Source: a virus (taxonomy: Duplodnaviria > Caudoviricetes). From it: DNA of 64,000 bases. Below are positions 1-64,000 of the stretch, piece after piece (positions within the stretch are counted from its first letter, which is position 1; each line of letters begins with the position of its first letter). The stretch covers positions 1 to 64,000 of the IMG/VR virus record IMGVR_UViG_2558860994_000004; one strand, 5' to 3'. Position numbers and translations under genes: made by a program. The notes beneath the pieces are model-generated. The model was not told the DNA's origin and made no database searches. It worked only from the letters and a program-made list of their open reading frames with translations.

Positions 1-432
1 ATGTCAAATACACCAATATCCCTAACGCCTGAACTGACACCATTACCTGAACCTGTGACACCCTATTATGAAACGGAAGATATTATTGCGGGGAGATGGT
101 TGAATCGCTCTATGACACGTCAGGTCAGGTTTTCTGCCGAAGACTATGAGGAGTTTTCCAAAAAGTTTCAGCATATGGCAGATGAATTAAAGACATGGCA
201 GAAACAGTATAAGCGTAAGGCAAAAGTGCTTGAGGTTTCGATTTTTGCCCATCCATGGATTTTAAAGCGTATTTTGCAGCAGTTTAATACTACATTTAGC
301 GCAGGCCATAGCTACGGTGATTTTAGTCAGAAGGGAACAATTAAATTGCATTTACACGATGCTTTTGATGCCTTGGGTACGCATTATTTGCTTTATCAAA
401 ATGGTCAAAAACTGCAAATAGATAAAAATTAA
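1..432 (+). CDS. Host hypothetical protein (may be 5'-truncated)
   Basis: 143-aa ORF upstream of the tRNA promoter; no motif recognised. Confidence 0.5.
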   Translation: MSNTPISLTPELTPLPEPVTPYYETEDIIAGRWLNRSMTRQVRFSAEDYEEFSKKFQHMADELKTWQKQYKRKAKVLEVSIFAHPWILKRILQQFNTTFSAGHSYGDFSQKGTIKLHLHDAFDALGTHYLLYQNGQKLQIDKN

Positions 433-473
433 GCTTATTTGCGCAATGTTTGAACATTTGGCGCTAATAATGC

Positions 474-502
474 TAGGCAAGAATAAGCTGTTTTGTTATG
501 AT
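474..502 (+). promoter_or_regulatory. sigma70-type promoter for tRNA-Leu
   Basis: TAGGCA (474-479), 17-nt spacer, TATGAT (497-502) preceded by TGn (extended -10), then a GC-rich discriminator. Confidence 0.5.
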
Positions 503-572
503 GCGTTCACAGAAAAATCATGGATTTTTCTCTAGCAAGAAGAAAATGCAGTGCATTTTTAATCTTCTCTCA

Positions 573-657
573 GGGGGCGTGGCGGAATTGGTAGACGCAC
601 TGGATTTAGGTTCCAGCGCCGCAAGGTGTAAGAGTTCGAGTCTCTTCGCCCCCACCA
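573..657 (+). tRNA. trnL: tRNA-Leu, anticodon TAG; probable prophage attachment site
   Basis: Acceptor stem GGGGGCG/CGCCCCC, D-loop GGAATTGGTAGAC, anticodon arm CTGGA-TTTAGGT-TCCAG, long variable arm, GTTCGAG T-loop, encoded CCA. Confidence 0.97.
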
Positions 658-673
658 TTTTTAAATAATAAAA

Positions 674-1882
674 TCAATTACTTAGTCTGAGCTTACCCCC
701 TGTGGGCACGTTTTGGGCACGTTTCTCTAATTTTGCAATCTCCTCTTTATTTTTGTCACTGTTAATCCAGCGCGCGTATCTTTTCATCAGCATGACCAGA
801 CTATGGCCAAGCTGATCAGCGACATATACCGGATTTAAGCCACTCATCAAGCAAACCGTCGCATAAGTATGCCTTGTGTTATATGACGGCCTGTAGCGCA
901 AGCCTGTGGCTTTAATCGCAGCTTTAAAATGCTTATATAAAGATTTCTGCGTGTTGTAGTTTTCATTAGTCTCAGCACAAATAAACACATGGTCATATTT
1001 GAGATAACTTAATTGCTTGAGTTGCTGGAATGCTTCAAAAGCCGTTTGGTTTAAATCAACAAACCGGTCTTTATTGGTCTTTGTGCTGTCCTGCTGCACA
1101 CCATTCACCCGACCCTTATTGATGTAGATTTGCCGATTCACAAAATCCACATCCTGCCAGGTGAGGGCAATCAGTTCTGAAGGCCGGCAACCAGTCCAGA
1201 ACGCCACAGTAAAATAAAGATAAACCACTGGCCGCTCAGTAATACACTGGCTCTTTAACCATTGAAGCAACAAGTCACGTTCACCAGCAGTGAAAGGATC
1301 GGGGAGTTCCTGATTGTTCTTCTGGTTCTTTAAGCGTTCAGCCGGGTTCTTATCAATTACCTCATCATCAGCAGCCAGCTCGAACACCCCACGTAACGGA
1401 ATTAGGGCATCATTCCTGACCTTGGCCGATGACCACTCACGGCCATTAACTGCATTACGCAGCATCTGGCTGCTAATGTCATCTATCGGCATTTCTGCTA
1501 GTAGCGGCATCCAGATCCGCTCCAGGATGGACAGGTATTTTTCCTTGGTTCCCTGTTTATGGTTAGTCAGGTTAAATAGGTACTGCTGGGCATAGTAGGC
1601 AAATGTCGGAACACTGGTCGGAGAGGTGATGTTTGGATCTTCCTGGCCATTTTCAAATGGCCGGCCAGTGACTTCCTCAATATCAGCATGCGTTAAAATA
1701 TCAAACTCTATTTTCTTGATTAGCTCTTGTCTAATCTTAGCTGCCTTGGTGAAGTTAGTATGGGTGTCCTTGAGTGGAAGGACGATCCACTGGCGTTTGC
1801 CGTTCCATGTAAAGTTAATCTGGATTTTTCCATTTTTTGCTCTTGTGCCGCGCGGTAGCTCTGAGCCTTCTGCATTACCCAC
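674..1882 (-). CDS. int: Tyrosine integrase with N-terminal arm-binding domain
   Basis: Catalytic motifs CRPSEL, YNTRHTYAT, LGH and RYA; N-terminal KIQINFTWNGKR arm domain; converges on the tRNA. Confidence 0.95.
   Translation of the reverse strand: MGNAEGSELPRGTRAKNGKIQINFTWNGKRQWIVLPLKDTHTNFTKAAKIRQELIKKIEFDILTHADIEEVTGRPFENGQEDPNITSPTSVPTFAYYAQQYLFNLTNHKQGTKEKYLSILERIWMPLLAEMPIDDISSQMLRNAVNGREWSSAKVRNDALIPLRGVFELAADDEVIDKNPAERLKNQKNNQELPDPFTAGERDLLLQWLKSQCITERPVVYLYFTVAFWTGCRPSELIALTWQDVDFVNRQIYINKGRVNGVQQDSTKTNKDRFVDLNQTAFEAFQQLKQLSYLKYDHVFICAETNENYNTQKSLYKHFKAAIKATGLRYRPSYNTRHTYATVCLMSGLNPVYVADQLGHSLVMLMKRYARWINSDKNKEEIAKLEKRAQNVPTGGKLRLSN
704..724 (+). repeat. Tandem direct repeat GGGCACGTTT x2; candidate integrase arm-type sites
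   Basis: Exact 10-mer at 704-713 and 715-724, about 50 nt from the tRNA 3' end. Confidence 0.5.
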
Positions 1883-2052
1883 TTGTTATAACCCTTAATT
1901 GAATAGCTGAATTTGCGTTCTGAAAGTTGGACCCACACAAGGCCCTCATCCCACAATGGACGTAGATTTTTTAGATTGGTAGGTAACTCACCCGTGAGTT
2001 CACAAAACCGTTCGGCTGTTACCCAGTCAACAGCATCAACTATTATAGTCAT
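1720..2052 (-). CDS. xis: Putative excisionase (DUF1233-like)
   Basis: Small protein directly upstream of int and overlapping its 5' end; WVTAERFCELTG...YSIKGYNKWV winged-helix-like pattern. Confidence 0.7.
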   Translation of the reverse strand: MTIIVDAVDWVTAERFCELTGELPTNLKNLRPLWDEGLVWVQLSERKFSYSIKGYNKWVMQKAQSYRAAQEQKMEKSRLTLHGTANASGSSFHSRTPILTSPRQLRLDKS

Positions 2053-2219
2053 TGCTCACCTCTCAACCGTCTTAAACTATTGCCGCTAACGATTTCGCGC
2101 GTACCATCTGCAAACTCAATTTCGCGGCTGTTCTGTGTACCGTGTGCGATGATTCGACAGGGCTTGCCGTACATCTGTGCTCGCTTTTCATTGTTCTTCC
2201 AGGCATAGTAGTGAGTCAT
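2049..2219 (-). CDS. 56-aa phage protein (below ORF-track cutoff)
   Basis: MTHYYAWKNNEKRAQMYGKPCRIIAHGTQNSREIEFADGTREIVSGNSLRRLRGEQ; AGGAAG RBS; its stop overlaps the xis ATG. Confidence 0.65.
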   Translation of the reverse strand: MTHYYAWKNNEKRAQMYGKPCRIIAHGTQNSREIEFADGTREIVSGNSLRRLRGEQ

Positions 2220-2263
2220 CATTACTTCCTATGTAGGATGCCCGTCAAAGCAGGGCGGTTGGG

Positions 2264-2590
2264 TTAAATTCGGCGTTGATTCGCCTGCCGGGTAGTATTG
2301 ATTGAATAGCCTTTAGCCTTGGCACGACGGATTGAACGGCCAGCAATGTCACGGAAATCGTTATATTTGCCTTGCAGCACATCCTTAATATTGTATTTAG
2401 GCTGTATGCATTCAGCGTCAGTCATGGCAACCCAGCTGGCGTCTACTTTCTTAAAAACCGTTTGGGTTTGAACATCGAGGCGGTAAGGCTTACCGGCAAT
2501 GTGACCGGAAATGCCTTCACCTGGCTTATAAGTGCCGAACACCCAGAACGGGGTCGGATATATTTTGGGAGCGGTGGCGCGGGCGTTCAT
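2264..2590 (-). CDS. Phage early hypothetical protein
   Basis: 108-aa ORF in the leftward early operon. Confidence 0.6.
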   Translation of the reverse strand: MNARATAPKIYPTPFWVFGTYKPGEGISGHIAGKPYRLDVQTQTVFKKVDASWVAMTDAECIQPKYNIKDVLQGKYNDFRDIAGRSIRRAKAKGYSINTTRQANQRRI

Positions 2591-2724
2591 TAGAAGAAGC
2601 CCCAGTTGTGCAGGCCATAGCCGATGGTAAATAGCAACGTACCCAGGCCACCAGCAAAAATTTTGGCATCGTTAGCAAATGAACTAACATCCGTCGCTTG
2701 CAATTCCTGCGTTTTGTTATGCAT
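2590..2724 (-). CDS. 44-aa protein with hydrophobic C-terminus
   Basis: MHNKTQEL...IFAGGLGTLLFTIGYGLHNWGFF; TAATG overlap with the next gene; first ORF after the left operators. Confidence 0.5.
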   Translation of the reverse strand: MHNKTQELQATDVSSFANDAKIFAGGLGTLLFTIGYGLHNWGFF

Positions 2725-2832
2725 AATCTTCTTACTCCTAATACCCCAAAAGTTAGGTGTCATGCCTCCGGTTGCTTCGACTCAACGCGGGGGCTTTTTA
2801 TTGCCTGTGTTTTGGCTTGATAAATCTATTAT

Positions 2833-2868
2833 TAGGCATACCTAAATAAAAGTAAATAGGTTTACCTA
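2833..2868. promoter_or_regulatory. Left operators (OL): two TAGG-N4-CCTA palindromes
   Basis: TAGGCATACCTA 2833-2844 and TAGGTTTACCTA 2857-2868; same motif as between cI and cro. Confidence 0.8.
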
Positions 2869-2895
2869 ATATTTCTCATGAATTTCTGCTATATT

Positions 2896-2924
2896 AAAAA
2901 AAGAAACCCGGCACATGGCCGAGT
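2896..2924 (-). terminator. Intrinsic terminator on the minus strand (end of the cI-direction transcript)
   Basis: Minus strand ACTCGGC-CATGT-GCCGGGT followed by TTCTTTTTTT. Confidence 0.55.
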
Positions 2925-2940
2925 AGAAAAGAGGTGGTTT

Positions 2941-3435
2941 ATGCAATTTGAAGATTTTGAGCAGACTGAAAAGCATATGCAGAAAAATAAATATGATGGG
3001 ATCTCGATGCGTCATATATCTAATGAACAGATTGTTTCATTTGAGGCAAAAACGCGTCAGCAAATTGCACAGGCTTTTATGACTAGTGGTATTAGTCAAC
3101 CAAAAACATTGGCTTATTTAATAGATCAGTTCTTTGAATTAATTCAATCAGGCACAAGTAGTGTAAATAGAAATCTAATTGATTTTACTGAAAATTCTTA
3201 TAAATTACCTGAAATTAGAAGTAAATTTCGGCAAGAAAATAGACTGCGTTTACTTATCGAATTCCTTTCGTCTGGAGTAAGGAATATAGCTTACCTGGGT
3301 TATGTAGTAACGCGGTTTGACCACTTAATTGCAACAGGTGAGGATAGTTTTCCAGAAACTCCTGAACTCCTACAGCTCTTGCCCGATCATAAGGTACACC
3401 CATGTAATGAACATGAATGGTTTTGTGTGGATTAA
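2941..3435 (+). CDS. Accessory hypothetical protein in the immunity region
   Basis: AGAGGTGG RBS before ATG 2941; AT-rich; its 3' part overlaps a minus-strand ORF. Confidence 0.45.
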   Translation: MQFEDFEQTEKHMQKNKYDGISMRHISNEQIVSFEAKTRQQIAQAFMTSGISQPKTLAYLIDQFFELIQSGTSSVNRNLIDFTENSYKLPEIRSKFRQENRLRLLIEFLSSGVRNIAYLGYVVTRFDHLIATGEDSFPETPELLQLLPDHKVHPCNEHEWFCVD

Positions 3436-3649
3436 GGTTTAAATCTATTAAATATTCAATCAATGGATTTAGATCACCTGCTAAATCTTCACTTTGGCCA
3501 AATGCCAAGGGAATATAATGATCAGGTTTTTCACTATCCAGCCTAGCTAATACAAACATGCCTATAGAACCTTCTGTGATGACATGATTGGTAGGAAGAA
3601 TATTGTAGAAGCGTCCATTCCATTGCGATTGGGCTATAAGTGGTTTCAT
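3254..3649 (-). CDS. Accessory hypothetical protein (weak GIY-YIG-like pattern)
   Basis: GMFVLAR...YIPLAFGQSEDL...IHVHY; ATG 3649 preferred over the track start at 3742. Confidence 0.45.
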   Translation of the reverse strand: MKPLIAQSQWNGRFYNILPTNHVITEGSIGMFVLARLDSEKPDHYIPLAFGQSEDLAGDLNPLIEYLIDLNLNPHKTIHVHYMGVPYDRARAVGVQEFLENYPHLLQLSGQTALLHNPGKLYSLLQTKGIR

Positions 3650-3665
3650 AAGCAAAATTCCGAGG

Positions 3666-3917
3666 TTGATTTTGAAACATAAAAAGAAGTGTAACTGTAA
3701 ACATGCACGACAATTAAGGCATTTGAAGCAGATAAGCCGCAATAGTGCCGAGCTTTACCATAATCTGCAAAAATCACTGGAACAATCTATAGCTAAAACC
3801 ACTGCCGAATTGAGTGCATCAATCCAGAATTTTCAAGCGATGACAAAAGCGGAACGGCGGGTATCACTTGAAACAGCAATTAATGATTTGCAAGAACGTA
3901 TAAAAAGTAAAAGCTAG
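3666..3917 (+). CDS. Possible small coiled-coil protein
   Basis: TTG start, helical C-terminal half; only 16 nt from the divergent ORF, so doubtful. Confidence 0.3.
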   Translation: MILKHKKKCNCKHARQLRHLKQISRNSAELYHNLQKSLEQSIAKTTAELSASIQNFQAMTKAERRVSLETAINDLQERIKSKS

Positions 3918-3950
3918 TCATTTGATAACCTTGAGTTTTTATATAAAATA

Positions 3951-4250
3951 TTAGGTATGATACTTTTCCAAAAAATCATCAATCCAGCTTTGAGCTTGCC
4001 CAAGATTGCTGATATCGGCCAGCTTCAAATTAGTGCCTTCTGCTTCATTATACCCTTCGATTATTGCTTCAAAAATATTGGCTTCATTGACAACTTCTCG
4101 GGCAAACTCAGCAGCGTCATAGCTCTGCTTTGCTTTTTTTAGTGATGCAATTTGCTTGTCAATACCATCGCCAATTTTAGCGAGTGCTGCTTTAAAGTCT
4201 TGTTTATTAATACTTAGCGCCGTTTTGGTTTTGTTGAGTGTTGCAATCAT
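3951..4250 (-). CDS. Conserved hypothetical protein co-oriented downstream of cI
   Basis: MIATLNKTKTALSINKQDFK... resembles a protein I recall following repressors in Acinetobacter prophages (not searched). Confidence 0.75.
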   Translation of the reverse strand: MIATLNKTKTALSINKQDFKAALAKIGDGIDKQIASLKKAKQSYDAAEFAREVVNEANIFEAIIEGYNEAEGTNLKLADISNLGQAQSWIDDFLEKYHT

Positions 4251-4270
4251 TGTTACGTTTCCTTTTTAAT

Positions 4271-5008
4271 TTAATCAAAATCATTAAACCGCCCCACTAC
4301 CTTGCCTACTAATCGGCAATGTTCATTAACTGGCATTAGCCTGGGTTGCCAGTTTGGATTTAAAGGCCGTAAGTAATAATTACCATCTTCAACAACCAGT
4401 TCTTTAAAGGTTGCTTTTTCGTCGCCATCACAAGCCATAATGACCAGATCACCTGTATGCAGTTCATCAATCTGGAAAGTGGGATTCACATAAATACGGT
4501 CATCAGGCATGAATTTTGGTTCCATGGACACGCCATCAACAATAAGCGCAAAGCCGTATTTACCAGCCTTGGGATTATAGGGAATCCATTCAATCACACG
4601 AGATAAATCACCAGACAGAACCTCAGTGTAATCGCCAGCAGAAACCCATGAAATCACAGGGGTTTGTTTGGATGGTGGCAAGCCATCATGTCTTACAGGT
4701 AAATCCCGGATGTCCTGCTGCTGTGGCATACCTAGTGACTGGCTTTGTGACTGACCAGATTGGAATTGATGCTGGGTTTGGGAGGGGCGCATTTCGCCAG
4801 TACCACTAGCCAGCCATAAAGCATTTACACCTAAGCACGTAGCAGCCTTTAAAAGATTTTCACCTTCCATTGTTTTTGACTTTCCGCTTAGCCAGTCACT
4901 TACTGATGGGGGTTTGACCCCTACACAGCGTGCCAGCTCAACACCCTTCATTTTTTTAGGAGTTGCTTCTTCCATCGCAAGTTTAAGGCGCTCAGCTAAC
5001 GTTTTCAT
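4271..5008 (-). CDS. cI: CI-like repressor (HTH-XRE plus S24 peptidase)
   Basis: N-terminal HTH (ELARCVGVKPPSVSDWLSGK); C-terminal GVSMEPKF Ser motif and ATFKEL Lys motif; divergent from cro. Confidence 0.93.
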   Translation of the reverse strand: MKTLAERLKLAMEEATPKKMKGVELARCVGVKPPSVSDWLSGKSKTMEGENLLKAATCLGVNALWLASGTGEMRPSQTQHQFQSGQSQSQSLGMPQQQDIRDLPVRHDGLPPSKQTPVISWVSAGDYTEVLSGDLSRVIEWIPYNPKAGKYGFALIVDGVSMEPKFMPDDRIYVNPTFQIDELHTGDLVIMACDGDEKATFKELVVEDGNYYLRPLNPNWQPRLMPVNEHCRLVGKVVGRFNDFD

Positions 5009-5039
5009 AAGAAAAAGACAAATTATCGATTACAACTGT

Positions 5040-5100
5040 TAGGAAATCCTAACATAAATAAAATTAGGAATGCCTATTGATTATTTATAAGGATTGCCTA
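5040..5100. promoter_or_regulatory. Right operators (OR): three TAGG-N4-CCTA-type palindromes
   Basis: TAGGAAATCCTA 5040-5051, TAGGAATGCCTA 5065-5076, AAGGATTGCCTA 5089-5100; 24-25 nt period. Confidence 0.85.
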
Positions 5101-5129
5101 ATAATTGATTTATTGTTAGGAGATGCAAG

Positions 5130-5405
5130 ATGACAGATGACCAACTCATTAATGCATTGGGTGGCTGTACTGCTGTAGCCAATTTTTTAGGAATTAAGCC
5201 TCCGTCTGTAAGTGGATGGAACTCAATTCCTTTGGATAAAAAAATTTTGCTAGCAGTAATTGCGGAAGATCATGGCATTTGCACCCGCAAAGAACTTTTT
5301 CCCGATTCTTATCAGAATATTTGGATTGAATTACGTCCTGAATTTAACACTGCTTCCAGTCGAAAAACCAAGTTAGCCACCTCTGTAAATGAACGTATTT
5401 CCTGA
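5130..5405 (+). CDS. cro: Cro-like repressor (YdaS-like HTH)
   Basis: LINALGGCTAVANFLGIKPPSVSGW; shares the KPPSVS-W recognition helix with CI. Confidence 0.85.
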   Translation: MTDDQLINALGGCTAVANFLGIKPPSVSGWNSIPLDKKILLAVIAEDHGICTRKELFPDSYQNIWIELRPEFNTASSRKTKLATSVNERIS

Positions 5406-5474
5406 ATACAAGATTAGCCAAACTGGACGGCAAGTTACACGGCCAAATTTTTAAAAAGTACCGAGTACCCAAAA

Positions 5475-5945
5475 ATGAGAGACATATTTTTAGCCCTACA
5501 GCATATCGCTCAATCCTACGGAATTCGTCAGATTGCTGAATATCTGGGCACCAAGCCTGAGGGCCTGCGTAAAAAACTAAATCCTAATGACGATTCGCAT
5601 CAGGTCACGCTGGCTGAGTTTCTACACATTAGTAGTATTACAGGCAAGCCAGATGCGTTATTGGCCATCGCTGCTGAGCTGGGCTATGTATGTATTAAGG
5701 CTCATAAGGCAACTAATGAAACCAGCATGGCGCAGATGTGCTTCTTGACCATGATGCTTGAACTTGGTCAGTCCAAAGGTGATTTAAGCGGAGCGATCAA
5801 GTCAGGCATGAGTGACAACCGAATCTGCATGAGGGATGCCCGTGACATCAAAGCGGCTGTCTATGAAATGCAGTGTGACCTTGCTCAGATTGAGCAAGCC
5901 ATTGATGAGTGCTTTAACAATGAAAAACAAGGAAGCCGAAAATGA
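5475..5945 (+). CDS. cII: Phage regulatory CII family protein
   Basis: LRKKLNPNDDSHQVTLAEF...LAIAAELGYVC; positioned after cro. Confidence 0.75.
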   Translation: MRDIFLALQHIAQSYGIRQIAEYLGTKPEGLRKKLNPNDDSHQVTLAEFLHISSITGKPDALLAIAAELGYVCIKAHKATNETSMAQMCFLTMMLELGQSKGDLSGAIKSGMSDNRICMRDARDIKAAVYEMQCDLAQIEQAIDECFNNEKQGSRK

Positions 5946-6136
5946 CCCAAAAACAATGTCCATGTCCTGAAGCCAAAGCAGGTGAGTGCTGCAAGCATTG
6001 CCCAACGCTGTTGGTTGATAACGAATGCCAGCCAGTTGCACCGGGCGATGCATCATTTTTTCCACCAGCAGAGTCACCGCTTTATGCGGTTGAGTCGAGT
6101 GATGAAGTCCGGCCGATCCTGAACGGGGGCTGGTAA
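5942..6136 (+). CDS. Small Cys-rich hypothetical protein
   Basis: ATGA overlap with cII; CPC...CCKHC. Confidence 0.5.
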   Translation: MTQKQCPCPEAKAGECCKHCPTLLVDNECQPVAPGDASFFPPAESPLYAVESSDEVRPILNGGW

Positions 6137-6144
6137 AAACGAAA

Positions 6145-6166
6145 AACCCAGCGGCCAGGCTGGGTT
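6145..6166. terminator. Stem-loop (tR-like)
   Basis: AACCCAGC-GGCCAG-GCTGGGTT preceded by an A-run. Confidence 0.4.
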
Positions 6167-6216
6167 CTAAGCGTATCTGTTTTGAACAGGTACTAAGTCG
6201 ATGAAGGAATTATGCA

Positions 6217-6975
6217 ATGTCTGAATTGAAAAGTAAAGCTGTACCCCAGTTGTACAAAACCCGCATGGTTCGTGCACTAATTCGCACCCTTAACCCTAAG
6301 ACTGAAACCCGCCGCATTCTTGACCCACAGCCACCATTTGACCCTGAACACGTTTCAGTGGATGTAGATGATCTTGGCTTTATTACGTTCTGGTCGGGCA
6401 ATCATACCCAAGGTATTTATCATCAGGTTAGGGCTAAAGTCCGCCCGGGCGATATTATTTGGATAAAAGAAACTTTTGTTCGCGCCACGAATGCGCAGGA
6501 TCAGGACTGCTCTATTTATAAGGCTGGCCGGATTGATGAGGAAATTGACGGGGGTTGGACGTCCTCATTATTCATGCCGCGTGAGGCCAGCCGCATCACG
6601 CTGGAAGTGACTGAAAAAGTTCGGGTAGAGCGCCTACAGGATATCAGTGAAAAAAGCGCACTGGCTGAAGGCTTTATTAAATTACGTTCTGGTAGTGTGG
6701 TTGAGTTTGAGGGAGCACAGCACTTTGGAGCTGAATGGCTTACGGCTAAAGAGGCTTACCGCGACTTATGGAACGATATCAACCTGACCCCTAAGCCACT
6801 TTATAAGAATAAAGAGATTGTAGGTTACGTCTGCTATCCCTGGTCACATGCTGACTTTGATGCTGAATATCAGGGCGTTCGCAGGTCTGGCCTATACCGT
6901 AGCAAGCCCATCAAGGTGATTGAAAACCCATGGGTAACTGTAACGACCTTTAAACTAAAGGAGTTACGGGTATGA
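6217..6975 (+). CDS. ASCH/PUA-like phage protein
   Basis: PGDIIWIKET, SLFMPREASRITLEVT and VRVERLQDISEKSALAEG motifs. Confidence 0.65.
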   Translation: MSELKSKAVPQLYKTRMVRALIRTLNPKTETRRILDPQPPFDPEHVSVDVDDLGFITFWSGNHTQGIYHQVRAKVRPGDIIWIKETFVRATNAQDQDCSIYKAGRIDEEIDGGWTSSLFMPREASRITLEVTEKVRVERLQDISEKSALAEGFIKLRSGSVVEFEGAQHFGAEWLTAKEAYRDLWNDINLTPKPLYKNKEIVGYVCYPWSHADFDAEYQGVRRSGLYRSKPIKVIENPWVTVTTFKLKELRV

Positions 6976-7424
6976 ATATCATTCAAATATTAGGCGGCTA
7001 TACCGCTGCCAAGCGAATTCTACTGGATAAACCAGCTGGTGCAATCTACTGGGACCAGGTTGAAAGCGCTTATGTCAAAAACTTCACGGTCAATAATTCC
7101 GATGAATTTGAGTGGCAGTACCTTGATGTAAGCAATCGATGGAATTACTGCAATAGTAAAGCCTGTCCAGTAACAAATGGCGATTTTGTTGAACTGGCTG
7201 AACTGCACAAGCTAGTGAAATTAACAACGAATGAGTATTTAAACCAGTATTACAAAGCGATTCAAGAGTCACTGAATCGTCAAGTGTGTGATCAGGTTCT
7301 TATCAATGTGGTTGAAGCCAAGCATGTGCGCAAAGCAAAACGCCATACAGCGTTCTGGTTAGGGGCATTGGCGTTACTGGTTGTGTTCACCCTGATTGTG
7401 CGGGGGTGCTTATGGCAGCAGTAG
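6972..7424 (+). CDS. Hypothetical protein with C-terminal TM helix
   Basis: ATGA-coupled ORF; FWLGALALLVVFTLIVRG. Confidence 0.6.
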   Translation: MNIIQILGGYTAAKRILLDKPAGAIYWDQVESAYVKNFTVNNSDEFEWQYLDVSNRWNYCNSKACPVTNGDFVELAELHKLVKLTTNEYLNQYYKAIQESLNRQVCDQVLINVVEAKHVRKAKRHTAFWLGALALLVVFTLIVRGCLWQQ

Positions 7425-8116
7425 CGTTTAATCCCCTGAATGCTGGCCGCACCATGTCCAGCCGTGAAATTGCGGAACTCACCCGCAAGGAACATGGCCA
7501 TATGATGCGTGACATCAAGAGTGTGCTTACCCAGCTGGGCTTTAATGACAGCCAGTATATCCATTACTGGATACACCCCCAGAATTACCAGCAGTACCCG
7601 GAATATCAGCTGGACCATCAACTGACCATGATTTTAATCACGGGTTACAGCGTGCCTTTACGTGCTGCCGTGATTAATCGCTGGTCTGAACTGGAACAGC
7701 GCAACTTGTTGCCTGACTTCACTGATCCGGCTGCCACTGCAATTGCGTGGGCAGAGCAGTATCGCCTGAAACAGCAGGCCGAGCAGCAAATTGCCCAACT
7801 GGTACCTAAGGCCGAGGCATTAGACCGTATTACCAATACGGCTGACCTGTTTGGCATTCGTGAAGCCTGTAATGCCCTGAAAATTTCCCAGACCCAGCTG
7901 ACCACAATGCTTATTGAGTGTAAGTGGGCCTTTCGCACGCCTAAGGGTAAGTTGCAGGGCTATGCCAACCGCACAAAGCAGGGCGTTCTAACCCATATCG
8001 TAACGCAGCCAAAGCCTGACAATCATGGTGTTGAGCATGTTTACCAGCAATTAAAGATTACTTCCAAGGGCATCACTGTGCTTGCCGAAATTTTGGAAAA
8101 GGAAGGCTCAAAATGA
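7412..8116 (+). CDS. Rha-family regulator fused to antirepressor KilAC/ANT domain
   Basis: TMSSREIAELTRKEHGHMMRDIK (Rha); PDFTDPAATAIAWAEQY...PKAEALDR...ITSKG (ANT). Confidence 0.85.
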   Translation: MAAVAFNPLNAGRTMSSREIAELTRKEHGHMMRDIKSVLTQLGFNDSQYIHYWIHPQNYQQYPEYQLDHQLTMILITGYSVPLRAAVINRWSELEQRNLLPDFTDPAATAIAWAEQYRLKQQAEQQIAQLVPKAEALDRITNTADLFGIREACNALKISQTQLTTMLIECKWAFRTPKGKLQGYANRTKQGVLTHIVTQPKPDNHGVEHVYQQLKITSKGITVLAEILEKEGSK

Positions 8117-8433
8117 GTAAGTTTTATTGTTCTACCCATAACAAGTACAAAGCCATTCCGCGTCAGAAATACGAGGATGGCGACCGTGTTCAATACATTC
8201 TAAAAGGCCGTGGCGGTCATCCAGCAACAACCGCCAAAGGTAGTGTCCAGTTGGTACAGGGTAATCTGCTGCATGTGGCTACTGATAGCGGTAAAAACAT
8301 CAAGCTGACCAATGAACTTGAGTCCGTTACACCGGCCTGGGCGCCATCACCACTGCAGTATTTTAATCCCGGCAAATGCTGGTGTGACATTGTTGAAGAG
8401 GCTGAACCTGTTCAGCAGGACGGTGCAGCATGA
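8113..8433 (+). CDS. Phage hypothetical protein
   Basis: Coupled ORF in the early operon. Confidence 0.6.
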   Translation: MSKFYCSTHNKYKAIPRQKYEDGDRVQYILKGRGGHPATTAKGSVQLVQGNLLHVATDSGKNIKLTNELESVTPAWAPSPLQYFNPGKCWCDIVEEAEPVQQDGAA

Positions 8434-9356
8434 GCTTAACTAAAGGACGGATCAATCGCACAGGCAAAATCTACTTTCACGATGCATCAGTTATGGTTCG
8501 AGATGATGGGGGCTTGCCGCAAGAATGGGAAGCCCGTCAAGCATGGGATAAGACACTTAAAAAACAGGTTTTTTTACGCATTGTGCAACAGCTTAATCGC
8601 ATGGGCTGGATCTGTACTGTCCCCCAAGAATATGTTGGTCAGTACAGTGATAGTTTTGCTCGCTTGCACCGTAGCTGTGAAAAAGGGGAGTTAAAAGGCG
8701 AGTTAAAAATCTTTGGTAATACTGTTGAATTTGAAATGTGGCAGGACATTATTACGCCTACACGCGAAGACCGTAAAGGCCGTTACGAGTTTAACAAAGA
8801 AAAAATTATGCCTTATATGCTCCGGCTGGAAATGGAGCGTACCCGTCAAAGGATTACTAGATATCTGACTAATATCTTTACGGGATATGTGGTTGAGGGT
8901 AAGCGAACCGTTGAACGTGGGCCTCAATTACATGCTGTCTCGGTATTAGACTGGATTAAATTTGAATATCAACAAGGATGGGACTACGACAGTAAATTAG
9001 GCCGTCCTTGCGGTGAAGAGCGTTGCGGCAATAATAGAAGTGCGGATGAAAGCACCATCAAGCATGGTGAACGTGTCTGGTTCTATGACCGCAAAGGTCG
9101 TTTAAATACCGGTATTGCTTACTACAACATTAATAATATGTGGTGGGTAGTTACTGGAAAATATGATGTCTGCAATGAAGCCAGTTTCCACTTGTATACC
9201 AGTTTACCTGATCATCCCCGGAAAAAGCATAACCAGAAATTAGCCAAAAGCCGCTTAAAACAAGAGCTGGATAAGGCAGTTGCAGTCATGAATTTTGAGC
9301 GGGCTATCAAGCTGCGTAATGTCCTTTACCCAAATGGTGTAGAGGCTGCAGCATGA
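8430..9356 (+). CDS. Phage protein with C-terminal UVR-like coiled motif
   Basis: Ends in ELDKAVAVMNFERAIKLRNVL, a UvrB/C-type motif. Confidence 0.65.
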   Translation: MSLTKGRINRTGKIYFHDASVMVRDDGGLPQEWEARQAWDKTLKKQVFLRIVQQLNRMGWICTVPQEYVGQYSDSFARLHRSCEKGELKGELKIFGNTVEFEMWQDIITPTREDRKGRYEFNKEKIMPYMLRLEMERTRQRITRYLTNIFTGYVVEGKRTVERGPQLHAVSVLDWIKFEYQQGWDYDSKLGRPCGEERCGNNRSADESTIKHGERVWFYDRKGRLNTGIAYYNINNMWWVVTGKYDVCNEASFHLYTSLPDHPRKKHNQKLAKSRLKQELDKAVAVMNFERAIKLRNVLYPNGVEAAA

Positions 9357-9580
9357 TTTTCCAATCACCTAAACCAAGTTTGAAAACTATTGAATCTGAA
9401 TTTATTGAACGTGTCTGTGAAACCTGCGGTTGGTTATTTGTTTCCATTATTACGGGATTTGGTGCTGAAAAGATTAGAGATTTTAGTATTGGCCGCCGCA
9501 AGCCACGGCCAATAGATATGAGAAAGTTTATTGATGCCTTGGGTAAGTTCAACCAGCTAACGAAAGTGAGGTCGAAATGA
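9353..9580 (+). CDS. Phage hypothetical protein
   Basis: ATGA-coupled on both sides. Confidence 0.55.
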   Translation: MIFQSPKPSLKTIESEFIERVCETCGWLFVSIITGFGAEKIRDFSIGRRKPRPIDMRKFIDALGKFNQLTKVRSK

Positions 9581-9759
9581 GTTCACTGATTCGCTGTGTT
9601 GGGCATCGCCACGGGCCTAAATTTAATCATGAGTTATTTCATGGCTGTGCTCGTTGTAAGCACCTTGATACTAATGGCAAACCAGCCCCGCCTTTAAGTC
9701 AATGGATAGGCGTTTGCCCGACTCTACATCCTTACAAGAAAGGGGGTAGCCAATGCTGA
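9577..9759 (+). CDS. Small Cys/His protein
   Basis: Coupled ORF; C-x-x-H-x-H and CARC. Confidence 0.5.
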   Translation: MSSLIRCVGHRHGPKFNHELFHGCARCKHLDTNGKPAPPLSQWIGVCPTLHPYKKGGSQC

Positions 9760-10118
9760 CATTAAGCCAGTTTCATCAGTTCGTGATCCAGTATGGCCAG
9801 AAAATCGGCTTTGAGTACAGTTTATTTGCTGTCAAAGCGATGTATGCCAGTTATTTTGCGGGCCATCCTACTGATGTGGCAAAGCAAGTCATTGCCGCGT
9901 TTAAAGAAGATATCAGCTGCCTAGAAGCACGTAATTACTTATTAAGCCGTATCAATGAGCGTGAGGATAAACCTTCATCTGATTCTTTATTGACTGAAGA
10001 ACTCAAAGTGTCGGGACATGGCACTGTCTATTACTACAACCAGGGCTGCCGCTGCGTATTGTGTTGTCATGCACGGGCAGAGTACTGGGCAAAGCACAAG
10101 AAGGAGCGTGCGGCGTAA
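9753..10118 (+). CDS. Hypothetical protein with HGT...GCRC zinc-binding motif
   Basis: HGTVYYYNQGCRCVLC. Confidence 0.6.
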   Translation: MLTLSQFHQFVIQYGQKIGFEYSLFAVKAMYASYFAGHPTDVAKQVIAAFKEDISCLEARNYLLSRINEREDKPSSDSLLTEELKVSGHGTVYYYNQGCRCVLCCHARAEYWAKHKKERAA

Positions 10119-11122
10119 TGCACTACTATGAACACCATATTGGTGATTTTACAAGAGATACGGTGCACTTAAGTCCTGTAGAAGAGTGCTACTACAGGCG
10201 TGCCCTTGATCTGTATTACAAGAGTGAAATGCCCTTGAGTACAGATGTAGAGGACATTTGCCGCAAGTTAAGAGCTATCACTAAATCCCAAAAGAAAGCG
10301 GTGCAAATCATTCTGGCAGAATTTTTTACGCTGGAAGATGACGGCTATCACCAATCACGCTGTGACCGCGAAATTGCCGAGTATCTGGAACTAGAACCTG
10401 ACCGCGAAGCCAAGAAAGAAAATGCCCGTGAACGTCAGCGCCGTGCCCGCGAGCGTCGTAAGGAATTATTTGCTTTTCTACGTGAGCACAACATTGTTCC
10501 GCGTTATGACATCAAATCAGTTGAGTTACAGCGCATGGTTGATGAAGTGATATCACGAACAGGTAACAAACCTGTCACGCGTGACAAGTCTGTGACGTCA
10601 CAACCAGATTCATGTGATGTTACGGCTACCCAAGTACCAAGTACCACTCCCCAAGTACCAGATGACAATTATATGTATCCCGCTGGTGATGAAGATGCGG
10701 CAGAGGCGTTTTTAAGTGGCTTGGGTGATTTTGAAGAAAAAAATGACCCACGAATGCTGACTTGGAAACAGCTTGGATACACATCGATTCCTGAACACTG
10801 GCGTCAAATGGCACTTAAGGATTTTCCAGATTTAAACGAAGCCTCACTCAAAGCCCTGTTTATTGGCTGTGCTGCTAAATGCGCTGCCAATTATGGAACA
10901 AAGCAGTCAGTGCTTAAGTGGGATGCTCAATGGGCCTTCACCTTATCCACATTTGCAGACGAAAAACTGGCACGGCAAAAGAGTGATAAAGCCACAGGCT
11001 CTAAACCAGCCACCTCACGTTCTTCTAAAACCAATTTAAATTGCAACCAGGACTGGAATAACCAGCCACCACCAGACTATGCCGACCTGCCCCCGGTTGA
11101 TGTCAGTGATATGGAGTATTGA
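10118..11122 (+). CDS. Replication initiator (DUF1376/YdaU family)
   Basis: MHYYEHHIGDFTRDTVHLSPVEECYYRRALDLYY N-terminus; TAATG coupling gives a start at 10118; followed by a loader ATPase. Confidence 0.85.
   Translation: MHYYEHHIGDFTRDTVHLSPVEECYYRRALDLYYKSEMPLSTDVEDICRKLRAITKSQKKAVQIILAEFFTLEDDGYHQSRCDREIAEYLELEPDREAKKENARERQRRARERRKELFAFLREHNIVPRYDIKSVELQRMVDEVISRTGNKPVTRDKSVTSQPDSCDVTATQVPSTTPQVPDDNYMYPAGDEDAAEAFLSGLGDFEEKNDPRMLTWKQLGYTSIPEHWRQMALKDFPDLNEASLKALFIGCAAKCAANYGTKQSVLKWDAQWAFTLSTFADEKLARQKSDKATGSKPATSRSSKTNLNCNQDWNNQPPPDYADLPPVDVSDMEY
10547..10623. other. Candidate phage replication origin (GTCAC/GTGAC palindromes inside the initiator gene)
   Basis: GTGATATCAC 10547-56, TGTCACGCGTGACA 10573-86, TGTGACGTCACA 10591-602, GTGATGTTAC 10614-23. 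Confidence 0.55.
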
Positions 11123-11961
11123 TCATGAATGCACCATCAAAACAATTGTCAGATTATAAATCACGGCCAGCGCGACCTGCTCCAAAACGCATGTTTGTTG
11201 CCGATTTAACCGATAAGTCACATCCCCAATACTGTGACGTTCACGGCCAGTACTTTCCGTTGATTGGTGCGCCTGCCATGTGCCCAGAATGTGCCGTTAT
11301 TAAGGCCGAACTGGCTGAGGCTGCACATCATGAAGCACTGTTTAATGCCCGTGAGAAAGCCCGCCATGCAGCAGCTGGTGTACCAATCCGCCATTCTCAT
11401 TGTGGCTTTGTGAATTACAAACAGGAATTACCAGGTCAGCGTGTGGCCCTAACAGCGGCCAAAGCCTATACCAAGCGTATTCAGGCTGGCCAGACTGGCT
11501 GCCTGATAATGGTAGGTTCAACAGGTACGGGTAAAACACATTTATCAGTATCCATTATCCGCAACCTGATGGCGCGTAGACAGGATAAAGAGCCATTGTT
11601 TGCCCGTTATGCCACCAGTGCCGATATTGCCAATGACATTACAACAGCATGGGTACGGGAGCGTGCAAAGGAAGGTGACAACGAGAAAGCCACCCTACAG
11701 CGTTATGTTGATCCTGATGTGCTGGTGATTGATGAAGTTGGGCTGGATGATCAGCGCGATAACCAGATCAATGCCATTCATCGCGTACTAACTGCCCGAC
11801 ATGACGCGCAAAAATCAACAGTTGTAGTGAGTAACCTGACCACTGCAAAAATGCAAGAACTGATGGGCGACCGCTTATGGTCCAGACTTGGTGAAGATGG
11901 CGCGATTGTTGAGTGTTTTTGGGCAGATCAGCGCACAGCTAGCAAAGGATGGATGAAATGA
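11119..11961 (+). CDS. DnaC/IstB-like AAA+ helicase loader
   Basis: Walker A GSTGTGKT, Walker B LVIDEVG, C-x2-H/C-x2-C zinc finger. Confidence 0.9.
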   Translation: MIMNAPSKQLSDYKSRPARPAPKRMFVADLTDKSHPQYCDVHGQYFPLIGAPAMCPECAVIKAELAEAAHHEALFNAREKARHAAAGVPIRHSHCGFVNYKQELPGQRVALTAAKAYTKRIQAGQTGCLIMVGSTGTGKTHLSVSIIRNLMARRQDKEPLFARYATSADIANDITTAWVRERAKEGDNEKATLQRYVDPDVLVIDEVGLDDQRDNQINAIHRVLTARHDAQKSTVVVSNLTTAKMQELMGDRLWSRLGEDGAIVECFWADQRTASKGWMK

Positions 11962-12542
11962 AAAAACGTAAGCTAGTTAAATCGTCATCCACTGTCCAGC
12001 GTAAGCACCTTACTGCCAAATGGGAAATCCTGTCAGTAGCGAATTATGTTCTCGAGCATTTTCCCAACAATGCACCATTGCCGCCTAAAGCCTTAATGGC
12101 CATATATCAGGGTGCGGCAGTGCCTTGCATTCAGGATGGCCTGATTGATGAAAAACAGCGTTGGGGCGTCACTATCCTGACCACTGTACGCATGCCGGAT
12201 GGCTCTTTGCAGCCGCATGACGTGTCATGGCGTATTGATGAGCCAATTTCGTTTAAGGATTTTATGCGCGGAAATCCAGACATCAAGGTTGAGCGCGGCA
12301 ATGGTCTGAAAACACGTTGGATTGGTGTAGCAGAGGAGTGGAAGCGCATCACTCAAGAAGAAATTCCAGATGGCCTTGTAATTGTATCTGCATGGGCTAC
12401 TGCGAACTGTATGGCCGTACTACGCAACAACGGTATTAAGCCAGGCTTGCTGGCTAAGTACTTCAAAACAATTGAACTAAAAAGCCGCATGTACCTGCAA
12501 GGCACGGTGCTTGAGCCGGTTTATAGCGAGGTAATTTCTTAA
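11958..12542 (+). CDS. Phage hypothetical protein
   Basis: ATGA-coupled to the loader gene. Confidence 0.65.
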   Translation: MKKRKLVKSSSTVQRKHLTAKWEILSVANYVLEHFPNNAPLPPKALMAIYQGAAVPCIQDGLIDEKQRWGVTILTTVRMPDGSLQPHDVSWRIDEPISFKDFMRGNPDIKVERGNGLKTRWIGVAEEWKRITQEEIPDGLVIVSAWATANCMAVLRNNGIKPGLLAKYFKTIELKSRMYLQGTVLEPVYSEVIS

Positions 12543-12778
12543 TGGCCGGAGCGACCGCAGCAGTAGAGCTTATTGAATTTGATTGTAGTGCTTTTGGCCC
12601 TGAGCAAGTCACTGTAACGCTGCCCATAGTAAATATTAACCCTTATGACAATGTTTCTGATGATTGCACCATCACAGTTGGGGGCGTTGAGCTGGTGATG
12701 GATATCAGTACTGCTTTGGAAATGACCTATCGCCTGTGTGATGCATTAGAAATTGAATATCTGGAGCCAAAAGAATGA
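12542..12778 (+). CDS. Phage hypothetical protein
   Basis: Coupled acidic 78-aa ORF. Confidence 0.55.
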   Translation: MAGATAAVELIEFDCSAFGPEQVTVTLPIVNINPYDNVSDDCTITVGGVELVMDISTALEMTYRLCDALEIEYLEPKE

Positions 12779-13620
12779 ATACCATTGAAAGTATTATTAG
12801 CATGATCGAATCAGAAGCAAAAGAAGCCATTCGCACTACTGGCGAAAATTACATACCGCCATTTAAAACCAAAGATGAAGGGCTACAGGCGTTAGAAAAG
12901 GCAAAGTTATCAATAGGTCCACCATTAGAGTGGCCTGCCGACTGGCCAACAGATGCGCATTTTTACCGTATAAATATCAATACACCCATTTTCTATAAAT
13001 ATCAGCACGGCCAGATCAAACGCTGGGTTAAATACGCAAAGTGCTGGGTAGATTCCTGTATTCCTGACTGGGCTGCGTTCTGTGAGCAAAATGGAGTAAA
13101 GAGTTTAATAAAATGGCCTTCTATTGCCGAAATGCTGTCAGTACGTGGTCTACGCAATGACGCGGATTACATGACGCTCATTCATGGTGAATGGCCTGCA
13201 TGTGATGCTAAAGAAAAGGATGAAAGTATTAAGCATGGAACAGAAACGGCTTACAGATATGGATGCCGTTGCGAGATATGTATAAATGCCCACAATCAGC
13301 AAACAATAAATTTTCAAAAAAAGGCCAGGAACCATTTTGCTGAAACAGGTGAATTTCTATCTACCAAAACTAAGCACGGTACTTATAGTTCGTATGTAAA
13401 CTACGGCTGCCGCTGTGAGCTTTGCACCGAGGCTAACCGTAAACAGAATAAAAAAACTCTAAATAAGATAAGAACGGGCTATAGCAAGACAGGCCGTTTT
13501 CCTAAGGCTGATCAGCATGGCACCAAGTACGGCTACTCAATAGGTTGTCGCTGTGAAGCTTGTTCTAAAGCTTATGCTGACTATCAAAAAAAACGTAGAG
13601 CGACAAAGAAAAATGGCTAA
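12775..13620 (+). CDS. Protein with three HGT...YxxGCRCxxC repeats
   Basis: HGTETAYRYGCRCEIC, HGTYSSYVNYGCRCELC, HGTKYGYSIGCRCEAC. Confidence 0.7.
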   Translation: MNTIESIISMIESEAKEAIRTTGENYIPPFKTKDEGLQALEKAKLSIGPPLEWPADWPTDAHFYRININTPIFYKYQHGQIKRWVKYAKCWVDSCIPDWAAFCEQNGVKSLIKWPSIAEMLSVRGLRNDADYMTLIHGEWPACDAKEKDESIKHGTETAYRYGCRCEICINAHNQQTINFQKKARNHFAETGEFLSTKTKHGTYSSYVNYGCRCELCTEANRKQNKKTLNKIRTGYSKTGRFPKADQHGTKYGYSIGCRCEACSKAYADYQKKRRATKKNG

Positions 13621-13629
13621 TTTTTATAA

Positions 13630-13670
13630 TGGAACCAACCAGAATGGCTCGCCAAAACATCCGTTATACA
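13630..13670 (+). promoter_or_regulatory. Weaker copy of the GGAAC-box promoter motif upstream of rusA
   Basis: TGGAACCAACC; the hexamer at N29 is TATACA and lacks the final T. Confidence 0.4.
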
Positions 13671-13706
13671 TCAAAGCTGACACAAATCTAATTAAGTGGA
13701 ACTTTG

Positions 13707-14408
13707 ATGAAAAATAATCGTGCGCGTCGTGACTGGACAAATTTTTTTAATACGGGGAAAAATTCAAAGGCACCAATGGTTGACTGGGATACTAAAAAAA
13801 CCCAGCGACCAGCCCGCGAAAAGCGTGCATTGGAACCACGTAAAACCATTCCAACCTTTAGACGGGCAACCCTGCTTACTGAAAAACAGGGTGATGACAT
13901 TGTGCATAAAGCCAATACCGGTGCACAAATGATTATTGGGGATGGCTTTGTGACTGTGAAGTTGCCGTATGGCATCAGTGCCAATGATATCTGGCGTGCC
14001 ACGCTCACTGAAGAGGGTAAGCAGCGTAACAGCCTGTCACTGGGTGCCAAACACTATAAGCAGGACGTCAACAGCATGTATGCCCCGTTATTGCGGGCGC
14101 TGGACTGGAAAGCCATATCAAGGCCCTGTGAGATCAGGCTTATTGTGCAGCCACCAGCTAAAACCCGTAACTACAGCGCTGCGTCTTATCCCCGCTTTGA
14201 TATCGATAACTATCCAAAGCTATTGATTGATGCACTGAAAGGAATAGACCTGCTTTATAAGGATGACAATTTATTTGTGAGTGAAAAAATTGAACTGGCA
14301 GAACCCATTGAAGGGGGTTGTGTCTGGCTGTCATGTGTCTTTATTGAACAAACCAACTGGCTGAAAAAACCAGTGGACTTTGAATGGTTGGCAGGGAGAG
14401 TCGCATAA
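13707..14408 (+). CDS. rusA: RusA-family Holliday junction resolvase with N-terminal extension
   Basis: FDIDNYPKLLIDALKG...YKDDNLF catalytic pattern. Confidence 0.85.
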   Translation: MKNNRARRDWTNFFNTGKNSKAPMVDWDTKKTQRPAREKRALEPRKTIPTFRRATLLTEKQGDDIVHKANTGAQMIIGDGFVTVKLPYGISANDIWRATLTEEGKQRNSLSLGAKHYKQDVNSMYAPLLRALDWKAISRPCEIRLIVQPPAKTRNYSAASYPRFDIDNYPKLLIDALKGIDLLYKDDNLFVSEKIELAEPIEGGCVWLSCVFIEQTNWLKKPVDFEWLAGRVA

Positions 14409-14410
14409 TT

Positions 14411-15121
14411 ATGGCAAAGAAATTTGATGTACAACGTAGGCTGATGATCGGGCGTAAGTTTGCTTTAGCCCGTGATATGGCTGGCCTCAAGCAAGAAGAG
14501 GTGATGGTTAAAATCTTTGGGGCCAGTGGTGGACAAAAGAACCGGATCAGTGAGATCGAAAACGGTAAGACCATGCCTGATGCAGAGTTGTTTCAGGTGT
14601 TGTGTGAGCTTTATGTGGTATCTGCCGACTGGATTCTGGGTTTTACCGTAGAGCCGGAAATGGATAAAACCACGGCAACCGCTGGTATTTTATATAATAG
14701 TTTAGGAGATATGCTGACCGAATTTACTCAAGCTGCTACGGCACAAATCACAATGGCCTGCGCACGTCATATTACCTCGTTTCCCAAGGCTGACTCTGTA
14801 GTCTTACTGGAACAGGCCAAAGTACTGGTAAAAGCCTGTGGTAGTCTTAGTAGAGAGGCTTATGAACAGATTCAGCCTGCATTAATCGGTGTCATGGAAA
14901 GTATTCGTAATTGTGACCAGAAAAATGCATTACAAATACGAAATCTGGAAATAGCCCTTGATGACGTGTACCAGCGTGAGGAAGCGGAACTACATCAAAA
15001 AATGCTGATGGATTTGGTGCTTAACCGTACTAAACGATATCCATCCACATCATTACCCAAGGCTGATGAACCCGAAGTGCCTCAAATTGGTTTAGATTTA
15101 TTTGCTGAAGAGAAGGCATAG
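14411..15121 (+). CDS. XRE-family HTH transcriptional regulator
   Basis: ARDMAGLKQEEV...RISEIENGKTMPD...VSADWILG. Confidence 0.8.
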   Translation: MAKKFDVQRRLMIGRKFALARDMAGLKQEEVMVKIFGASGGQKNRISEIENGKTMPDAELFQVLCELYVVSADWILGFTVEPEMDKTTATAGILYNSLGDMLTEFTQAATAQITMACARHITSFPKADSVVLLEQAKVLVKACGSLSREAYEQIQPALIGVMESIRNCDQKNALQIRNLEIALDDVYQREEAELHQKMLMDLVLNRTKRYPSTSLPKADEPEVPQIGLDLFAEEKA

Positions 15122-15129
15122 GCGGTGAT

Positions 15130-15996
15130 ATGGCAAAAATTGAGTATCCTGCCGAAGTCTGGGCACGATTGCGCGAGGTCTGGGAAACCTCGCCCAAGAT
15201 TACATGGGACAATCTCGTTAAGCAGGTCGGTGAAGAACTGGCCTGCGATATGCCGTCTGGCTCCGTAGTACGCCGCAAGTCACTGACTGAAAAATGGAAG
15301 AAACGGGCAAAGGGATTAGTCAAAAAGAACGCCCGTGAACTCAATAAAGAGATTAAAAAACTGACCAGTGATTTGACTAGTCAAAATGATGGTCATGAAG
15401 AATCACAAGACGCTGATATAGAACCAGAAACTGATGGTCAAGAACCTGTCAAAAATCAGTCAGAAATCGTCGTAAGAAATGGTCAAAATCGGCAAAGTTA
15501 TCAGGAAAAAACCAACACGCCAGTAAGTCAGCTTACTGCGGCCCTGATCATTAAGAAAAACCGTGCGCGCCTGGCTGATTTGGGTGATCTAGCAGGCGAT
15601 ACTATCACCAGTGTTATTCATATCCGGGATGAGGTTATAAACCTTGATCTTGAGGGGCTAGATGAAGCGGCGACAGAGTTAGCACTTAACAAAATCAAAT
15701 TTAAGATGGGCCTGATTAACCAGGTGGTTGAGCTGAACATGAAGCAAAGTATCACGCTCAGCAATATTGCCAAGGCAGAATCCATATTCTGGGGCTTGGA
15801 GCTTGAGGACCTAAAAGACCAGTCCGAAGTGCAGGCACGCCGTACAGCGGTTATTGATGACTCAGAGGCTAAACTGGCTGCTGCCAAGAAACAAATGGCA
15901 CTCAAGAAGAAAGAGGCCTTTAGGCGTAAGCTGGCGATCATTGAGGCAGGGGATTACGACCCTGAAAATGATGTGCCTGAGGAAGATGTGGCTTAA
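15130..15996 (+). CDS. Putative terminase small subunit / PacA-like DNA-binding protein
   Basis: N-terminal HTH-like segment (RLREVWETSPKITWDNL...SVVRRKSLTEKWKK), charged linker, C-terminal helices; function is an inference. Confidence 0.45.
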   Translation: MAKIEYPAEVWARLREVWETSPKITWDNLVKQVGEELACDMPSGSVVRRKSLTEKWKKRAKGLVKKNARELNKEIKKLTSDLTSQNDGHEESQDADIEPETDGQEPVKNQSEIVVRNGQNRQSYQEKTNTPVSQLTAALIIKKNRARLADLGDLAGDTITSVIHIRDEVINLDLEGLDEAATELALNKIKFKMGLINQVVELNMKQSITLSNIAKAESIFWGLELEDLKDQSEVQARRTAVIDDSEAKLAAAKKQMALKKKEAFRRKLAIIEAGDYDPENDVPEEDVA

Positions 15997-16053
15997 GTCA
16001 GTTGATTTAAAATAAGACAATGTATAGTGTTTTATCTTTGGGGGGGGAATCCG

Positions 16054-16818
16054 ATGTTCAAAGATAAAACACTGGCTGAAAATGTAAGCGCTCTTTTAAT
16101 AATTTATATCGTAATTTTAGGCTTAAGCTATTGCCTGTATTTTGCACTAGTTAAAGTTGGAATGCCTACAGATGATTTTGTTGATATATCCGTTTGTGCA
16201 TCTACATTGCTGGGGCCAATCATCTTACTATTCACTTTGACCGCATGGAAAGAACAGCATAATAAATCGGTTTTAAAAGATATATCATTTGAAGGCATTA
16301 AAGACTTACTCACCATTAAAAATAGCCTAGACCTAATAAGACTTGCCAAAGATAGAATCTTTATTACCCATGGCATTGAAGGCATTTTTCATCAGGATAT
16401 TGAATTAATTTATCAAAACCATATTAAAGCTCAATCTGCCTCGTTGGATTTTCAATCAAAAATAGAAATTTTTAAAATCTATAATATTTTTGATAAAGAT
16501 ATTAAGGACTTTGATTTGTTAATCAATGAATGCTTAATGGAGATTGAAGTGTTAATAATGGATATAAATGCTTTGAATGCAACCTATGCCGAAAAAAAAG
16601 CTATGATTCATAAATATGAATCTCGATATAATCTTTTAACAACACGGGAGTTAACGTATCTGGATGTGTTAAAAGAGGATATCCAAAACTATGAAGGTAC
16701 AGACATTGATGACCAGATTGAAAATTATCGAAATAATAAGTTTGAGGATGGTTTAAGTGAACTAAAAGATGTGATTGATGGATATATTCAACTTATTTCC
16801 AAGGTCACTGTGGCCTAA
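16054..16818 (+). CDS. AT-rich accessory membrane protein (2 N-terminal TM segments)
   Basis: LLIIYIVILGLSYCLYFALV and LLGPIILLFTL; visibly AT-rich. Confidence 0.7.
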   Translation: MFKDKTLAENVSALLIIYIVILGLSYCLYFALVKVGMPTDDFVDISVCASTLLGPIILLFTLTAWKEQHNKSVLKDISFEGIKDLLTIKNSLDLIRLAKDRIFITHGIEGIFHQDIELIYQNHIKAQSASLDFQSKIEIFKIYNIFDKDIKDFDLLINECLMEIEVLIMDINALNATYAEKKAMIHKYESRYNLLTTRELTYLDVLKEDIQNYEGTDIDDQIENYRNNKFEDGLSELKDVIDGYIQLISKVTVA

Positions 16819-16821
16819 TCC

Positions 16822-17520
16822 CTACCACTCATACTGGCCATTATCGAGCTTGTGAAAAATTTCCTGTGTGTTGATAAAGGCTACTTGTGAGGGATGGCAA
16901 TTATTGACCTTTGCAGCCTGTATCGCCAGATTCATTGTGGTGTTATAGGCGTTGCTATGTTGTTTTAAGTCATCCAGCATTTTGGGAATGTATTCAAGCC
17001 GGTTGTCAGTTTTCTCAATGTATCTGCCAGTAACCTGGTAGATATGGGAAATTAGATAATCAGGGGTAAAGCGCGGTGTTTCGTCCAGCCAGTCCACAGC
17101 GGCGTCATACACTGTTTCTGATTGGGTAGCCAGTTCATTCACCAGCATCTGACAAAGTGACCGCATCATCCAGCCGGATTCATTTTTTCTAAAATTATAA
17201 TCCTCACAATAACAATAAATGATGTGTAGCTGACTAATAAACAGTGGAAACAGAATATCCACGGCATAGGTAATTTTCTCAATCATGACAGTGCTGTTTT
17301 CAACCACGGGCTGCTGTTTTTTATAGACAATCCGTTTACCTTGGGCGGCCTGCTGCACTTCATAGACTAAGCCCCATCCAAACGCGATATCAGGACTATC
17401 TTTGCCATTGTTATTTTCAGGTAGGATATCGTATGCAGCATCACATAATGCCATTAGCTCATCACTGGTGCCGGAAACCCGAACGCCTAAGTTATTTGGG
17501 GTCAATGAAAGCAACAGCAT
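16822..17520 (-). CDS. DUF6904-like accessory protein
   Basis: LTPNNLGVRVSG..DEL.AL.DA...YEVQQAAQGKR...YAVDILFP pattern (recognised by eye). Confidence 0.6.
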   Translation of the reverse strand: MLLLSLTPNNLGVRVSGTSDELMALCDAAYDILPENNNGKDSPDIAFGWGLVYEVQQAAQGKRIVYKKQQPVVENSTVMIEKITYAVDILFPLFISQLHIIYCYCEDYNFRKNESGWMMRSLCQMLVNELATQSETVYDAAVDWLDETPRFTPDYLISHIYQVTGRYIEKTDNRLEYIPKMLDDLKQHSNAYNTTMNLAIQAAKVNNCHPSQVAFINTQEIFHKLDNGQYEW

Positions 17521-17561
17521 TGTCTATCCTCAATTTTTTCAAGAGAATATATTAATCTGAC

Positions 17562-17603
17562 CGGAACTGCCATGTCTGGATGCTTTATTGATTCAGGCAC
17601 TAT
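17562..17603 (+). promoter_or_regulatory. Variant GGAAC-box promoter upstream of the tape-measure-like gene
   Basis: CGGAACTGCC with CACTAT at 30-nt spacing. Confidence 0.45.
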
Positions 17604-17631
17604 TACCCTATGTTGAAATAGGGTAATACTC

Positions 17632-20043
17632 ATGCAAAACAATCAATCAGCCAGCGGCCTACAGTACGATGATTTAGGTTTTATTATTGGCATGAAGCGC
17701 ATGGGGCGTGATATCGATAAGATTGATATCAACGTCGAAGCCATACGCAAAATACTGGAACAGGCTGCTACAGAATTTAAAGCGATTGCTGGCCAGTCTG
17801 AGCGCCAGCAGCCCTCACTAAGTGCCTATCAGCGTGCTTTACTGGATGCCACACAACGTACGGCAGTTGATTTTGAGGAACACCTTCAACGCACCATCAC
17901 ACCCGTTAATCAATCATTGGTTGATATGGGTAATGCCACTGAAGAATTAATAAACCTGGTTGATCAGGTGGCAAGCCAGCAGACCAGTCCTAAGCAGGCC
18001 AATAACCGCAGTACTGCAAATAATTCGGGCAATAGACCCGGACGCAGCCGTATTACGCCAAACAGCGACACGGTTGACATCGGTAGTACAGAATCGCTAA
18101 GACGTAACTTTAGCCGCCAGAATGCAGATAATGCACCAGGTGATGATGCAACCAGTGACCGTAGCCGTGATTCACGGGGCCGCTTTACTGGTGATGGTTC
18201 TGGTGATGGCCAGAAATCATTTTTTGCAAAAGTTGCCAAAGGGTTTGTTGGTGCAATTAAAGGGTTAATGCCTGATTCAAAAGGGGTGGACCCGACTGTT
18301 GATGCCATTAACGAGCTGGGCACATTGTTATCACCTGTGCGCAAGGTGGCTGGCTTTGCCTTACGTCCACTATCCGGGCTATTCAAAAGCCGTAAACGCA
18401 ATGAGCCTATTCCACGAGAACAGGAACAACATAACCGACGCCAGATTAAGCTATTACAGCGTATTGCCGACAATCTGAAAGGTACACGGGCAGGCAAGCT
18501 GCTGGGCGGCGCTGGCGGCCTGCTAGGTGGGTTGTTCGGTGGTGCTGGTAAAGGCTTGGGCAAGCTGCTTAAGGGTGGTGGCAAAGGCCTGCTAAAACTG
18601 TTGAAGTTTGGCCGTGGTATTCCACTGGTAGGTACCGCGCTGGCCGCCGGTGCTTCGCTGTTTGACTGGAAAAATCAAACCACTGAACAAAAGGGCGGTA
18701 GTGTGGGTTCGCTGGCTGGTGGTGCAGCTGGTGCGGCCTTAGGTAGCCTGCTGGGGCCAGTCGGTACTATTGCCGGTGGTATGCTGGGTTCATGGGCTGG
18801 CGAGAAGCTGGGTACTGTGGTTGCACCATACGTCAAGAACTGGACGGATGATCTGACTAAGGCTGATATACCAGGTCGCATTGTTTCAGCGTGGAAAACC
18901 TTTACTGATGGCTTGGGTACATACTTTAAGGAAGCCTGGGACAATATTGTTGAGAAAGGCAAAGAGATTGCCAGTGATACCAAGGATACTGTCTTTTCAA
19001 TTGCAGACTGGAGCGCATCACTTCTTGATAAAGGTCTGGCTGGTATGGGTAGTAAGGATGCTCAAGAACGGGTAAATCAGCGTGAACGTGGCGAGATTGG
19101 CTACCAGCGTAAGGGATATCAGGCCAAGACGACACAGAATGCGCCTACGCTTTGGCAAACGATGCAGGACAGCGCTAATAGTTTGATGATGCAGCCAGCT
19201 ACCGGAAAATACGCGCCATTACTGGATGAAATTGCCCGAGGGGAGTCACGCAAAGGGGCGTTTGGTACATCAGGCTATGATGCTGTTTATAGTGGTGCCA
19301 CGGTTAAGCCGTCAAAGCCAATTTCACAAATGACTGTAGGCGAAGTAAAAGCCTATCAACGGCAATTAATGAAAGCCGGTTCTACATCCACTGCAGTGGG
19401 CCGCTATCAGTTTATCCATAACAAAGGTGCTTTTGCCAAGATGGCCGCCGAGGCTGGTTTAAAGGATAGCGATATTTTTAATAATGCTGCCCAAGATAGG
19501 CTTGCCATTCATTATATGGGTGGGGCACAACAAATAGATAAGTGGATTAAAACCGGCAACCATAAGGCTTTAACTAATAAGGTTGCTGAGCAATGGGCCA
19601 GCCAGAAAAACAGTAGAGGCTTTGGGAACTATGATGGTGATGGGTTAAATACAGCCCGGCATGGCGGCGTTGCAGTCATTCGTGACCTTAGTGAGAAAAT
19701 TGCAACAAATCAGGCCACTGTTCCGCAAACTAAGGCAACTGAAATCAAGCCTGCGCAAATACCAAAAGCGACCAAGCCCATTATTACCAAAGATTCCCCT
19801 GTTTATGTCTGGCGTAAACCGGTTGAGGCAAAGGCTACTCGTTCAACCACTACAACAAATCTGGCGACTCAGCAGGCCAGCGCTGCTCCTAAAGTTGAGT
19901 CAGTCAAAGAGCGCTTATCATCACCAGCACCTAAGGAAGTGGTTGTGGTTAATCAAAATAATGATACGATTAGCCAAAACGTGAGCAATAGGGGCCTTGC
20001 TCATGCATTTACTGGTGGGTTAGGGATGGGGAAGCATGATTAA
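17632..20043 (+). CDS. Tape-measure-like virion protein with C-terminal lysozyme-like domain
   Basis: Gly/Ala/Leu-rich middle; LLDEIARGES...YDAVY...QMTVGEV...TAVGRYQFI...QDRLA muramidase pattern. Confidence 0.75.
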   Translation: MQNNQSASGLQYDDLGFIIGMKRMGRDIDKIDINVEAIRKILEQAATEFKAIAGQSERQQPSLSAYQRALLDATQRTAVDFEEHLQRTITPVNQSLVDMGNATEELINLVDQVASQQTSPKQANNRSTANNSGNRPGRSRITPNSDTVDIGSTESLRRNFSRQNADNAPGDDATSDRSRDSRGRFTGDGSGDGQKSFFAKVAKGFVGAIKGLMPDSKGVDPTVDAINELGTLLSPVRKVAGFALRPLSGLFKSRKRNEPIPREQEQHNRRQIKLLQRIADNLKGTRAGKLLGGAGGLLGGLFGGAGKGLGKLLKGGGKGLLKLLKFGRGIPLVGTALAAGASLFDWKNQTTEQKGGSVGSLAGGAAGAALGSLLGPVGTIAGGMLGSWAGEKLGTVVAPYVKNWTDDLTKADIPGRIVSAWKTFTDGLGTYFKEAWDNIVEKGKEIASDTKDTVFSIADWSASLLDKGLAGMGSKDAQERVNQRERGEIGYQRKGYQAKTTQNAPTLWQTMQDSANSLMMQPATGKYAPLLDEIARGESRKGAFGTSGYDAVYSGATVKPSKPISQMTVGEVKAYQRQLMKAGSTSTAVGRYQFIHNKGAFAKMAAEAGLKDSDIFNNAAQDRLAIHYMGGAQQIDKWIKTGNHKALTNKVAEQWASQKNSRGFGNYDGDGLNTARHGGVAVIRDLSEKIATNQATVPQTKATEIKPAQIPKATKPIITKDSPVYVWRKPVEAKATRSTTTTNLATQQASAAPKVESVKERLSSPAPKEVVVVNQNNDTISQNVSNRGLAHAFTGGLGMGKHD

Positions 20044-20506
20044 TACTAAAACAGTGATTTACGGTGTTTTACTTAGCAGTGTGAGTATATTGGCTCATGC
20101 TGATAATAATGTTCCACAGTTTAAGGACTATCCAGCCAAGGTATACAACGGTAAACCCGCTAAATTATTATTGAATAATCAAACTGCAAAAGTATTTAAA
20201 ACACGTTTGACCGAGGCATTAAAACAAAAACCTGTCTATGCAGGCGAATATGTTTTAGCGTCTTGGGGGTGTGGCACAGAGTGTGTATTTTATACCTTCG
20301 TCAACAAAAGAACGGGCCAAGTACTTGATAAAGGTTTTGGTGGTGAAACCGGCGAAGATATTAAGGATTTTAAGTTAAACAGTAAGCTGTTAATCACTCG
20401 TAAATCAGACTTTGATGATAATTATAATGAGGTTGGCAGTTCTACAAATTATAGTGTCGTGAATAATGATCAGTTTAAAGTGATTAAAGCGGTAGCATCG
20501 GAATAA
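20036..20506 (+). CDS. Exported protein with signal peptide
   Basis: Signal peptide ending in LAHA; PQFKDYPA...YAGEYVLASWGCGTEC. Confidence 0.75.
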   Translation: MINTKTVIYGVLLSSVSILAHADNNVPQFKDYPAKVYNGKPAKLLLNNQTAKVFKTRLTEALKQKPVYAGEYVLASWGCGTECVFYTFVNKRTGQVLDKGFGGETGEDIKDFKLNSKLLITRKSDFDDNYNEVGSSTNYSVVNNDQFKVIKAVASE

Positions 20507-21219
20507 TGAATAAAAAAGTAATAATTATAACTGCCCTGATTATTGGTCTGGCAGCTTTAATCGGTGGATATCTTTATTTTATTTATACTCAGTCCTCACA
20601 GAAGGCAAATCATCAAGAAATACTCCATACGGATGACACTGGTAGTCAGGCTGTACGTGAAACAGTCCCACAGCAAAGTGAAAATACTACACCTGATGAG
20701 TCTACAGTAAGCGAAGATTGGCAAGCCGTTCATACCGAAGAAAGCTTTATGAATACTGGTATTGCCTACTTAAATCATAATGAGATTTTTCGCGGATTAA
20801 TGTTCGGGGATTTAGAGAAAAATGCCCAAATTAAGGGAGTAGGCTTTGTTAATCAGATTTTTAAGCAAGATGGATATGATGTTGCCCTAATCAACTTGTT
20901 AAAAGACTCTGATAAAGACAAATGCAGTATTTCTTTTAATGGCTTGTCAGATAATTATGCTTTGATTGCCTTTCAGCACTCCCCTAGGGTTTTAGAAGGT
21001 GATGTAATCGCCTTTAAGGGAATGGCCGACAATATAAAGTTCTCATATAAAAATGCATCAAACATTTCAAAAGAAGTGCCGGTTATTTATGTGGCTTATT
21101 ACAAGGGTGGGGCTAACCTACCAGGCCTTGAACTTGAGTTTTATACGTGTGGAACCATGTTTGGCAAGCCAGCCTCTCAAGAAGATGTAAGCCGTTTTTT
21201 AGAGAAAAATAAGTTATAA
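20506..21219 (+). CDS. Membrane-anchored hypothetical protein
   Basis: N-terminal KK plus TM helix; AT-rich. Confidence 0.7.
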   Translation: MNKKVIIITALIIGLAALIGGYLYFIYTQSSQKANHQEILHTDDTGSQAVRETVPQQSENTTPDESTVSEDWQAVHTEESFMNTGIAYLNHNEIFRGLMFGDLEKNAQIKGVGFVNQIFKQDGYDVALINLLKDSDKDKCSISFNGLSDNYALIAFQHSPRVLEGDVIAFKGMADNIKFSYKNASNISKEVPVIYVAYYKGGANLPGLELEFYTCGTMFGKPASQEDVSRFLEKNKL

Positions 21220-21228
21220 CTAAACAAT

Positions 21229-21269
21229 TGGAACCTACCAGATTTAGCCAGACCTTAGATTGATACCGT
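21229..21269 (+). promoter_or_regulatory. GGAAC-box late promoter candidate
   Basis: TGGAACCTACC-...-TACCGT, 29-nt spacer. Confidence 0.6.
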
Positions 21270-21300
21270 GTTTGCTCAAATTTTGATTGAGTGATGCAAT

Positions 21301-22119
21301 ATGAGTTTAAATGATCTGGTTTTCTGGTTGGGCTTCATTATTGGTATTGCCCTTGTATTAATTTGCACAGGGATTTTGCGCTATCTCAAGCCAAGTCGTA
21401 CTTATGATAAACCGCCTTTTGTGCTTGAAACTTTCCCTATGCCTTCATACAGTCCATTAGAAGCACTACGCGAAGATATCCGTAAATTGCATGGGAAATT
21501 TGATGAATTATTTAAGCCTTATGTGACCGGTTGTGAAAAATATAAACCAGGCTTAGAAGAGCTTTCTAGGAAGTGGGCAAAGCCGGAAGTTAAACCCAGT
21601 ATTGTCCCTCAGACTGATTTAAAAACATCACTGGCCAAGGCTGGTTTAGATAAGCTAACACCCGTAGCAAAAACGAAAATTGCGGATCTGGATGGTGAAA
21701 CCATTTATGAGGATGCAGACGGCCGCCGGGTATTGTCCCCAACTTCTGTTGAGATCAGTGGCGAGAAATACAAGCTTTTAGCAGGCCGTACCTATATGGT
21801 TGATGTTAATGAGCTGCGTACCATTGATATTGAATTCCAGGCTGGCAACCCGGCAGTTAATGGGGTAAATGGCCTAACCAATGAATTGCTGCTGGCCATT
21901 CTTATTGATCGTACGAAGGTGCTGGATAGTGAGCAGCCTTGTGATGAAAACAAGCTGGCCTTGGATTATATGCAGTCTGCGCTTGAGTGTTTTCAGGAAC
22001 GTATAAAGGTCCAGAAACATAAGCCTATTGATAATAGCGATTTGAACGAGTTGCTTGAGCAGGCAATAGACTTATGTAAATCTAATGATGAGATGAAAAA
22101 AGAATCAAATCAACATTGA
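21301..22119 (+). CDS. N-terminal TM protein with C-terminal Tad1-like (signal-sponge) domain
   Basis: IEFQAG..VNGVNGLTNELLLAILIDR...PCDENKLALDYMQSAL...R resembles the Tad1 core as I recall it (IKFQKG...HGV..SDLLEIVRDRL...SRENACALTHVEEAL..MNRR). Confidence 0.65.
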   Translation: MSLNDLVFWLGFIIGIALVLICTGILRYLKPSRTYDKPPFVLETFPMPSYSPLEALREDIRKLHGKFDELFKPYVTGCEKYKPGLEELSRKWAKPEVKPSIVPQTDLKTSLAKAGLDKLTPVAKTKIADLDGETIYEDADGRRVLSPTSVEISGEKYKLLAGRTYMVDVNELRTIDIEFQAGNPAVNGVNGLTNELLLAILIDRTKVLDSEQPCDENKLALDYMQSALECFQERIKVQKHKPIDNSDLNELLEQAIDLCKSNDEMKKESNQH

Positions 22120-22120
22120 T

Positions 22121-22161
22121 TGGAACCAGCCTCATTGATGCCAATTTGAGCTAAGTACATT
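22121..22161 (+). promoter_or_regulatory. GGAAC-box late promoter candidate
   Basis: TGGAACCAGCC-...-TACATT, 29-nt spacer. Confidence 0.65.
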
Positions 22162-22203
22162 AGGGACTCTTTCATAGAGTCCTTTTTATTTAGGTCAAAG
22201 ATT

Positions 22204-22581
22204 ATGCGTAAATTACGAATTGGTTTAATTGGTCTTATGGTTGGTTTGGCAATTACTGCATGCAGTGATAATAACTATCACCCTACTTATAATGAAACAC
22301 CAGCAACGGCACAGGCTCAACAAGGTGGCATTAATAACAATGATGTACTGGTTGCTGGTGCCGGGGCAGTAGCCGGTTATATGCTCGCCAATCGCAACAA
22401 TCAGGCAAACCAGTATCACGCTCAGGATTATGGCGGTCGCTCATATCCGGCAGTCCACAAAACGGTAGTAGTGAATAAAGTGGTGAACGTATACCACAAG
22501 CCTAAACGCGCCAGTTATTTCAAGCGTTCATATTCCAGCTCACGTTCCTATAGCACCTCGCGTTCATCCCGACGACGATAA
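22204..22581 (+). CDS. Lipoprotein with Arg/Ser-rich C-terminus
   Basis: Lipobox ITAC after a basic/hydrophobic leader. Confidence 0.75.
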   Translation: MRKLRIGLIGLMVGLAITACSDNNYHPTYNETPATAQAQQGGINNNDVLVAGAGAVAGYMLANRNNQANQYHAQDYGGRSYPAVHKTVVVNKVVNVYHKPKRASYFKRSYSSSRSYSTSRSSRRR

Positions 22582-22584
22582 CAC

Positions 22585-22625
22585 TGGAACACGCCAGCTT
22601 TTCAATAAAGTATGGTCAGTAAATT
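22585..22625 (+). promoter_or_regulatory. GGAAC-box late promoter candidate
   Basis: TGGAACACGCC-...-TAAATT, 29-nt spacer. Confidence 0.55.
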
Positions 22626-22666
22626 AAGGGTTCATTGAAGGACCCTTTTTTTATTGGACTAAAATC

Positions 22667-22813
22667 ATGCTTAAGCATTCTGTACGTCGTTCATTCCTGC
22701 AACGAGCCTTTATTGCCTTGATCAGCGTGATTGATAGGATGCAGGAAAAATTAACAACACCTACGATAACCAAGCCACTGGAACCGCCCAGATTTAGCAT
22801 AAATCCTGAGTGA
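22667..22813 (+). CDS. Possible 48-aa peptide
   Basis: MLKHSVRRSFLQRAFIALISVIDRMQEK...; lies between two GGAAC boxes. Confidence 0.35.
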   Translation: MLKHSVRRSFLQRAFIALISVIDRMQEKLTTPTITKPLEPPRFSINPE

Positions 22814-22819
22814 CACAAT
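22779..22819 (+). promoter_or_regulatory. GGAAC-box late promoter candidate (protease-terminase operon)
   Basis: TGGAACCGCCC-...-CACAAT, 29-nt spacer. Confidence 0.7.
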
Positions 22820-22849
22820 AAGCCCTAATGAGATATTGGGGCTTTTTTT
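22820..22849 (+). terminator. Terminator-like hairpin overlapping the promoter start region
   Basis: AAGCCCTAAT-GAGAT-ATTGGGGCTT followed by a T-run, directly before ATG 22850. Confidence 0.6.
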
Positions 22850-23776
22850 ATGACAACGCCAAAACCAAGGGGCAGAAAGACCAAGCCGATTACTTATAAC
22901 TTGCATGACCGGGGCTGGAAACACAACGGCCCTGACCGTAGCAACGTCGATATGCAGTCCATGATTCGCTTGATCAATAGTTCCGGTGTGCAGGAACTGG
23001 TTGATGAAGGCAAATTATGGGGCTACTGCGGTCATAACATTCGCCAGCGCTATGGCATGCGGCCACCTGAAGCCATTGTCATTGAAGGCAAGATGGTTTA
23101 CTTGGCACCTGCGTTTAAAACCATTGAAATTAAAGCGCATGCAAATGGTGACGTTACCCATCGTGCTGAGTTTACGACCAATGAAGCGGGTGAGTGGGCG
23201 CGTGAGCAATATCTGGCTCAGGTTGGTGGGTTTAGTACAGCGGTTAATTTTAAGCAATTTACCATGCCGAAACAGGTATCTGGTTTTTTTGGCTTTGATT
23301 ATGTGCTGCAACCAAATTACACGACTAATGTTGGTGATGGCCAGCTTTATGACGGCCTGTTTTTGCCTGAGGATGTGTCAGCTGATAGTGGGGTTGCCTG
23401 TTTTGATAGTCTGACCAATGTTGAGCAGCTTGACCCGGCTAATGCTCAAATTGCCCGGATGCTAGAACAGCAAATCTTAAGTGACATGCAGAACATCAAT
23501 GCGCAATTGGGTTTGTTGCAGCATGCAGAACGTGCATATGACCATATTGAAGCCATGGCACAGCAGGAAGCGCGACGTGAACAGCGTGAGAACTTGCAGG
23601 CCCAGCGGCAGGCCGAACTGTACACGGGTATGGTTGGTGAGATTCGCTCATTTGATTCAGTGTGTGCAGAGGCAGATGAGTTGCTACAGCGCGCTATTAA
23701 TCCTTATGACACCCGCACACGAACTGAACCGGCGAAGAAAAAACCCCGGCTGTTTTCATTTGGTATGCGCTCATGA
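22850..23776 (+). CDS. pro: P1-like head-processing (prohead) protease
   Basis: WGYCGH, GDVTHRAEF, VGGFSTA and FFGFDYVLQPNY match the P1 Pro pattern as I recall it. Confidence 0.75.
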   Translation: MTTPKPRGRKTKPITYNLHDRGWKHNGPDRSNVDMQSMIRLINSSGVQELVDEGKLWGYCGHNIRQRYGMRPPEAIVIEGKMVYLAPAFKTIEIKAHANGDVTHRAEFTTNEAGEWAREQYLAQVGGFSTAVNFKQFTMPKQVSGFFGFDYVLQPNYTTNVGDGQLYDGLFLPEDVSADSGVACFDSLTNVEQLDPANAQIARMLEQQILSDMQNINAQLGLLQHAERAYDHIEAMAQQEARREQRENLQAQRQAELYTGMVGEIRSFDSVCAEADELLQRAINPYDTRTRTEPAKKKPRLFSFGMRS

Positions 23777-24582
23777 GTGCCGCCATTGCTGATCCGCTCA
23801 AGGCCATTCAGGATGCCTGGTATAAAACGCTGATTGATTTTCGGGCGTGGTACATGCCTGAAACCCAGCAAACGGCAGAATGGAAACAACGGGTACTGGG
23901 GCATGCCATTAAATCCTGCCCGGGCCGCATGATGGATGATGCCGAGGCCATGCTTGCCGAATACCGCAAAGCCCAGAATGCAGCGGTGGCTGGCGGTGCG
24001 ACTGCGTTTATGCCGGTCATGTTGACGGCTACAGCCATTGTTGACCAGCCGCCCAACGTCAGCCAACTGCCCAATGTGCCCTATTTTGTGGATGTCATTA
24101 TTTCGGGCAAGCCTGCAAAAATGCGGCTCATTCCCAAGACAGTTCGCGCACAAATCGCGTTCTTTGCTACCAATCCTCACGATGCCCGTTCTATCTGTGA
24201 TCAGGTGTGTGCCTACGTTACAGATGACATCAAACGTCGTATCGCCGTGCAGTTTGATTTTGGCGACGGGATTAAGCGGCCTAGTCCATTCACCGTACTT
24301 GAAAATGAGCTTTTCCCTACGCCTGTACCCAGTGAAGCCATCAACCTGTCTATATTCACTGTTGACGCGCAGCTGGTGGGTTATGTACCTCAGGTACTGG
24401 GCCTTGGCGGGCAGTTTGATAACACGGTGGGCAATGGATACAACCCTGACGGTTCGCCAATAGATAAGCCGCCGGTTAATGATTCAGTGGTTGTACAGGC
24501 CGATGCCTTTGACGTTGGCCATACCCGCGTGTTGGCGGATCCTGAAACTGGTATTGTGACCGTGGAGCAGCTTGATGATTAA
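23773..24582 (+). CDS. Putative virion morphogenesis protein
   Basis: Coupled ORF in the late operon. Confidence 0.6.
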   Translation: MSAAIADPLKAIQDAWYKTLIDFRAWYMPETQQTAEWKQRVLGHAIKSCPGRMMDDAEAMLAEYRKAQNAAVAGGATAFMPVMLTATAIVDQPPNVSQLPNVPYFVDVIISGKPAKMRLIPKTVRAQIAFFATNPHDARSICDQVCAYVTDDIKRRIAVQFDFGDGIKRPSPFTVLENELFPTPVPSEAINLSIFTVDAQLVGYVPQVLGLGGQFDNTVGNGYNPDGSPIDKPPVNDSVVVQADAFDVGHTRVLADPETGIVTVEQLDD

Positions 24583-25117
24583 GGTGACTCCCAATGAAAT
24601 TAATCCGGCTGATGAGATTGTACGCATTGATAGCCGCGTCATGGGCTTTAACGGTGAACCTGTCCGTATTCTGGCTGTTTGTTTTAAAGACACTGGGGAA
24701 ATGCGGATTGAGAAAAAAGAAATTTACACCAATCTGCCGGTACCTGCGGAATTAAAGGCCAATACCATTGTCGTGACGGACGCCATCCACCAGGTGCAAA
24801 ACTGGGATATGCCGTTTAATCCTGAAAAAGACCTGGCTTCGGTTATCACGGTGTACCAGCAACGATTCCGGGCCGGCCTGATTGATATTGAAAAATCCCT
24901 CAACCGCTATAACCCGAAAACCGTGCTGCAGGTGCGTAAGGTTGATGAAAAGGGCTTAAAACAGGAATTTGACAGCAGCAGCTTAAACAATGGTCACGTT
25001 GCGGTATTGCTCTGCGTGTGGGCCAGCCAGCGTGTTGCGATCAGCCATAGTATTACACATGCACAGGGGATAGATGCCAAAGCCATAGATACCTCGATGT
25101 TGCCTTTTAGCATCTAG
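24575..25117 (+). CDS. Phage hypothetical protein
   Basis: Coupled ORF directly upstream of the terminase. Confidence 0.6.
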   Translation: MIKVTPNEINPADEIVRIDSRVMGFNGEPVRILAVCFKDTGEMRIEKKEIYTNLPVPAELKANTIVVTDAIHQVQNWDMPFNPEKDLASVITVYQQRFRAGLIDIEKSLNRYNPKTVLQVRKVDEKGLKQEFDSSSLNNGHVAVLLCVWASQRVAISHSITHAQGIDAKAIDTSMLPFSI

Positions 25118-25125
25118 GGGGCAGC

Positions 25126-27117
25126 ATGGCGTTAAAACCCCTAAAAGACATACCTGAATGGTGGGAGCTGTGTGTACGCTACCGCTATGACATTTATGCT
25201 TTCGCGGTTGAGGCGCTGGGCATTACGCCCACATGGCAACAAGAACTACTATTTGAATCTGTCCAGTTTGATGGTAGCCGTACATCGGTTGCGTCAGGTC
25301 ACGGCTGTTTTGGTAAAGGCACCAAAATCCGGCTGTTTAACGGCAAATGGAAGCGCGTTGAAAAAATAACAATAGATGATCAGATCATGGGTAGCGATGG
25401 GATATCGCCCCGTGAGATCACCCATGTTGTGCGCGGCCAGCAGGAACTGTACCGCTTTAATTATGCCAATGGCGTCAGTCACGTTTATAACCGGTCACAT
25501 ATTTTGTGCCTGGTGTCGCTAGAAACAAAGAACGGCTGGAAAGCTGGCGACAAAATGGAAGTGCTAGTGTCCAAATGGCTCACATGGCCGGAAGATACCA
25601 AGCGCCAGTTTGCGGCCTACCAACTCAAGCATAAAAAATATCAGCCTGTTGCCATCACCAGTGCCACGGCCTTAGGCGTAGGGGATTACTACGGCTTCGT
25701 GCTGGACGGTGACGCCACGTTTCTAGGCGCTGATGGCATGCTGCTACACAACACCGGTAAAACCGCCAGTGCGGGCATTGTGGCGCTCTGGCACCTACTG
25801 TTCTTTGATGAATCCATCATGATGTTTACTGCCCCGCAAATCGGGCAGCTGAAAAAACAAGTCTGGAAAGAAATCAGTATCAACCTGAGCCGCCTTAAAA
25901 GCGGCCCTTTGGCATGGCTGGCAGAATATGTCGGCTATCAGACTGAAATGGTCTACGTTAAAGGCTATAAGGAAAAATGGCACGTCTTTGCCAAAACCGC
26001 ACCGAAGCACCAGCCAACCAACTTGGCGGGGAACCATGGCGATAACTACATGGTGTGGGGTGATGAGGCCAGCGGTATTCCAGATGAAGTCTGGGACGTG
26101 GTACTGGGTGCATTAACGCATGCCGACAACCGGGCGGTGATGACATCACAGCCGACCCGTAACGCTGGCATGTTCTATGAAACACACCATGGCTTAAGTC
26201 ACCGCTCAGACGGTATATGGATGGCGCTGACCTTTAATGGTGAAGAGTCGCCGCTTGTATCTGAGCAATCCCTTGAAGAGCAGCGCCAGAAATACGGCAG
26301 CCGTGATGATGCCCAGTACAAAATTCGTGTGCTCGGTGAATTTCCTGATTTAGCCGATGAATTTTTGATTACCAAGCGTATGTCAGAAGATATGTACGTT
26401 GGTAGCTCAATTTTTGAAGAGATTCACCAGTTTGGCTATGTGATTACCGTAGACGTCGGCGGCGGCGTGGGTCGGGATGATTCGGTTATTTGTGTGGGCA
26501 AGGTCTGGGGTGAAGATCAGTGGGGCGAGCGGGCAAGGCGGGTTGAAGTTGAAAAAATCCCGCTGTGTAAAAACAAGGACAATATTACTGAACTGTTTGG
26601 CATTATTAGTGAGCTGCTGGAAAATTATTCCAATGCTTTACTTGTGGTCGATGATAACGGCGCAGGTAAGGGTCTTGGCCAGTTGTTGCAACAGCATGGC
26701 ATCTATTATTTGCCTGTGTATTGGGGCGGTGGCTGCTTTAACGAGGATAACCGCAAAGAGTATTACAACAAGCGGGCGCTGGCCTATGTGTGCCTAAAAC
26801 GTGCCATTGAGCATGGCCGATTCAAGATTAAAACCAACAAGTACAAAGTAAAGCTGCAAAACCAGATTATTAAAATTCCCTATGGCTTTGATGAGCATTC
26901 ACGCTACAAGCTGCTGGGTAAGGATGAAATGAAGCGTAAGGGTATCAAGTCGCCGGATATGGGCGACGCGCTGGCGTTTTTCTTTCTTGAGAATGTGCAT
27001 TACACCGAAGCGTACGAGAAAGCCGCGCTGGATGTGGATACACCAGAAGGACAGGAACAGGCCGCTAAAGCATCACGTTTTGAGCGATTAAGGCAGGCCG
27101 CACAAGAGCAATTATAA
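25126..27117 (+). CDS. terL: Terminase large subunit (PacB-like) containing an intein
   Basis: Walker A SGHG/TGKT interrupted by an intein; Walker B VWGDEASG; MTSQPTR; nuclease ITVDVGGGVGRDDS; KSPDMGDA. Confidence 0.9.
   Translation: MALKPLKDIPEWWELCVRYRYDIYAFAVEALGITPTWQQELLFESVQFDGSRTSVASGHGCFGKGTKIRLFNGKWKRVEKITIDDQIMGSDGISPREITHVVRGQQELYRFNYANGVSHVYNRSHILCLVSLETKNGWKAGDKMEVLVSKWLTWPEDTKRQFAAYQLKHKKYQPVAITSATALGVGDYYGFVLDGDATFLGADGMLLHNTGKTASAGIVALWHLLFFDESIMMFTAPQIGQLKKQVWKEISINLSRLKSGPLAWLAEYVGYQTEMVYVKGYKEKWHVFAKTAPKHQPTNLAGNHGDNYMVWGDEASGIPDEVWDVVLGALTHADNRAVMTSQPTRNAGMFYETHHGLSHRSDGIWMALTFNGEESPLVSEQSLEEQRQKYGSRDDAQYKIRVLGEFPDLADEFLITKRMSEDMYVGSSIFEEIHQFGYVITVDVGGGVGRDDSVICVGKVWGEDQWGERARRVEVEKIPLCKNKDNITELFGIISELLENYSNALLVVDDNGAGKGLGQLLQQHGIYYLPVYWGGGCFNEDNRKEYYNKRALAYVCLKRAIEHGRFKIKTNKYKVKLQNQIIKIPYGFDEHSRYKLLGKDEMKRKGIKSPDMGDALAFFFLENVHYTEAYEKAALDVDTPEGQEQAAKASRFERLRQAAQEQL
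25306..25752 (+). mobile_element. 149-aa mini-intein (no homing endonuclease)
   Basis: Starts CFGKGTKIRLFNG, has block B SHIL, ends YYGFVLDG...LLHN with Thr as the +1 residue. Confidence 0.9.
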
Positions 27118-27181
27118 AAATATCCAATATGTAATTATAAATTTTAACATTAATTTACAATCAATCAGATTTTAAGGTAAA

Positions 27182-27775
27182 TTGGTCTATAAATCTTTAA
27201 TGGACATAAGTATGGAATATGGACTGAGAACCCACAACTATTGTGCGTTTTATGTGGCTGAACCTTTTAACCCTTGCGCGTTAGGGGCATTCGCTACACA
27301 TGATTTCTGTCATTATCAGATGTTAAAAGCATGGAAAGGAAAGGATACCACTTTCCCCTTCAGCGATGCTCATGCTGCAACATATAGTGTGCGAGATAGT
27401 AGTGATTGGGAATCTACGCTCAAGCCTAGACTACGAAACAGACTACGCTTATCTAAAAATATTATCTTATTTTTGAGTGACTTTACTGGTAATTCAAGAG
27501 CTTTAAGAGAAGAGATTGACTATGGAATAAATACTCTAGGTCTACCCGTTATCATAATTTATCCTGAATTTGATAATATTGATAAAATTGTTGATAAGAA
27601 TAATACTTTTAGATTAGCTGTGAAAAACTTATGGGCAAAATTACCAATTCTTAGAGATTCAATGCATAAAGTACCAACATTACATTTACCTATGAAGAAA
27701 GAAACTATTAAAGATGGATTAAGTAATAGAATGTTTATGATTAACTCTAAAGGCTCACCTGCAAAATATATTTAA
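27182..27775 (+). CDS. thsB: Thoeris ThsB-like TIR-domain protein (start could be ATG 27212)
   Basis: NYCAFYVAEPF...DAH..TYSVRDSSDWE.TLKPRLR.RL..SKNIILFLS...SRALREEIDYG...LPVIIIYP; contains the catalytic Glu motif. Confidence 0.8.
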   Translation: MVYKSLMDISMEYGLRTHNYCAFYVAEPFNPCALGAFATHDFCHYQMLKAWKGKDTTFPFSDAHAATYSVRDSSDWESTLKPRLRNRLRLSKNIILFLSDFTGNSRALREEIDYGINTLGLPVIIIYPEFDNIDKIVDKNNTFRLAVKNLWAKLPILRDSMHKVPTLHLPMKKETIKDGLSNRMFMINSKGSPAKYI

Positions 27776-27786
27776 GAAGTTCACTT

Positions 27787-28626
27787 ATGGAAAATAAAGT
27801 TAAATTTTACGATAAAAAATTAATTGACGAGTTTTTGGTAAGAATTAGTACGATAAGTACGATTTTATCCTTGGTGCTTATATTTATTTCAATTCCTGAG
27901 CAAATTAAAATTGCTTTTGGTGGAATATTTATTTTAGTTTTAATATTTATATATCAAAGAAGCTGGAGGGAAGCTAATGCTTTAAAAGATATTACTGTAA
28001 AAATTGATGAAAGTGATGTTAATATTAAAGTTGGTGATCTATTTAAAGAACCTGATTATAAAGTTATAAGTTTTAATGAATATTTTGATACAGTAGTTGA
28101 TGAGGTCTTAGTTAATGAGAGGTCTATTAATGGTATCTTTCTTAAAGAACATATAAGAATATCAATAGATGAATTAGATAATAAAATCAAAAATTATCCA
28201 TTTGAGCAAAACGAAATAATTGGTAGTAATCAAAACCGTCCTTATGGAAAGAAAACTAAATATAAAATCGGAACGATATTTGTTTTTGAGGATTATATTT
28301 TAACCGCTTTTTCAAAGTTTGATGAGCATAATAGAGCTTACCTAACGATGCCTGAATACCTTGAATTTTTAATAAATTTCTGGGATAAGGTTAATAAGGT
28401 ATATGCACAAAAAAGTGTATCAGTACCTATATTTGGTTCTGGTATTACACGAATTAAGGAACATAAAAACATAAGTGATGAGGAATTACTTAAGATTATG
28501 ATCTGGACTTTTAAAATTAGTGAAATGCGCTTTAAGTATCCTGCTAAGTTGTCCATAATTATTCATAATGCAAAAATTAATCAAATTAATTTATTGGAAA
28601 TCAAAAACACTGCAAATAGTCTTTAG
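27787..28626 (+). CDS. thsA: Thoeris type II ThsA-like effector (2 TM plus Macro domain)
   Basis: Two TM helices, then IKVGDLF...VISFNEYFDT.V...SINGIFL...AFSKFD...SVPIFGSGITR. Confidence 0.82.
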   Translation: MENKVKFYDKKLIDEFLVRISTISTILSLVLIFISIPEQIKIAFGGIFILVLIFIYQRSWREANALKDITVKIDESDVNIKVGDLFKEPDYKVISFNEYFDTVVDEVLVNERSINGIFLKEHIRISIDELDNKIKNYPFEQNEIIGSNQNRPYGKKTKYKIGTIFVFEDYILTAFSKFDEHNRAYLTMPEYLEFLINFWDKVNKVYAQKSVSVPIFGSGITRIKEHKNISDEELLKIMIWTFKISEMRFKYPAKLSIIIHNAKINQINLLEIKNTANSL

Positions 28627-28642
28627 ATTTAATTATTACTTA

Positions 28643-28683
28643 TGGAACCTGCCTAAATCCTTGTGTTTGGGTGGTTCTATCAT
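28643..28683 (+). promoter_or_regulatory. GGAAC-box late promoter candidate (tail fibre operon)
   Basis: TGGAACCTGCC-...-TATCAT, 29-nt spacer. Confidence 0.7.
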
Positions 28684-28709
28684 TGCCATAGTGAATAAAT
28701 GGGTGAGCT

Positions 28710-30041
28710 ATGGCAATTCTTCAATTCTACTTAACCGATGTTGGCCGTAATGCTGGAATTGATGCAGAAAATCTTGACCTGCATGTATCATTGAGCCATA
28801 TCGCGGTCGGTTCAGCTAAATACAATGGGGCAACCGCTGCCAATACAAAAACCGCCCTGACCAACGAATTGGCCCGTTATCCCTTAAATGGTGGTGGCGT
28901 TGATGCCACATCCCATACCTTACGTTTTGTTGTCAATATTGAAGCAACGATTACTGCCGATATCTTTGAGGTGGGTTTATATACCAATACTGGTGTGTTG
29001 TTTGCGGTTGCTGCTGTAACCGGCAATAGTCCATTGATTCAGCTGGTCACTAATATCGTGACCATCGTCACCATCGGCCTGACATTTGTAGATGTGGATT
29101 TTAGCAACATCCAGATCATGATTGACCCGAATACCCCTGTTGCTATTGCTCTGATGAATCAGCATCTGGCCCATCAAAACCCTCATCCCCAGTATGCCAA
29201 AAAGCTGGATTTTGATAATCATGTTGCTCAAAACGCATTTGAGCATAACAACCTTACCGCATTGATCGCAGCAGAGGCACAAGCGCGTGCTAATGCTGAT
29301 GCAGCTGAAGCCCAGGCGCGTGGCAATGCGGATAATGCATTAGAAGATGATATTTATGCATTATCAGTATCGACGGAAAATGCACTTGAGCAAGAACGAC
29401 AAATTCGCGCGACTGCAATTCAAAATGAAATCAATGAGCGTGCAGCGGCAGTTTGGGAAGCAATTCGGCAGCAAAGTGTTTTTATCGCAAAATATCTGAA
29501 CAATACTGAGCCGTATCTGACAAGTGAAGGTTCAGCATCAGGTACTTTTAACCATAATGTGATTGGCTATGAACTCTCTCTCGGAAGCTGTTTAAATAAC
29601 CCCTATATCAATGTGGTTAACCCTTCACCCAACTACAATGTTGGGGGTATCACATTTGGCAATAACAATAATAAAACCGGCTTTATGCTCAAGCTCAGTG
29701 GGTTCATTCAGTTTGGGTGCTTTGCAGAACAAGGTGATACCAGCTGGTCGGGATTAAGTGTTGCATTAAGTTTCTATGATGAACACAACAATCTTCTTGC
29801 TGAAGTACCTTTAAATCTGGCTCAAGTCGCAGGCGGCTGGCCAAATAACTCTAATGTTGGCCACACGACATACCGCTTCGACAATGGATATGACCTTTAT
29901 TCATTATTTAAGCCAAACGGTTTTACACCGAATGATTTAAGACTTGCCTTAAGAGTTGCGGTATCTGTTAATTCGGATGGTGGTAGCCCGGCGCGTTCCA
30001 TTTTAACCGTTGAAAAATTTGCGGTACGGTGCGTGCAATGA
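28710..30041 (+). CDS. Tail fibre protein (baseplate-attachment N-terminus, coiled coil, variable tip)
   Basis: LTDVGRNA...SHIAVG...TALTNELAR...EVGLYT..GVLFAVA; HLAHQNPHPQY; AEAQAR repeats. Confidence 0.8.
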   Translation: MAILQFYLTDVGRNAGIDAENLDLHVSLSHIAVGSAKYNGATAANTKTALTNELARYPLNGGGVDATSHTLRFVVNIEATITADIFEVGLYTNTGVLFAVAAVTGNSPLIQLVTNIVTIVTIGLTFVDVDFSNIQIMIDPNTPVAIALMNQHLAHQNPHPQYAKKLDFDNHVAQNAFEHNNLTALIAAEAQARANADAAEAQARGNADNALEDDIYALSVSTENALEQERQIRATAIQNEINERAAAVWEAIRQQSVFIAKYLNNTEPYLTSEGSASGTFNHNVIGYELSLGSCLNNPYINVVNPSPNYNVGGITFGNNNNKTGFMLKLSGFIQFGCFAEQGDTSWSGLSVALSFYDEHNNLLAEVPLNLAQVAGGWPNNSNVGHTTYRFDNGYDLYSLFKPNGFTPNDLRLALRVAVSVNSDGGSPARSILTVEKFAVRCVQ

Positions 30042-30313
30042 TCAATGATTATTTAAATGCCGTACGCAACCGCATTGAGCAGCTTAAGCGGCAGGGGGAT
30101 GCCAGTAAGCTCATTGTCTGGGATGTGCAGCCCGATGAGTCTATCCAGCCCGGATTGCTCAGTTATCGGGTATATGGCACGGAAGAGCATACCAATGTGG
30201 TTAATGTGGCTTGTGGTGTGTCGGGTGTATGGGAAGTACTACCACAACAGCGAATCGCCTTACTGCAACCTGCTGAATTAATGGCACTGCGCCGTGAATA
30301 TCTGGAGGAATAA
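30038..30313 (+). CDS. Small baseplate/tail protein (gpX-like)
   Basis: PGLLSYRVYGTEEH..VV.VACG resembles a LysM/gpX-like pattern. Confidence 0.55.
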   Translation: MINDYLNAVRNRIEQLKRQGDASKLIVWDVQPDESIQPGLLSYRVYGTEEHTNVVNVACGVSGVWEVLPQQRIALLQPAELMALRREYLEE

Positions 30314-30315
30314 CA

Positions 30316-31431
30316 GTGGCTAGTCCAGATGACATCAGGCGCGCGCAAAAGCAGCTTTTAGAGTCCATCAAACGTGGTGCACGCCGTGATGTACGCTCAC
30401 GCCGGGGTGCTGATACGCGCCAGCGGGCACAGGCAGAAAAAGAAGTCGAATATGACGACAGTGGTCGCAAGATTCCAAAGCCCATGTTTTTGCGTCCGGC
30501 AGATATTGCACAGGGCGAAAATTACGATGTAGAGCGGGTCTTATACACCACTTTAGGGCAAGGCAAGGGCGAGGCGCCGCGCCGCATTACCCGTGATGAC
30601 ATCTTGGCATTTCAGGAAAATATCCTGCTGCTGAAAGACCAGTACAGCAAAGGGATTACCCCGCAAAGTGTTATCAATCTGAGTCGTCAGGAAGATATAG
30701 ACCGGGCTAATGAAGAAATTCACACGGTTGTCCCTGTTAGCCGCGAGTCAGGTTTAATTCATTTTGTCACCAATGCCGGGCCACACAGTAAAGTCGTTAA
30801 TCACCATGTGGAAGTGGAGTTTTCTAACTTCAAATCTGTGGTTTTTAACATTCATAAAGAAGCGGTGAGTACCGTTAAAAACCGATTGGCGTATGGGAAT
30901 TTAAAGTTTGAATGTGATTGTGGTCGGCATACCTTCTGGTATCGCTATATGGCAACTATTGGCGGTTATGGCCTAGGTCGGCAAGAGGGCGGCTTTCCCA
31001 AAGTCCGTAACCCGCATTTGTCGGGTGTGGCCTGCAAGCACGTCCTGCGCGTGATGCAATGGATTATCTCACCTTTTGGCATCCAGTATCTTAAAAAACA
31101 GGTAGAGGCAGACCGGACAAAGCAGCTGGGTGCCCGTACCAAGCCAACGACAAAACAAACCAAGGAAATACTGGAACAGCAGGCCAATGGCGCCAAGCCC
31201 ATCAAGGCCAATTTGCAGCATGCCGAGCGCGAAATGATGCGCCGTGCTGAGAAAGTGGCCAAGCAAATGTATGCCAAACAGCTCAAGGAATTACGTGCAT
31301 TAACCAAGGAATTTAACACCATGGCTGAACGCCAGGTCATGCAAAGTGCTGCCCGGCGTTTAGATCAATTGTTATCTGATGGCGTCATTAGCCAGCAGCA
31401 ATATGAAATTTTTAAACGAGGGACCCAATAA
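30316..31431 (+). CDS. Late protein with SWIM-like zinc motif
   Basis: FECDCGRHTFWYRY...RNP...ACKHV; GTG start. Confidence 0.65.
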   Translation: MASPDDIRRAQKQLLESIKRGARRDVRSRRGADTRQRAQAEKEVEYDDSGRKIPKPMFLRPADIAQGENYDVERVLYTTLGQGKGEAPRRITRDDILAFQENILLLKDQYSKGITPQSVINLSRQEDIDRANEEIHTVVPVSRESGLIHFVTNAGPHSKVVNHHVEVEFSNFKSVVFNIHKEAVSTVKNRLAYGNLKFECDCGRHTFWYRYMATIGGYGLGRQEGGFPKVRNPHLSGVACKHVLRVMQWIISPFGIQYLKKQVEADRTKQLGARTKPTTKQTKEILEQQANGAKPIKANLQHAEREMMRRAEKVAKQMYAKQLKELRALTKEFNTMAERQVMQSAARRLDQLLSDGVISQQQYEIFKRGTQ

Positions 31432-32318
31432 TGCTTAATTCAGCAGTCAACCGGGTTGCCAATGGCCGTCGCATGGCCGCGCGCCGTGTGGTGATGACCG
31501 CGGTTTCTGGTATTCCGGCACAGGTCTGGCGTAAGCGCGTGGTTTACAACAACACGGCCAATCAGGATGTGCCAGCGGATCCACTGTCATTTGAAGCCAA
31601 TGCTGTATCGGTGTCTGATGAGCCGAACTATGCCTACGATCATTTGGGCTTTGCCTATGTGCTGGCAGACCGGTTTAACGGTGGGGCCATCCATAAAAAC
31701 AAAAGCATGGTCAATCCATCGGACTTAACTATTTTTGCGCAAATTGAACTGTATGACGAAAATTTGCCAAGCAAGAGTGAGCAAATCAAGCAAATACCCA
31801 CGTCACTAACTTTGAATGAAGGTGATTTGCTGGGCTTGATGATTTATGCCGGGTTTATGGTCTGGTTTGAGATTGTCGGTATGACAGGCCAGACGTTAAT
31901 GGCTGATTTTGGCACAAAGTACGTGCTAAACCGCCGTGATGAACTGGGCATGCCGCCGGTCAATGGTGAAGTAGTAGAGCGTGCTGTTATCAGCTGTGGC
32001 GAGTTGATTCAACTGGAACGTGGCGAAATATTGGCGCTGTCCGTGCAGTTTAATAATGAAGCGGACAATGAGCCTATCGCTATTACTTCTGACATGCTGA
32101 TCACTGCAACAGTAAGCACGGCCAATAAACAGCTTATTGCGACGTTGCAGGCCACACCAGATAGCGACCAGGTAAACAGCAAGGGCGAGGTGCTATTAGA
32201 GAGCCTGACAACAACGCAGGATTGGCCGCTGGGCAATGTTCAGCTTGATATTGTCTTAAAACAGAGTGATGTGGTTCTGGGTGAGCAGGTCATGTTTTTT
32301 AAGGTAGTGGATGAATGA
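31431..32318 (+). CDS. Putative virion structural protein
   Basis: Coupled ORF in the late operon. Confidence 0.6.
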   Translation: MLNSAVNRVANGRRMAARRVVMTAVSGIPAQVWRKRVVYNNTANQDVPADPLSFEANAVSVSDEPNYAYDHLGFAYVLADRFNGGAIHKNKSMVNPSDLTIFAQIELYDENLPSKSEQIKQIPTSLTLNEGDLLGLMIYAGFMVWFEIVGMTGQTLMADFGTKYVLNRRDELGMPPVNGEVVERAVISCGELIQLERGEILALSVQFNNEADNEPIAITSDMLITATVSTANKQLIATLQATPDSDQVNSKGEVLLESLTTTQDWPLGNVQLDIVLKQSDVVLGEQVMFFKVVDE

Positions 32319-32524
32319 CAGTTAAAGCAACGATCAACCTGACGCCACCACCACGCTGGGGCAAGATTAAAGGCATTCTGACAGATCAACCGGATTTAAA
32401 AGCTGCCCTTGATGCAATTCATACTGAGATTGATGAGCAGCGTGACGAGCTGACAGTTTTAAATAACGCGCTCAATGATTCAACGGATTTTGTTGGCCTG
32501 ATTAATGCCACCATGGAGATTTAA
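32315..32524 (+). CDS. Small tail-fibre-associated protein
   Basis: PRWGKIKGILTDQPDLKAALD fibre-type motif. Confidence 0.55.
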   Translation: MTVKATINLTPPPRWGKIKGILTDQPDLKAALDAIHTEIDEQRDELTVLNNALNDSTDFVGLINATMEI

Positions 32525-32527
32525 TAA

Positions 32528-33025
32528 ATGGCTACTTTACCGGAACTAACCGCAGCAGGGATGGTACGCCTTGTTCAGTTACTTAAAGGTGTACGGGATG
32601 ATTTAAAAGGCAAGATGGGCGACCCCGTAAACCTGAACACCAGCACTAAGGCAAACTTGGTTGCTGCGATTAATGAGGTCCATGCTGGACTAACAGGTTT
32701 ATCGCAAATTGATGATAATGCTTCGTCCAGTAGTAAGACTTATTCCAGTGATAAGATTCTGGCGTTATTGAATCAAACCAAAGCCGATATTATCAATGGG
32801 GCAAATCCTGAAAGTGATACCTTAAAAGAATTACAGGATGCCATTTTAGCAGTAGCACAGGCCGATGCAGGACTGGTTAGTGCAATGGCTGCACAGAGTT
32901 TTACAGCCGCCCAGCAAGCGCAGGCTCGTACAAATATTGGTGCTGCATCAGCTGCGGATATAGGTGATATCACTGGCGTAGATTTTGTGGCCACGATTAA
33001 TACGGCATTTGCCAGTGGTGCCTAA
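32528..33025 (+). CDS. Fibre-associated protein
   Basis: KANLVAAINEV, KTYSSDKI, DTLKEL and QQAQARTNIGA fibre shaft motifs. Confidence 0.65.
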   Translation: MATLPELTAAGMVRLVQLLKGVRDDLKGKMGDPVNLNTSTKANLVAAINEVHAGLTGLSQIDDNASSSSKTYSSDKILALLNQTKADIINGANPESDTLKELQDAILAVAQADAGLVSAMAAQSFTAAQQAQARTNIGAASAADIGDITGVDFVATINTAFASGA

Positions 33026-33027
33026 TC

Positions 33028-33591
33028 ATGAACCTTATCCAGTTAGTTCAGGCAGGGTTTACCAGGGCTGGGGAAATCTCAAAAAGCCTGCAACAAGCTA
33101 TTGCGCTTAAGCAAGACAAACTGCCTACCAATGGTGCGGCAGGACAGTTTTTAGCAAATGATTTGACTTGGAAAACACCTGCCAGTGGTGGCAGTTCCAA
33201 TATTACTTGGGAAACTATTGCTGTAATGACGGGTTGGACTTCTGGTTTCAAAACAGATAACACATGGCCTTTACAATTAGGGAAAGATACTTCAGGACGA
33301 ATCTATATTCGGGGTGCTTTAAGAAACACGAGTGGTAACGGTAACACAAACCCATTTCTGACTATTCCTACAGCCTATAAACTTAAAGGACTAGAGAATC
33401 TTAATGGGACTTATCCTTTATCCTGTTTAGTTTATAGTGATAATTTTGGCAACTTTTCAACATCAGCCGCACCTTATATTAAATACGTAATGTCTAGTGG
33501 CGTTGCAACCTTAGTAGGTAGTACTAGCGCTACCAATAATTACGGCTATGTATTCCCTGAGCAATGCTTGGGTTTTGCAGCTAATCCCTAG
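33028..33591 (+). CDS. Fibre tip / receptor-binding-like protein
   Basis: ALKQDKL, WETIAVMTGW, GRIYIRG beta-rich motifs. Confidence 0.6.
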   Translation: MNLIQLVQAGFTRAGEISKSLQQAIALKQDKLPTNGAAGQFLANDLTWKTPASGGSSNITWETIAVMTGWTSGFKTDNTWPLQLGKDTSGRIYIRGALRNTSGNGNTNPFLTIPTAYKLKGLENLNGTYPLSCLVYSDNFGNFSTSAAPYIKYVMSSGVATLVGSTSATNNYGYVFPEQCLGFAANP

Positions 33592-33600
33592 GAGTAATAC

Positions 33601-34050
33601 ATGGATTTTCAAAATAAGTTTTGTGATGAGTTGCTAACCAAAATTGCTGACGCAGGTTACAAGATAGACCCAAGTGGAATTGATACTCTTATTTATGACG
33701 AAGTCGCAGTGCAGGCCATCATTGATAACTTTGAAATGCCAATGCCTGACTTAGAACCACGTCAATTTAAACTAATGGTTGCTGGGGTTGGGCTTGTCCC
33801 CCTCATTAAAGCCGCCTTGGACATCATTGCTTTGGCTACTACAGATGAAGGTAGAGAGATGTTTAAGTCTGCTTATTCCCAATATGAAGGGGGAACAGTT
33901 TATTTTTGGGACAAATCTTTATTTGAATGGCGACGTTTATCCCCAATGTTTGAAATTCTGTATACAGATGTTTATGGGGATAATGCTCCACCTTTTACCT
34001 TAAACGAAGATGATTTGAGGGAAGCATGGATAGCAGCAAGCACACTTTAA
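33601..34050 (+). CDS. Putative fibre assembly protein
   Basis: Follows the fibre genes; LEPRQFKLM...AW C-terminal pattern. Confidence 0.5.
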   Translation: MDFQNKFCDELLTKIADAGYKIDPSGIDTLIYDEVAVQAIIDNFEMPMPDLEPRQFKLMVAGVGLVPLIKAALDIIALATTDEGREMFKSAYSQYEGGTVYFWDKSLFEWRRLSPMFEILYTDVYGDNAPPFTLNEDDLREAWIAASTL

Positions 34051-34397
34051 GACCTAGCTATAAAGATGCAACACCGGAACAGCTTGCCAAAATCTGCAAT
34101 GGTGTCGGGCCATCATGGGCACCCGCACCGATACGCAAAGCCATGACTATGCTGTCAGACTGGTTTTTTAATTCTGCCAGCTGGCAACACCATGACTTTG
34201 GCTACTACATTGGGTGCACCGAAGAAGAACGGGCAGAGTATGACCGTAAATTCTTTGAGGCCATGCTCATTGATTGCCGCCAATTACCCTGGCATAAAAA
34301 AGCCAATGGCTACAGCCTCTCATGCTGTTTTTATGCCAGTGTCCGGGTATTTGGCCGTGCCAGTTTTTACTATGGCCAAGACTATCAGCCGCTATAA
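34026..34397 (+). CDS. DUF1353-like / PLA2-fold phage protein
   Basis: CNGVGP...SWQHHDFGY...RAEYDRKF...YASVRVFG. Confidence 0.6.
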   Translation: MDSSKHTLRPSYKDATPEQLAKICNGVGPSWAPAPIRKAMTMLSDWFFNSASWQHHDFGYYIGCTEEERAEYDRKFFEAMLIDCRQLPWHKKANGYSLSCCFYASVRVFGRASFYYGQDYQPL

Positions 34398-34456
34398 TCA
34401 ACTCACCAGATGAGCTGAATAATCCATTTATTCGACTCATTACTTATTCTGATCGC

Positions 34457-34497
34457 TGGAACCTGCTGCCTGAGCATGTCTGCTGTAACTGCATAAT
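34457..34497 (+). promoter_or_regulatory. GGAAC-box late promoter candidate
   Basis: TGGAACCTGCT-...-CATAAT, 29-nt spacer. Confidence 0.65.
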
Positions 34498-34525
34498 AAC
34501 CATACTTAATACAGGTAGAACAGTA

Positions 34526-34828
34526 ATGGCTTTTTTAATTTTTAATACAACCGGTAAAAATATAGGCGATAAAGCAGTCGCAACTGAATGCACGTCTGCT
34601 ATTTTTAATTACCAGGTGATTGGCGCCGGGGCAGTGGTTGAGTTTTCCGGCAGTAATAAACCGGATGCCGATATCGACAATGATGCACACTGGGAACCGA
34701 TTGTCACGGTTACAGCTGGGGTTCCTGATGATGTGCCATACCGTCAACATACCTGGGATAATATTCGTTATGTGGTCACTGCAGGGAATAACGTGGAAAT
34801 TTATGTGTCCAGCGGTGTGAGTGGCTAA
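34526..34828 (+). CDS. Small beta-rich virion protein
   Basis: ATG 34526 after the GGAAC box is preferred over the track start at 34322. Confidence 0.6.
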   Translation: MAFLIFNTTGKNIGDKAVATECTSAIFNYQVIGAGAVVEFSGSNKPDADIDNDAHWEPIVTVTAGVPDDVPYRQHTWDNIRYVVTAGNNVEIYVSSGVSG

Positions 34829-34843
34829 TTAAACCAGGTGAAC

Positions 34844-34869
34844 AAAAGGCGCATAACAGCGCCTTTTTT
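34844..34869. terminator. Intrinsic terminator
   Basis: AAAAGGCGC-ATAACA-GCGCCTTTTTT. Confidence 0.8.
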
Positions 34870-34883
34870 ATGCCTGATGCAAT

Positions 34884-34924
34884 TGGAACCAGCCTCATTT
34901 AGCGTTTTTTGGCTATGTCATTCT
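34884..34924 (+). promoter_or_regulatory. GGAAC-box late promoter candidate (major capsid)
   Basis: TGGAACCAGCC-...-CATTCT, 29-nt spacer. Confidence 0.7.
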
Positions 34925-34969
34925 GCATTCATTGAGTTAAAGCCAACATCGGCAAAAGGTGAATGTAAA

Positions 34970-36742
34970 ATGACCGTTTTAAGTGCAGAAATCGAAAAGG
35001 CGTATAAAGAGCAGCAGGATCAAATTGCTCAGTGCGCGAATTATTACTATGGTGGCTTTAATGCAACTGAAATTGCTCAGTTTGACAGTATTGCCATTGC
35101 CCCTGAATCACGTCCAGACCTGGTAAAAAGCCTGTTTGATTCGATTGGTGAAGAAGGTCAGGCTAATATTGATAATGCAGTGCGCTGGGGTGTTGAACAA
35201 TATCAAGCGCGTAATGGCGGCCAATTGCCTCATCCGTCAGTCATTGCCAGTGCGTTAGGTGCAGGCCTGCAAGCAAGCACAATTAACCCTGAAAACTTAA
35301 GCAAAGCGATTGCTGGTTTCGATAGTATCAGTAACCTGCAATATGAGCAGGCCAGTATCGTGCCAGCATTGACCGTAGCGACCATTGCAAACGTCATTGC
35401 CTATGCATTGCCTATTTTTGCGCTGATTCCCAACAATAATCAGTCAGTTAAAGTGCCATTGGTGGCCATGCGCTTTATTACTGATACGGCGTTTGGTGCA
35501 ATGGGTGCAGGTGAATATCTGGACGGCGAAAATGCCGCAAAACCCTATGCTGAAGGCCGCTTCCGCTTTGCAATGGCTAAAGGCGCTGGTAATACTTACA
35601 GCGTAGTTGCCCATACCTGCTATGACGACTTTAAAGCCAAAACTCCAGACACCGCTACGCCGTTGCTGCCATTCTGGTCAGGTCTGGTATCTGTAAAAAT
35701 CAATGGCATGGAAGTAGGTCATACCCGTGATGACCGCCTGCTGTCTGTTGATAAAGGCCAGATTAGCCTGATTCCAAACCAGAAGGGCGTAAAAGTTGGT
35801 AACACAGTTTACAAACTCACTGGCAGCACTATCAATCTGGATACCAGCTCTATTAGTGTGACACTTGATGGGGCACTGCCTGCTGGTGCTTCTATCGAAG
35901 TGGCCTTGGTTGCCAATTTTGAAGCCCGTGACGCTAACAAGAAATTCAAGCTCAATCCGGTTGGTGTGAGCGTTGAAGCGGAATATGACTCACTGGTGGC
36001 TGCGCCATTTGCCATGCGTGTTAATGCGTCATACAGCACACAAAGCCAGCTGGCCAATGAATTAAACCTGGGCTTTGTGGGTGCTGCATTATCAATTATG
36101 CAAGGTAAGTTCTTTTTGGAACAAACCATTCGATTGCTCAAAGAAGTGAAAGAACGCGCTGTTTTAAATGGTCGTGGCTACTTTGATATGTCGCGTGGTG
36201 TAACTGGTAATTTGTCTGCCGTTGCCAATACCACCGGTGATTTGTTTGCCGAAGTGCTCAAAGTCATTAAGAAAGGTAAGCGTCGTATCCGCCGTGCTTC
36301 AGGTGGCGCAACTACCAGCTTTGACCTGTACGTGGGCGACAACGGTGAAATCTTCTTCACTACGCTGTCTGCTGATAAGTTCACACCGACTGGTGTCAGC
36401 TCAACGTATGGCGAAATTGTGCGTATCGGTACGCTGGCTGATGGCACCGATGTTTATCACACGCCTAATGCGCAGGGTGTTATTGAAGAGTCTGACGACA
36501 ATAAGACCTTTGAAATGCTGCTGATTGGTAAAGGGAATGAGCCAGTGCGCAACCCATTGGTTGGTCATATCCCTAACCCGCCTGTGGTACGTGAAGCGTT
36601 TGCCGATACCCGTGAGTTGGTGATGGATATTCACGGCAAAATGGCTGCGGAATTGAACCCGCTGGAACGCTACGCTGACCAGTGTGCGGTGCTACAAGTG
36701 GTTAATGCACCAGCCATTCCATTTGACCCACCAGCCAAGTAA
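34970..36742 (+). CDS. Major capsid protein (P1 gp23-like), 590 aa
   Basis: Size, own promoter, strong downstream terminator and P1-like sequence character; ATG 34970 follows an AAAGGTG RBS. Confidence 0.75.
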   Translation: MTVLSAEIEKAYKEQQDQIAQCANYYYGGFNATEIAQFDSIAIAPESRPDLVKSLFDSIGEEGQANIDNAVRWGVEQYQARNGGQLPHPSVIASALGAGLQASTINPENLSKAIAGFDSISNLQYEQASIVPALTVATIANVIAYALPIFALIPNNNQSVKVPLVAMRFITDTAFGAMGAGEYLDGENAAKPYAEGRFRFAMAKGAGNTYSVVAHTCYDDFKAKTPDTATPLLPFWSGLVSVKINGMEVGHTRDDRLLSVDKGQISLIPNQKGVKVGNTVYKLTGSTINLDTSSISVTLDGALPAGASIEVALVANFEARDANKKFKLNPVGVSVEAEYDSLVAAPFAMRVNASYSTQSQLANELNLGFVGAALSIMQGKFFLEQTIRLLKEVKERAVLNGRGYFDMSRGVTGNLSAVANTTGDLFAEVLKVIKKGKRRIRRASGGATTSFDLYVGDNGEIFFTTLSADKFTPTGVSSTYGEIVRIGTLADGTDVYHTPNAQGVIEESDDNKTFEMLLIGKGNEPVRNPLVGHIPNPPVVREAFADTRELVMDIHGKMAAELNPLERYADQCAVLQVVNAPAIPFDPPAK

Positions 36743-36750
36743 GGGCAGTT

Positions 36751-36778
36751 AAAAAGGCGCGTTGATCGCGCCTTTTTT
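36751..36778. terminator. Intrinsic terminator after the capsid gene
   Basis: AAAAAGGCGCG-TTGAT-CGCGCCTTTTTT. Confidence 0.85.
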
Positions 36779-36812
36779 CCCATTCAATATTCATAAAGTC
36801 AATGAGGGTATC

Positions 36813-37355
36813 ATGACAACTGAACCAAAAACTAAGCGGCAGCCCCGCACCAAAACAGCTGCGTCAACAGCTGAACAACAGTCAGCACCATCAACCCCTG
36901 ATACTGAGCAGGATAAGGTAAATCAAACGCCAGCACAGCCCAATGCCAATCCTGAGCAGCCAGCGGCAATACAGAACCAGTCAGAAGGCGCTGACAATGG
37001 CCAACAGGACAAAGCACCAGCTGATGATCCATTAACAGATGCTGAAATACAGCCAGCTGATAACAAAGGCGACGACGCATCAGCCGCTGATAAAGAGCAA
37101 GCAAGCCCGGCACCTGCGCCAGTAACTGAACCAGTTGCAGTAGCACCTGTAAAGCCAGTACATGCCTTTGAGGTGACGAATAACAGTGACCAGCGTGTAT
37201 TTGAGCCTGTCACCCGTACCACCATTGCACCTGTTGAAACCAAAACCATTGAATGTATCAATGCCAGCTTTAAACAGCGTGCCTTAAGCAATTTAAAGCA
37301 GTTTCAAGCCTTAGGCCGTAATTTGGAGATTAAAGAAGATGCCAGCAGTACCTGA
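36813..37355 (+). CDS. Low-complexity (P/A/Q/T) protein with a folded C-terminal domain
   Basis: ATG 36813 after GAGG; its C-terminal domain resembles the N-terminus of the next ORF. Confidence 0.7.
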   Translation: MTTEPKTKRQPRTKTAASTAEQQSAPSTPDTEQDKVNQTPAQPNANPEQPAAIQNQSEGADNGQQDKAPADDPLTDAEIQPADNKGDDASAADKEQASPAPAPVTEPVAVAPVKPVHAFEVTNNSDQRVFEPVTRTTIAPVETKTIECINASFKQRALSNLKQFQALGRNLEIKEDASST

Positions 37356-38193
37356 TAAATACTTTGACGGAACAAACCCAATCCTCACCATTGTTGGTGA
37401 TGAGCCTACAGAGCGAGATGTCAGCATGACAAACAATGCATCAATCGTAAAAACGGAACTATTAACCAATACTCAGCTGCCGCCCGGCCAAACAGTGCTT
37501 GTGCGGGTTAAAGGTGATATGGCATTCGACCAGATCATTTCAAATCTTGAGCAAATTAATGCCTTGGAAGGCTTTGCAGTTATTGGCGTAACCAGTGTGC
37601 CGGTAGAAGAAGAAAGCAATGACGATCCATTTACCTTTGTCAATGCTCAGTTTGGCGGTGAAAACATACAATATACGGGTGGAACGATAGCATTTGATTA
37701 TTTCAATGGTCTGCCAGCCTTTGCAATCACCACACCAGCTGCACTCAATAAATACTACACCTTTGGTCAGCCCAATTATGATATCGGTGGCGTTAATGTA
37801 TTTTCAGAAGTCCTTCTGATCATTTCACCAAATAGTAACGCGCGTGATGCCTATAGTAACCGCATGGCCGGTAATGGTGGCTTTGCCGTAGACCAAACCC
37901 CGGCTAACGGTGCCAATACAGGCGTTTCAATTTCAAAAGCTGGTGCACTTAATCTCTTTACAAAAACAGGCACTGATCTTCGTGTAACGGCACAAGTGGT
38001 TAATGATGCCGTGAACTGGTCAATTTACACTCCTGATGGTGGCATTACGGATGATTACAGTGACGCACAGCCAGGAATCCAGAATCAGCCTTTATACTGC
38101 CATGTCATTGCGATTTTGCATCCAGAATATAGTCAGGTTGATTTGACACAAATCCGTGTACCGCTTGCTTTGGAAGGCATGGAATTAAGTTAA
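37339..38193 (+). CDS. Putative head decoration/appendage protein
   Basis: Shared N-terminal domain plus an acidic linker and a beta-rich C-terminus. Confidence 0.6.
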   Translation: MPAVPDKYFDGTNPILTIVGDEPTERDVSMTNNASIVKTELLTNTQLPPGQTVLVRVKGDMAFDQIISNLEQINALEGFAVIGVTSVPVEEESNDDPFTFVNAQFGGENIQYTGGTIAFDYFNGLPAFAITTPAALNKYYTFGQPNYDIGGVNVFSEVLLIISPNSNARDAYSNRMAGNGGFAVDQTPANGANTGVSISKAGALNLFTKTGTDLRVTAQVVNDAVNWSIYTPDGGITDDYSDAQPGIQNQPLYCHVIAILHPEYSQVDLTQIRVPLALEGMELS

Positions 38194-38215
38194 ACCAAGA
38201 ATCCAGAAAGAATCT

Positions 38216-38242
38216 AAAAAGCAGCCAAAAGGCTGCTTTTTT
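38216..38242. terminator. Intrinsic terminator
   Basis: AAAAAGCAGCC-AAAA-GGCTGCTTTTTT. Confidence 0.85.
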
Positions 38243-38256
38243 CATGCCTGAACAAC

Positions 38257-38297
38257 TGGAACCTACCTCATTTTACCCAAAACCATGCTGACACAAT
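38257..38297 (+). promoter_or_regulatory. GGAAC-box late promoter candidate (sheath operon)
   Basis: TGGAACCTACC-...-CACAAT, 29-nt spacer. Confidence 0.7.
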
Positions 38298-38328
38298 AAC
38301 CATAAGCAGTAGGCCATAAGGCAAGGCA

Positions 38329-38616
38329 ATGAACACAACAAAGATTTTAGGTGAAGCGGTCGGTGTGCAGTGGCAGGGTGTTACTGACAATACCGAAACC
38401 AATACAGTGGCCGGTTTAACGCAAGCCATTGTGATTGGCCGGTTTAAACGGGGTGAAGTTGGACGTCCCATGGTGATTACCCCAAACAATATTCGTGGTC
38501 AGCTGGGGCATGAACCTACCAATCCTTATTACATCGCTGTGCAGGCCTGTTTAGATGCTGGTGTGCCCAGTGTGCAGGTGTTACGTGTAGCTGATTCAAT
38601 TCAACCTGAGGAATAA
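38329..38616 (+). CDS. Stand-alone tail-sheath N-terminal-domain-like protein (copy 1)
   Basis: LGEAVGV...IGRFKRGEVGRPMVIT..N...LG...VQVLRV; in frame with the downstream sheath ORF. Confidence 0.7.
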   Translation: MNTTKILGEAVGVQWQGVTDNTETNTVAGLTQAIVIGRFKRGEVGRPMVITPNNIRGQLGHEPTNPYYIAVQACLDAGVPSVQVLRVADSIQPEE

Positions 38617-38622
38617 AAAATC

Positions 38623-39921
38623 ATGACGCAAATTAGACTTTCAGGTGCAGGCGTTTTATCACTAGGCGCTACAGTTAGCCCAGCGCTGGTCATTAGTGCA
38701 ACGACAAAAAGCTATCTGGGTGATGATGCATCCCTTGATATCGCTTTTTTTGCGAAAGTGGCTAATCCGCTATCAGGTGATGATATCACCGTACGTTTAA
38801 CCTGGTTTGACTCAACTACAGACGATCAAATTTTTAAGATTCAGGGCACATTAAGCAATGATGAGGATGATTTGTCATCCATTCAGGCAGTCGCTGATGC
38901 TGCGGAAATCTTTGGAGAATTTAGTCTAATTCTTGGTTCTGGCCTGATTACTGCGGTTAAAAATTGCGTGGCTTTTAATGCATACAATGGCTTAAACCGT
39001 AACAGTTTTGCATTGCCGCTTCCAAGTGATCAGCCACCACCATTTGATGCCGATCAGGTCTATGACATTTTAACGGCTGAAGGTGTTCGACCAGCCTATC
39101 TGGTGCTGCCGACCCTGGATGATCTGGAGCTTTACAACACGGTTTATCGTGCAGCTGACAAGCTCAACATTCCCATGGACTGTGAGATTGACCCAACCAT
39201 TACACCAGAGCAGGCTGCTGACTTGGCGCTTAATCTGGATGCACAGGATCAGCGCGTACAACTAATTTGGTCGCCTAATATCTGCCGTCCGCGTGATGCC
39301 GTATCCCTACGGGGCCGCAAAGTACCAGCCTACGCCATTGGCGCATACCTTGGTATGAAGTTACTTCGCAATGCACGTACAACAGCAGAGGGTATCCCCA
39401 AAATTGGCGACCCGGTAGCCGGTTACGATTTTCCATTCACCATGAAAGGCCTAGAAATGCGGCCTGACGTGGTATTTAACGAGCAAACACTGGAAATGCT
39501 GGCTAAAGCTAAAGTGAATACTGTACGCCGCATGAGTTTTGGCGGGGGTGTGCGCTTTGTTCTCAGTGATGGCTTAACCCAGCGTCAAAGCAAGAACAGT
39601 GCGCTGCGCCTGGTCAATGCCACAGAAATTGCCTGCTATACCAGCAATATAGCAACCGACATTCTAAATCGTCACATGCTTAGACGCATGAGCAGCTACT
39701 TAACTGATGCTAGCCGCGAAATTGAAGCCTTTTTGAAAAAATGTGCGGCACCTACGGTTGGCCTGTTGCAGCCTGCCGCAGATTTGGGCGGTGCGCCGTA
39801 TGTATTTAGTTTAACGCCCGATGCTGACTATCCGTTTGAACGTGTTCGGCTGTATATGGCGCGTGGTATAGACGGTATGACCCGTGCTGCAATTTTTGAT
39901 AAAGACATTCTTAGTAAGTAG
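38623..39921 (+). CDS. Tail sheath protein (P1 gp22-like, lacking the N-terminal domain)
   Basis: LLRNARTT...PVAG.DFPF...LAKAKVN.V...VLSDGLTQ...SALRLVNA...ERVRL. Confidence 0.75.
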   Translation: MTQIRLSGAGVLSLGATVSPALVISATTKSYLGDDASLDIAFFAKVANPLSGDDITVRLTWFDSTTDDQIFKIQGTLSNDEDDLSSIQAVADAAEIFGEFSLILGSGLITAVKNCVAFNAYNGLNRNSFALPLPSDQPPPFDADQVYDILTAEGVRPAYLVLPTLDDLELYNTVYRAADKLNIPMDCEIDPTITPEQAADLALNLDAQDQRVQLIWSPNICRPRDAVSLRGRKVPAYAIGAYLGMKLLRNARTTAEGIPKIGDPVAGYDFPFTMKGLEMRPDVVFNEQTLEMLAKAKVNTVRRMSFGGGVRFVLSDGLTQRQSKNSALRLVNATEIACYTSNIATDILNRHMLRRMSSYLTDASREIEAFLKKCAAPTVGLLQPAADLGGAPYVFSLTPDADYPFERVRLYMARGIDGMTRAAIFDKDILSK

Positions 39922-39936
39922 TTGGAGTAAGAAATA

Positions 39937-40728
39937 ATGATTTTTGGACATAAACGTAAAACCCCGGTGCCAGCGCTGATTGTGCCTGGCTTTGATTCTG
40001 TAGCCGTGGCGATTAGCCAGGCTGCAACCCTGACTGCCAGTGAACAACGTGAGCAGCAATCATTTATTGAGCATGTGCGTGAACAGGCGCTGCATATCGT
40101 GTCGCATATGGCTGATACGATTATTGAAGGCAAACTAGAAGAAGGCGAGCTGCCCACTGACCTGCTGGACGGCCTGATGATCGAGGCACTGGATGGACTG
40201 GACGACGACGATAGCGACATTGAAGGCGCATTGGCCGGGTCCATTCAAGATGCATTGTCGTCTTTCGACGTGGATGATTCTGTCATCAATGAAATGTTCG
40301 GTGATAATGTCACTGCTGCCGATGCTGCGATTGAAGCTGCTGCTGCAACCATTATCGCGAATATGCCCGATGAAGGTGAACCACTGGATGAATTTGCCCG
40401 TGAATTCATCTTCGGTGAGCCAGATGACATTGAGGAGGGGTTTGACTCTATCAGTGGTAAGCGCTTGACTAAGGCACAGACTAAAGCCAAAGTCGGGGCG
40501 TTCTCGCATAAAAAAGTGGGTGGCCGTAAGGTTGCTTATAAAGGGGTACTGGCCATTCGTAAAGGCATCAAAACCATTGTGAACAAGCGACTGCCTGGGC
40601 AGAAAATCCGTCAATCTGCTGACCAGAAACAGGCGATTAAAAAAGCCCGCCTGAAAGCACACACGGCTAATTCCATTCGCCAGCGTGTGAAATCGTTTAA
40701 GAAAGGTCGCAAGATGGGTTTGTATTAA
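39937..40728 (+). CDS. Prohead core/scaffold-like protein (acidic body, basic tail)
   Basis: D/E-rich middle; K/R-rich C-terminus (KKARLKAHT...RVKSFKKGRKMGL). Confidence 0.55.
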   Translation: MIFGHKRKTPVPALIVPGFDSVAVAISQAATLTASEQREQQSFIEHVREQALHIVSHMADTIIEGKLEEGELPTDLLDGLMIEALDGLDDDDSDIEGALAGSIQDALSSFDVDDSVINEMFGDNVTAADAAIEAAAATIIANMPDEGEPLDEFAREFIFGEPDDIEEGFDSISGKRLTKAQTKAKVGAFSHKKVGGRKVAYKGVLAIRKGIKTIVNKRLPGQKIRQSADQKQAIKKARLKAHTANSIRQRVKSFKKGRKMGLY

Positions 40729-40749
40729 ACTACAGCGAATGATTGCGTT

Positions 40750-40775
40750 AAAAGGCTGCTTAGGCGGCCTTTTTT
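40750..40775. terminator. Bidirectional terminator
   Basis: AAAAGGCTGC-TTAG-GCGGCCTTTTT between convergent genes. Confidence 0.8.
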
Positions 40776-40786
40776 AATTACTAGAT

Positions 40787-40978
40787 TTATTTATCTGCAT
40801 AGCATTTGGTCAATACATCGTGGTAGTGCTGATTCGCTTTGTCATAAGCGGTTTTAGCTTTTTCAATGGTTGCCTTGTCACCACTGGATAGCGACTTATC
40901 ATAATTTGCCCAAGCCTTTATTCTTTTACCATGGGCCTTGCTGTATTCCTTTTGCATATCAGTCATCATGATCTCCAA
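40787..40978 (-). CDS. Small accessory protein
   Basis: 63-aa ORF antisense to the late region. Confidence 0.55.
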   Translation of the reverse strand: MEIMMTDMQKEYSKAHGKRIKAWANYDKSLSSGDKATIEKAKTAYDKANQHYHDVLTKCYADK

Positions 40979-40981
40979 TTA

Positions 40982-41257
40982 CTAAATTTCTAAATATAAC
41001 TTAGCCTGATTGTAAGCGGTATCCAGTTCACTCAAGTAATCCTGCAAATAATCTGAGCCTATCAAATTTTTCTGATGAAAGTCGTGTGCTTCACGCTTTA
41101 AGCCTTCATAGTCCATTTCCAAAAATTCAACATAATTTCTAATATATGTCATTACTTTCCAGTCCAGATGCTTTTCATCCAAAAACAGGTTTTTACCCTT
41201 TTCTAAAATTGCTGTCGCTTTTTCCTGAGTCATGGGTTCCTGAATAATATTTTTCAC
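40982..41257 (-). CDS. Small accessory protein
   Basis: 91-aa AT-rich ORF, 3 nt from the next gene. Confidence 0.6.
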   Translation of the reverse strand: MKNIIQEPMTQEKATAILEKGKNLFLDEKHLDWKVMTYIRNYVEFLEMDYEGLKREAHDFHQKNLIGSDYLQDYLSELDTAYNQAKLYLEI

Positions 41258-41311
41258 TTTGGAAAATCCCTAGGGTATGTGTTTTGAATAATAAAGTCCT
41301 TTATTGTCATT

Positions 41312-41352
41312 TGGAACCATGCAGGTCAGGGTATTTTCTAAACAAGCAAAAT
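41312..41352 (+). promoter_or_regulatory. GGAAC-box late promoter candidate (hdf-baseplate operon)
   Basis: TGGAACCATGC-...-CAAAAT, 29-nt spacer. Confidence 0.65.
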
Positions 41353-41381
41353 AGCCATAAGTAAACTTAGAGTATTGTGAC

Positions 41382-41915
41382 ATGGCTGGTTTAAACCTTG
41401 CGACATTAACCAATAAAGATGCATATATTGAAAAAATCCGTGCCGCACTGGAAACCGCAACCGGGCAACAAATCCCGGCGGGTACCGTAGAGGTAGGGAA
41501 AGTCAAACGGGTGAGTGGGGTAAGCGCGGCACCTGTTACCTTTGCATTTGCTGGTGGTCAGTCATTGACCCTTTATGTACGTGCGACTGCCGATGTATTT
41601 AAGGCTGAACTCAATGGCAAGGTCATCGTCCTGTCCGGTGATTTCAGTAACGACTGGAAACAAACCTTTGACGCTGCTGTGACTGGTGTGGCCAAGCTGG
41701 TACGTGATGGCCAAAAGGCGAAACAGGCAGAAAATGCACGTCAAAAAGTTAAAATTCCGCGTGCACCCAGCCAAAGCGTTACGGCAAAAATCAAGGAAGT
41801 GCAAGAACAGGAAGCCCAGCTTGATCAGCGTATCACTGAAAAAACTGCCCAGCGTGACCAGTTAAAAGAAAAACTGGAACAGGCCCGCGCGCAAATTGCA
41901 GCAGTGACCCAGTAA
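41382..41915 (+). CDS. hdf: Hdf-like protein (DarA N-terminal-domain homologue)
   Basis: KVKRVSGVSAAPVTFAFAGGQSLTLYVR...KAELNGK parallels DarA KPFKRNKVAQVAVTYDMADGQSVTILF. Confidence 0.65.
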   Translation: MAGLNLATLTNKDAYIEKIRAALETATGQQIPAGTVEVGKVKRVSGVSAAPVTFAFAGGQSLTLYVRATADVFKAELNGKVIVLSGDFSNDWKQTFDAAVTGVAKLVRDGQKAKQAENARQKVKIPRAPSQSVTAKIKEVQEQEAQLDQRITEKTAQRDQLKEKLEQARAQIAAVTQ

Positions 41916-41925
41916 GGGAGCCATC

Positions 41926-42285
41926 ATGGAAAATTCAATATTTATTGATATTTTTTTGATTGTACTTTCCCTGTGTTATGCAGGTTTTAGCTATGGCTGG
42001 AACAACAAGAACCGGGACACCATTTTAAAACTTAAAAATGATGTGTCCTATTCAAATTTGGTGATTCTGGCACGTATCCCTTTTCTCATCATTATGGCCC
42101 TGGTGCTGGTCTGGTTGGGATTTATGTGCTCGCTACTGTATGAGTGCCTGCTGTACTGGAAGGCTGCCGGTACGGGCTGTTACCTGTTGCTGGTGCTATT
42201 TGCTGGCGTCACTACCTGGCAAATTGGGGTTGCGCAGTACTGCAAGCTCATCCTGATCCATGCCAAAAGCCGTGGACTGACCTAA
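41926..42285 (+). CDS. Small multi-TM membrane protein
   Basis: Three hydrophobic segments; function unknown. Confidence 0.6.
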   Translation: MENSIFIDIFLIVLSLCYAGFSYGWNNKNRDTILKLKNDVSYSNLVILARIPFLIIMALVLVWLGFMCSLLYECLLYWKAAGTGCYLLLVLFAGVTTWQIGVAQYCKLILIHAKSRGLT

Positions 42286-42620
42286 TGATTGTTACCCAGC
42301 ACATCATTGCCATGATTGAGCATTGGCTGAGTACGCCGCCCAATGCTTACATCGGGTCCAGCTATGGCGCTCCGCTCAATGATCTGATCTTAAACCGGTT
42401 AAGTGCGCCGGTTGGCAATGCATTTATTGCCAAGATGAAAACCGATATTCCTATTTTAACCAAGCTTAGCCCGGACCAGCTTTCGCTGTATAGCGACACA
42501 CAAGGCCATGAAACCCGCATTATTTATTTGCGTGTGGGGAATGTGAATATCAACCTGAATAAAGCAGCTGAAGTGCGGGCACAACTTCGCGGGGAAACTT
42601 TTGATGTTAACGCAGTCTGA
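42285..42620 (+). CDS. Baseplate wedge protein (gp25/PmgA-like)
   Basis: HWLSTPPNAYIGSSYG...KMKTDIPIL; TAATG coupling; precedes the J-like gene. Confidence 0.65.
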   Translation: MIVTQHIIAMIEHWLSTPPNAYIGSSYGAPLNDLILNRLSAPVGNAFIAKMKTDIPILTKLSPDQLSLYSDTQGHETRIIYLRVGNVNINLNKAAEVRAQLRGETFDVNAV

Positions 42621-44055
42621 TTTTGAAGCCGCATTGGTTGCAACCATTACTGACCCAGAGATTCTTGAGCGATATACCGCACAGGATCCACTGGTCATTC
42701 AGCAAATCCGCTCACAGGCGGCATTTTTTAGCCTAATGGCACAGGAAATTGATATTGCAACGCTTGAGCCGTTCAATAAAACCCGTGACCGCTCAATTAT
42801 TGCCGATGCCACGAATAAGGGAATATTGCCTATTGCCACGGCTTGCCAGCATATTCTGGAAGTCATTAACCGCTCAACGGCAAGTATCACGTTAAGCCAA
42901 GGGCGGATGATAGAGGATAATAGCGGCGGGCGACCATGGCGTTTATTGCAATCCGTGACGGTGCCAGCTGGTGCTACAGGTCAGGTCGTAGTTGAACAAA
43001 GCGAGTACCGTGAAATTTCATACACGGTGCCGACCACAGAGCCTTTTCACCGTTTTAAGGTGGATTTAAAGGATGATCTGTCACTAGCCAATATCAGTGT
43101 GCGTGATACCGCTACACCAGCCAACCCATACCCGTTAAAAATTCGCTGGATGAATGCCGCAGCGCTGGATTATGCGGTCAATGTTACAACTGATAGTTTA
43201 CGGCGCCTGTTTGTTGAGTTTGGTGATGATGAGCGGGCAGGGCGCACGGCACAGGCCAACCAAGTATTTATTATTGCCTTGCTTGAAACCTATGGGGAAG
43301 TTGACGTATCGCGCTTGCGTGATGCCTCATTGCTTGATGTGCTCAGCAGTGATGAACAGCGCGTTTCCGTTCGCTTTAAATCGGGTGGACTTGTTAAACA
43401 GGGTGCAGACCCACTCAATGTGGCCCAGCTTCGCCTACTGGCCAGTTATCCGGCGCTTTATGATGAAAATGCCGTATTTTTAGAAAACTTTGATTATCTG
43501 GTACGTCAGAAATTCATGAACCGCACGCATTTTATTTCAGTCTGGAATGAAAATGTGCAGGAACGGCATTACGGCGTCACATGGCATGACATCAATCATT
43601 TGAACCTTGCCGTTGTTGCTAAAAATCCAGCGGAGCAGGCCAGCATTCAGCAGGAAATAAAGCAGCTCATTGGGCGTGCTGATAGTTTGTATCAGGATCG
43701 GATGAATATTCGGGTAGTAGCAGAAAAACCGTGTCAGGTGACTATTACCGGGCGGCTAGCTGCAGTGCATGATCTGGACACCGTTAAGGCACAGATTAAA
43801 AACCTATTGGTTGACCGTTATGGCCGTACCACCATTGTTGCAAGTCGCTGGCTGGTGAATGGCTTTAACAGTCAGGAAATGGCCACGCTGTTGCGCAATA
43901 ACATTGTCGCGTTTCAGGACCGTATCAGTGATTTTTCAATCAATGTGCAGGCTGGCACCAACAAGCCGCATGAGTGGGTCTATCTGACGGCTGACAGTAT
44001 TACGGTCAATCTTGAGCGAACTGCCGATTCAGTGAGCGCGCCATGGATACTTTAA
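42604..44055 (+). CDS. Baseplate wedge protein (BplA/gpJ-like)
   Basis: 484 aa; SIIADATNKGILP...VEFGD...G; position within the baseplate operon. Confidence 0.75.
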   Translation: MLTQSDFEAALVATITDPEILERYTAQDPLVIQQIRSQAAFFSLMAQEIDIATLEPFNKTRDRSIIADATNKGILPIATACQHILEVINRSTASITLSQGRMIEDNSGGRPWRLLQSVTVPAGATGQVVVEQSEYREISYTVPTTEPFHRFKVDLKDDLSLANISVRDTATPANPYPLKIRWMNAAALDYAVNVTTDSLRRLFVEFGDDERAGRTAQANQVFIIALLETYGEVDVSRLRDASLLDVLSSDEQRVSVRFKSGGLVKQGADPLNVAQLRLLASYPALYDENAVFLENFDYLVRQKFMNRTHFISVWNENVQERHYGVTWHDINHLNLAVVAKNPAEQASIQQEIKQLIGRADSLYQDRMNIRVVAEKPCQVTITGRLAAVHDLDTVKAQIKNLLVDRYGRTTIVASRWLVNGFNSQEMATLLRNNIVAFQDRISDFSINVQAGTNKPHEWVYLTADSITVNLERTADSVSAPWIL

Positions 44056-44654
44056 ACTTTACCCGGCCGGTTGATGATCAATATGCGCACATCGGTTTGG
44101 AAACGGCACTGGTTCAGGCGTTCCACCAGGTGTATATCGAACAGTTCAGCCAGAAAATGCAGGATTTGGTTGATTATGGCGCCCCGCATATCGGTAGCCG
44201 CACGGTTATTGAAAGGTTTAGCAAACAGGACGGACTGGTTGTGTTACGCCGTCCAGTCACGTCTGATACGTTAATGCGAGTGATTTATGCAAACTGGTCC
44301 AGTCTGGCCAGTGAACGGGGCTTGGGCTTTTTAGAATTTGTGCTGAAAATGGTCTGGGCAAATCAATGGCAAATTATCAGGCTATGGCACAGCGTTGCAC
44401 GCATCAACCAATATCCTTTGTTTTTAAGCACTGAACAGCAGGCCAATTATTTCCTGACCAGCCGCATCATGATTAGTCTTGATGCTACGGTTAGTATTGC
44501 AGAAATAGCGGAGTTGTCGCCCATTATCCGCCGTTTGGTGCCTGCTAATATCGTGGTCAAGGTCAATGCCAAGGCCTTAAACCGGGAAGCGGAAACCAAG
44601 GCGATTGGCGTTGCTATGGTGGGCAAGGTTTATAATGTGGTGGATTTAAGCTAA
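44043..44654 (+). CDS. Baseplate protein (gpI-like)
   Basis: ERGLGFLEFVL...LTSRI...RRLVPANIV; follows the J-like gene. Confidence 0.6.
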   Translation: MDTLNFTRPVDDQYAHIGLETALVQAFHQVYIEQFSQKMQDLVDYGAPHIGSRTVIERFSKQDGLVVLRRPVTSDTLMRVIYANWSSLASERGLGFLEFVLKMVWANQWQIIRLWHSVARINQYPLFLSTEQQANYFLTSRIMISLDATVSIAEIAELSPIIRRLVPANIVVKVNAKALNREAETKAIGVAMVGKVYNVVDLS

Positions 44655-44663
44655 GCGTTCTTA

Positions 44664-45047
44664 TTATTTTTTAGGGGGTTTGTCGTTATCGTAAACCCCT
44701 TCGATAATTAACTGGGAATCCGTTTCAAGCAAAACGCACACCTGAGCGTGATAATCCAGGTCATTAACGATTTTGATAGCTTCTTCAACATCATCAAATT
44801 TCTTAGCCAAAATCGGAGTACGCGCATAAGCACGCTTGATCATCATATTATTTTCTTCAAATTTTGCTAGAAATTCATCTGGTTCAGGCAAATGAACCAC
44901 ATAGCCGTTAAAGCTAGTGTTATCAGGCAGGCCCAGTTCTTTAATCGTGTCTTTTAAATTGCGTGGCCTAAGGTCATATTTTTCAGCCAGCGTTTCAGCC
45001 TGTTTTTTTCGTTCTTCAAAATTCCCGCGTTGCTTGGCCTGACCCAT
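44664..45047 (-). CDS. Accessory hypothetical protein
   Basis: MGQAKQRG N-terminal motif; antisense insertion. Confidence 0.65.
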   Translation of the reverse strand: MGQAKQRGNFEERKKQAETLAEKYDLRPRNLKDTIKELGLPDNTSFNGYVVHLPEPDEFLAKFEENNMMIKRAYARTPILAKKFDDVEEAIKIVNDLDYHAQVCVLLETDSQLIIEGVYDNDKPPKK

Positions 45048-45082
45048 ATTTCATACTCAATAAAAAGATTAAATATTTATAT

Positions 45083-45123
45083 TGGAACTACCCACCTTTT
45101 GCAAATTTTAAATAACGCACACT
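45083..45123 (+). promoter_or_regulatory. GGAAC-box late promoter candidate (tube operon)
   Basis: TGGAACTACCC-...-CACACT, 29-nt spacer. Confidence 0.6.
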
Positions 45124-45152
45124 AGACGCATCAAAGCATTTCGAGAACAACA

Positions 45153-45803
45153 ATGCGTCAGTCCAACCCAATCTTAGCTCATCAGCTGGAAGCCGATGCA
45201 CAGGCCATGCTGCAACTGGGTTCCCCACTTCTATCATGTCAGGGGATGTTTGTACCGCGTGACATGCCGGAACTACGCTTTTTATTTAAAAGTGGCCCGC
45301 GTCCAATTATCACCAATAGTGATCCTGCTGAAACTCACATGGCTGGCGGCAATGTGATTATCACCGCAGGTTGCCCTGTGACCAAGTACACGGGCAATTT
45401 ACAAATCATTGTGACCGAAGCTTGTCATGAGCAATTGTTCGCTGAATATATCGTGGCCAGTGGCGGGATACTGGATGTGTGCGATTTTTATGATGGGCGC
45501 GTCGATAGCTTTACCGCTGCCTACGAACTTAAAAACTGTGCAATTCGCTTTGAGCCTGGCGAATGGGATAGTGAGAGCAAATCGCAGACCCAAATCATAT
45601 CCGCGCCTATTGATTACAACTACTACGGCAATTTTGCCAGCATTGGCGTCAATGGCACCGTATTGCCCGGTAAGCGCAAGGTTGAAGGCGTGGACGACCT
45701 GATTAACAGAGTTGAACGTGTAGTCCGTACGGCACAGTCTGCTACTAGCCTTGCACGTAATGCCGTCAGTGTTGGTCGCCAAATCGGTTCTTTGTTTGGG
45801 TAA
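45153..45803 (+). CDS. Tail tube protein (P1 Tub-like)
   Basis: ETHMAGG...KYTGNLQII...YDG...IRFEP...SQTQII...YNYYG pattern. Confidence 0.65.
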   Translation: MRQSNPILAHQLEADAQAMLQLGSPLLSCQGMFVPRDMPELRFLFKSGPRPIITNSDPAETHMAGGNVIITAGCPVTKYTGNLQIIVTEACHEQLFAEYIVASGGILDVCDFYDGRVDSFTAAYELKNCAIRFEPGEWDSESKSQTQIISAPIDYNYYGNFASIGVNGTVLPGKRKVEGVDDLINRVERVVRTAQSATSLARNAVSVGRQIGSLFG

Positions 45804-45812
45804 GCAGGGACA

Positions 45813-45836
45813 GCATGCGGGAGTTTTCCCGCATGC
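45813..45836. other. Perfect 10-bp hairpin with no U-tract after the tube gene
   Basis: GCATGCGGGA-GTTT-TCCCGCATGC. Confidence 0.6.
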
Positions 45837-45854
45837 CGCATAGGGTGAGTTGAT

Positions 45855-46307
45855 ATGGCCATGATCTTAAATCCTTATAACGGGACGCATTATCCAGATG
45901 CAGAGGCAGGCACAATTGAAAGTCTGGCATTGCATTTACAGCTTGAGTTGACTGGCAGCGGTTACTCATTGCTGGATGAAGATGTACTGCGCCTGTACCT
46001 CACTGAAACCCAGTATTACGCAGCGTGGGCAACCCTTGAATGCCAGAAGAAAGCGACAAGTCTATTTATATTGGATAAGGACATTGAATTAATGGCTTTT
46101 GAATGGGCCATTATTGATCCTGTTATCCGGGCACACTGCAACCTGATGCAGGCTCACTTAATTGAAGCGTGCAGTAGTCTGGGCTGGCCGGGTTTTAATT
46201 TAACAGTGACTGAAGCTGACCAGATTTATAAGGAAGAGCGTGAAAAGCTGCAAAAAGCTGCTTTTTGTGAAAAGCCTTTTAGCTTCAAAACCCTGAGCGG
46301 CCTGTAA
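45855..46307 (+). CDS. Putative tail/neck morphogenesis protein
   Basis: Late operon ORF after the tube gene. Confidence 0.6.
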   Translation: MAMILNPYNGTHYPDAEAGTIESLALHLQLELTGSGYSLLDEDVLRLYLTETQYYAAWATLECQKKATSLFILDKDIELMAFEWAIIDPVIRAHCNLMQAHLIEACSSLGWPGFNLTVTEADQIYKEEREKLQKAAFCEKPFSFKTLSGL

Positions 46308-47197
46308 TGCGGATAACTTTACTGGCCAGCAACCGGAATATTTCCGCCTCTGAATTGTTGAGTTGTACGCAGCGCTTTGACCTGACGCCAATGCCGACCC
46401 ATGTTGAGTTGGTCGTACAGTCCACCGCAGAAATGGATGAGCAGCTTAAAGAAGGCCGTGAAATTCTAGTGGGTGATGTACTGGCACCATACGAACTGAT
46501 TTATGTAGACCCGGTTAAATCCCAGCACATCAAGGAAGGTCGCCGTATTGGTGGTATTCCCTGTATTGCTGCATTAGCGGGTTGTAAACGCTTGATTGAA
46601 GCTAGCACCAAGCCCGTGATTGAAACCCAGACTTCTTTTAATTCTGCGATTCGTGCTTGTGGCGCTAAAACATCGCTGGGTGATGATCTGCCTCTACCGA
46701 AATTTATCTGTTTAAAGGGCACAAGGCCATCAAATCGGCTTGCCATGTATTTGCAGCAAGAAGCGGCAGTGATGTGCTTTAGAAACAATAAAATGGCAGC
46801 AGTCAAAATTGACATGCTGTTAAACCAGAAACCCATGCTAAAGCTAGACCCCAGTGCAGTGCAATGGATAGAAAGCCAGACTCTGGAAAACATGCATAAG
46901 TCGTCGTATGTGTCTATTGATTCTGATGGGGTTACAGTTTTGGGAGAGGATACGACACTTGGGCAGCAGGTGATTCAGCGTGCAGGCCTTGATGCCCGCC
47001 AACTTAAAAACCTAGAAAAAGTCTTAATGCTGCGCGGAGTAATGATCAGGCCATTTAGTCCGACCTGGCGTGCTGGCGACGTGGTTGAGATTAATCGCAA
47101 GAAATATGTGTTTTTAACTGTGGCCCATCATGTTGCGACCGCTGCGTTAGGTGGTGCATCGGCAATGGCTACAAAGGTTTGGCTGGCCAGCCTGTAG
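46307..47197 (+). CDS. Baseplate hub-like protein
   Basis: FDLTPMPTHVE...WRAGDVVEI...TVAHH; position before the spike gene. Confidence 0.55.
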   Translation: MRITLLASNRNISASELLSCTQRFDLTPMPTHVELVVQSTAEMDEQLKEGREILVGDVLAPYELIYVDPVKSQHIKEGRRIGGIPCIAALAGCKRLIEASTKPVIETQTSFNSAIRACGAKTSLGDDLPLPKFICLKGTRPSNRLAMYLQQEAAVMCFRNNKMAAVKIDMLLNQKPMLKLDPSAVQWIESQTLENMHKSSYVSIDSDGVTVLGEDTTLGQQVIQRAGLDARQLKNLEKVLMLRGVMIRPFSPTWRAGDVVEINRKKYVFLTVAHHVATAALGGASAMATKVWLASL

Positions 47198-47204
47198 GAA
47201 CGAT

Positions 47205-47585
47205 ATGAATACCACAAAGATTTTAGGTGAAGCAGTTGGGGTGCAATATCAAGAAATACAAGATCATTCTGAAACTGATGTTGGGTCAATCCTTACCAGT
47301 GCTTTAATCATTGGACGTTTTAAGCGTGGCGAAGTAGGCCGGGCAATGAATATCCATCAAGGCAATATTAGGGGCATGCTGGGTTATGACCCTAAAAATC
47401 TTGATTACATCGCTGTGCAAGATTGCCTTGATGCAGGTGTGTCTAGTGTGATGGTGCTTCGAGTATCTAATTTAGAAAGTATTGAACCCGAAGAATTTAG
47501 TTTTTTAAGAGCAGAACAGTCAGACGAGCTAATCCTGTTTGACGGCGACCTATCACCTATCCTTATTGAAAGCGGAGTTACTTAA
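47205..47585 (+). CDS. Sheath N-terminal-domain-like protein (copy 2) with C-terminal extension
   Basis: MNTTKILGEAVGVQ...IGRFKRGEVGR...IAVQ.CLDAGV, matching 38329-38616. Confidence 0.75.
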   Translation: MNTTKILGEAVGVQYQEIQDHSETDVGSILTSALIIGRFKRGEVGRAMNIHQGNIRGMLGYDPKNLDYIAVQDCLDAGVSSVMVLRVSNLESIEPEEFSFLRAEQSDELILFDGDLSPILIESGVT

Positions 47586-49072
47586 TGGCCAATCAATCCA
47601 TATCCCAGCGGCCAGAAGCCACTACACTCAAAGATAATGACCTCATCCCAATTAGCCAGAAACAACCGAATGGCAGCTATCTGACCTGTAAAGTCACTGC
47701 CGATAAGCTCAAAGGTGCATCATCGTATCAGCAGTGGTTTAACCAGAATACGTCTGAGAATACCTACCTGACAATGCAGAGTATTCAGCAAATCCAGCAG
47801 GTATCAAATTACAATAGTATTAGCAGCTTTATTGCTGCAACTAACCTAAACAGTACTTACAACAATTGGGCGCAGAACAATCTGGAAGTACAGTTAGGCT
47901 ATTTGACTGATAGTGACTTGCTGGAACAGTTCAATACTTTTTTACAAGCCGACAGTAGCCGGACGTTTAATGATTTTCTCGTTAATCAAAACCTGTCTGC
48001 GAGCTTTAACTCATGGCTTACTGCAAACCAGTCTGATTTGTTTGCTTCATTTGCCCAGAATACAGAAGCCCTTGCTGCTTACACCAGCTATCTTCAAACC
48101 CATGCTCAAGCAACGATACAGCAGTTTTTAAGCAATATCGGTGCGCAGGACGGGTTTAATAACTGGCTAGAGGCGCGTGTTGATAAACTCACCGAAGACG
48201 CATTTAACCGCATGATGGAAGGTAAAACCAGTAAGCCCGTTCCTGCATCCAAGTTTGAAAAGTTCTGGATCAGCCTGTGCGGTATATACCAGCCATCTAG
48301 TCCGCCTGCACCCAGTGATTTATTGGTCAATGCAATTGCACTGCCCACTGATATTTTCTTTGATCGGAATGAAAAGCATCAGGTTTCTCCGATTGATGAA
48401 AATATCCCTAATTTCATGCTAACCAGTAGTACTGGTTTCTGGATCAGGGATGCAGGCCATTACACTGAAGATGGTATTCATACAGAAGAACCTATAGAGC
48501 TGACTGTTACCCCGAATGGTGACTTTGCTCCTTTTAATTGGCTTGATGCTGGCCAGCGCTTATATGTTAAAGCTGGAAGTACCCTTGAAGTTGGTTGGGC
48601 TGATACACCTGCTGCTATGGCATTAAAGACTGTGACGCTGGTTGCCAAGAAGAAAGTAGAAGTAGAGTCAGATACAGCAGTCGTGAAGTTATCGGGCTGG
48701 TTTAAGATTTATGACAGCGTCAAGGGCTGGGTGCTGATGTCAACAGCGAGTGGCGCTCTGCCTGCCATATTGAGTCTGGGTGATGTTGCATTCTTTAGTG
48801 ATAAGTTTTTATTTCAGGATTCGATGCTATCTAACTTCTTTTATAACGACTTTTCAGCCGTTGCTACAGATTATGACCCGATATTCTATCAGCATGGCAC
48901 TGTCACTATTAAGAATATGTCAGGAATTGATCGTGTGTTGACACTCGTTCCTTATAACCAGGGTACTACCTATATCAGTTCAGTCGATGAAAACCCGAAT
49001 GACCTGCCATCTAATATACAGATTAATGGTGGGGTTATTGCCATTAATCTAACCGCCAATCAGGATGCCTAA
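47585..49072 (+). CDS. Putative appendage/fibre protein
   Basis: MANQSISQRPEATTLKDNDLIPISQ attachment-type N-terminus; N/Q-rich helical repeats. Confidence 0.6.
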   Translation: MANQSISQRPEATTLKDNDLIPISQKQPNGSYLTCKVTADKLKGASSYQQWFNQNTSENTYLTMQSIQQIQQVSNYNSISSFIAATNLNSTYNNWAQNNLEVQLGYLTDSDLLEQFNTFLQADSSRTFNDFLVNQNLSASFNSWLTANQSDLFASFAQNTEALAAYTSYLQTHAQATIQQFLSNIGAQDGFNNWLEARVDKLTEDAFNRMMEGKTSKPVPASKFEKFWISLCGIYQPSSPPAPSDLLVNAIALPTDIFFDRNEKHQVSPIDENIPNFMLTSSTGFWIRDAGHYTEDGIHTEEPIELTVTPNGDFAPFNWLDAGQRLYVKAGSTLEVGWADTPAAMALKTVTLVAKKKVEVESDTAVVKLSGWFKIYDSVKGWVLMSTASGALPAILSLGDVAFFSDKFLFQDSMLSNFFYNDFSAVATDYDPIFYQHGTVTIKNMSGIDRVLTLVPYNQGTTYISSVDENPNDLPSNIQINGGVIAINLTANQDA

Positions 49073-49979
49073 TATGTTCCTAATCACAACAGTATTAAGG
49101 CCCAAGCCAAAGCAGGTGATGATTGGCTGCGAGGGTGCAATAGAACTTGTGCATTTGGGCGGGTTTTATGGTTGCTGGACAGTTCTGATTAATGGCGTAC
49201 CTTTAGATGTTCCACCTTACGAGGTAGGTAATGGTACGACGATTGAAAACTGGTGGAGTGAGATAATTCAGGCAATCCGGGAAGATGGCAGGGTATCAAT
49301 TAAGTATGTTGGGGAATTACATACGATCTGGAGCAATAACACGACTGAGTATGTGCGTATAGAGCTGATTGGTTTACCAAACCCTGATTCTCCGAATTTA
49401 TCAGCCATCAATGATTATCCTGATGTTTCACCAGATGAATTAAACCCGACACGGTTACTTGAAAATCCGGTGGAAAATTTTCCAGAATCATTTAGTAAGG
49501 TTTCATTCTGCCTTGCCCCTTCGACCTGTGCTGCGCAGGGTGCAGATATCATCATTAACCGTTCTATTCCATTGCCTGCTGGAACGTATTACATGGAATA
49601 CCAGCTGAACGAGGGTAACTGGCAGCGTATTGAAAAGACTTATTCAGTGCAAAAACATGCTGATGATGTAGGTATGGATTTATTTAGAATCTTTGATGAA
49701 TCCGGCTGGGCATTAATTGATACAAATGGCGGTGGTAATGGCACACTTGATGAAGATGGTCTACGTCGTCACCCGACACCTTTTGAATCATACCGGGCGA
49801 GGGCTGAAATCAGGGATGCACCGTTAGTTCCTGATATTCAGCCTGAACTGGCAATTCGTAAACCAACAACATTGAAGTTTAGAACGTCACTGGGTACAGG
49901 TACTGATGCGGTGCAACTGTATTTCGGTGGTGATGTCGAGCTGCATGCGTGTACGTATGCATTCTGGCCCGGTCTTTAA
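49065..49979 (+). CDS. Putative virion accessory protein
   Basis: Coupled to the previous ORF. Confidence 0.6.
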   Translation: MPNMFLITTVLRPKPKQVMIGCEGAIELVHLGGFYGCWTVLINGVPLDVPPYEVGNGTTIENWWSEIIQAIREDGRVSIKYVGELHTIWSNNTTEYVRIELIGLPNPDSPNLSAINDYPDVSPDELNPTRLLENPVENFPESFSKVSFCLAPSTCAAQGADIIINRSIPLPAGTYYMEYQLNEGNWQRIEKTYSVQKHADDVGMDLFRIFDESGWALIDTNGGGNGTLDEDGLRRHPTPFESYRARAEIRDAPLVPDIQPELAIRKPTTLKFRTSLGTGTDAVQLYFGGDVELHACTYAFWPGL

Positions 49980-49996
49980 TTTAATTCTTTATCCAG

Positions 49997-50010
49997 CCGC
50001 CTTCGGGCGG
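49997..50010. other. C(UUCG)G tetraloop hairpin
   Basis: CCGCC-TTCG-GGCGG in an intergenic gap. Confidence 0.55.
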
Positions 50011-50029
50011 TAAATCTTAGGACAACAAA

Positions 50030-50542
50030 ATGTTTGGTTTTCCCCGCGCTAAAATCCTGAGCTATAACCAGAAGGCCCGGACAGCCCAGATTCATATTTA
50101 TGGTATGACAGATGGGGCCAGTGAAGGTTTAGAAGCCACATTTGCTTATCCGGTTGGTGATGACGACCTTGATACCGAACGCGAAATATTGGTCGGTGCA
50201 GACGTGTATATCTTCTTTCAAAATGGTGATGAAGGCTTACCAGTGGTCTGGAGCTACAGCAGTCACGGTGAGGGAGCCGTTGAAGATGTGCGCCGGATCC
50301 GGCAGAAAAATATTGAAATTCTTGGGCGTGAAAATGTACTGGTTGAAGCCCCTATAGTAACAATTAAGGCCCATCTCGTGCTTGAGGGTGATTTTACTCA
50401 CACAGGCGACCAGACGACAACGGGCAAGATCACAGCCACAGAAGATGTGATAGGTGGCGAAGTATCTCTTAAATCCCATCCTCATAGTGGAGTCAGACGT
50501 GGGTCTGAACAAACTGACCCACCCATGCCTACTGGAACCTAG
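50030..50542 (+). CDS. Baseplate spike (gpV-like)
   Basis: OB-fold start; GDFTHTGDQTTTGKITATEDVIGGEVSLKSHPHSGV tip with HxH. Confidence 0.85.
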   Translation: MFGFPRAKILSYNQKARTAQIHIYGMTDGASEGLEATFAYPVGDDDLDTEREILVGADVYIFFQNGDEGLPVVWSYSSHGEGAVEDVRRIRQKNIEILGRENVLVEAPIVTIKAHLVLEGDFTHTGDQTTTGKITATEDVIGGEVSLKSHPHSGVRRGSEQTDPPMPTGT

Positions 50543-50573
50543 CCCATTTCCATAAAATCCATTCAGCCAAAAT
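50533..50573 (+). promoter_or_regulatory. GGAAC-box late promoter candidate (portal)
   Basis: TGGAACCTAGC-...-CAAAAT, 29-nt spacer. Confidence 0.65.
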
Positions 50574-50593
50574 AAGCCTTAAATTGGTGAATT

Positions 50594-52228
50594 TTGGCAA
50601 CAAGAATGGCAGTTTCAGATGTTTTAGCAATCTTGCTCGGTGCAGGCTCCGCTGCTTCAGCACCGTCGCCTATCGTCGGGGCAGCTCAAGAAAGTATGGC
50701 GCATATGTATGACGCCGCTGCGCCATTTTCGCTAGGCACCCATCAAACCAAAAATAATAAGAAACGTACCCGCAAGGAAATCATGACCAAATGGGAGCAA
50801 ATGCTTAAGTTTGCCCCTATTGCTGAAAGTATGGGAATCCATAGCACCGCTGCACTGGGTGGTGATGAGCACACCAGCCAGCAAGTATTCATTAAGCCTG
50901 CTGAACGCCTGCAAAAAGCCGACAACCCTGTTTTAAAAGCACAGCTTGCCAAACTTGAAAAACGTATCAAGCCGATGGAGCGGCTGATCAATCAGCATAT
51001 TCTTAAACTGTGTTTTGATGCCTGCGGCTTTGGCGATTCCTATGCCCGTGTATATGGGAAAAAAGGCATTGGCGTCGTGGATATGATGTGTAACGAATAC
51101 ACCTATCCACCGCTGGTTTTACCGTTTGAGCAGGGTAGTAAAACGCTGGTCTATCATTTGTTGGACGCCCGAAACTGGACGAATACCAGTTCAAAATTAG
51201 GGGCGCGACAAATGATCCGCATGAAAATGCCGCGGATTCTGCACGTTCCCCAGCATGAAATCATTGAAGGCGTGCTTGTTGCCAAGATGATGGAAGAGGA
51301 CGACCCGGACAATTTGCCGCTTTTCCCAGCGCATGTGGGTGGCTCATTTTTAATTGCCATTGAAGAAATTTTTGACAATGTGATTCGTGCGCTAGCGGCA
51401 ATGAATACACAGCAGGTTGCTGATGCAGTCAACCAGATGTTTTTAACCATGAACATGGCCGGTATGCCACCGGCACAGCGTGAAGCCTACAAGCAAGGGC
51501 TTGAAGGCATGTTACGTGAGCATGAACAGTTTGTTAAGAATGCATTAGATGGCGGCGAAGCACTTTACACCACGAAATACCACGTATTGCCAACATGGGA
51601 TGAAAAGCAAATTTTAAACCCGATTGGCGATATCAAGGGCCAGCGTAGTACAGCCATTAATATTGAAACTTTTATGATTGACGTACGCTTGCTTATGGGG
51701 GGCCTTGGTCTGGACCCGTCCATGGTAGGCTGGGCTGATATGTTATCCGGTGGAATAGGTGATGGTTCCGCGTCCCTGACGTATTCAAGCCAGGTGATGC
51801 GCCGTTCCATGATGATACGGCAGTCCTCAAGCCAAATGGTTAATGACTTGCTTAAAATTGACTGGGGCTATGCCTATAACGAAGATTTTGACAATGAACT
51901 GGATTATCCATGGCAAGTGGTCTTTCATTCTGATCAGACTGCAGCAGCCAATGAAATCCAGACGACCAAGCAAACCCGCATGAATACATTGCTGATTAAG
52001 ACGCAGGTCATTACCGCGATTAAAGACGCAGGGCTTAATGAAGAAAATACCGCACTACTGTTAGAGCGTGACGGGGGGATGGATTACGACGAAGCCCAGA
52101 ATCTGGCTAAAGATATTACCAGCGCCCGGGAAAAAGCCTTAGAGGATGGCCAAAATCCCAATGGCAATCCACAGGATGACAACTTAAATCCTGAACCAGA
52201 AAATGACGACGAAGAGGACGGCATTTAA
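50594..52228 (+). CDS. Portal protein (P1 Prt-like)
   Basis: 544 aa; FGDSYARVYG..GIGV...YTYPP.V.PFEQG...LGLDPSMVG.ADMLSGG.G; acidic tail. Confidence 0.75.
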   Translation: MATRMAVSDVLAILLGAGSAASAPSPIVGAAQESMAHMYDAAAPFSLGTHQTKNNKKRTRKEIMTKWEQMLKFAPIAESMGIHSTAALGGDEHTSQQVFIKPAERLQKADNPVLKAQLAKLEKRIKPMERLINQHILKLCFDACGFGDSYARVYGKKGIGVVDMMCNEYTYPPLVLPFEQGSKTLVYHLLDARNWTNTSSKLGARQMIRMKMPRILHVPQHEIIEGVLVAKMMEEDDPDNLPLFPAHVGGSFLIAIEEIFDNVIRALAAMNTQQVADAVNQMFLTMNMAGMPPAQREAYKQGLEGMLREHEQFVKNALDGGEALYTTKYHVLPTWDEKQILNPIGDIKGQRSTAINIETFMIDVRLLMGGLGLDPSMVGWADMLSGGIGDGSASLTYSSQVMRRSMMIRQSSSQMVNDLLKIDWGYAYNEDFDNELDYPWQVVFHSDQTAAANEIQTTKQTRMNTLLIKTQVITAIKDAGLNEENTALLLERDGGMDYDEAQNLAKDITSAREKALEDGQNPNGNPQDDNLNPEPENDDEEDGI

Positions 52229-52806
52229 TGGCTGATCAATATGGGGTTTGGTCTGGCATGCCGATTGAAGAGGCCATCGGCTACTATGAGTCGTTGTATG
52301 CCATTGGTACGCTATCGGCCATTCATTATGGGGTAGAGTTGCGGCCCTTTGATGAAAACGGAAAAATCGCCAAAAGCCCAGATGTGACCCTGTTTAATAA
52401 CTTTTGGTTGCCGTGGCTGGCCACCAGTATTGATTTATCGGTACTGGATGCACAAAGTGATAGTGCCAAGGTCGGTCACTACCAGTTGAACTATCTCACT
52501 GGCAATGGTTCTGGTGAAATTTCCATACCGTTCATTGAAACCCGCGCTGCTGATATTTTAAATAGTGCCAAAGCCATTAAAAAAATCGTGTTTCCCAAAG
52601 ATGGTACTCAGGCGGTACCCGGTGATTACCTGATGCTGATGAAAATCTTTATCTATGACAAGCACAGCCGGTCAACACGGGTTTTTGAGGTTGATCACTT
52701 AGTTGCCTTGCAAGCCGGTAGTGTGCCTCTGGATGCCTCTAATGTGAATGGCGTGGCAACAGTCCAGCTTAACTTCTTAAAGATGTTTCCCATGCTGGTT
52801 GATTGA
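52228..52806 (+). CDS. Tube-fold baseplate/tail initiator-like protein
   Basis: IDLSVLDAQSD.AKVG...GEISIPFIET...VQLNF. Confidence 0.5.
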   Translation: MADQYGVWSGMPIEEAIGYYESLYAIGTLSAIHYGVELRPFDENGKIAKSPDVTLFNNFWLPWLATSIDLSVLDAQSDSAKVGHYQLNYLTGNGSGEISIPFIETRAADILNSAKAIKKIVFPKDGTQAVPGDYLMLMKIFIYDKHSRSTRVFEVDHLVALQAGSVPLDASNVNGVATVQLNFLKMFPMLVD

Positions 52807-52807
52807 C

Positions 52808-52848
52808 TGGAACCTGCCAGAAACCCATCATTTTTAGCCTGACACAAT
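52808..52848 (+). promoter_or_regulatory. GGAAC-box late promoter candidate (darA operon)
   Basis: TGGAACCTGCC-...-CACAAT, 29-nt spacer. Confidence 0.7.
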
Positions 52849-52879
52849 AAGCCCAGTATTAAAAATAGTGGGCTTTTTT
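52849..52879 (+). terminator. Terminator-like hairpin overlapping the promoter start region
   Basis: AAGCCCAGTATT-AAA-AATAGTGGGCTT followed by a T-run, just before ATG 52881. Confidence 0.6.
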
Positions 52880-52880
52880 C

Positions 52881-54830
52881 ATGCGCCGGAATATCGATAT
52901 TTTCACCCAGACTCATGCACCGCATTCCAGCCGGTTTGTGGCAGGTTTTGATTCCATTAACAGCGGGTCCTGTGCAGTAGGTTTTATTGCTGGCCAATAT
53001 CGCCGTATCCCGGCGCTTGTGGCTGAAACAGCGACCGATGATGACCAATGGCGAGTTGTTAATCTAAAAGGCGGTAAGGGCAATGAAGCGCATTTTGATG
53101 CGATTGCGGTACTGGGCGCGGTAGATGATCAACAGGCAGCTGATATGACGTTAATGCAGTTTGGCCGCCTATTTGATTCTGTGGCTATGGATGTGCTGAC
53201 AACCAATACCAATGGCCTAATGCGCCATTTAGATACCAGCCACTACCACGCTAAACCCAGCACCATTGCCCCATGGCAACTTAAGGCCATGCAGGACGTG
53301 ATTTGTGCTGAAAAACCTATGTGGGATGACATCAATCTGGTATCCCATAAAGGCCAAACCGCCAATTTGCTGCTGGATATGCAACGCCATGATGACCACG
53401 ATGGGTTGTTATCCCAGTTTGACGGATTGCCAAATTTGCTTGAGCAGCTTGGCGTTGAAGAGCCGGGCTTTGATGCGCTCATTGTGCAGTATCAATATCT
53501 TGAAAAGCTGACCGCACAATTGCATACCGCTATGAAAAATGCGGGCAAGGCTGGTGTGCAAGTGGTGAATGTCACCGTTAGCAAGCCATTCAAGCGTAAC
53601 AAAGTGGCGCAAGTTGCGGTGACTTACGATATGGCAGACGGCCAGAGCGTCACGATTCTCTTTCACAACCCTGACAGCACACCGTCCAAACTGGCGCCAG
53701 CTGATACGCTCATTTCATGGAAAATCCAGATGAATAACCGTGATATTACTGGCGCTATTCAACCGAACCAGGGTGAAGGTATTGCCTTACCAGTGCTGGC
53801 TGGCCGTATTCTAAAACTGGTCAATCAGAATAGTGACCGGTTTAAGCGCTACCAGGTTAAAAAAACAGAGCAGGCGCAGGCTTTGGCGGATGCCGAACAG
53901 CGTATCACTGATAAAACCGCCCTCGATAAAGCGCTGGACGACGAAATGACTGATTTACAGCAACAGATTGATGCAGCCCATGAGCAGGCCAAGCAACAGC
54001 AGGAACTGGCTCAGCAAAATAGCGAAGTTCTTAAGGGGCTTATGGCTGATATTGCAGCAACTGCTGATCTGGGTGAAGCCACTACCAAAAATTACTTCTT
54101 TAAAGAAAAAGAGGTGGATGGCACCAAGTTTCATTTGTCAGTAGACCCATTTGGTGATGGCCTGACGGTTTGTTTATCAATCATGCCTGCCACTGGCGGC
54201 GAGCAGACAGAAGAACAGGCCTTTACGCTAGAACAACTGCAAAACGGTGGTTTTGAGGAAGCTAAGGCCTATCTAAAAACACTGGATGAAAAGTTTAATC
54301 AGGCCGTGGTTGAGGATGATTCGATTCCTGCTGAAGATATTCAGTTTGTGAGAGATATCGAGGCAGGCACGGTAGACGGTCTGGCCGAAGATAATTTCAA
54401 GCGCTTATATGGTATTGCTCAGGAAACCAAAAACAATGGGGATGAGGAAACCGAAGGCGCAGCAGTTAGTGCTGCAACGGTGATGGCCGAGAAACTTAAA
54501 CCTGTTGCAACTGAAAAAGGTATCTCGCTTGAGCGCCTAAATACCGCGATTGATGATGAAGATGTACTGGAAATCCTAGATTCCATTGAAGCCTTGCAAG
54601 CTGCCCTTAATGCAGCACCTGAACCTGAGCCTGAACCAGCTGCTAACCCGGATCAGGAGTTTCTGCAAAACATCATTGCAGGCACTGTGGACGCCACAAC
54701 TGTTGATATGGATCACATCATAGAACTGGGCGAGAAGTACCCAGACGATGCAGCATTCAATGCATTGTATGAGCAGGCTCTCAATGCGATTAACAAGGCT
54801 GAGCAAGAAGCCGCCAAGAGTTTGGGTTAA
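52881..54830 (+). CDS. darA: Defence-against-restriction protein A
   Basis: DarA_N-type domain (ADGQSVTILFHNPDSTP...ISWK..MN.RDIT...P.QG) and two DarA_C-like repeats (FVRDIEAGTVD, FLQNIIAGTVD). Confidence 0.8.
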   Translation: MRRNIDIFTQTHAPHSSRFVAGFDSINSGSCAVGFIAGQYRRIPALVAETATDDDQWRVVNLKGGKGNEAHFDAIAVLGAVDDQQAADMTLMQFGRLFDSVAMDVLTTNTNGLMRHLDTSHYHAKPSTIAPWQLKAMQDVICAEKPMWDDINLVSHKGQTANLLLDMQRHDDHDGLLSQFDGLPNLLEQLGVEEPGFDALIVQYQYLEKLTAQLHTAMKNAGKAGVQVVNVTVSKPFKRNKVAQVAVTYDMADGQSVTILFHNPDSTPSKLAPADTLISWKIQMNNRDITGAIQPNQGEGIALPVLAGRILKLVNQNSDRFKRYQVKKTEQAQALADAEQRITDKTALDKALDDEMTDLQQQIDAAHEQAKQQQELAQQNSEVLKGLMADIAATADLGEATTKNYFFKEKEVDGTKFHLSVDPFGDGLTVCLSIMPATGGEQTEEQAFTLEQLQNGGFEEAKAYLKTLDEKFNQAVVEDDSIPAEDIQFVRDIEAGTVDGLAEDNFKRLYGIAQETKNNGDEETEGAAVSAATVMAEKLKPVATEKGISLERLNTAIDDEDVLEILDSIEALQAALNAAPEPEPEPAANPDQEFLQNIIAGTVDATTVDMDHIIELGEKYPDDAAFNALYEQALNAINKAEQEAAKSLG

Positions 54831-54842
54831 GGGGGTAAAACG

Positions 54843-55187
54843 ATGTTGACTGCATTAGAAAAAGCCAAAGCCCTTAAAGAGTTTAGAGAATTGCGCCTTA
54901 AACTGGCTGGTGATGGATTAACCGCGCTGGACAAGGCCAAATCGTTAAAGCGCTTTCGTGAATTGCGTTTGTTGCTGGGTGGACAGAATCAACCAGAAGC
55001 ACAGGAACCCGCCAATAATCCGCTGTACCAGTCCATTCTGGAAGGCCGGGAAGTCACACTAGAATTGCTGGAGCAGGTCAAGGCAGAGGCCGAAAAAGAC
55101 TTGAACCATCCACAGCTGATTCCCGCTGTTCTTAAACTTAAAGAGCAGGTTGAACCATTACAGGTGCATCAGAGTGAGGCGGCTTAA
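54843..55187 (+). CDS. Small dar-operon protein with tandem N-terminal repeat
   Basis: LTALEKAKALKEFRELRLKL / LTALDKAKSLKRFRELRLLL, then NPLYQSILEG. Confidence 0.7.
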   Translation: MLTALEKAKALKEFRELRLKLAGDGLTALDKAKSLKRFRELRLLLGGQNQPEAQEPANNPLYQSILEGREVTLELLEQVKAEAEKDLNHPQLIPAVLKLKEQVEPLQVHQSEAA

Positions 55188-58100
55188 ATGGTGTCGAAAA
55201 CGGATAAAACCGCCTTAAATCAAATTGACGTCGTTGCAAATCCCATTGCAGCGATTGATGCGATGATTGATGCGCTTAAGCACCAGCAGCACGAAAACTA
55301 CGAGTTTTTAACGGGTGAACCGGTTGCATCCATCCAGTCCGGCCAGATTAAGCCTGATGAGAAGGGTCATTACATCAAGGCGGCTGTTAACTGGTTTAGG
55401 GAGTGGATGGACAAAAATAGCCATGGGCAGGAATTTGAAAATGTGCAGCTAGGAACAATCATTATTGCGCCTAGTGGCATTAAATCAGCCATGAGTCATA
55501 AACCCCACCCAATTGATGTTCAGGCGCTACCGGCCTTGCCTTTGATTATTGAAAAAGCTGTTGTTCTCAGTAGAACAATGGATGATATGGGCAAACCATT
55601 AGAAAATATTGTGGTCGCGGCACCCATCGAAATTGACGCCAAAAAATATTATATGGTTGTTCGTTTAAGACGGCACACTGAAGATAAAAACGATAGACCC
55701 CGCTTTTATACGCAAGCGGTTACTATTGCAGAGGACATAAAAAAAGGACACATCCCTTCAGACCAAGTGACTGGGCAAAATAAATTGCTTACTCAAAATG
55801 GAGGACGTGTCCGTTTATTAAATGTACTGTATAGCGCTCTCAGTGTCAATAATCCAGCGACCAGCATTGTTACAGGCCGTACAAACACTGTAAAAACCCC
55901 AAAAGGCACCAAACTTGATACGGTTTTTGCACTGGTTGAAGCTGACAATGTAATTGCATCACACGATAGCACTGGCGGGACTAATCCTAAATTTCCGCAA
56001 GAATTGCAGCCGCGTGACCGTAGCCGCGAAGCCAGCCAGACATGGGTGAAAAAAACAGCGGCCAATCTGGATCCTGATAGTCTGGGTAAAACCAGCCGTG
56101 CAGACACCGGTGCGCCGATTGTTGGTGATGACTTGATTGTTGAATCCGGGAACGGTCGCACCATGGCGATTCAATTAGCGTACGCACGTGGTACCGCAGA
56201 GGAATACCGCGCTTGGCTGGTTGATGAGGCAGAATACTTTGGATTTAAGCCTGAACAGGTTGAAGCCTTTAAGCAGCCTGTACTGGTGCGTATCCGTAAA
56301 ACTGAGATTGACCGTGCCGCATTTGCAGTAGAAGCGAACCAGGATGATAAGCTGTCTTTGAGTGCCACGGAACGCGCCAAGGCCGATGCTCGCCGTATTG
56401 ATGACAATATGGCGATGCTATTTAACCCAAGCGAAGATGGGGATTTACTGGCGGCCAGTAACCAGAAATTTATACAGGCTTTTTTACAGTCCATTGGTGA
56501 TACCGAAGCTGCTCAGTATATTGGAACCGATGGCAAGCCAACGCAGGCACTAGTTTTACGCATTAAAGCAGCGGTATTTAGCAAGGCTTATAAGGATGAC
56601 CGTCTTTTAGAGATGGTGGCAGACCAGACCAAGCCAGACTTAAAAAATATGCTGAATGCATTAAGTGTTGCGGCGCCCAAGTTTATTGAGGCCCAAGCCA
56701 TTAGCCGGTTACAAACCGAAGATTTATCCAGTCAAATTGTTGATGGTATTGAAAGTGCCACTGACCAAAAGGTTATTGATGCGATTATTGCCGCTGCAAA
56801 CGTGGTGATGACCGCAAAAAATGACAACCATGACGTGACCGAGTTTGTTAAGCAGCAAGGCCTGTTTGGTGATTTACCGGATGGTGTGGCAGAGCTGGCC
56901 GTATTCCTATCCAAAAATGCCAGCAGTGCCAAAAAGATGAGTCTGTTATTCAAAGCTATGGCCAGCTTTTTGGAAAAACAGGCAATTGACCAGAGTAACA
57001 ATAGCCTGTTTGGTGATCCTGAGCCGCTGAGCATGCGAGAGGTCATTCAGCATGCTGTTGGTGTACTTGAGCAAGAATATGGCGATAAAGCCAATTTAAG
57101 CATGTTTGATGATTTAGGCTTTCTAGAGCCTAAGTTATTTGACCAGATTTTTAAGTCCTACGCCCGCACTGGGGAATGGACACCAACAAAATATCTGGAG
57201 CAAATGGATGCGTTGCGTCGTATTTTCTTTGCAAACGGCTGGGGACGTGAAAGACGTACTAACGGCTTCATGATCAAGCCTTGTGGTGAACGCAAAGTAC
57301 GTCTTATTAAATATGCCGATGATGATAAATTTTTTGTCAGCATCGTTGATTTAGATGAAAAATTAATCACTGAAATTGTAGGTTGTGATAATAAGGCCAT
57401 TCCTGAAATCATTGCTGAAATTAATAAATATCTTAATGAAGATCAGCAACTATCATTAGAAAAGTCTGGCTTTGATTCGGTTGATGGCAATGATCAGATT
57501 GCTATGGTGCCTAAGGTTGATGCTAGCAATACATGGATGAATGGGCAAATCATTCCATGGTCAGAAAATCCTGAGACTGATTTTGCGCATTCCATGAAAT
57601 TGCCATCTTCCGGTCAGCTTGGTGATAAGGTTTGTTTTCATGTCTGGGCAAATGAAAGTAAAGAGTCAAGGGTGAGAATAGATGCATTTATTGCAGATAT
57701 TAAGTTTAAGACCAGTAAAGTATGGTATGGACTGGCCATGCGCATTGCTGATACGCGATTTGCGACACTGATTTACTTACCTAGTGGGACTTTTGATATT
57801 TTAACCAGTCATGAAAGTGTAGACGGTTATGATGCCTTACTCACCATGGAAGAGATATGTCGGCATAACTGTTTGCGTACTGATATTGATAAGCAAGCCC
57901 ATGAAGCCGCCACGTCACCTTACAATGATTTGCCAGAGCCGACTGAAGCACAAAAAATTTCAGGGGATTATGTGAAGGGCAAGCTATCAATTGCGGGTGT
58001 AGATATAGCGATTGAAAATCCGGCTGGTTCTACACGCTCAGGCGTTGACGCCAGTGGAAAGGCTTGGCAAACCACGATGAAGCATCACTATGGCTACATT

Positions 58101-58772
58101 GAAAATACCATGGGTGCCGATGGTGATGAGCTGGATGTATTTGTTAAAACTGGTTTGAATGAATATACCGGCATTGTGTATGTCATCCGCCAGCTTGATC
58201 CAGAAAGCCTAGATTTTGATGAACACAAGATCATTATTGGCGCGTCTACATTAGAAGAAGCCCAGCAAATTTATTTGTCTAATTATGAATCGGGCTGGCA
58301 GGGGATGGGCAGTATTGAAACGCTATCCATTGAAGATTTTAGGAACAGGCTGGGTAAGACCTGGACGCAGTTTGATTCGATTGGCCAGCACGTTGAGCCA
58401 ATCACTGTTCTGAATCAGCTTATTGGCATCTTGCAGGCCAAAAAAATCACTGACCAGCAGCAGTTAATGGAACTGCGCGAGGAAATTCGCACCAATGAGC
58501 AGACCGCCCGTTATTTGATGGGTGGCCGTAAGGGATTGTGGGGCCGCACAACCAATGCGGACAATAAACGCAGTGCTGAATTGTCAAATTTACGCCTGAA
58601 ATACCAGCTGGCACTGAATCATTTTATTGCCCTGTATTCCATTGACAAGCGGGAAGCCCGTACCTTTAATTTACGCCATGGCGTCAATTCTTTTGATTCC
58701 ATCGAAAATGACCAGATACACCCAGTATTTCATGCGATTTATGGGCATGGAAACCACTGGAACAGCGCATAA
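55188..58772 (+). CDS. ddrB: DdrB-like polyvalent protein (LPD3-like + DdrB-ParB + inorganic-pyrophosphatase-like domains)
   Basis: ParB-like ELQPRDRSR...GAPIV...VESGNGR; InPase PTEAQK..G.Y.KG...IENPAGS.RSG...HYGYI...GADGDELDVFV. Confidence 0.75.
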   Translation: MVSKTDKTALNQIDVVANPIAAIDAMIDALKHQQHENYEFLTGEPVASIQSGQIKPDEKGHYIKAAVNWFREWMDKNSHGQEFENVQLGTIIIAPSGIKSAMSHKPHPIDVQALPALPLIIEKAVVLSRTMDDMGKPLENIVVAAPIEIDAKKYYMVVRLRRHTEDKNDRPRFYTQAVTIAEDIKKGHIPSDQVTGQNKLLTQNGGRVRLLNVLYSALSVNNPATSIVTGRTNTVKTPKGTKLDTVFALVEADNVIASHDSTGGTNPKFPQELQPRDRSREASQTWVKKTAANLDPDSLGKTSRADTGAPIVGDDLIVESGNGRTMAIQLAYARGTAEEYRAWLVDEAEYFGFKPEQVEAFKQPVLVRIRKTEIDRAAFAVEANQDDKLSLSATERAKADARRIDDNMAMLFNPSEDGDLLAASNQKFIQAFLQSIGDTEAAQYIGTDGKPTQALVLRIKAAVFSKAYKDDRLLEMVADQTKPDLKNMLNALSVAAPKFIEAQAISRLQTEDLSSQIVDGIESATDQKVIDAIIAAANVVMTAKNDNHDVTEFVKQQGLFGDLPDGVAELAVFLSKNASSAKKMSLLFKAMASFLEKQAIDQSNNSLFGDPEPLSMREVIQHAVGVLEQEYGDKANLSMFDDLGFLEPKLFDQIFKSYARTGEWTPTKYLEQMDALRRIFFANGWGRERRTNGFMIKPCGERKVRLIKYADDDKFFVSIVDLDEKLITEIVGCDNKAIPEIIAEINKYLNEDQQLSLEKSGFDSVDGNDQIAMVPKVDASNTWMNGQIIPWSENPETDFAHSMKLPSSGQLGDKVCFHVWANESKESRVRIDAFIADIKFKTSKVWYGLAMRIADTRFATLIYLPSGTFDILTSHESVDGYDALLTMEEICRHNCLRTDIDKQAHEAATSPYNDLPEPTEAQKISGDYVKGKLSIAGVDIAIENPAGSTRSGVDASGKAWQTTMKHHYGYIENTMGADGDELDVFVKTGLNEYTGIVYVIRQLDPESLDFDEHKIIIGASTLEEAQQIYLSNYESGWQGMGSIETLSIEDFRNRLGKTWTQFDSIGQHVEPITVLNQLIGILQAKKITDQQQLMELREEIRTNEQTARYLMGGRKGLWGRTTNADNKRSAELSNLRLKYQLALNHFIALYSIDKREARTFNLRHGVNSFDSIENDQIHPVFHAIYGHGNHWNSA

Positions 58773-58798
58773 AAGCACCAATTACCAAGCCTTAACAT
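58758..58798 (+). promoter_or_regulatory. GGAAC-box late promoter candidate (darB)
   Basis: TGGAACAGCGC-...-TAACAT, 29-nt spacer. Confidence 0.55.
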
Positions 58799-58834
58799 AG
58801 GTCAATCTAAAAAAATACCTATGTTGAGGTCTGC

Positions 58835-61800
58835 ATGTCTGCGGTGGTTAATTTAAGTCAATTTGTGGTTACACCCTTAACTGTAATGACTGCTATTGAT
58901 GCAATGATAGCGGTCTTACAGCAAGCGAATGGTCAGCATATCCCGCTGTATCAGTTTAGCGAAAAGATAACGCCTGCTGCCCGCCAGCGTGCCAACAATG
59001 AGGCAGTTGCATTACTGCGGGCTGTCCAAAATGACGATGTAAAGCAACTTACACCAGAACAAAAACTCATTTTATCCCGCTATACCGGCACGGGTGGCAA
59101 CCTGATTGGCGAAGATGGCTTAAAGGGCAGTGCGTACGAGTACTACACACCAATGCCAGTGGCACAAGCCATGTGGGACCTATTAAAAGAACAGGGCTTT
59201 GCTGGTGGGAACGTATTAGACCCCAGCTCAGGCACTGGTATTTTTGCTGGTTGCGCCCCTGCCGATATCCTCATGCACAGTGTTGAACTCTCTGATATAT
59301 CCGGCAATATCAATAAACTGGTCAATGATAGTGATAAGCATGCAACCACAGTGGCCCCGTTTGAACAGGTCGCGGCCAGCACTGATGATGAAATTTTTGA
59401 TGCAGTCATTACCAATGTGCCGTTTGGCACCAATGCCGACCGTGGCAAAAACAAGAACCTGGACAATAAATATCAGCGTGACACGCTGGAAGAATATTTT
59501 ATTAAGCGGTCGCTGGATAAATTGCGTCCCAATGGTTTAGCCGCCTTTATCGTTCCTACCAAAATTTTAGACAACAGCAGCTTTAAAAAGTTTCGTCAGC
59601 TGATTTTATTGCGTGCCGATCTAGTCGGCGCTTACCGCCTGCCCAATAAAGTGTTTGACGCCACTGGAGCAGATGTCACGACCGATATCATTATTCTTAA
59701 AAAATTTAACCAGGATGTCAGCGAGAAAATCACCAACCTGTATGAAAACGGTGGACTGCAAACCCTGCAAGCCGCACGGGTGCTAGATACCGATATTGTG
59801 GCCGGGCATTACTTTAAAACCTATGGCAAGTCTTACGTGCTGGGTGAAACCGTCAAGGGCAAAGGCCGTTTTGGTGAAGTGGAACGGGTAGTTAATGATG
59901 ATTCATTGGCCAATATCCTAAAACTGGTGAAGCGTTTTCCTGAATCACGTATTGACTATAACTTGCTGGAAGTTACCCCCGAATTGACCGAAATTACTTT
60001 TAATGACGGTGATATTCGCCGTATCGATGGCGCCACATTCCAGATGAAAAACGGCGAGTGGCAACAGGTGATTGAACGCTTTAACGTGGATGAATCCTTA
60101 TTTGCAACGCCATACGCTTTATTGTCTGGCAAAGGGGATTATCCAAAGCTGGTTGAATATGTTGCTTATTGCGCGGCCAATGCCAAGCGTCCGCCAGAAT
60201 GGCTATCTATCTTTACACAAGAGGTCGAAAAGAACGCCGCTACATTTGGCTTCTGGTTATGTGTGTTGTCAGTACTGGATGCCCTAAAAACTGATAATGG
60301 CACATTTCCCTATGCAGAGCGCTATTCGGCACTAACCGCGCAAATGGTCGGTTATGCAGATGCCTACCTTAAAAAACGCTACAAACCCAAAAATCAGGAT
60401 TATAAACGCTATCTGCACACCATCAGCATTGCCTTTGATAGCAACATGCCTGATGGTATTTCACGATTCTGGCGCGGTGATACCAGTCAACTGGCAGCCG
60501 TACAGCCACTGCATACCCAAGCTGCTTATGAAAATGCGGTGTACCGAGGTATTGCAGAAAACTGGCAAGTCGATGTAGCTGTCATTCAGCAAAGCAATCC
60601 TGATTTTGACCCAATGACTGATGACAATTACTGTATCAATCAGGATGGCAGCAAAGTCACGTTAAAGCGCGACTATTATGTTGGCAACTATCAGCAGTTT
60701 TTAACCCGGATTAACAGCCAGATTGACGCAGCAACGGATCCTGTCATTAAGGAAAAACTGATTCGGCAGAAACTGGCCGCTGATGCCATGATTCAGGCAA
60801 TCGATGTTTGTAAGCTCAACTATGACCTAATGGCCAGCACCATACCGATTGAAATCAAGTATCGCTACTTTTCAGAATTTATTGATGACAAGGTACTGAT
60901 TGATGCAGACCATCGGCTAGTTTTGGATGAAAAACCGGATTCTGTTATTGATCTGGTCAAATACCGTTTAAGCGGCAGTAAGGCACTGGAAACCGGCAAG
61001 ATGGATGAGGGCAATAAGGCGCTGCGCTACTTTATGCTCAACCGGATTTTTAACTCCATCAACAACAACCAGCGTCTTTATGTGAAAACTGAGGACAACA
61101 TCAACAAGGATACCAAAGCCAAGCTGCTTAAAATCCTGACCGATTATTACAATACCTTGAATGTCAGTTTTGATGCCTGGTTGAAATCCAATGATGAGTT
61201 CATGGCCCAGTTGGATCAGCAATTTAATGCCCCTGAAAACAAGGTTTTTCCGGTGCAACTGGATGATTCACCATTAACGATTGATGGCTTTAATCCCAAA
61301 AGAGAAGGTTTTATAGCATTAAACGGCTACCAGAATGAGGAAATTCGCCGGCTGTCACGCCATTTTGCGGGTATGTGTGGTTTTGACGTGGGGCTGGGTA
61401 AAACCCTAACCGCGCTGGCTGCCATGCAGAATATGCATAATATTGGCATTAAAACCCGTACGTTTGTAGTGGTTCCCAACCATACCATCAGTAAGTGGTT
61501 TAACGATGTCAAAATGGCTTATGACTACGTAGACGATGTGCTGGTGATTGGCAGTAATCAGGGTAAACAGGACGCCGTAGACTCCAAGTTTAATGCAGCA
61601 GATTTTGCAGCACTGACCAAGCCGGAAGGGAAGCATTATCGAAAAATCCTGATGACCGTGGATGCATTCAATATGATTCCGCTGCGTCAGGCGACCATTG
61701 AAACCCATTTTTACCAGACTGAAGGTATTGCCACCGACCGCAAGCAGGACCGCGAAAAGCAGGACGGTGATTTAAGTAACCGCATCAAGAAAATCAACAA

Positions 61801-64000
61801 GTATGAAAGCAAGTTGCCCTATTTTGAGGATATGGGCGTTGATTCACTGGTATTTGATGAAGCCCAGCTATTCAAGAATGGCAAGGCTGGCGGCGGCCAA
61901 TATGACCGTATCAAAGGCCTGTCATTGCTGGCCGAGAGTGCTTTATCGGCGCGTGCAATCAGCGCGGCCATTAAATCCTGGTATATCCGTGGCCGTAACG
62001 GTGAATTGAATGATGGCGTAGTCTTGCTGACTGCAACGCCATTTACTAACTCGCCGGTTGAGATTCTAACCATGCTGTCACTGGCAGTCGGTGATAAGGA
62101 AGCCATGCGCGAACTGGCGGGTACTTCCATTGCCAGCGTTGATGATTTCTTAAGTACCTTTGCCAATATTGACCAGATTGAGCAGGAAAATATTGTCGGT
62201 GATCTGGTATCAGTTGATACTTTTACGGGCTTTAAAAACGTGCAGTTATTGAAGGATGGCATTCACAAGATTGCTAATATCCAGACCGCCCGGGAGCGTG
62301 GCCTTAAAATTCCTGATGAAGAAAATCATACCGTGGTCATTGACCTGGTGGATGACGACAAGGCAACCCTAAACCAGATGAAAGGGTTTTATGCACTGGC
62401 CAAGGAAATGATTAACGGCGGTGGTGTGATTGCCGATAAAGATACCTTTGAGGCCTATGAAGCCTATAAGGAAATGCTTGGTGAAACGGATGAGCTACTG
62501 GCTCACCCGTTCAACCTGATTGCCCGCATGTCTGATGTGATCATGGCCGGTAGTGAAATGGGCCTCATGCGTATTGTACCCGTTGATTTTGCCCCTGATC
62601 AGCTGGAAGCCGCGCGCAAATTGGCTGACCAGTTTAATGCCAAGAAAATCAGCATTAAGACAACCCGCCGTTTTCCGGGCGTTGATAGCGAACTAATGAC
62701 AGTCAAAATGATACAGGACAATCAAGGCGAGCTAATGCCACAGTTTACTATAGGCTGCCGTGTTGATCTGGATGATCATAATTCGCGGTTAATCCTAAAT
62801 GTGGATGATGCTGGCGTCGTCGCGCAGCTGATGGAAATGATTGATAAGGCAGGCCTACAGGTCCAGCCCAAGCTATCAGCTAAAGTTTCTGCCATGGTTG
62901 AAAACTATAAGGTTGAGCAGAGTACGCCAAAGCATCAGGGCCATGCCAAACAGCTTATTTTCTGCGACAACCTGGCGATGCAGCATGTAATCAAGCGGGC
63001 ATTGGTTGCTTACTGTGGGGTGAAATCCAGCCAGATTGCCATTATCAATGCGCAAACTCTACCAGATGGCAGCAAGGGCAGTCCTGATACAGAGCACATG
63101 CAGGAAGTGCAGGACAAGTTTGCCAGCAATGAGTTTACAACCGTCATTGCCAATAAAAAGGCTGAAACCGGTATTGATTTGCAGATTGGTACACAGGCCA
63201 TCCACCACTTAACAACGGGCTGGACACCAGACAGCTTACAGCAGCGTAATGGCCGTGGCGTACGTCAGGGCAATAAGCAGTCCAGCGTGGCAATTTACCA
63301 TTACAATGCCAATGGCACCTTTGATGAGTATAAGCAGCGCCTGATTGCTGGCAAGGCTGACTGGATTGACCAGTTGATGCAAAAGGATTCTGTTGTATCT
63401 GGAACCCTGAATGTGAGCCAGGAACTCAGTAAACAGGACTATGAGGACCTGATTAATGCTGATAGCCCTGAACAAATTGCTGCACTATTGCAGGCAAAAT
63501 CTATTCGGGAACAGGCCGAGCGTGCTGCACTGGTTGCCTCCAGAACCCGCTTGCTATATGACAACATGATCAAGGCCAAGAAACGCCCTAAACCCAGCAT
63601 TGAAGGGCAAGTACGTCAGATTATGGAGGTCGATGCCAAACGGCTAGGGGAACTGATCAAGAAGCGCGACAAGGCGGCCAAGCCTGAGGTTATTCAGCGT
63701 TACACCGACCAGATCAACCAGATTGCCCAGCGCTATGATGGCTGGTTCGATGGTGAGCTGACCAGTGATATGGTGATTAAGGGCATTGAGCGAAAACGGC
63801 AATATAACCGTAGCCCAAGTTTTAGTGAATATGATATTTACCGTGAAATGCGGACTGGAAGCCATGAAATGTCACGCTGGATCCAGACCAATGCCGACAC
63901 CCTGACCAATGATGTATTTAACCGTGCCCGTAGTGTGGTGAGCACAGCAGATAACATGATTCGTGCCACTGAAGAATCATTCTTGAATTATCAGGATAAT
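58835..64000 (+). CDS. darB: DarB-like giant adenine methyltransferase / SNF2 helicase (3'-truncated by the window; absent from the ORF track)
   Basis: GAGGT RBS and ATG 58835; RYTGTGG...YEYYTP, VLDPSSGTGIF, ITNVPFG, FDVGLGKT, FDEAQLFKN, LLTATPFTNS, QQRNGRGVRQGN; appears open to the window end. Confidence 0.88.
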   Translation, partial: MSAVVNLSQFVVTPLTVMTAIDAMIAVLQQANGQHIPLYQFSEKITPAARQRANNEAVALLRAVQNDDVKQLTPEQKLILSRYTGTGGNLIGEDGLKGSAYEYYTPMPVAQAMWDLLKEQGFAGGNVLDPSSGTGIFAGCAPADILMHSVELSDISGNINKLVNDSDKHATTVAPFEQVAASTDDEIFDAVITNVPFGTNADRGKNKNLDNKYQRDTLEEYFIKRSLDKLRPNGLAAFIVPTKILDNSSFKKFRQLILLRADLVGAYRLPNKVFDATGADVTTDIIILKKFNQDVSEKITNLYENGGLQTLQAARVLDTDIVAGHYFKTYGKSYVLGETVKGKGRFGEVERVVNDDSLANILKLVKRFPESRIDYNLLEVTPELTEITFNDGDIRRIDGATFQMKNGEWQQVIERFNVDESLFATPYALLSGKGDYPKLVEYVAYCAANAKRPPEWLSIFTQEVEKNAATFGFWLCVLSVLDALKTDNGTFPYAERYSALTAQMVGYADAYLKKRYKPKNQDYKRYLHTISIAFDSNMPDGISRFWRGDTSQLAAVQPLHTQAAYENAVYRGIAENWQVDVAVIQQSNPDFDPMTDDNYCINQDGSKVTLKRDYYVGNYQQFLTRINSQIDAATDPVIKEKLIRQKLAADAMIQAIDVCKLNYDLMASTIPIEIKYRYFSEFIDDKVLIDADHRLVLDEKPDSVIDLVKYRLSGSKALETGKMDEGNKALRYFMLNRIFNSINNNQRLYVKTEDNINKDTKAKLLKILTDYYNTLNVSFDAWLKSNDEFMAQLDQQFNAPENKVFPVQLDDSPLTIDGFNPKREGFIALNGYQNEEIRRLSRHFAGMCGFDVGLGKTLTALAAMQNMHNIGIKTRTFVVVPNHTISKWFNDVKMAYDYVDDVLVIGSNQGKQDAVDSKFNAADFAALTKPEGKHYRKILMTVDAFNMIPLRQATIETHFYQTEGIATDRKQDREKQDGDLSNRIKKINKYESKLPYFEDMGVDSLVFDEAQLFKNGKAGGGQYDRIKGLSLLAESALSARAISAAIKSWYIRGRNGELNDGVVLLTATPFTNSPVEILTMLSLAVGDKEAMRELAGTSIASVDDFLSTFANIDQIEQENIVGDLVSVDTFTGFKNVQLLKDGIHKIANIQTARERGLKIPDEENHTVVIDLVDDDKATLNQMKGFYALAKEMINGGGVIADKDTFEAYEAYKEMLGETDELLAHPFNLIARMSDVIMAGSEMGLMRIVPVDFAPDQLEAARKLADQFNAKKISIKTTRRFPGVDSELMTVKMIQDNQGELMPQFTIGCRVDLDDHNSRLILNVDDAGVVAQLMEMIDKAGLQVQPKLSAKVSAMVENYKVEQSTPKHQGHAKQLIFCDNLAMQHVIKRALVAYCGVKSSQIAIINAQTLPDGSKGSPDTEHMQEVQDKFASNEFTTVIANKKAETGIDLQIGTQAIHHLTTGWTPDSLQQRNGRGVRQGNKQSSVAIYHYNANGTFDEYKQRLIAGKADWIDQLMQKDSVVSGTLNVSQELSKQDYEDLINADSPEQIAALLQAKSIREQAERAALVASRTRLLYDNMIKAKKRPKPSIEGQVRQIMEVDAKRLGELIKKRDKAAKPEVIQRYTDQINQIAQRYDGWFDGELTSDMVIKGIERKRQYNRSPSFSEYDIYREMRTGSHEMSRWIQTNADTLTNDVFNRARSVVSTADNMIRATEESFLNYQDN

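Follow-up and report, generated by a model that had tools for sequence, protein, structure and literature searches.

Late genes and the positions of the element

The window, a 64,000-nucleotide stretch of a Caudoviricetes prophage (positions 1 to 64,000 of IMG/VR record IMGVR_UViG_2558860994_000004), contains a series of TGGAAC boxes followed at a fixed distance by a -10-like hexamer. A preliminary description of this DNA had listed 13 of them, all on the + strand. On re-checking, each box was found at its coordinate, with the hexamer present 29 nt 3' of TGGAAC at 13 of 13 sites.

Site 1 (21229–21269) precedes a gene for a 272-aa protein (21301–22119), and site 2 (22121–22161) precedes a gene for a 125-aa protein (22204–22581), with a terminator-like hairpin (22162–22184) directly after the hexamer. 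Site 3 (22585–22625) is followed by a hairpin (22626–22647) and then by a 48-codon ORF. The strongest copy, site 4 (22779–22819), lies before a P1 Pro-like gene and the terminase operon (22850–27117), again with a hairpin (22820–22844) directly after the hexamer. Site 5 (28643–28683) is found before a tail-fibre-like gene and an operon resembling P1 gp26/gp25 (from 28710), and site 6 (34457–34497) before a gene for a 100-aa protein (34526–34828). The start of the latter at 34526, 69 nt after TGGAAC, is fixed by a phrog_5187 match that covers residues 1–100 of 100. Site 7 (34884–34924) precedes a 590-aa head gene starting at 34970; at the equivalent map position, the isolated phage vB_AbaM_ABMM1 (ABMM1) has a gene annotated as head vertex protein. 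Sheath genes (38329–39921) follow site 8 (38257–38297), which has a terminator-like hairpin just 5' of it (38216–38241), while an Hdf-like gene and the baseplate operon (41382–44654) follow site 9 (41312–41352). The tail-tube operon (from 45153) and the portal gene (50594–52228) are preceded by site 10 (45083–45123) and site 11 (50533–50573), respectively. Site 12 (52808–52848), with a hairpin directly after the hexamer, stands before a DarA-like and DdrB-like operon (52881–58772), and site 13 (58758–58798) before a DarB-like gene that starts at 58835 and extends beyond the window end. After each TGGAAC, a real ORF has its start codon at a distance of 67–89 nt (61 nt at the portal gene).

Two weaker + strand copies had also been proposed, and one of them probably stands. 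The copy at 17562–17602 (CGGAAC-N29-CACTAT) is probably genuine: it is followed by a hairpin and the ATG of an 803-aa gene (17632–20043), and it has counterparts at the homologous junction in ABMM1 (62785) and in the related genome G322 (18181). The 803-aa product is tail-tip-lysozyme-like, and its ABMM1 homologue is annotated as tail tip lysozyme. The copy at 13630–13670, before an operon encoding a RusA-like protein, an HTH protein and a 288-aa protein, is doubtful, as its TGGAACCaaCC box lacks a proper -10-like hexamer; no counterpart is listed before RusA in ABMM1.

Consensus, specificity and conservation

The bare box is uninformative, as had been cautioned: the window holds 48 copies of TGGAAC, 39 of them on the + strand. 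The spaced pattern TGGAAC-N29-YAnnnT, in turn, was observed 14 times versus 1.19 ± 1.12 times in shuffled sequence (maximum 4). All 14 matches are on the + strand, 13 at gene boundaries and one (37680) inside a coding sequence and without the extended consensus. The base preferences reported next to the box (C at position 7 in 10 of 13 sites and at position 11 in 12 of 13) hold as well, and the consensus in this prophage extends to aCTGGAACC-nn-CC..ATTt..N..cAnAATAagCC. The box is asymmetric and non-palindromic. Alignment of the hexamers reveals A2 and T6 in 13 of 13 sites and T1 in five of 13; C is commoner than T as the first base, and the hexamer is weak as a -10. The reported absence of a consistent -35 also holds, with no conserved TTGACA-like hexamer 16–18 nt 5' of the hexamer. 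In the late region, canonical -35/-10 sites are fewer than expected (25 versus 39).

Leave-one-out scores computed from the columns outside TGGAAC are positive at nine of the 13 sites and negative at all 26 unclaimed + strand hexamers. The scores are marginal for 28643, 34457 and 58758, of which at least 28643 (ABMM1 2680, G213 25357, and G237 37093) and 58758 (G213 60262) have recognisable counterparts at equivalent gene junctions in relatives. When the 3.3-Mb host genome is scanned with a matrix trained on these sites, only two further matches are strong. Both are located just past the window end in the same prophage, one before a PmgG-like head gene and the other before the holin-endolysin. 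Within the host genome, the element is restricted to the prophage, which carries about 16 copies before late (virion and lysis) operons. All that the earlier proposal of a late-promoter regulon predicts at the level of sequence is borne out, including strand specificity, location at gene boundaries, confinement to the prophage, and untrained copies ahead of the holin-endolysin and a head-morphogenesis gene.

Conservation in related prophages, which had been proposed as a check, is found: both boxes and their spacing are kept where the proteins are only 30–60% identical, and the spacer between the boxes is unconserved. In six phages both boxes occur on the late strand only, with a GGAAC-to-box offset of 34 nt (rarely 33). 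The form shared among relatives consists of GGAAC, the fixed 34-nt offset and cAAAATAGCC, with a strong strand bias; a count over 35 related viral contigs gave 88 loose copies on the same strand versus three on the opposite one. At bidirectional junctions, copies are also found back to back, pointing in opposite directions. The carriers comprise relatives in several genera of the host's family (the homologues are named Acinetobacter) and the isolated phage ABMM1, where copies precede the tail-fibre, sheath, portal and holin genes. Box variants include TGGAACC..CC, TTGGAACt and GGAACACCCC, with a GGAAAAyC form in the genome G385. In a phage collection compared by DNA, the only match was terminase, and viral contigs scanned with a single protein yielded one locus. 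The literature searched contains no paper linking TGGAAC with a phage late promoter.

The candidate regulator pair

Two adjacent + strand genes, located after RusA and between the early and late regions, are the best candidates for the source of a late activator. The upstream one (14384–15121, with the true start likely at a MAK codon near 14411) encodes a 245-aa protein with an N-terminal XRE-type HTH, and the downstream one (15130–15996) a 288-aa protein whose N-terminal domain is HTH-like with three helices and which also has a long coiled coil. Neither protein resembles any characterised activator. The 288-aa protein has no Pfam family, no PDB sequence match and no Foldseek match at E<1, and an Atlas search gave small-terminase-like leads only. 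The structure model of the 245-aa protein (pLDDT 68) was too uncertain for a structure search.

The pair is the only non-structural gene set common to divergent relatives, as judged by a screen that covered proteins of at least 50 aa within the reach of tblastn at 1e-5. The two genes are adjacent in 15 of 15 loci examined, and the HTH recognition helix is invariant. The 288-aa family occurs in 24 of 29 portal-positive genomes versus four of 372 portal-negative ones, and it was not found in 400 genomes sampled in other families of the class. Homologues of the candidate regulators are frequent in Acinetobacter (A. baumannii among others), and one of them is present on at least 1000 contigs; ABMM1 is the only isolated phage that encodes the candidates, and no description of its late-gene control was found in the literature searched.

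In G385, the virion module and terminase are present, and both the pair and the GGAAC motif are absent. Two other genomes, G063 and G158, have motif copies and no detectable pair; as they lack terminase and look like remnants, they constitute weak counter-evidence against the pair as activator. The link between pair and motif could simply reflect the common ancestry of whole phages; the related genomes are non-independent, and G385 is the sole contrast. The 125-aa and 272-aa proteins encoded behind sites 1 and 2 were also considered as activators and rejected, as they are not conserved across relatives.

Mode of action and relation to known systems

The elements are best explained as late promoters belonging to a temperate phage in which an early region of lambdoid style is joined to virion genes like those of P1. 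With a probability of roughly three in four, judging from sequence, they are sigma70-type promoters that have a -10 and no -35 and are activated through the box by a phage factor, most likely the pair described above. Each promoter would consist of the -10 cAnAAT, no usable -35 and the phage-specific box TGGAAC, lengthened in this phage to TGGAACC-nn-CC, which the rigid spacing would set at about -47 to -37. At these sites, host RNA polymerase would be active only when a phage DNA-binding factor, most likely the XRE-HTH protein together with the 288-aa HTH/coiled-coil protein at the position held by Q in lambda, occupies the box. About 16 operons would thus be co-activated, covering packaging, head, tail, anti-restriction and lysis. 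The weakness of the hexamer as a -10, with its frequent initial C, and the lack of resemblance of either protein to a characterised activator count against this reading.

The hairpins fit this arrangement. A terminator hairpin starts directly after the hexamer at 19 of 54 sites, always at offset 0, versus 3.3% at random positions; at 15 of the 54 sites a terminator is found 5' of the box instead. At the hairpin-type sites (about one third), an incoming upstream transcript would contain the whole hairpin and stop, whereas one initiated at the site itself, some 7 nt beyond the hexamer, would be missing most of the 5' arm and would continue. In the latter transcript, the ribosome-binding sequence, a G-rich stretch of the 3' arm, would be left free.

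The same sites might be late promoters read by a different kind of factor, a sigma-like or sigma-remodelling subunit on RNA polymerase comparable to T4 gp55/gp33 or MotA/AsiA, so that the polymerase itself would read both boxes. A polymerase-bound reader suits the rigid spacing between box and hexamer in all phages as well as the asymmetry of the box, and the candidates are two linked proteins, one of them mainly coiled coil. On the other hand, both have ordinary HTH domains, no sigma70-family domain was found among the early-region proteins scanned, and the hexamer retains A2 and T6, which are hallmarks of sigma70; this alternative is therefore rather unlikely. The GGAAC pentamer is reminiscent of GGAAC-type -35 elements of ECF sigma factors. 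Their spacer, however, is 16–17 nt. Here no bases are conserved where an ECF -10 would fall, and the one conserved box further downstream lies 29 nt from TGGAAC; together with the lack of sigma domains in the proteins scanned, this led to rejection of an ECF promoter. A sigma54 promoter (TGGCAC-N5-TTGC, with GG at -24 and GC at -12) was rejected too, as the alignment has no conserved GC 10 nt after GG. Nor do the large ORFs suggest a phage-encoded RNA polymerase: the 803-aa protein, the only large one left unassigned, was dismissed as such for its glycine-rich sequence, its lysozyme-like C-terminus and the annotation of its ABMM1 homologue, and the others are homologues of terminase, head, DarA, DdrB and DarB proteins.

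The hairpins after the hexamer and the location of the candidate genes at the Q position would also agree with antitermination loading sites, at which polymerase pauses at the hexamer, is modified by a box-binding protein and passes the following terminator. In lambda, the DNA site at which Q loads is coupled to a sigma-dependent pause at a sequence resembling a -10. Two thirds of the sites, though, have no terminator after them (some carry it 5' of the box, as above), the proteins scanned gave no match to the Q family, and the tight start-codon distance fits promoters better. Moreover, 16 reloading sites would be redundant, because Q-type modification persists for tens of kilobases. Such a function is improbable. 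Still less probable is an element that acts at the RNA level to direct the processing, stability or translation of polycistronic late transcripts, for which strand specificity and the fixed distance before start codons could be cited. Folding between box and hexamer is neither conserved nor in excess (mean MFE z-score +0.3, n=54 sites), and an Rfam search finds no family at the element, its sole match being a tRNA-Leu at 573–654. A variable inverted repeat (ATTT..AAAT) between the boxes was rejected as an RNA or DNA hairpin on account of this lack of excess folding and the unconserved spacer. Two short boxes separated by a fixed, unconserved spacer, one of them a -10 look-alike, are typical of protein-DNA recognition, and the divergent back-to-back copies likewise speak against a signal in RNA.

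Read as activator-dependent late promoters, the elements have their closest parallel in P1, where every one of 11 scattered late operons is served by a promoter of its own that has a sigma70-like -10 but lacks a -35 (PMC10695390). The prophage shares this layout of dispersed late operons, each with a putative phage-specific promoter, and its virion, packaging and Dar genes are homologous to those of P1 (22–55% identity). The putative promoters precede operons of matching types (portal, dar/hdf, tube, gp26/25, and packaging), and occasional divergent back-to-back pairs are present in both. The P1 late promoters, extracted from the annotation of AF234172, read aAC-AAGTGACTT-N4-TAnaAT. The 9-bp P1 box AAGTGACTT is at -22, 4 nt from the -10, whereas TGGAAC would lie at about -45 and is 29 nt away from the hexamer. 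The preliminary description was right that the element differs from the box of the P1 activator Lpa: a search of both strands of the prophage region (80 kb) for a AAGTGACTT-like pattern, with one mismatch allowed, gave no match. Searching the window for a Lpa homologue by tblastn gave a best E of 0.53 over eight residues, no late-promoter-activator PHROG was found among the proteins scanned, and both candidate regulators are absent from P1.

Class II activator-dependent phage promoters include Mu Pm with Mor, the Mu late promoters with C, and lambda PRE/PI with CII. In these, the -35 is weak or absent and the activator binds next to or across the -35 region, centred near -42 to -44; the box in the prophage would have a comparable position, as deduced from the spacing. 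The prophage elements differ in that the box is asymmetric rather than a dyad or direct repeat, in the number of targets (about 16 versus one to four), and in that the candidates lack homology to Mor/C or CII; a CII-like protein of the prophage is encoded by a separate early gene (5475–5945). With lambda Q and PR', the system shares a regulator gene located after RusA and before the late genes, as well as a terminator close behind the promoter; however, lambda has one promoter and one long transcript, and here there would be about 16 promoters, with no Q homologue found.

More tentatively, the pair may be an unrecognised two-protein late activator, unrelated to Lpa, Mor/C, Ogr, Q and RinA, that took over a P1-style distributed regulon in a large prophage lineage of Acinetobacter and related genera; terminator-fused promoters might insulate operons, with the first gene translated only from promoter-initiated transcripts. 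The exact phasing of the hairpin against the -10 likewise suggests a compact insulation of neighbouring operons.

For a common prophage group, this yields a regulon open to testing, with about 16 predicted promoters that have a defined consensus and with two genes as candidate regulators. In prophages of this kind, the motif helps to annotate where operons are delimited and which start codons are the true ones, and it could yield tightly controlled orthogonal promoters for Acinetobacter genetics. For the evolution of the group, the element points to a regulatory replacement, in which the P1-type distributed layout of late operons would have been kept and both the activator and its DNA box exchanged.

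The spaced motif and its distribution

The preliminary description read 13 copies of a TGGAAC box, each followed after 29 nt by a -10-like hexamer (YAnnnT), as a regulon of late promoters (boxes starting at 21229, 22121, 22585, 22779, 28643, 34457, 34884, 38257, 41312, 45083, 50533, 52808, and 58758). As it cautioned, TGGAAC alone is uninformative, occurring 48 times in the window with 39 copies on the + strand. The pattern TGGAAC-N29-YAnnnT has 14 matches on the + strand and none on the minus strand, compared with 1.19 ± 1.12 (maximum 4) in dinucleotide-preserving shuffles; the fourteenth, at 37680, lies within a CDS and is devoid of the remaining consensus. The 13 aligned sites share well more than the two hexamers (aCTGGAACC-nn-CC-a-n-ATTt ... 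cAnAATAagCC). In a leave-one-out matrix limited to the columns outside TGGAAC, 9 of the 13 score above 0, and all 26 other + strand TGGAAC copies score below 0. Sites 28643, 34457, and 58758 are marginal by this score; 28643 and 58758 have recognisable counterparts in relatives at the same gene junctions. A real ORF begins 67-89 nt after TGGAAC (61 nt in the case of the portal gene), and the start codon after 34457 is confirmed by the 100-aa product, which matches its PHROG over residues 1-100 of 100. Sites 34884 and 38257, each with an upstream terminator, have a common short linker (TTTTTcATGCCTGA..) between the terminator T-run and TGGAAC (34860-34884 and 38235-38257), which may represent a duplicated junction.

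The window corresponds to C3:575297-639296 of the host genome. When both strands of all 3.3 Mb of this genome were scanned with a matrix from the 13 sites, only these and two untrained sites (C3:640987 and C3:642812) exceeded 20 bits, the best remaining score being 18.7 bits. The untrained sites have the same orientation and are found 1.7 and 3.5 kb beyond the window end, before a P1 PmgG-like head-morphogenesis gene and before a holin-endolysin pair; the prophage ends after these genes, near umuDC. Two weaker copies had also been proposed. The one at 17562 (+, CGGAAC-N29-CACTAT) is probably genuine, preceding an 803-aa tail-tip-lysozyme-like gene and having counterparts in phage vB_AbaM_ABMM1 (ABMM1) and genome G322, while that at 13630 (+) is doubtful, with a box and no proper hexamer. 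The total is about 16 sites in a single orientation in a single prophage.

Of 400 other genomes sampled from the host's bacterial family, 28 have portal homologues, and 9 of 21 genera are represented, the window's own included; homologues of the candidate regulators carry the source name Acinetobacter. In roughly 72-kb regions of five relatives, the late strand bears GGAAC and, at a fixed offset of 34 nt (twice 33), cAAAATAGCC, with lineage-specific extensions (e.g., GGAACACCCCTAAA in G322 and G182) and no conservation of the spacer between the boxes. In the isolated temperate phage ABMM1, copies lie 67-74 nt before the tail-fibre, sheath, portal, holin, and two other genes, with one further copy, divergent and back-to-back, at portal; the paper describing this phage contains no promoter analysis. 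The exact two-box pattern was found in 66 stretches of viral contigs. Thirty-five are clear relatives, whose loose copies fall 88 on the same strand versus 3 on the opposite one; the others have no more than a single homologue of a window protein in their neighbourhood, and a rough estimate puts their number near the chance level for a 16-base pattern. The motif is real, conserved, and confined to this phage lineage.

Promoter-like layout and the hairpin behind the hexamer

Over the 42 nt that span box and hexamer, folding is no stronger than in shuffled sequence (mean z +0.3, n = 54), and the element matches no Rfam family. The hexamer is a -10 look-alike with A2 and T6 kept, and the late region has fewer canonical -35/-10 pairs than expected (25 versus 39). 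A pair of short boxes kept at one distance across a free spacer, one of them -10-like, gives the element the appearance of a promoter. Class II activators bind next to -35. Were the hexamer at -12 to -7, TGGAAC would run from -47 to -42, with the CC pair at -38/-37, and an activator on the box would adjoin the missing -35, as in class II. The proposed late-promoter reading is well supported at the level of sequence.

The curated set comprises 54 sites from eight phages. In 19 of them, window sites included, the first nucleotide after the hexamer opens a terminator-like hairpin; its offset is 0 in 19 of 19, compared with 3.3% at random positions. The T-run ends 0-4 nt before ATG, and a G-rich stretch within the 3' arm lies 7-8 nt from ATG. 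At another 15 of the 54 sites the hairpin is instead upstream of the box. With sigma70 polymerase, transcription begins about 7 nt past the -10, so a transcript started at the site would lack most of the 5' arm, escaping the terminator and leaving the ribosome-binding stretch free; one arriving from upstream would terminate. The exact phasing in itself argues for a start point fixed by the hexamer, in a possible logic of promoter fused to terminator.

A candidate regulator pair

When every window ORF of at least 50 aa was compared with the divergent relatives, just two non-structural genes proved to be in common, next to each other at 14384-15121 (245 aa) and 15130-15996 (288 aa). They close the early region after RusA, in the position where lambda has Q. 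The gene order in ABMM1 is the same (RusA, HTH protein, 278-aa protein), followed, after two small ORFs, by the gene for tail tip lysozyme. The 245-aa protein carries an XRE-type HTH, whose recognition-helix core NR-I/M-SEIENG is invariant even at 26% overall identity. The family of the 288-aa protein numbers 65 clusters, and the protein has no Pfam or PDB relative. In its predicted model (pLDDT 85, confident), an N-terminal HTH-like domain of three helices is joined by a disordered linker to a long coiled coil; a structure search gave no structural neighbour. In ABMM1 (59643-61028) and in genomes G213 and G135 (L062, L060), ORF extension stays open from the HTH gene up through the RusA-like gene, annotated in ABMM1 as two genes despite one stop-free frame; this may be an ORF-extension artefact, or a real fusion or read-through.

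The pair lies side by side in 15 of 15 loci examined, and the 288-aa family occurs in 24 of 29 portal-positive genomes (the window's own included) versus 4 of 372 portal-negative ones, these being related genomes and not independent samples. Two genomes keep late genes and clear motif copies (at least six in G063:C13, L098-L100; at least three in G158:C5, L092-L094) and have lost the pair; as terminase is also missing, they look like defective remnants. In G063, the late genes directly adjoin a tRNA-Leu-like sequence. A more distant relative, G385 (identities of 33% for portal and 39% for terminase), has the P1-like virion module and terminase and is devoid of both the pair and the GGAAC motif. 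Its late genes are preceded by another recurrent box, GGAAAAy, with a strand bias of 23 versus 6 (e.g., 8325, 9118, 19794, 22044, 24578, 33067, 36610, and 55551 in a reverse-complemented 60-kb stretch of G385:C13, L095-L097), perhaps a diverged form of this system that uses another regulator. The co-occurrence pattern is suggestive, short of proof, of the pair as the regulator, which would probably be a new two-protein factor.

Gene content and comparison with phage P1

A tRNA-Leu gene adjoins the prophage, whose early region is lambdoid-style, with integrase, S24 repressor, Cro, CII-like protein, Ant, DUF1376 and DnaC-like replication genes, and a RusA-like gene. The promoter of cro is of the ordinary -35/-10 kind. 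The late region resembles that of P1: P1 queries in tblastn found Pro, PacB, gp26, gp25, BplA, Prt, DarA, DdrB, and DarB (22-55% identity), and PHROGs matches add sheath, tube, baseplate, portal, and Hdf-like proteins. A sheath-N-like ORF (38329-38616, 95 aa) and the sheath ORF (38623-39921, 432 aa) are separate genes. The small piece is also separate and located apart in G213 (34323-34595; large piece 32184-33476), and ABMM1 has two genes annotated 'tail sheath protein' (9575-10870 and 11718-11996), so the split looks natural and not like the result of a nonsense mutation. Since ORF 47151-47585 and 38329-38616 match the same loci in relatives, the former appears to be a paralogue of the latter. 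Two ORFs of 197 and 279 aa (27182-28626), situated in a low-GC stretch (0.38-0.41) after the terminase gene and ahead of the tail-fibre promoter, look like an inserted cargo cassette, and two within the tube/tail operon (495 and 304 aa; 47585-49979) are probably another cargo insertion; none of the four has a PHROG match or a counterpart in the relatives compared.

As in P1, the virion genes are divided among many operons, with sites at P1 late-promoter positions (before portal, dar/hdf, tube, gp26/25, and packaging genes). At the portal junction, boxes stand back to back in divergent orientation with about 10 nt between them (ABMM1 28433(-)/28444(+); L008-L010, about 1406-1418), recalling P1's divergent LP26/LPpmgL pair, which has one common -22 box. 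P1's own annotated late promoters read aAC-AAGTGACTT-N4-TAnaAT. The AAGTGACTT box was not found in this prophage, and no homologue of Lpa, the late promoter activator of P1, was detectable in the window by tblastn, which bears out the earlier distinction from Lpa sites; neither candidate regulator is present in P1. The system is not a member of P1's late regulon, although it would work in a similar way.
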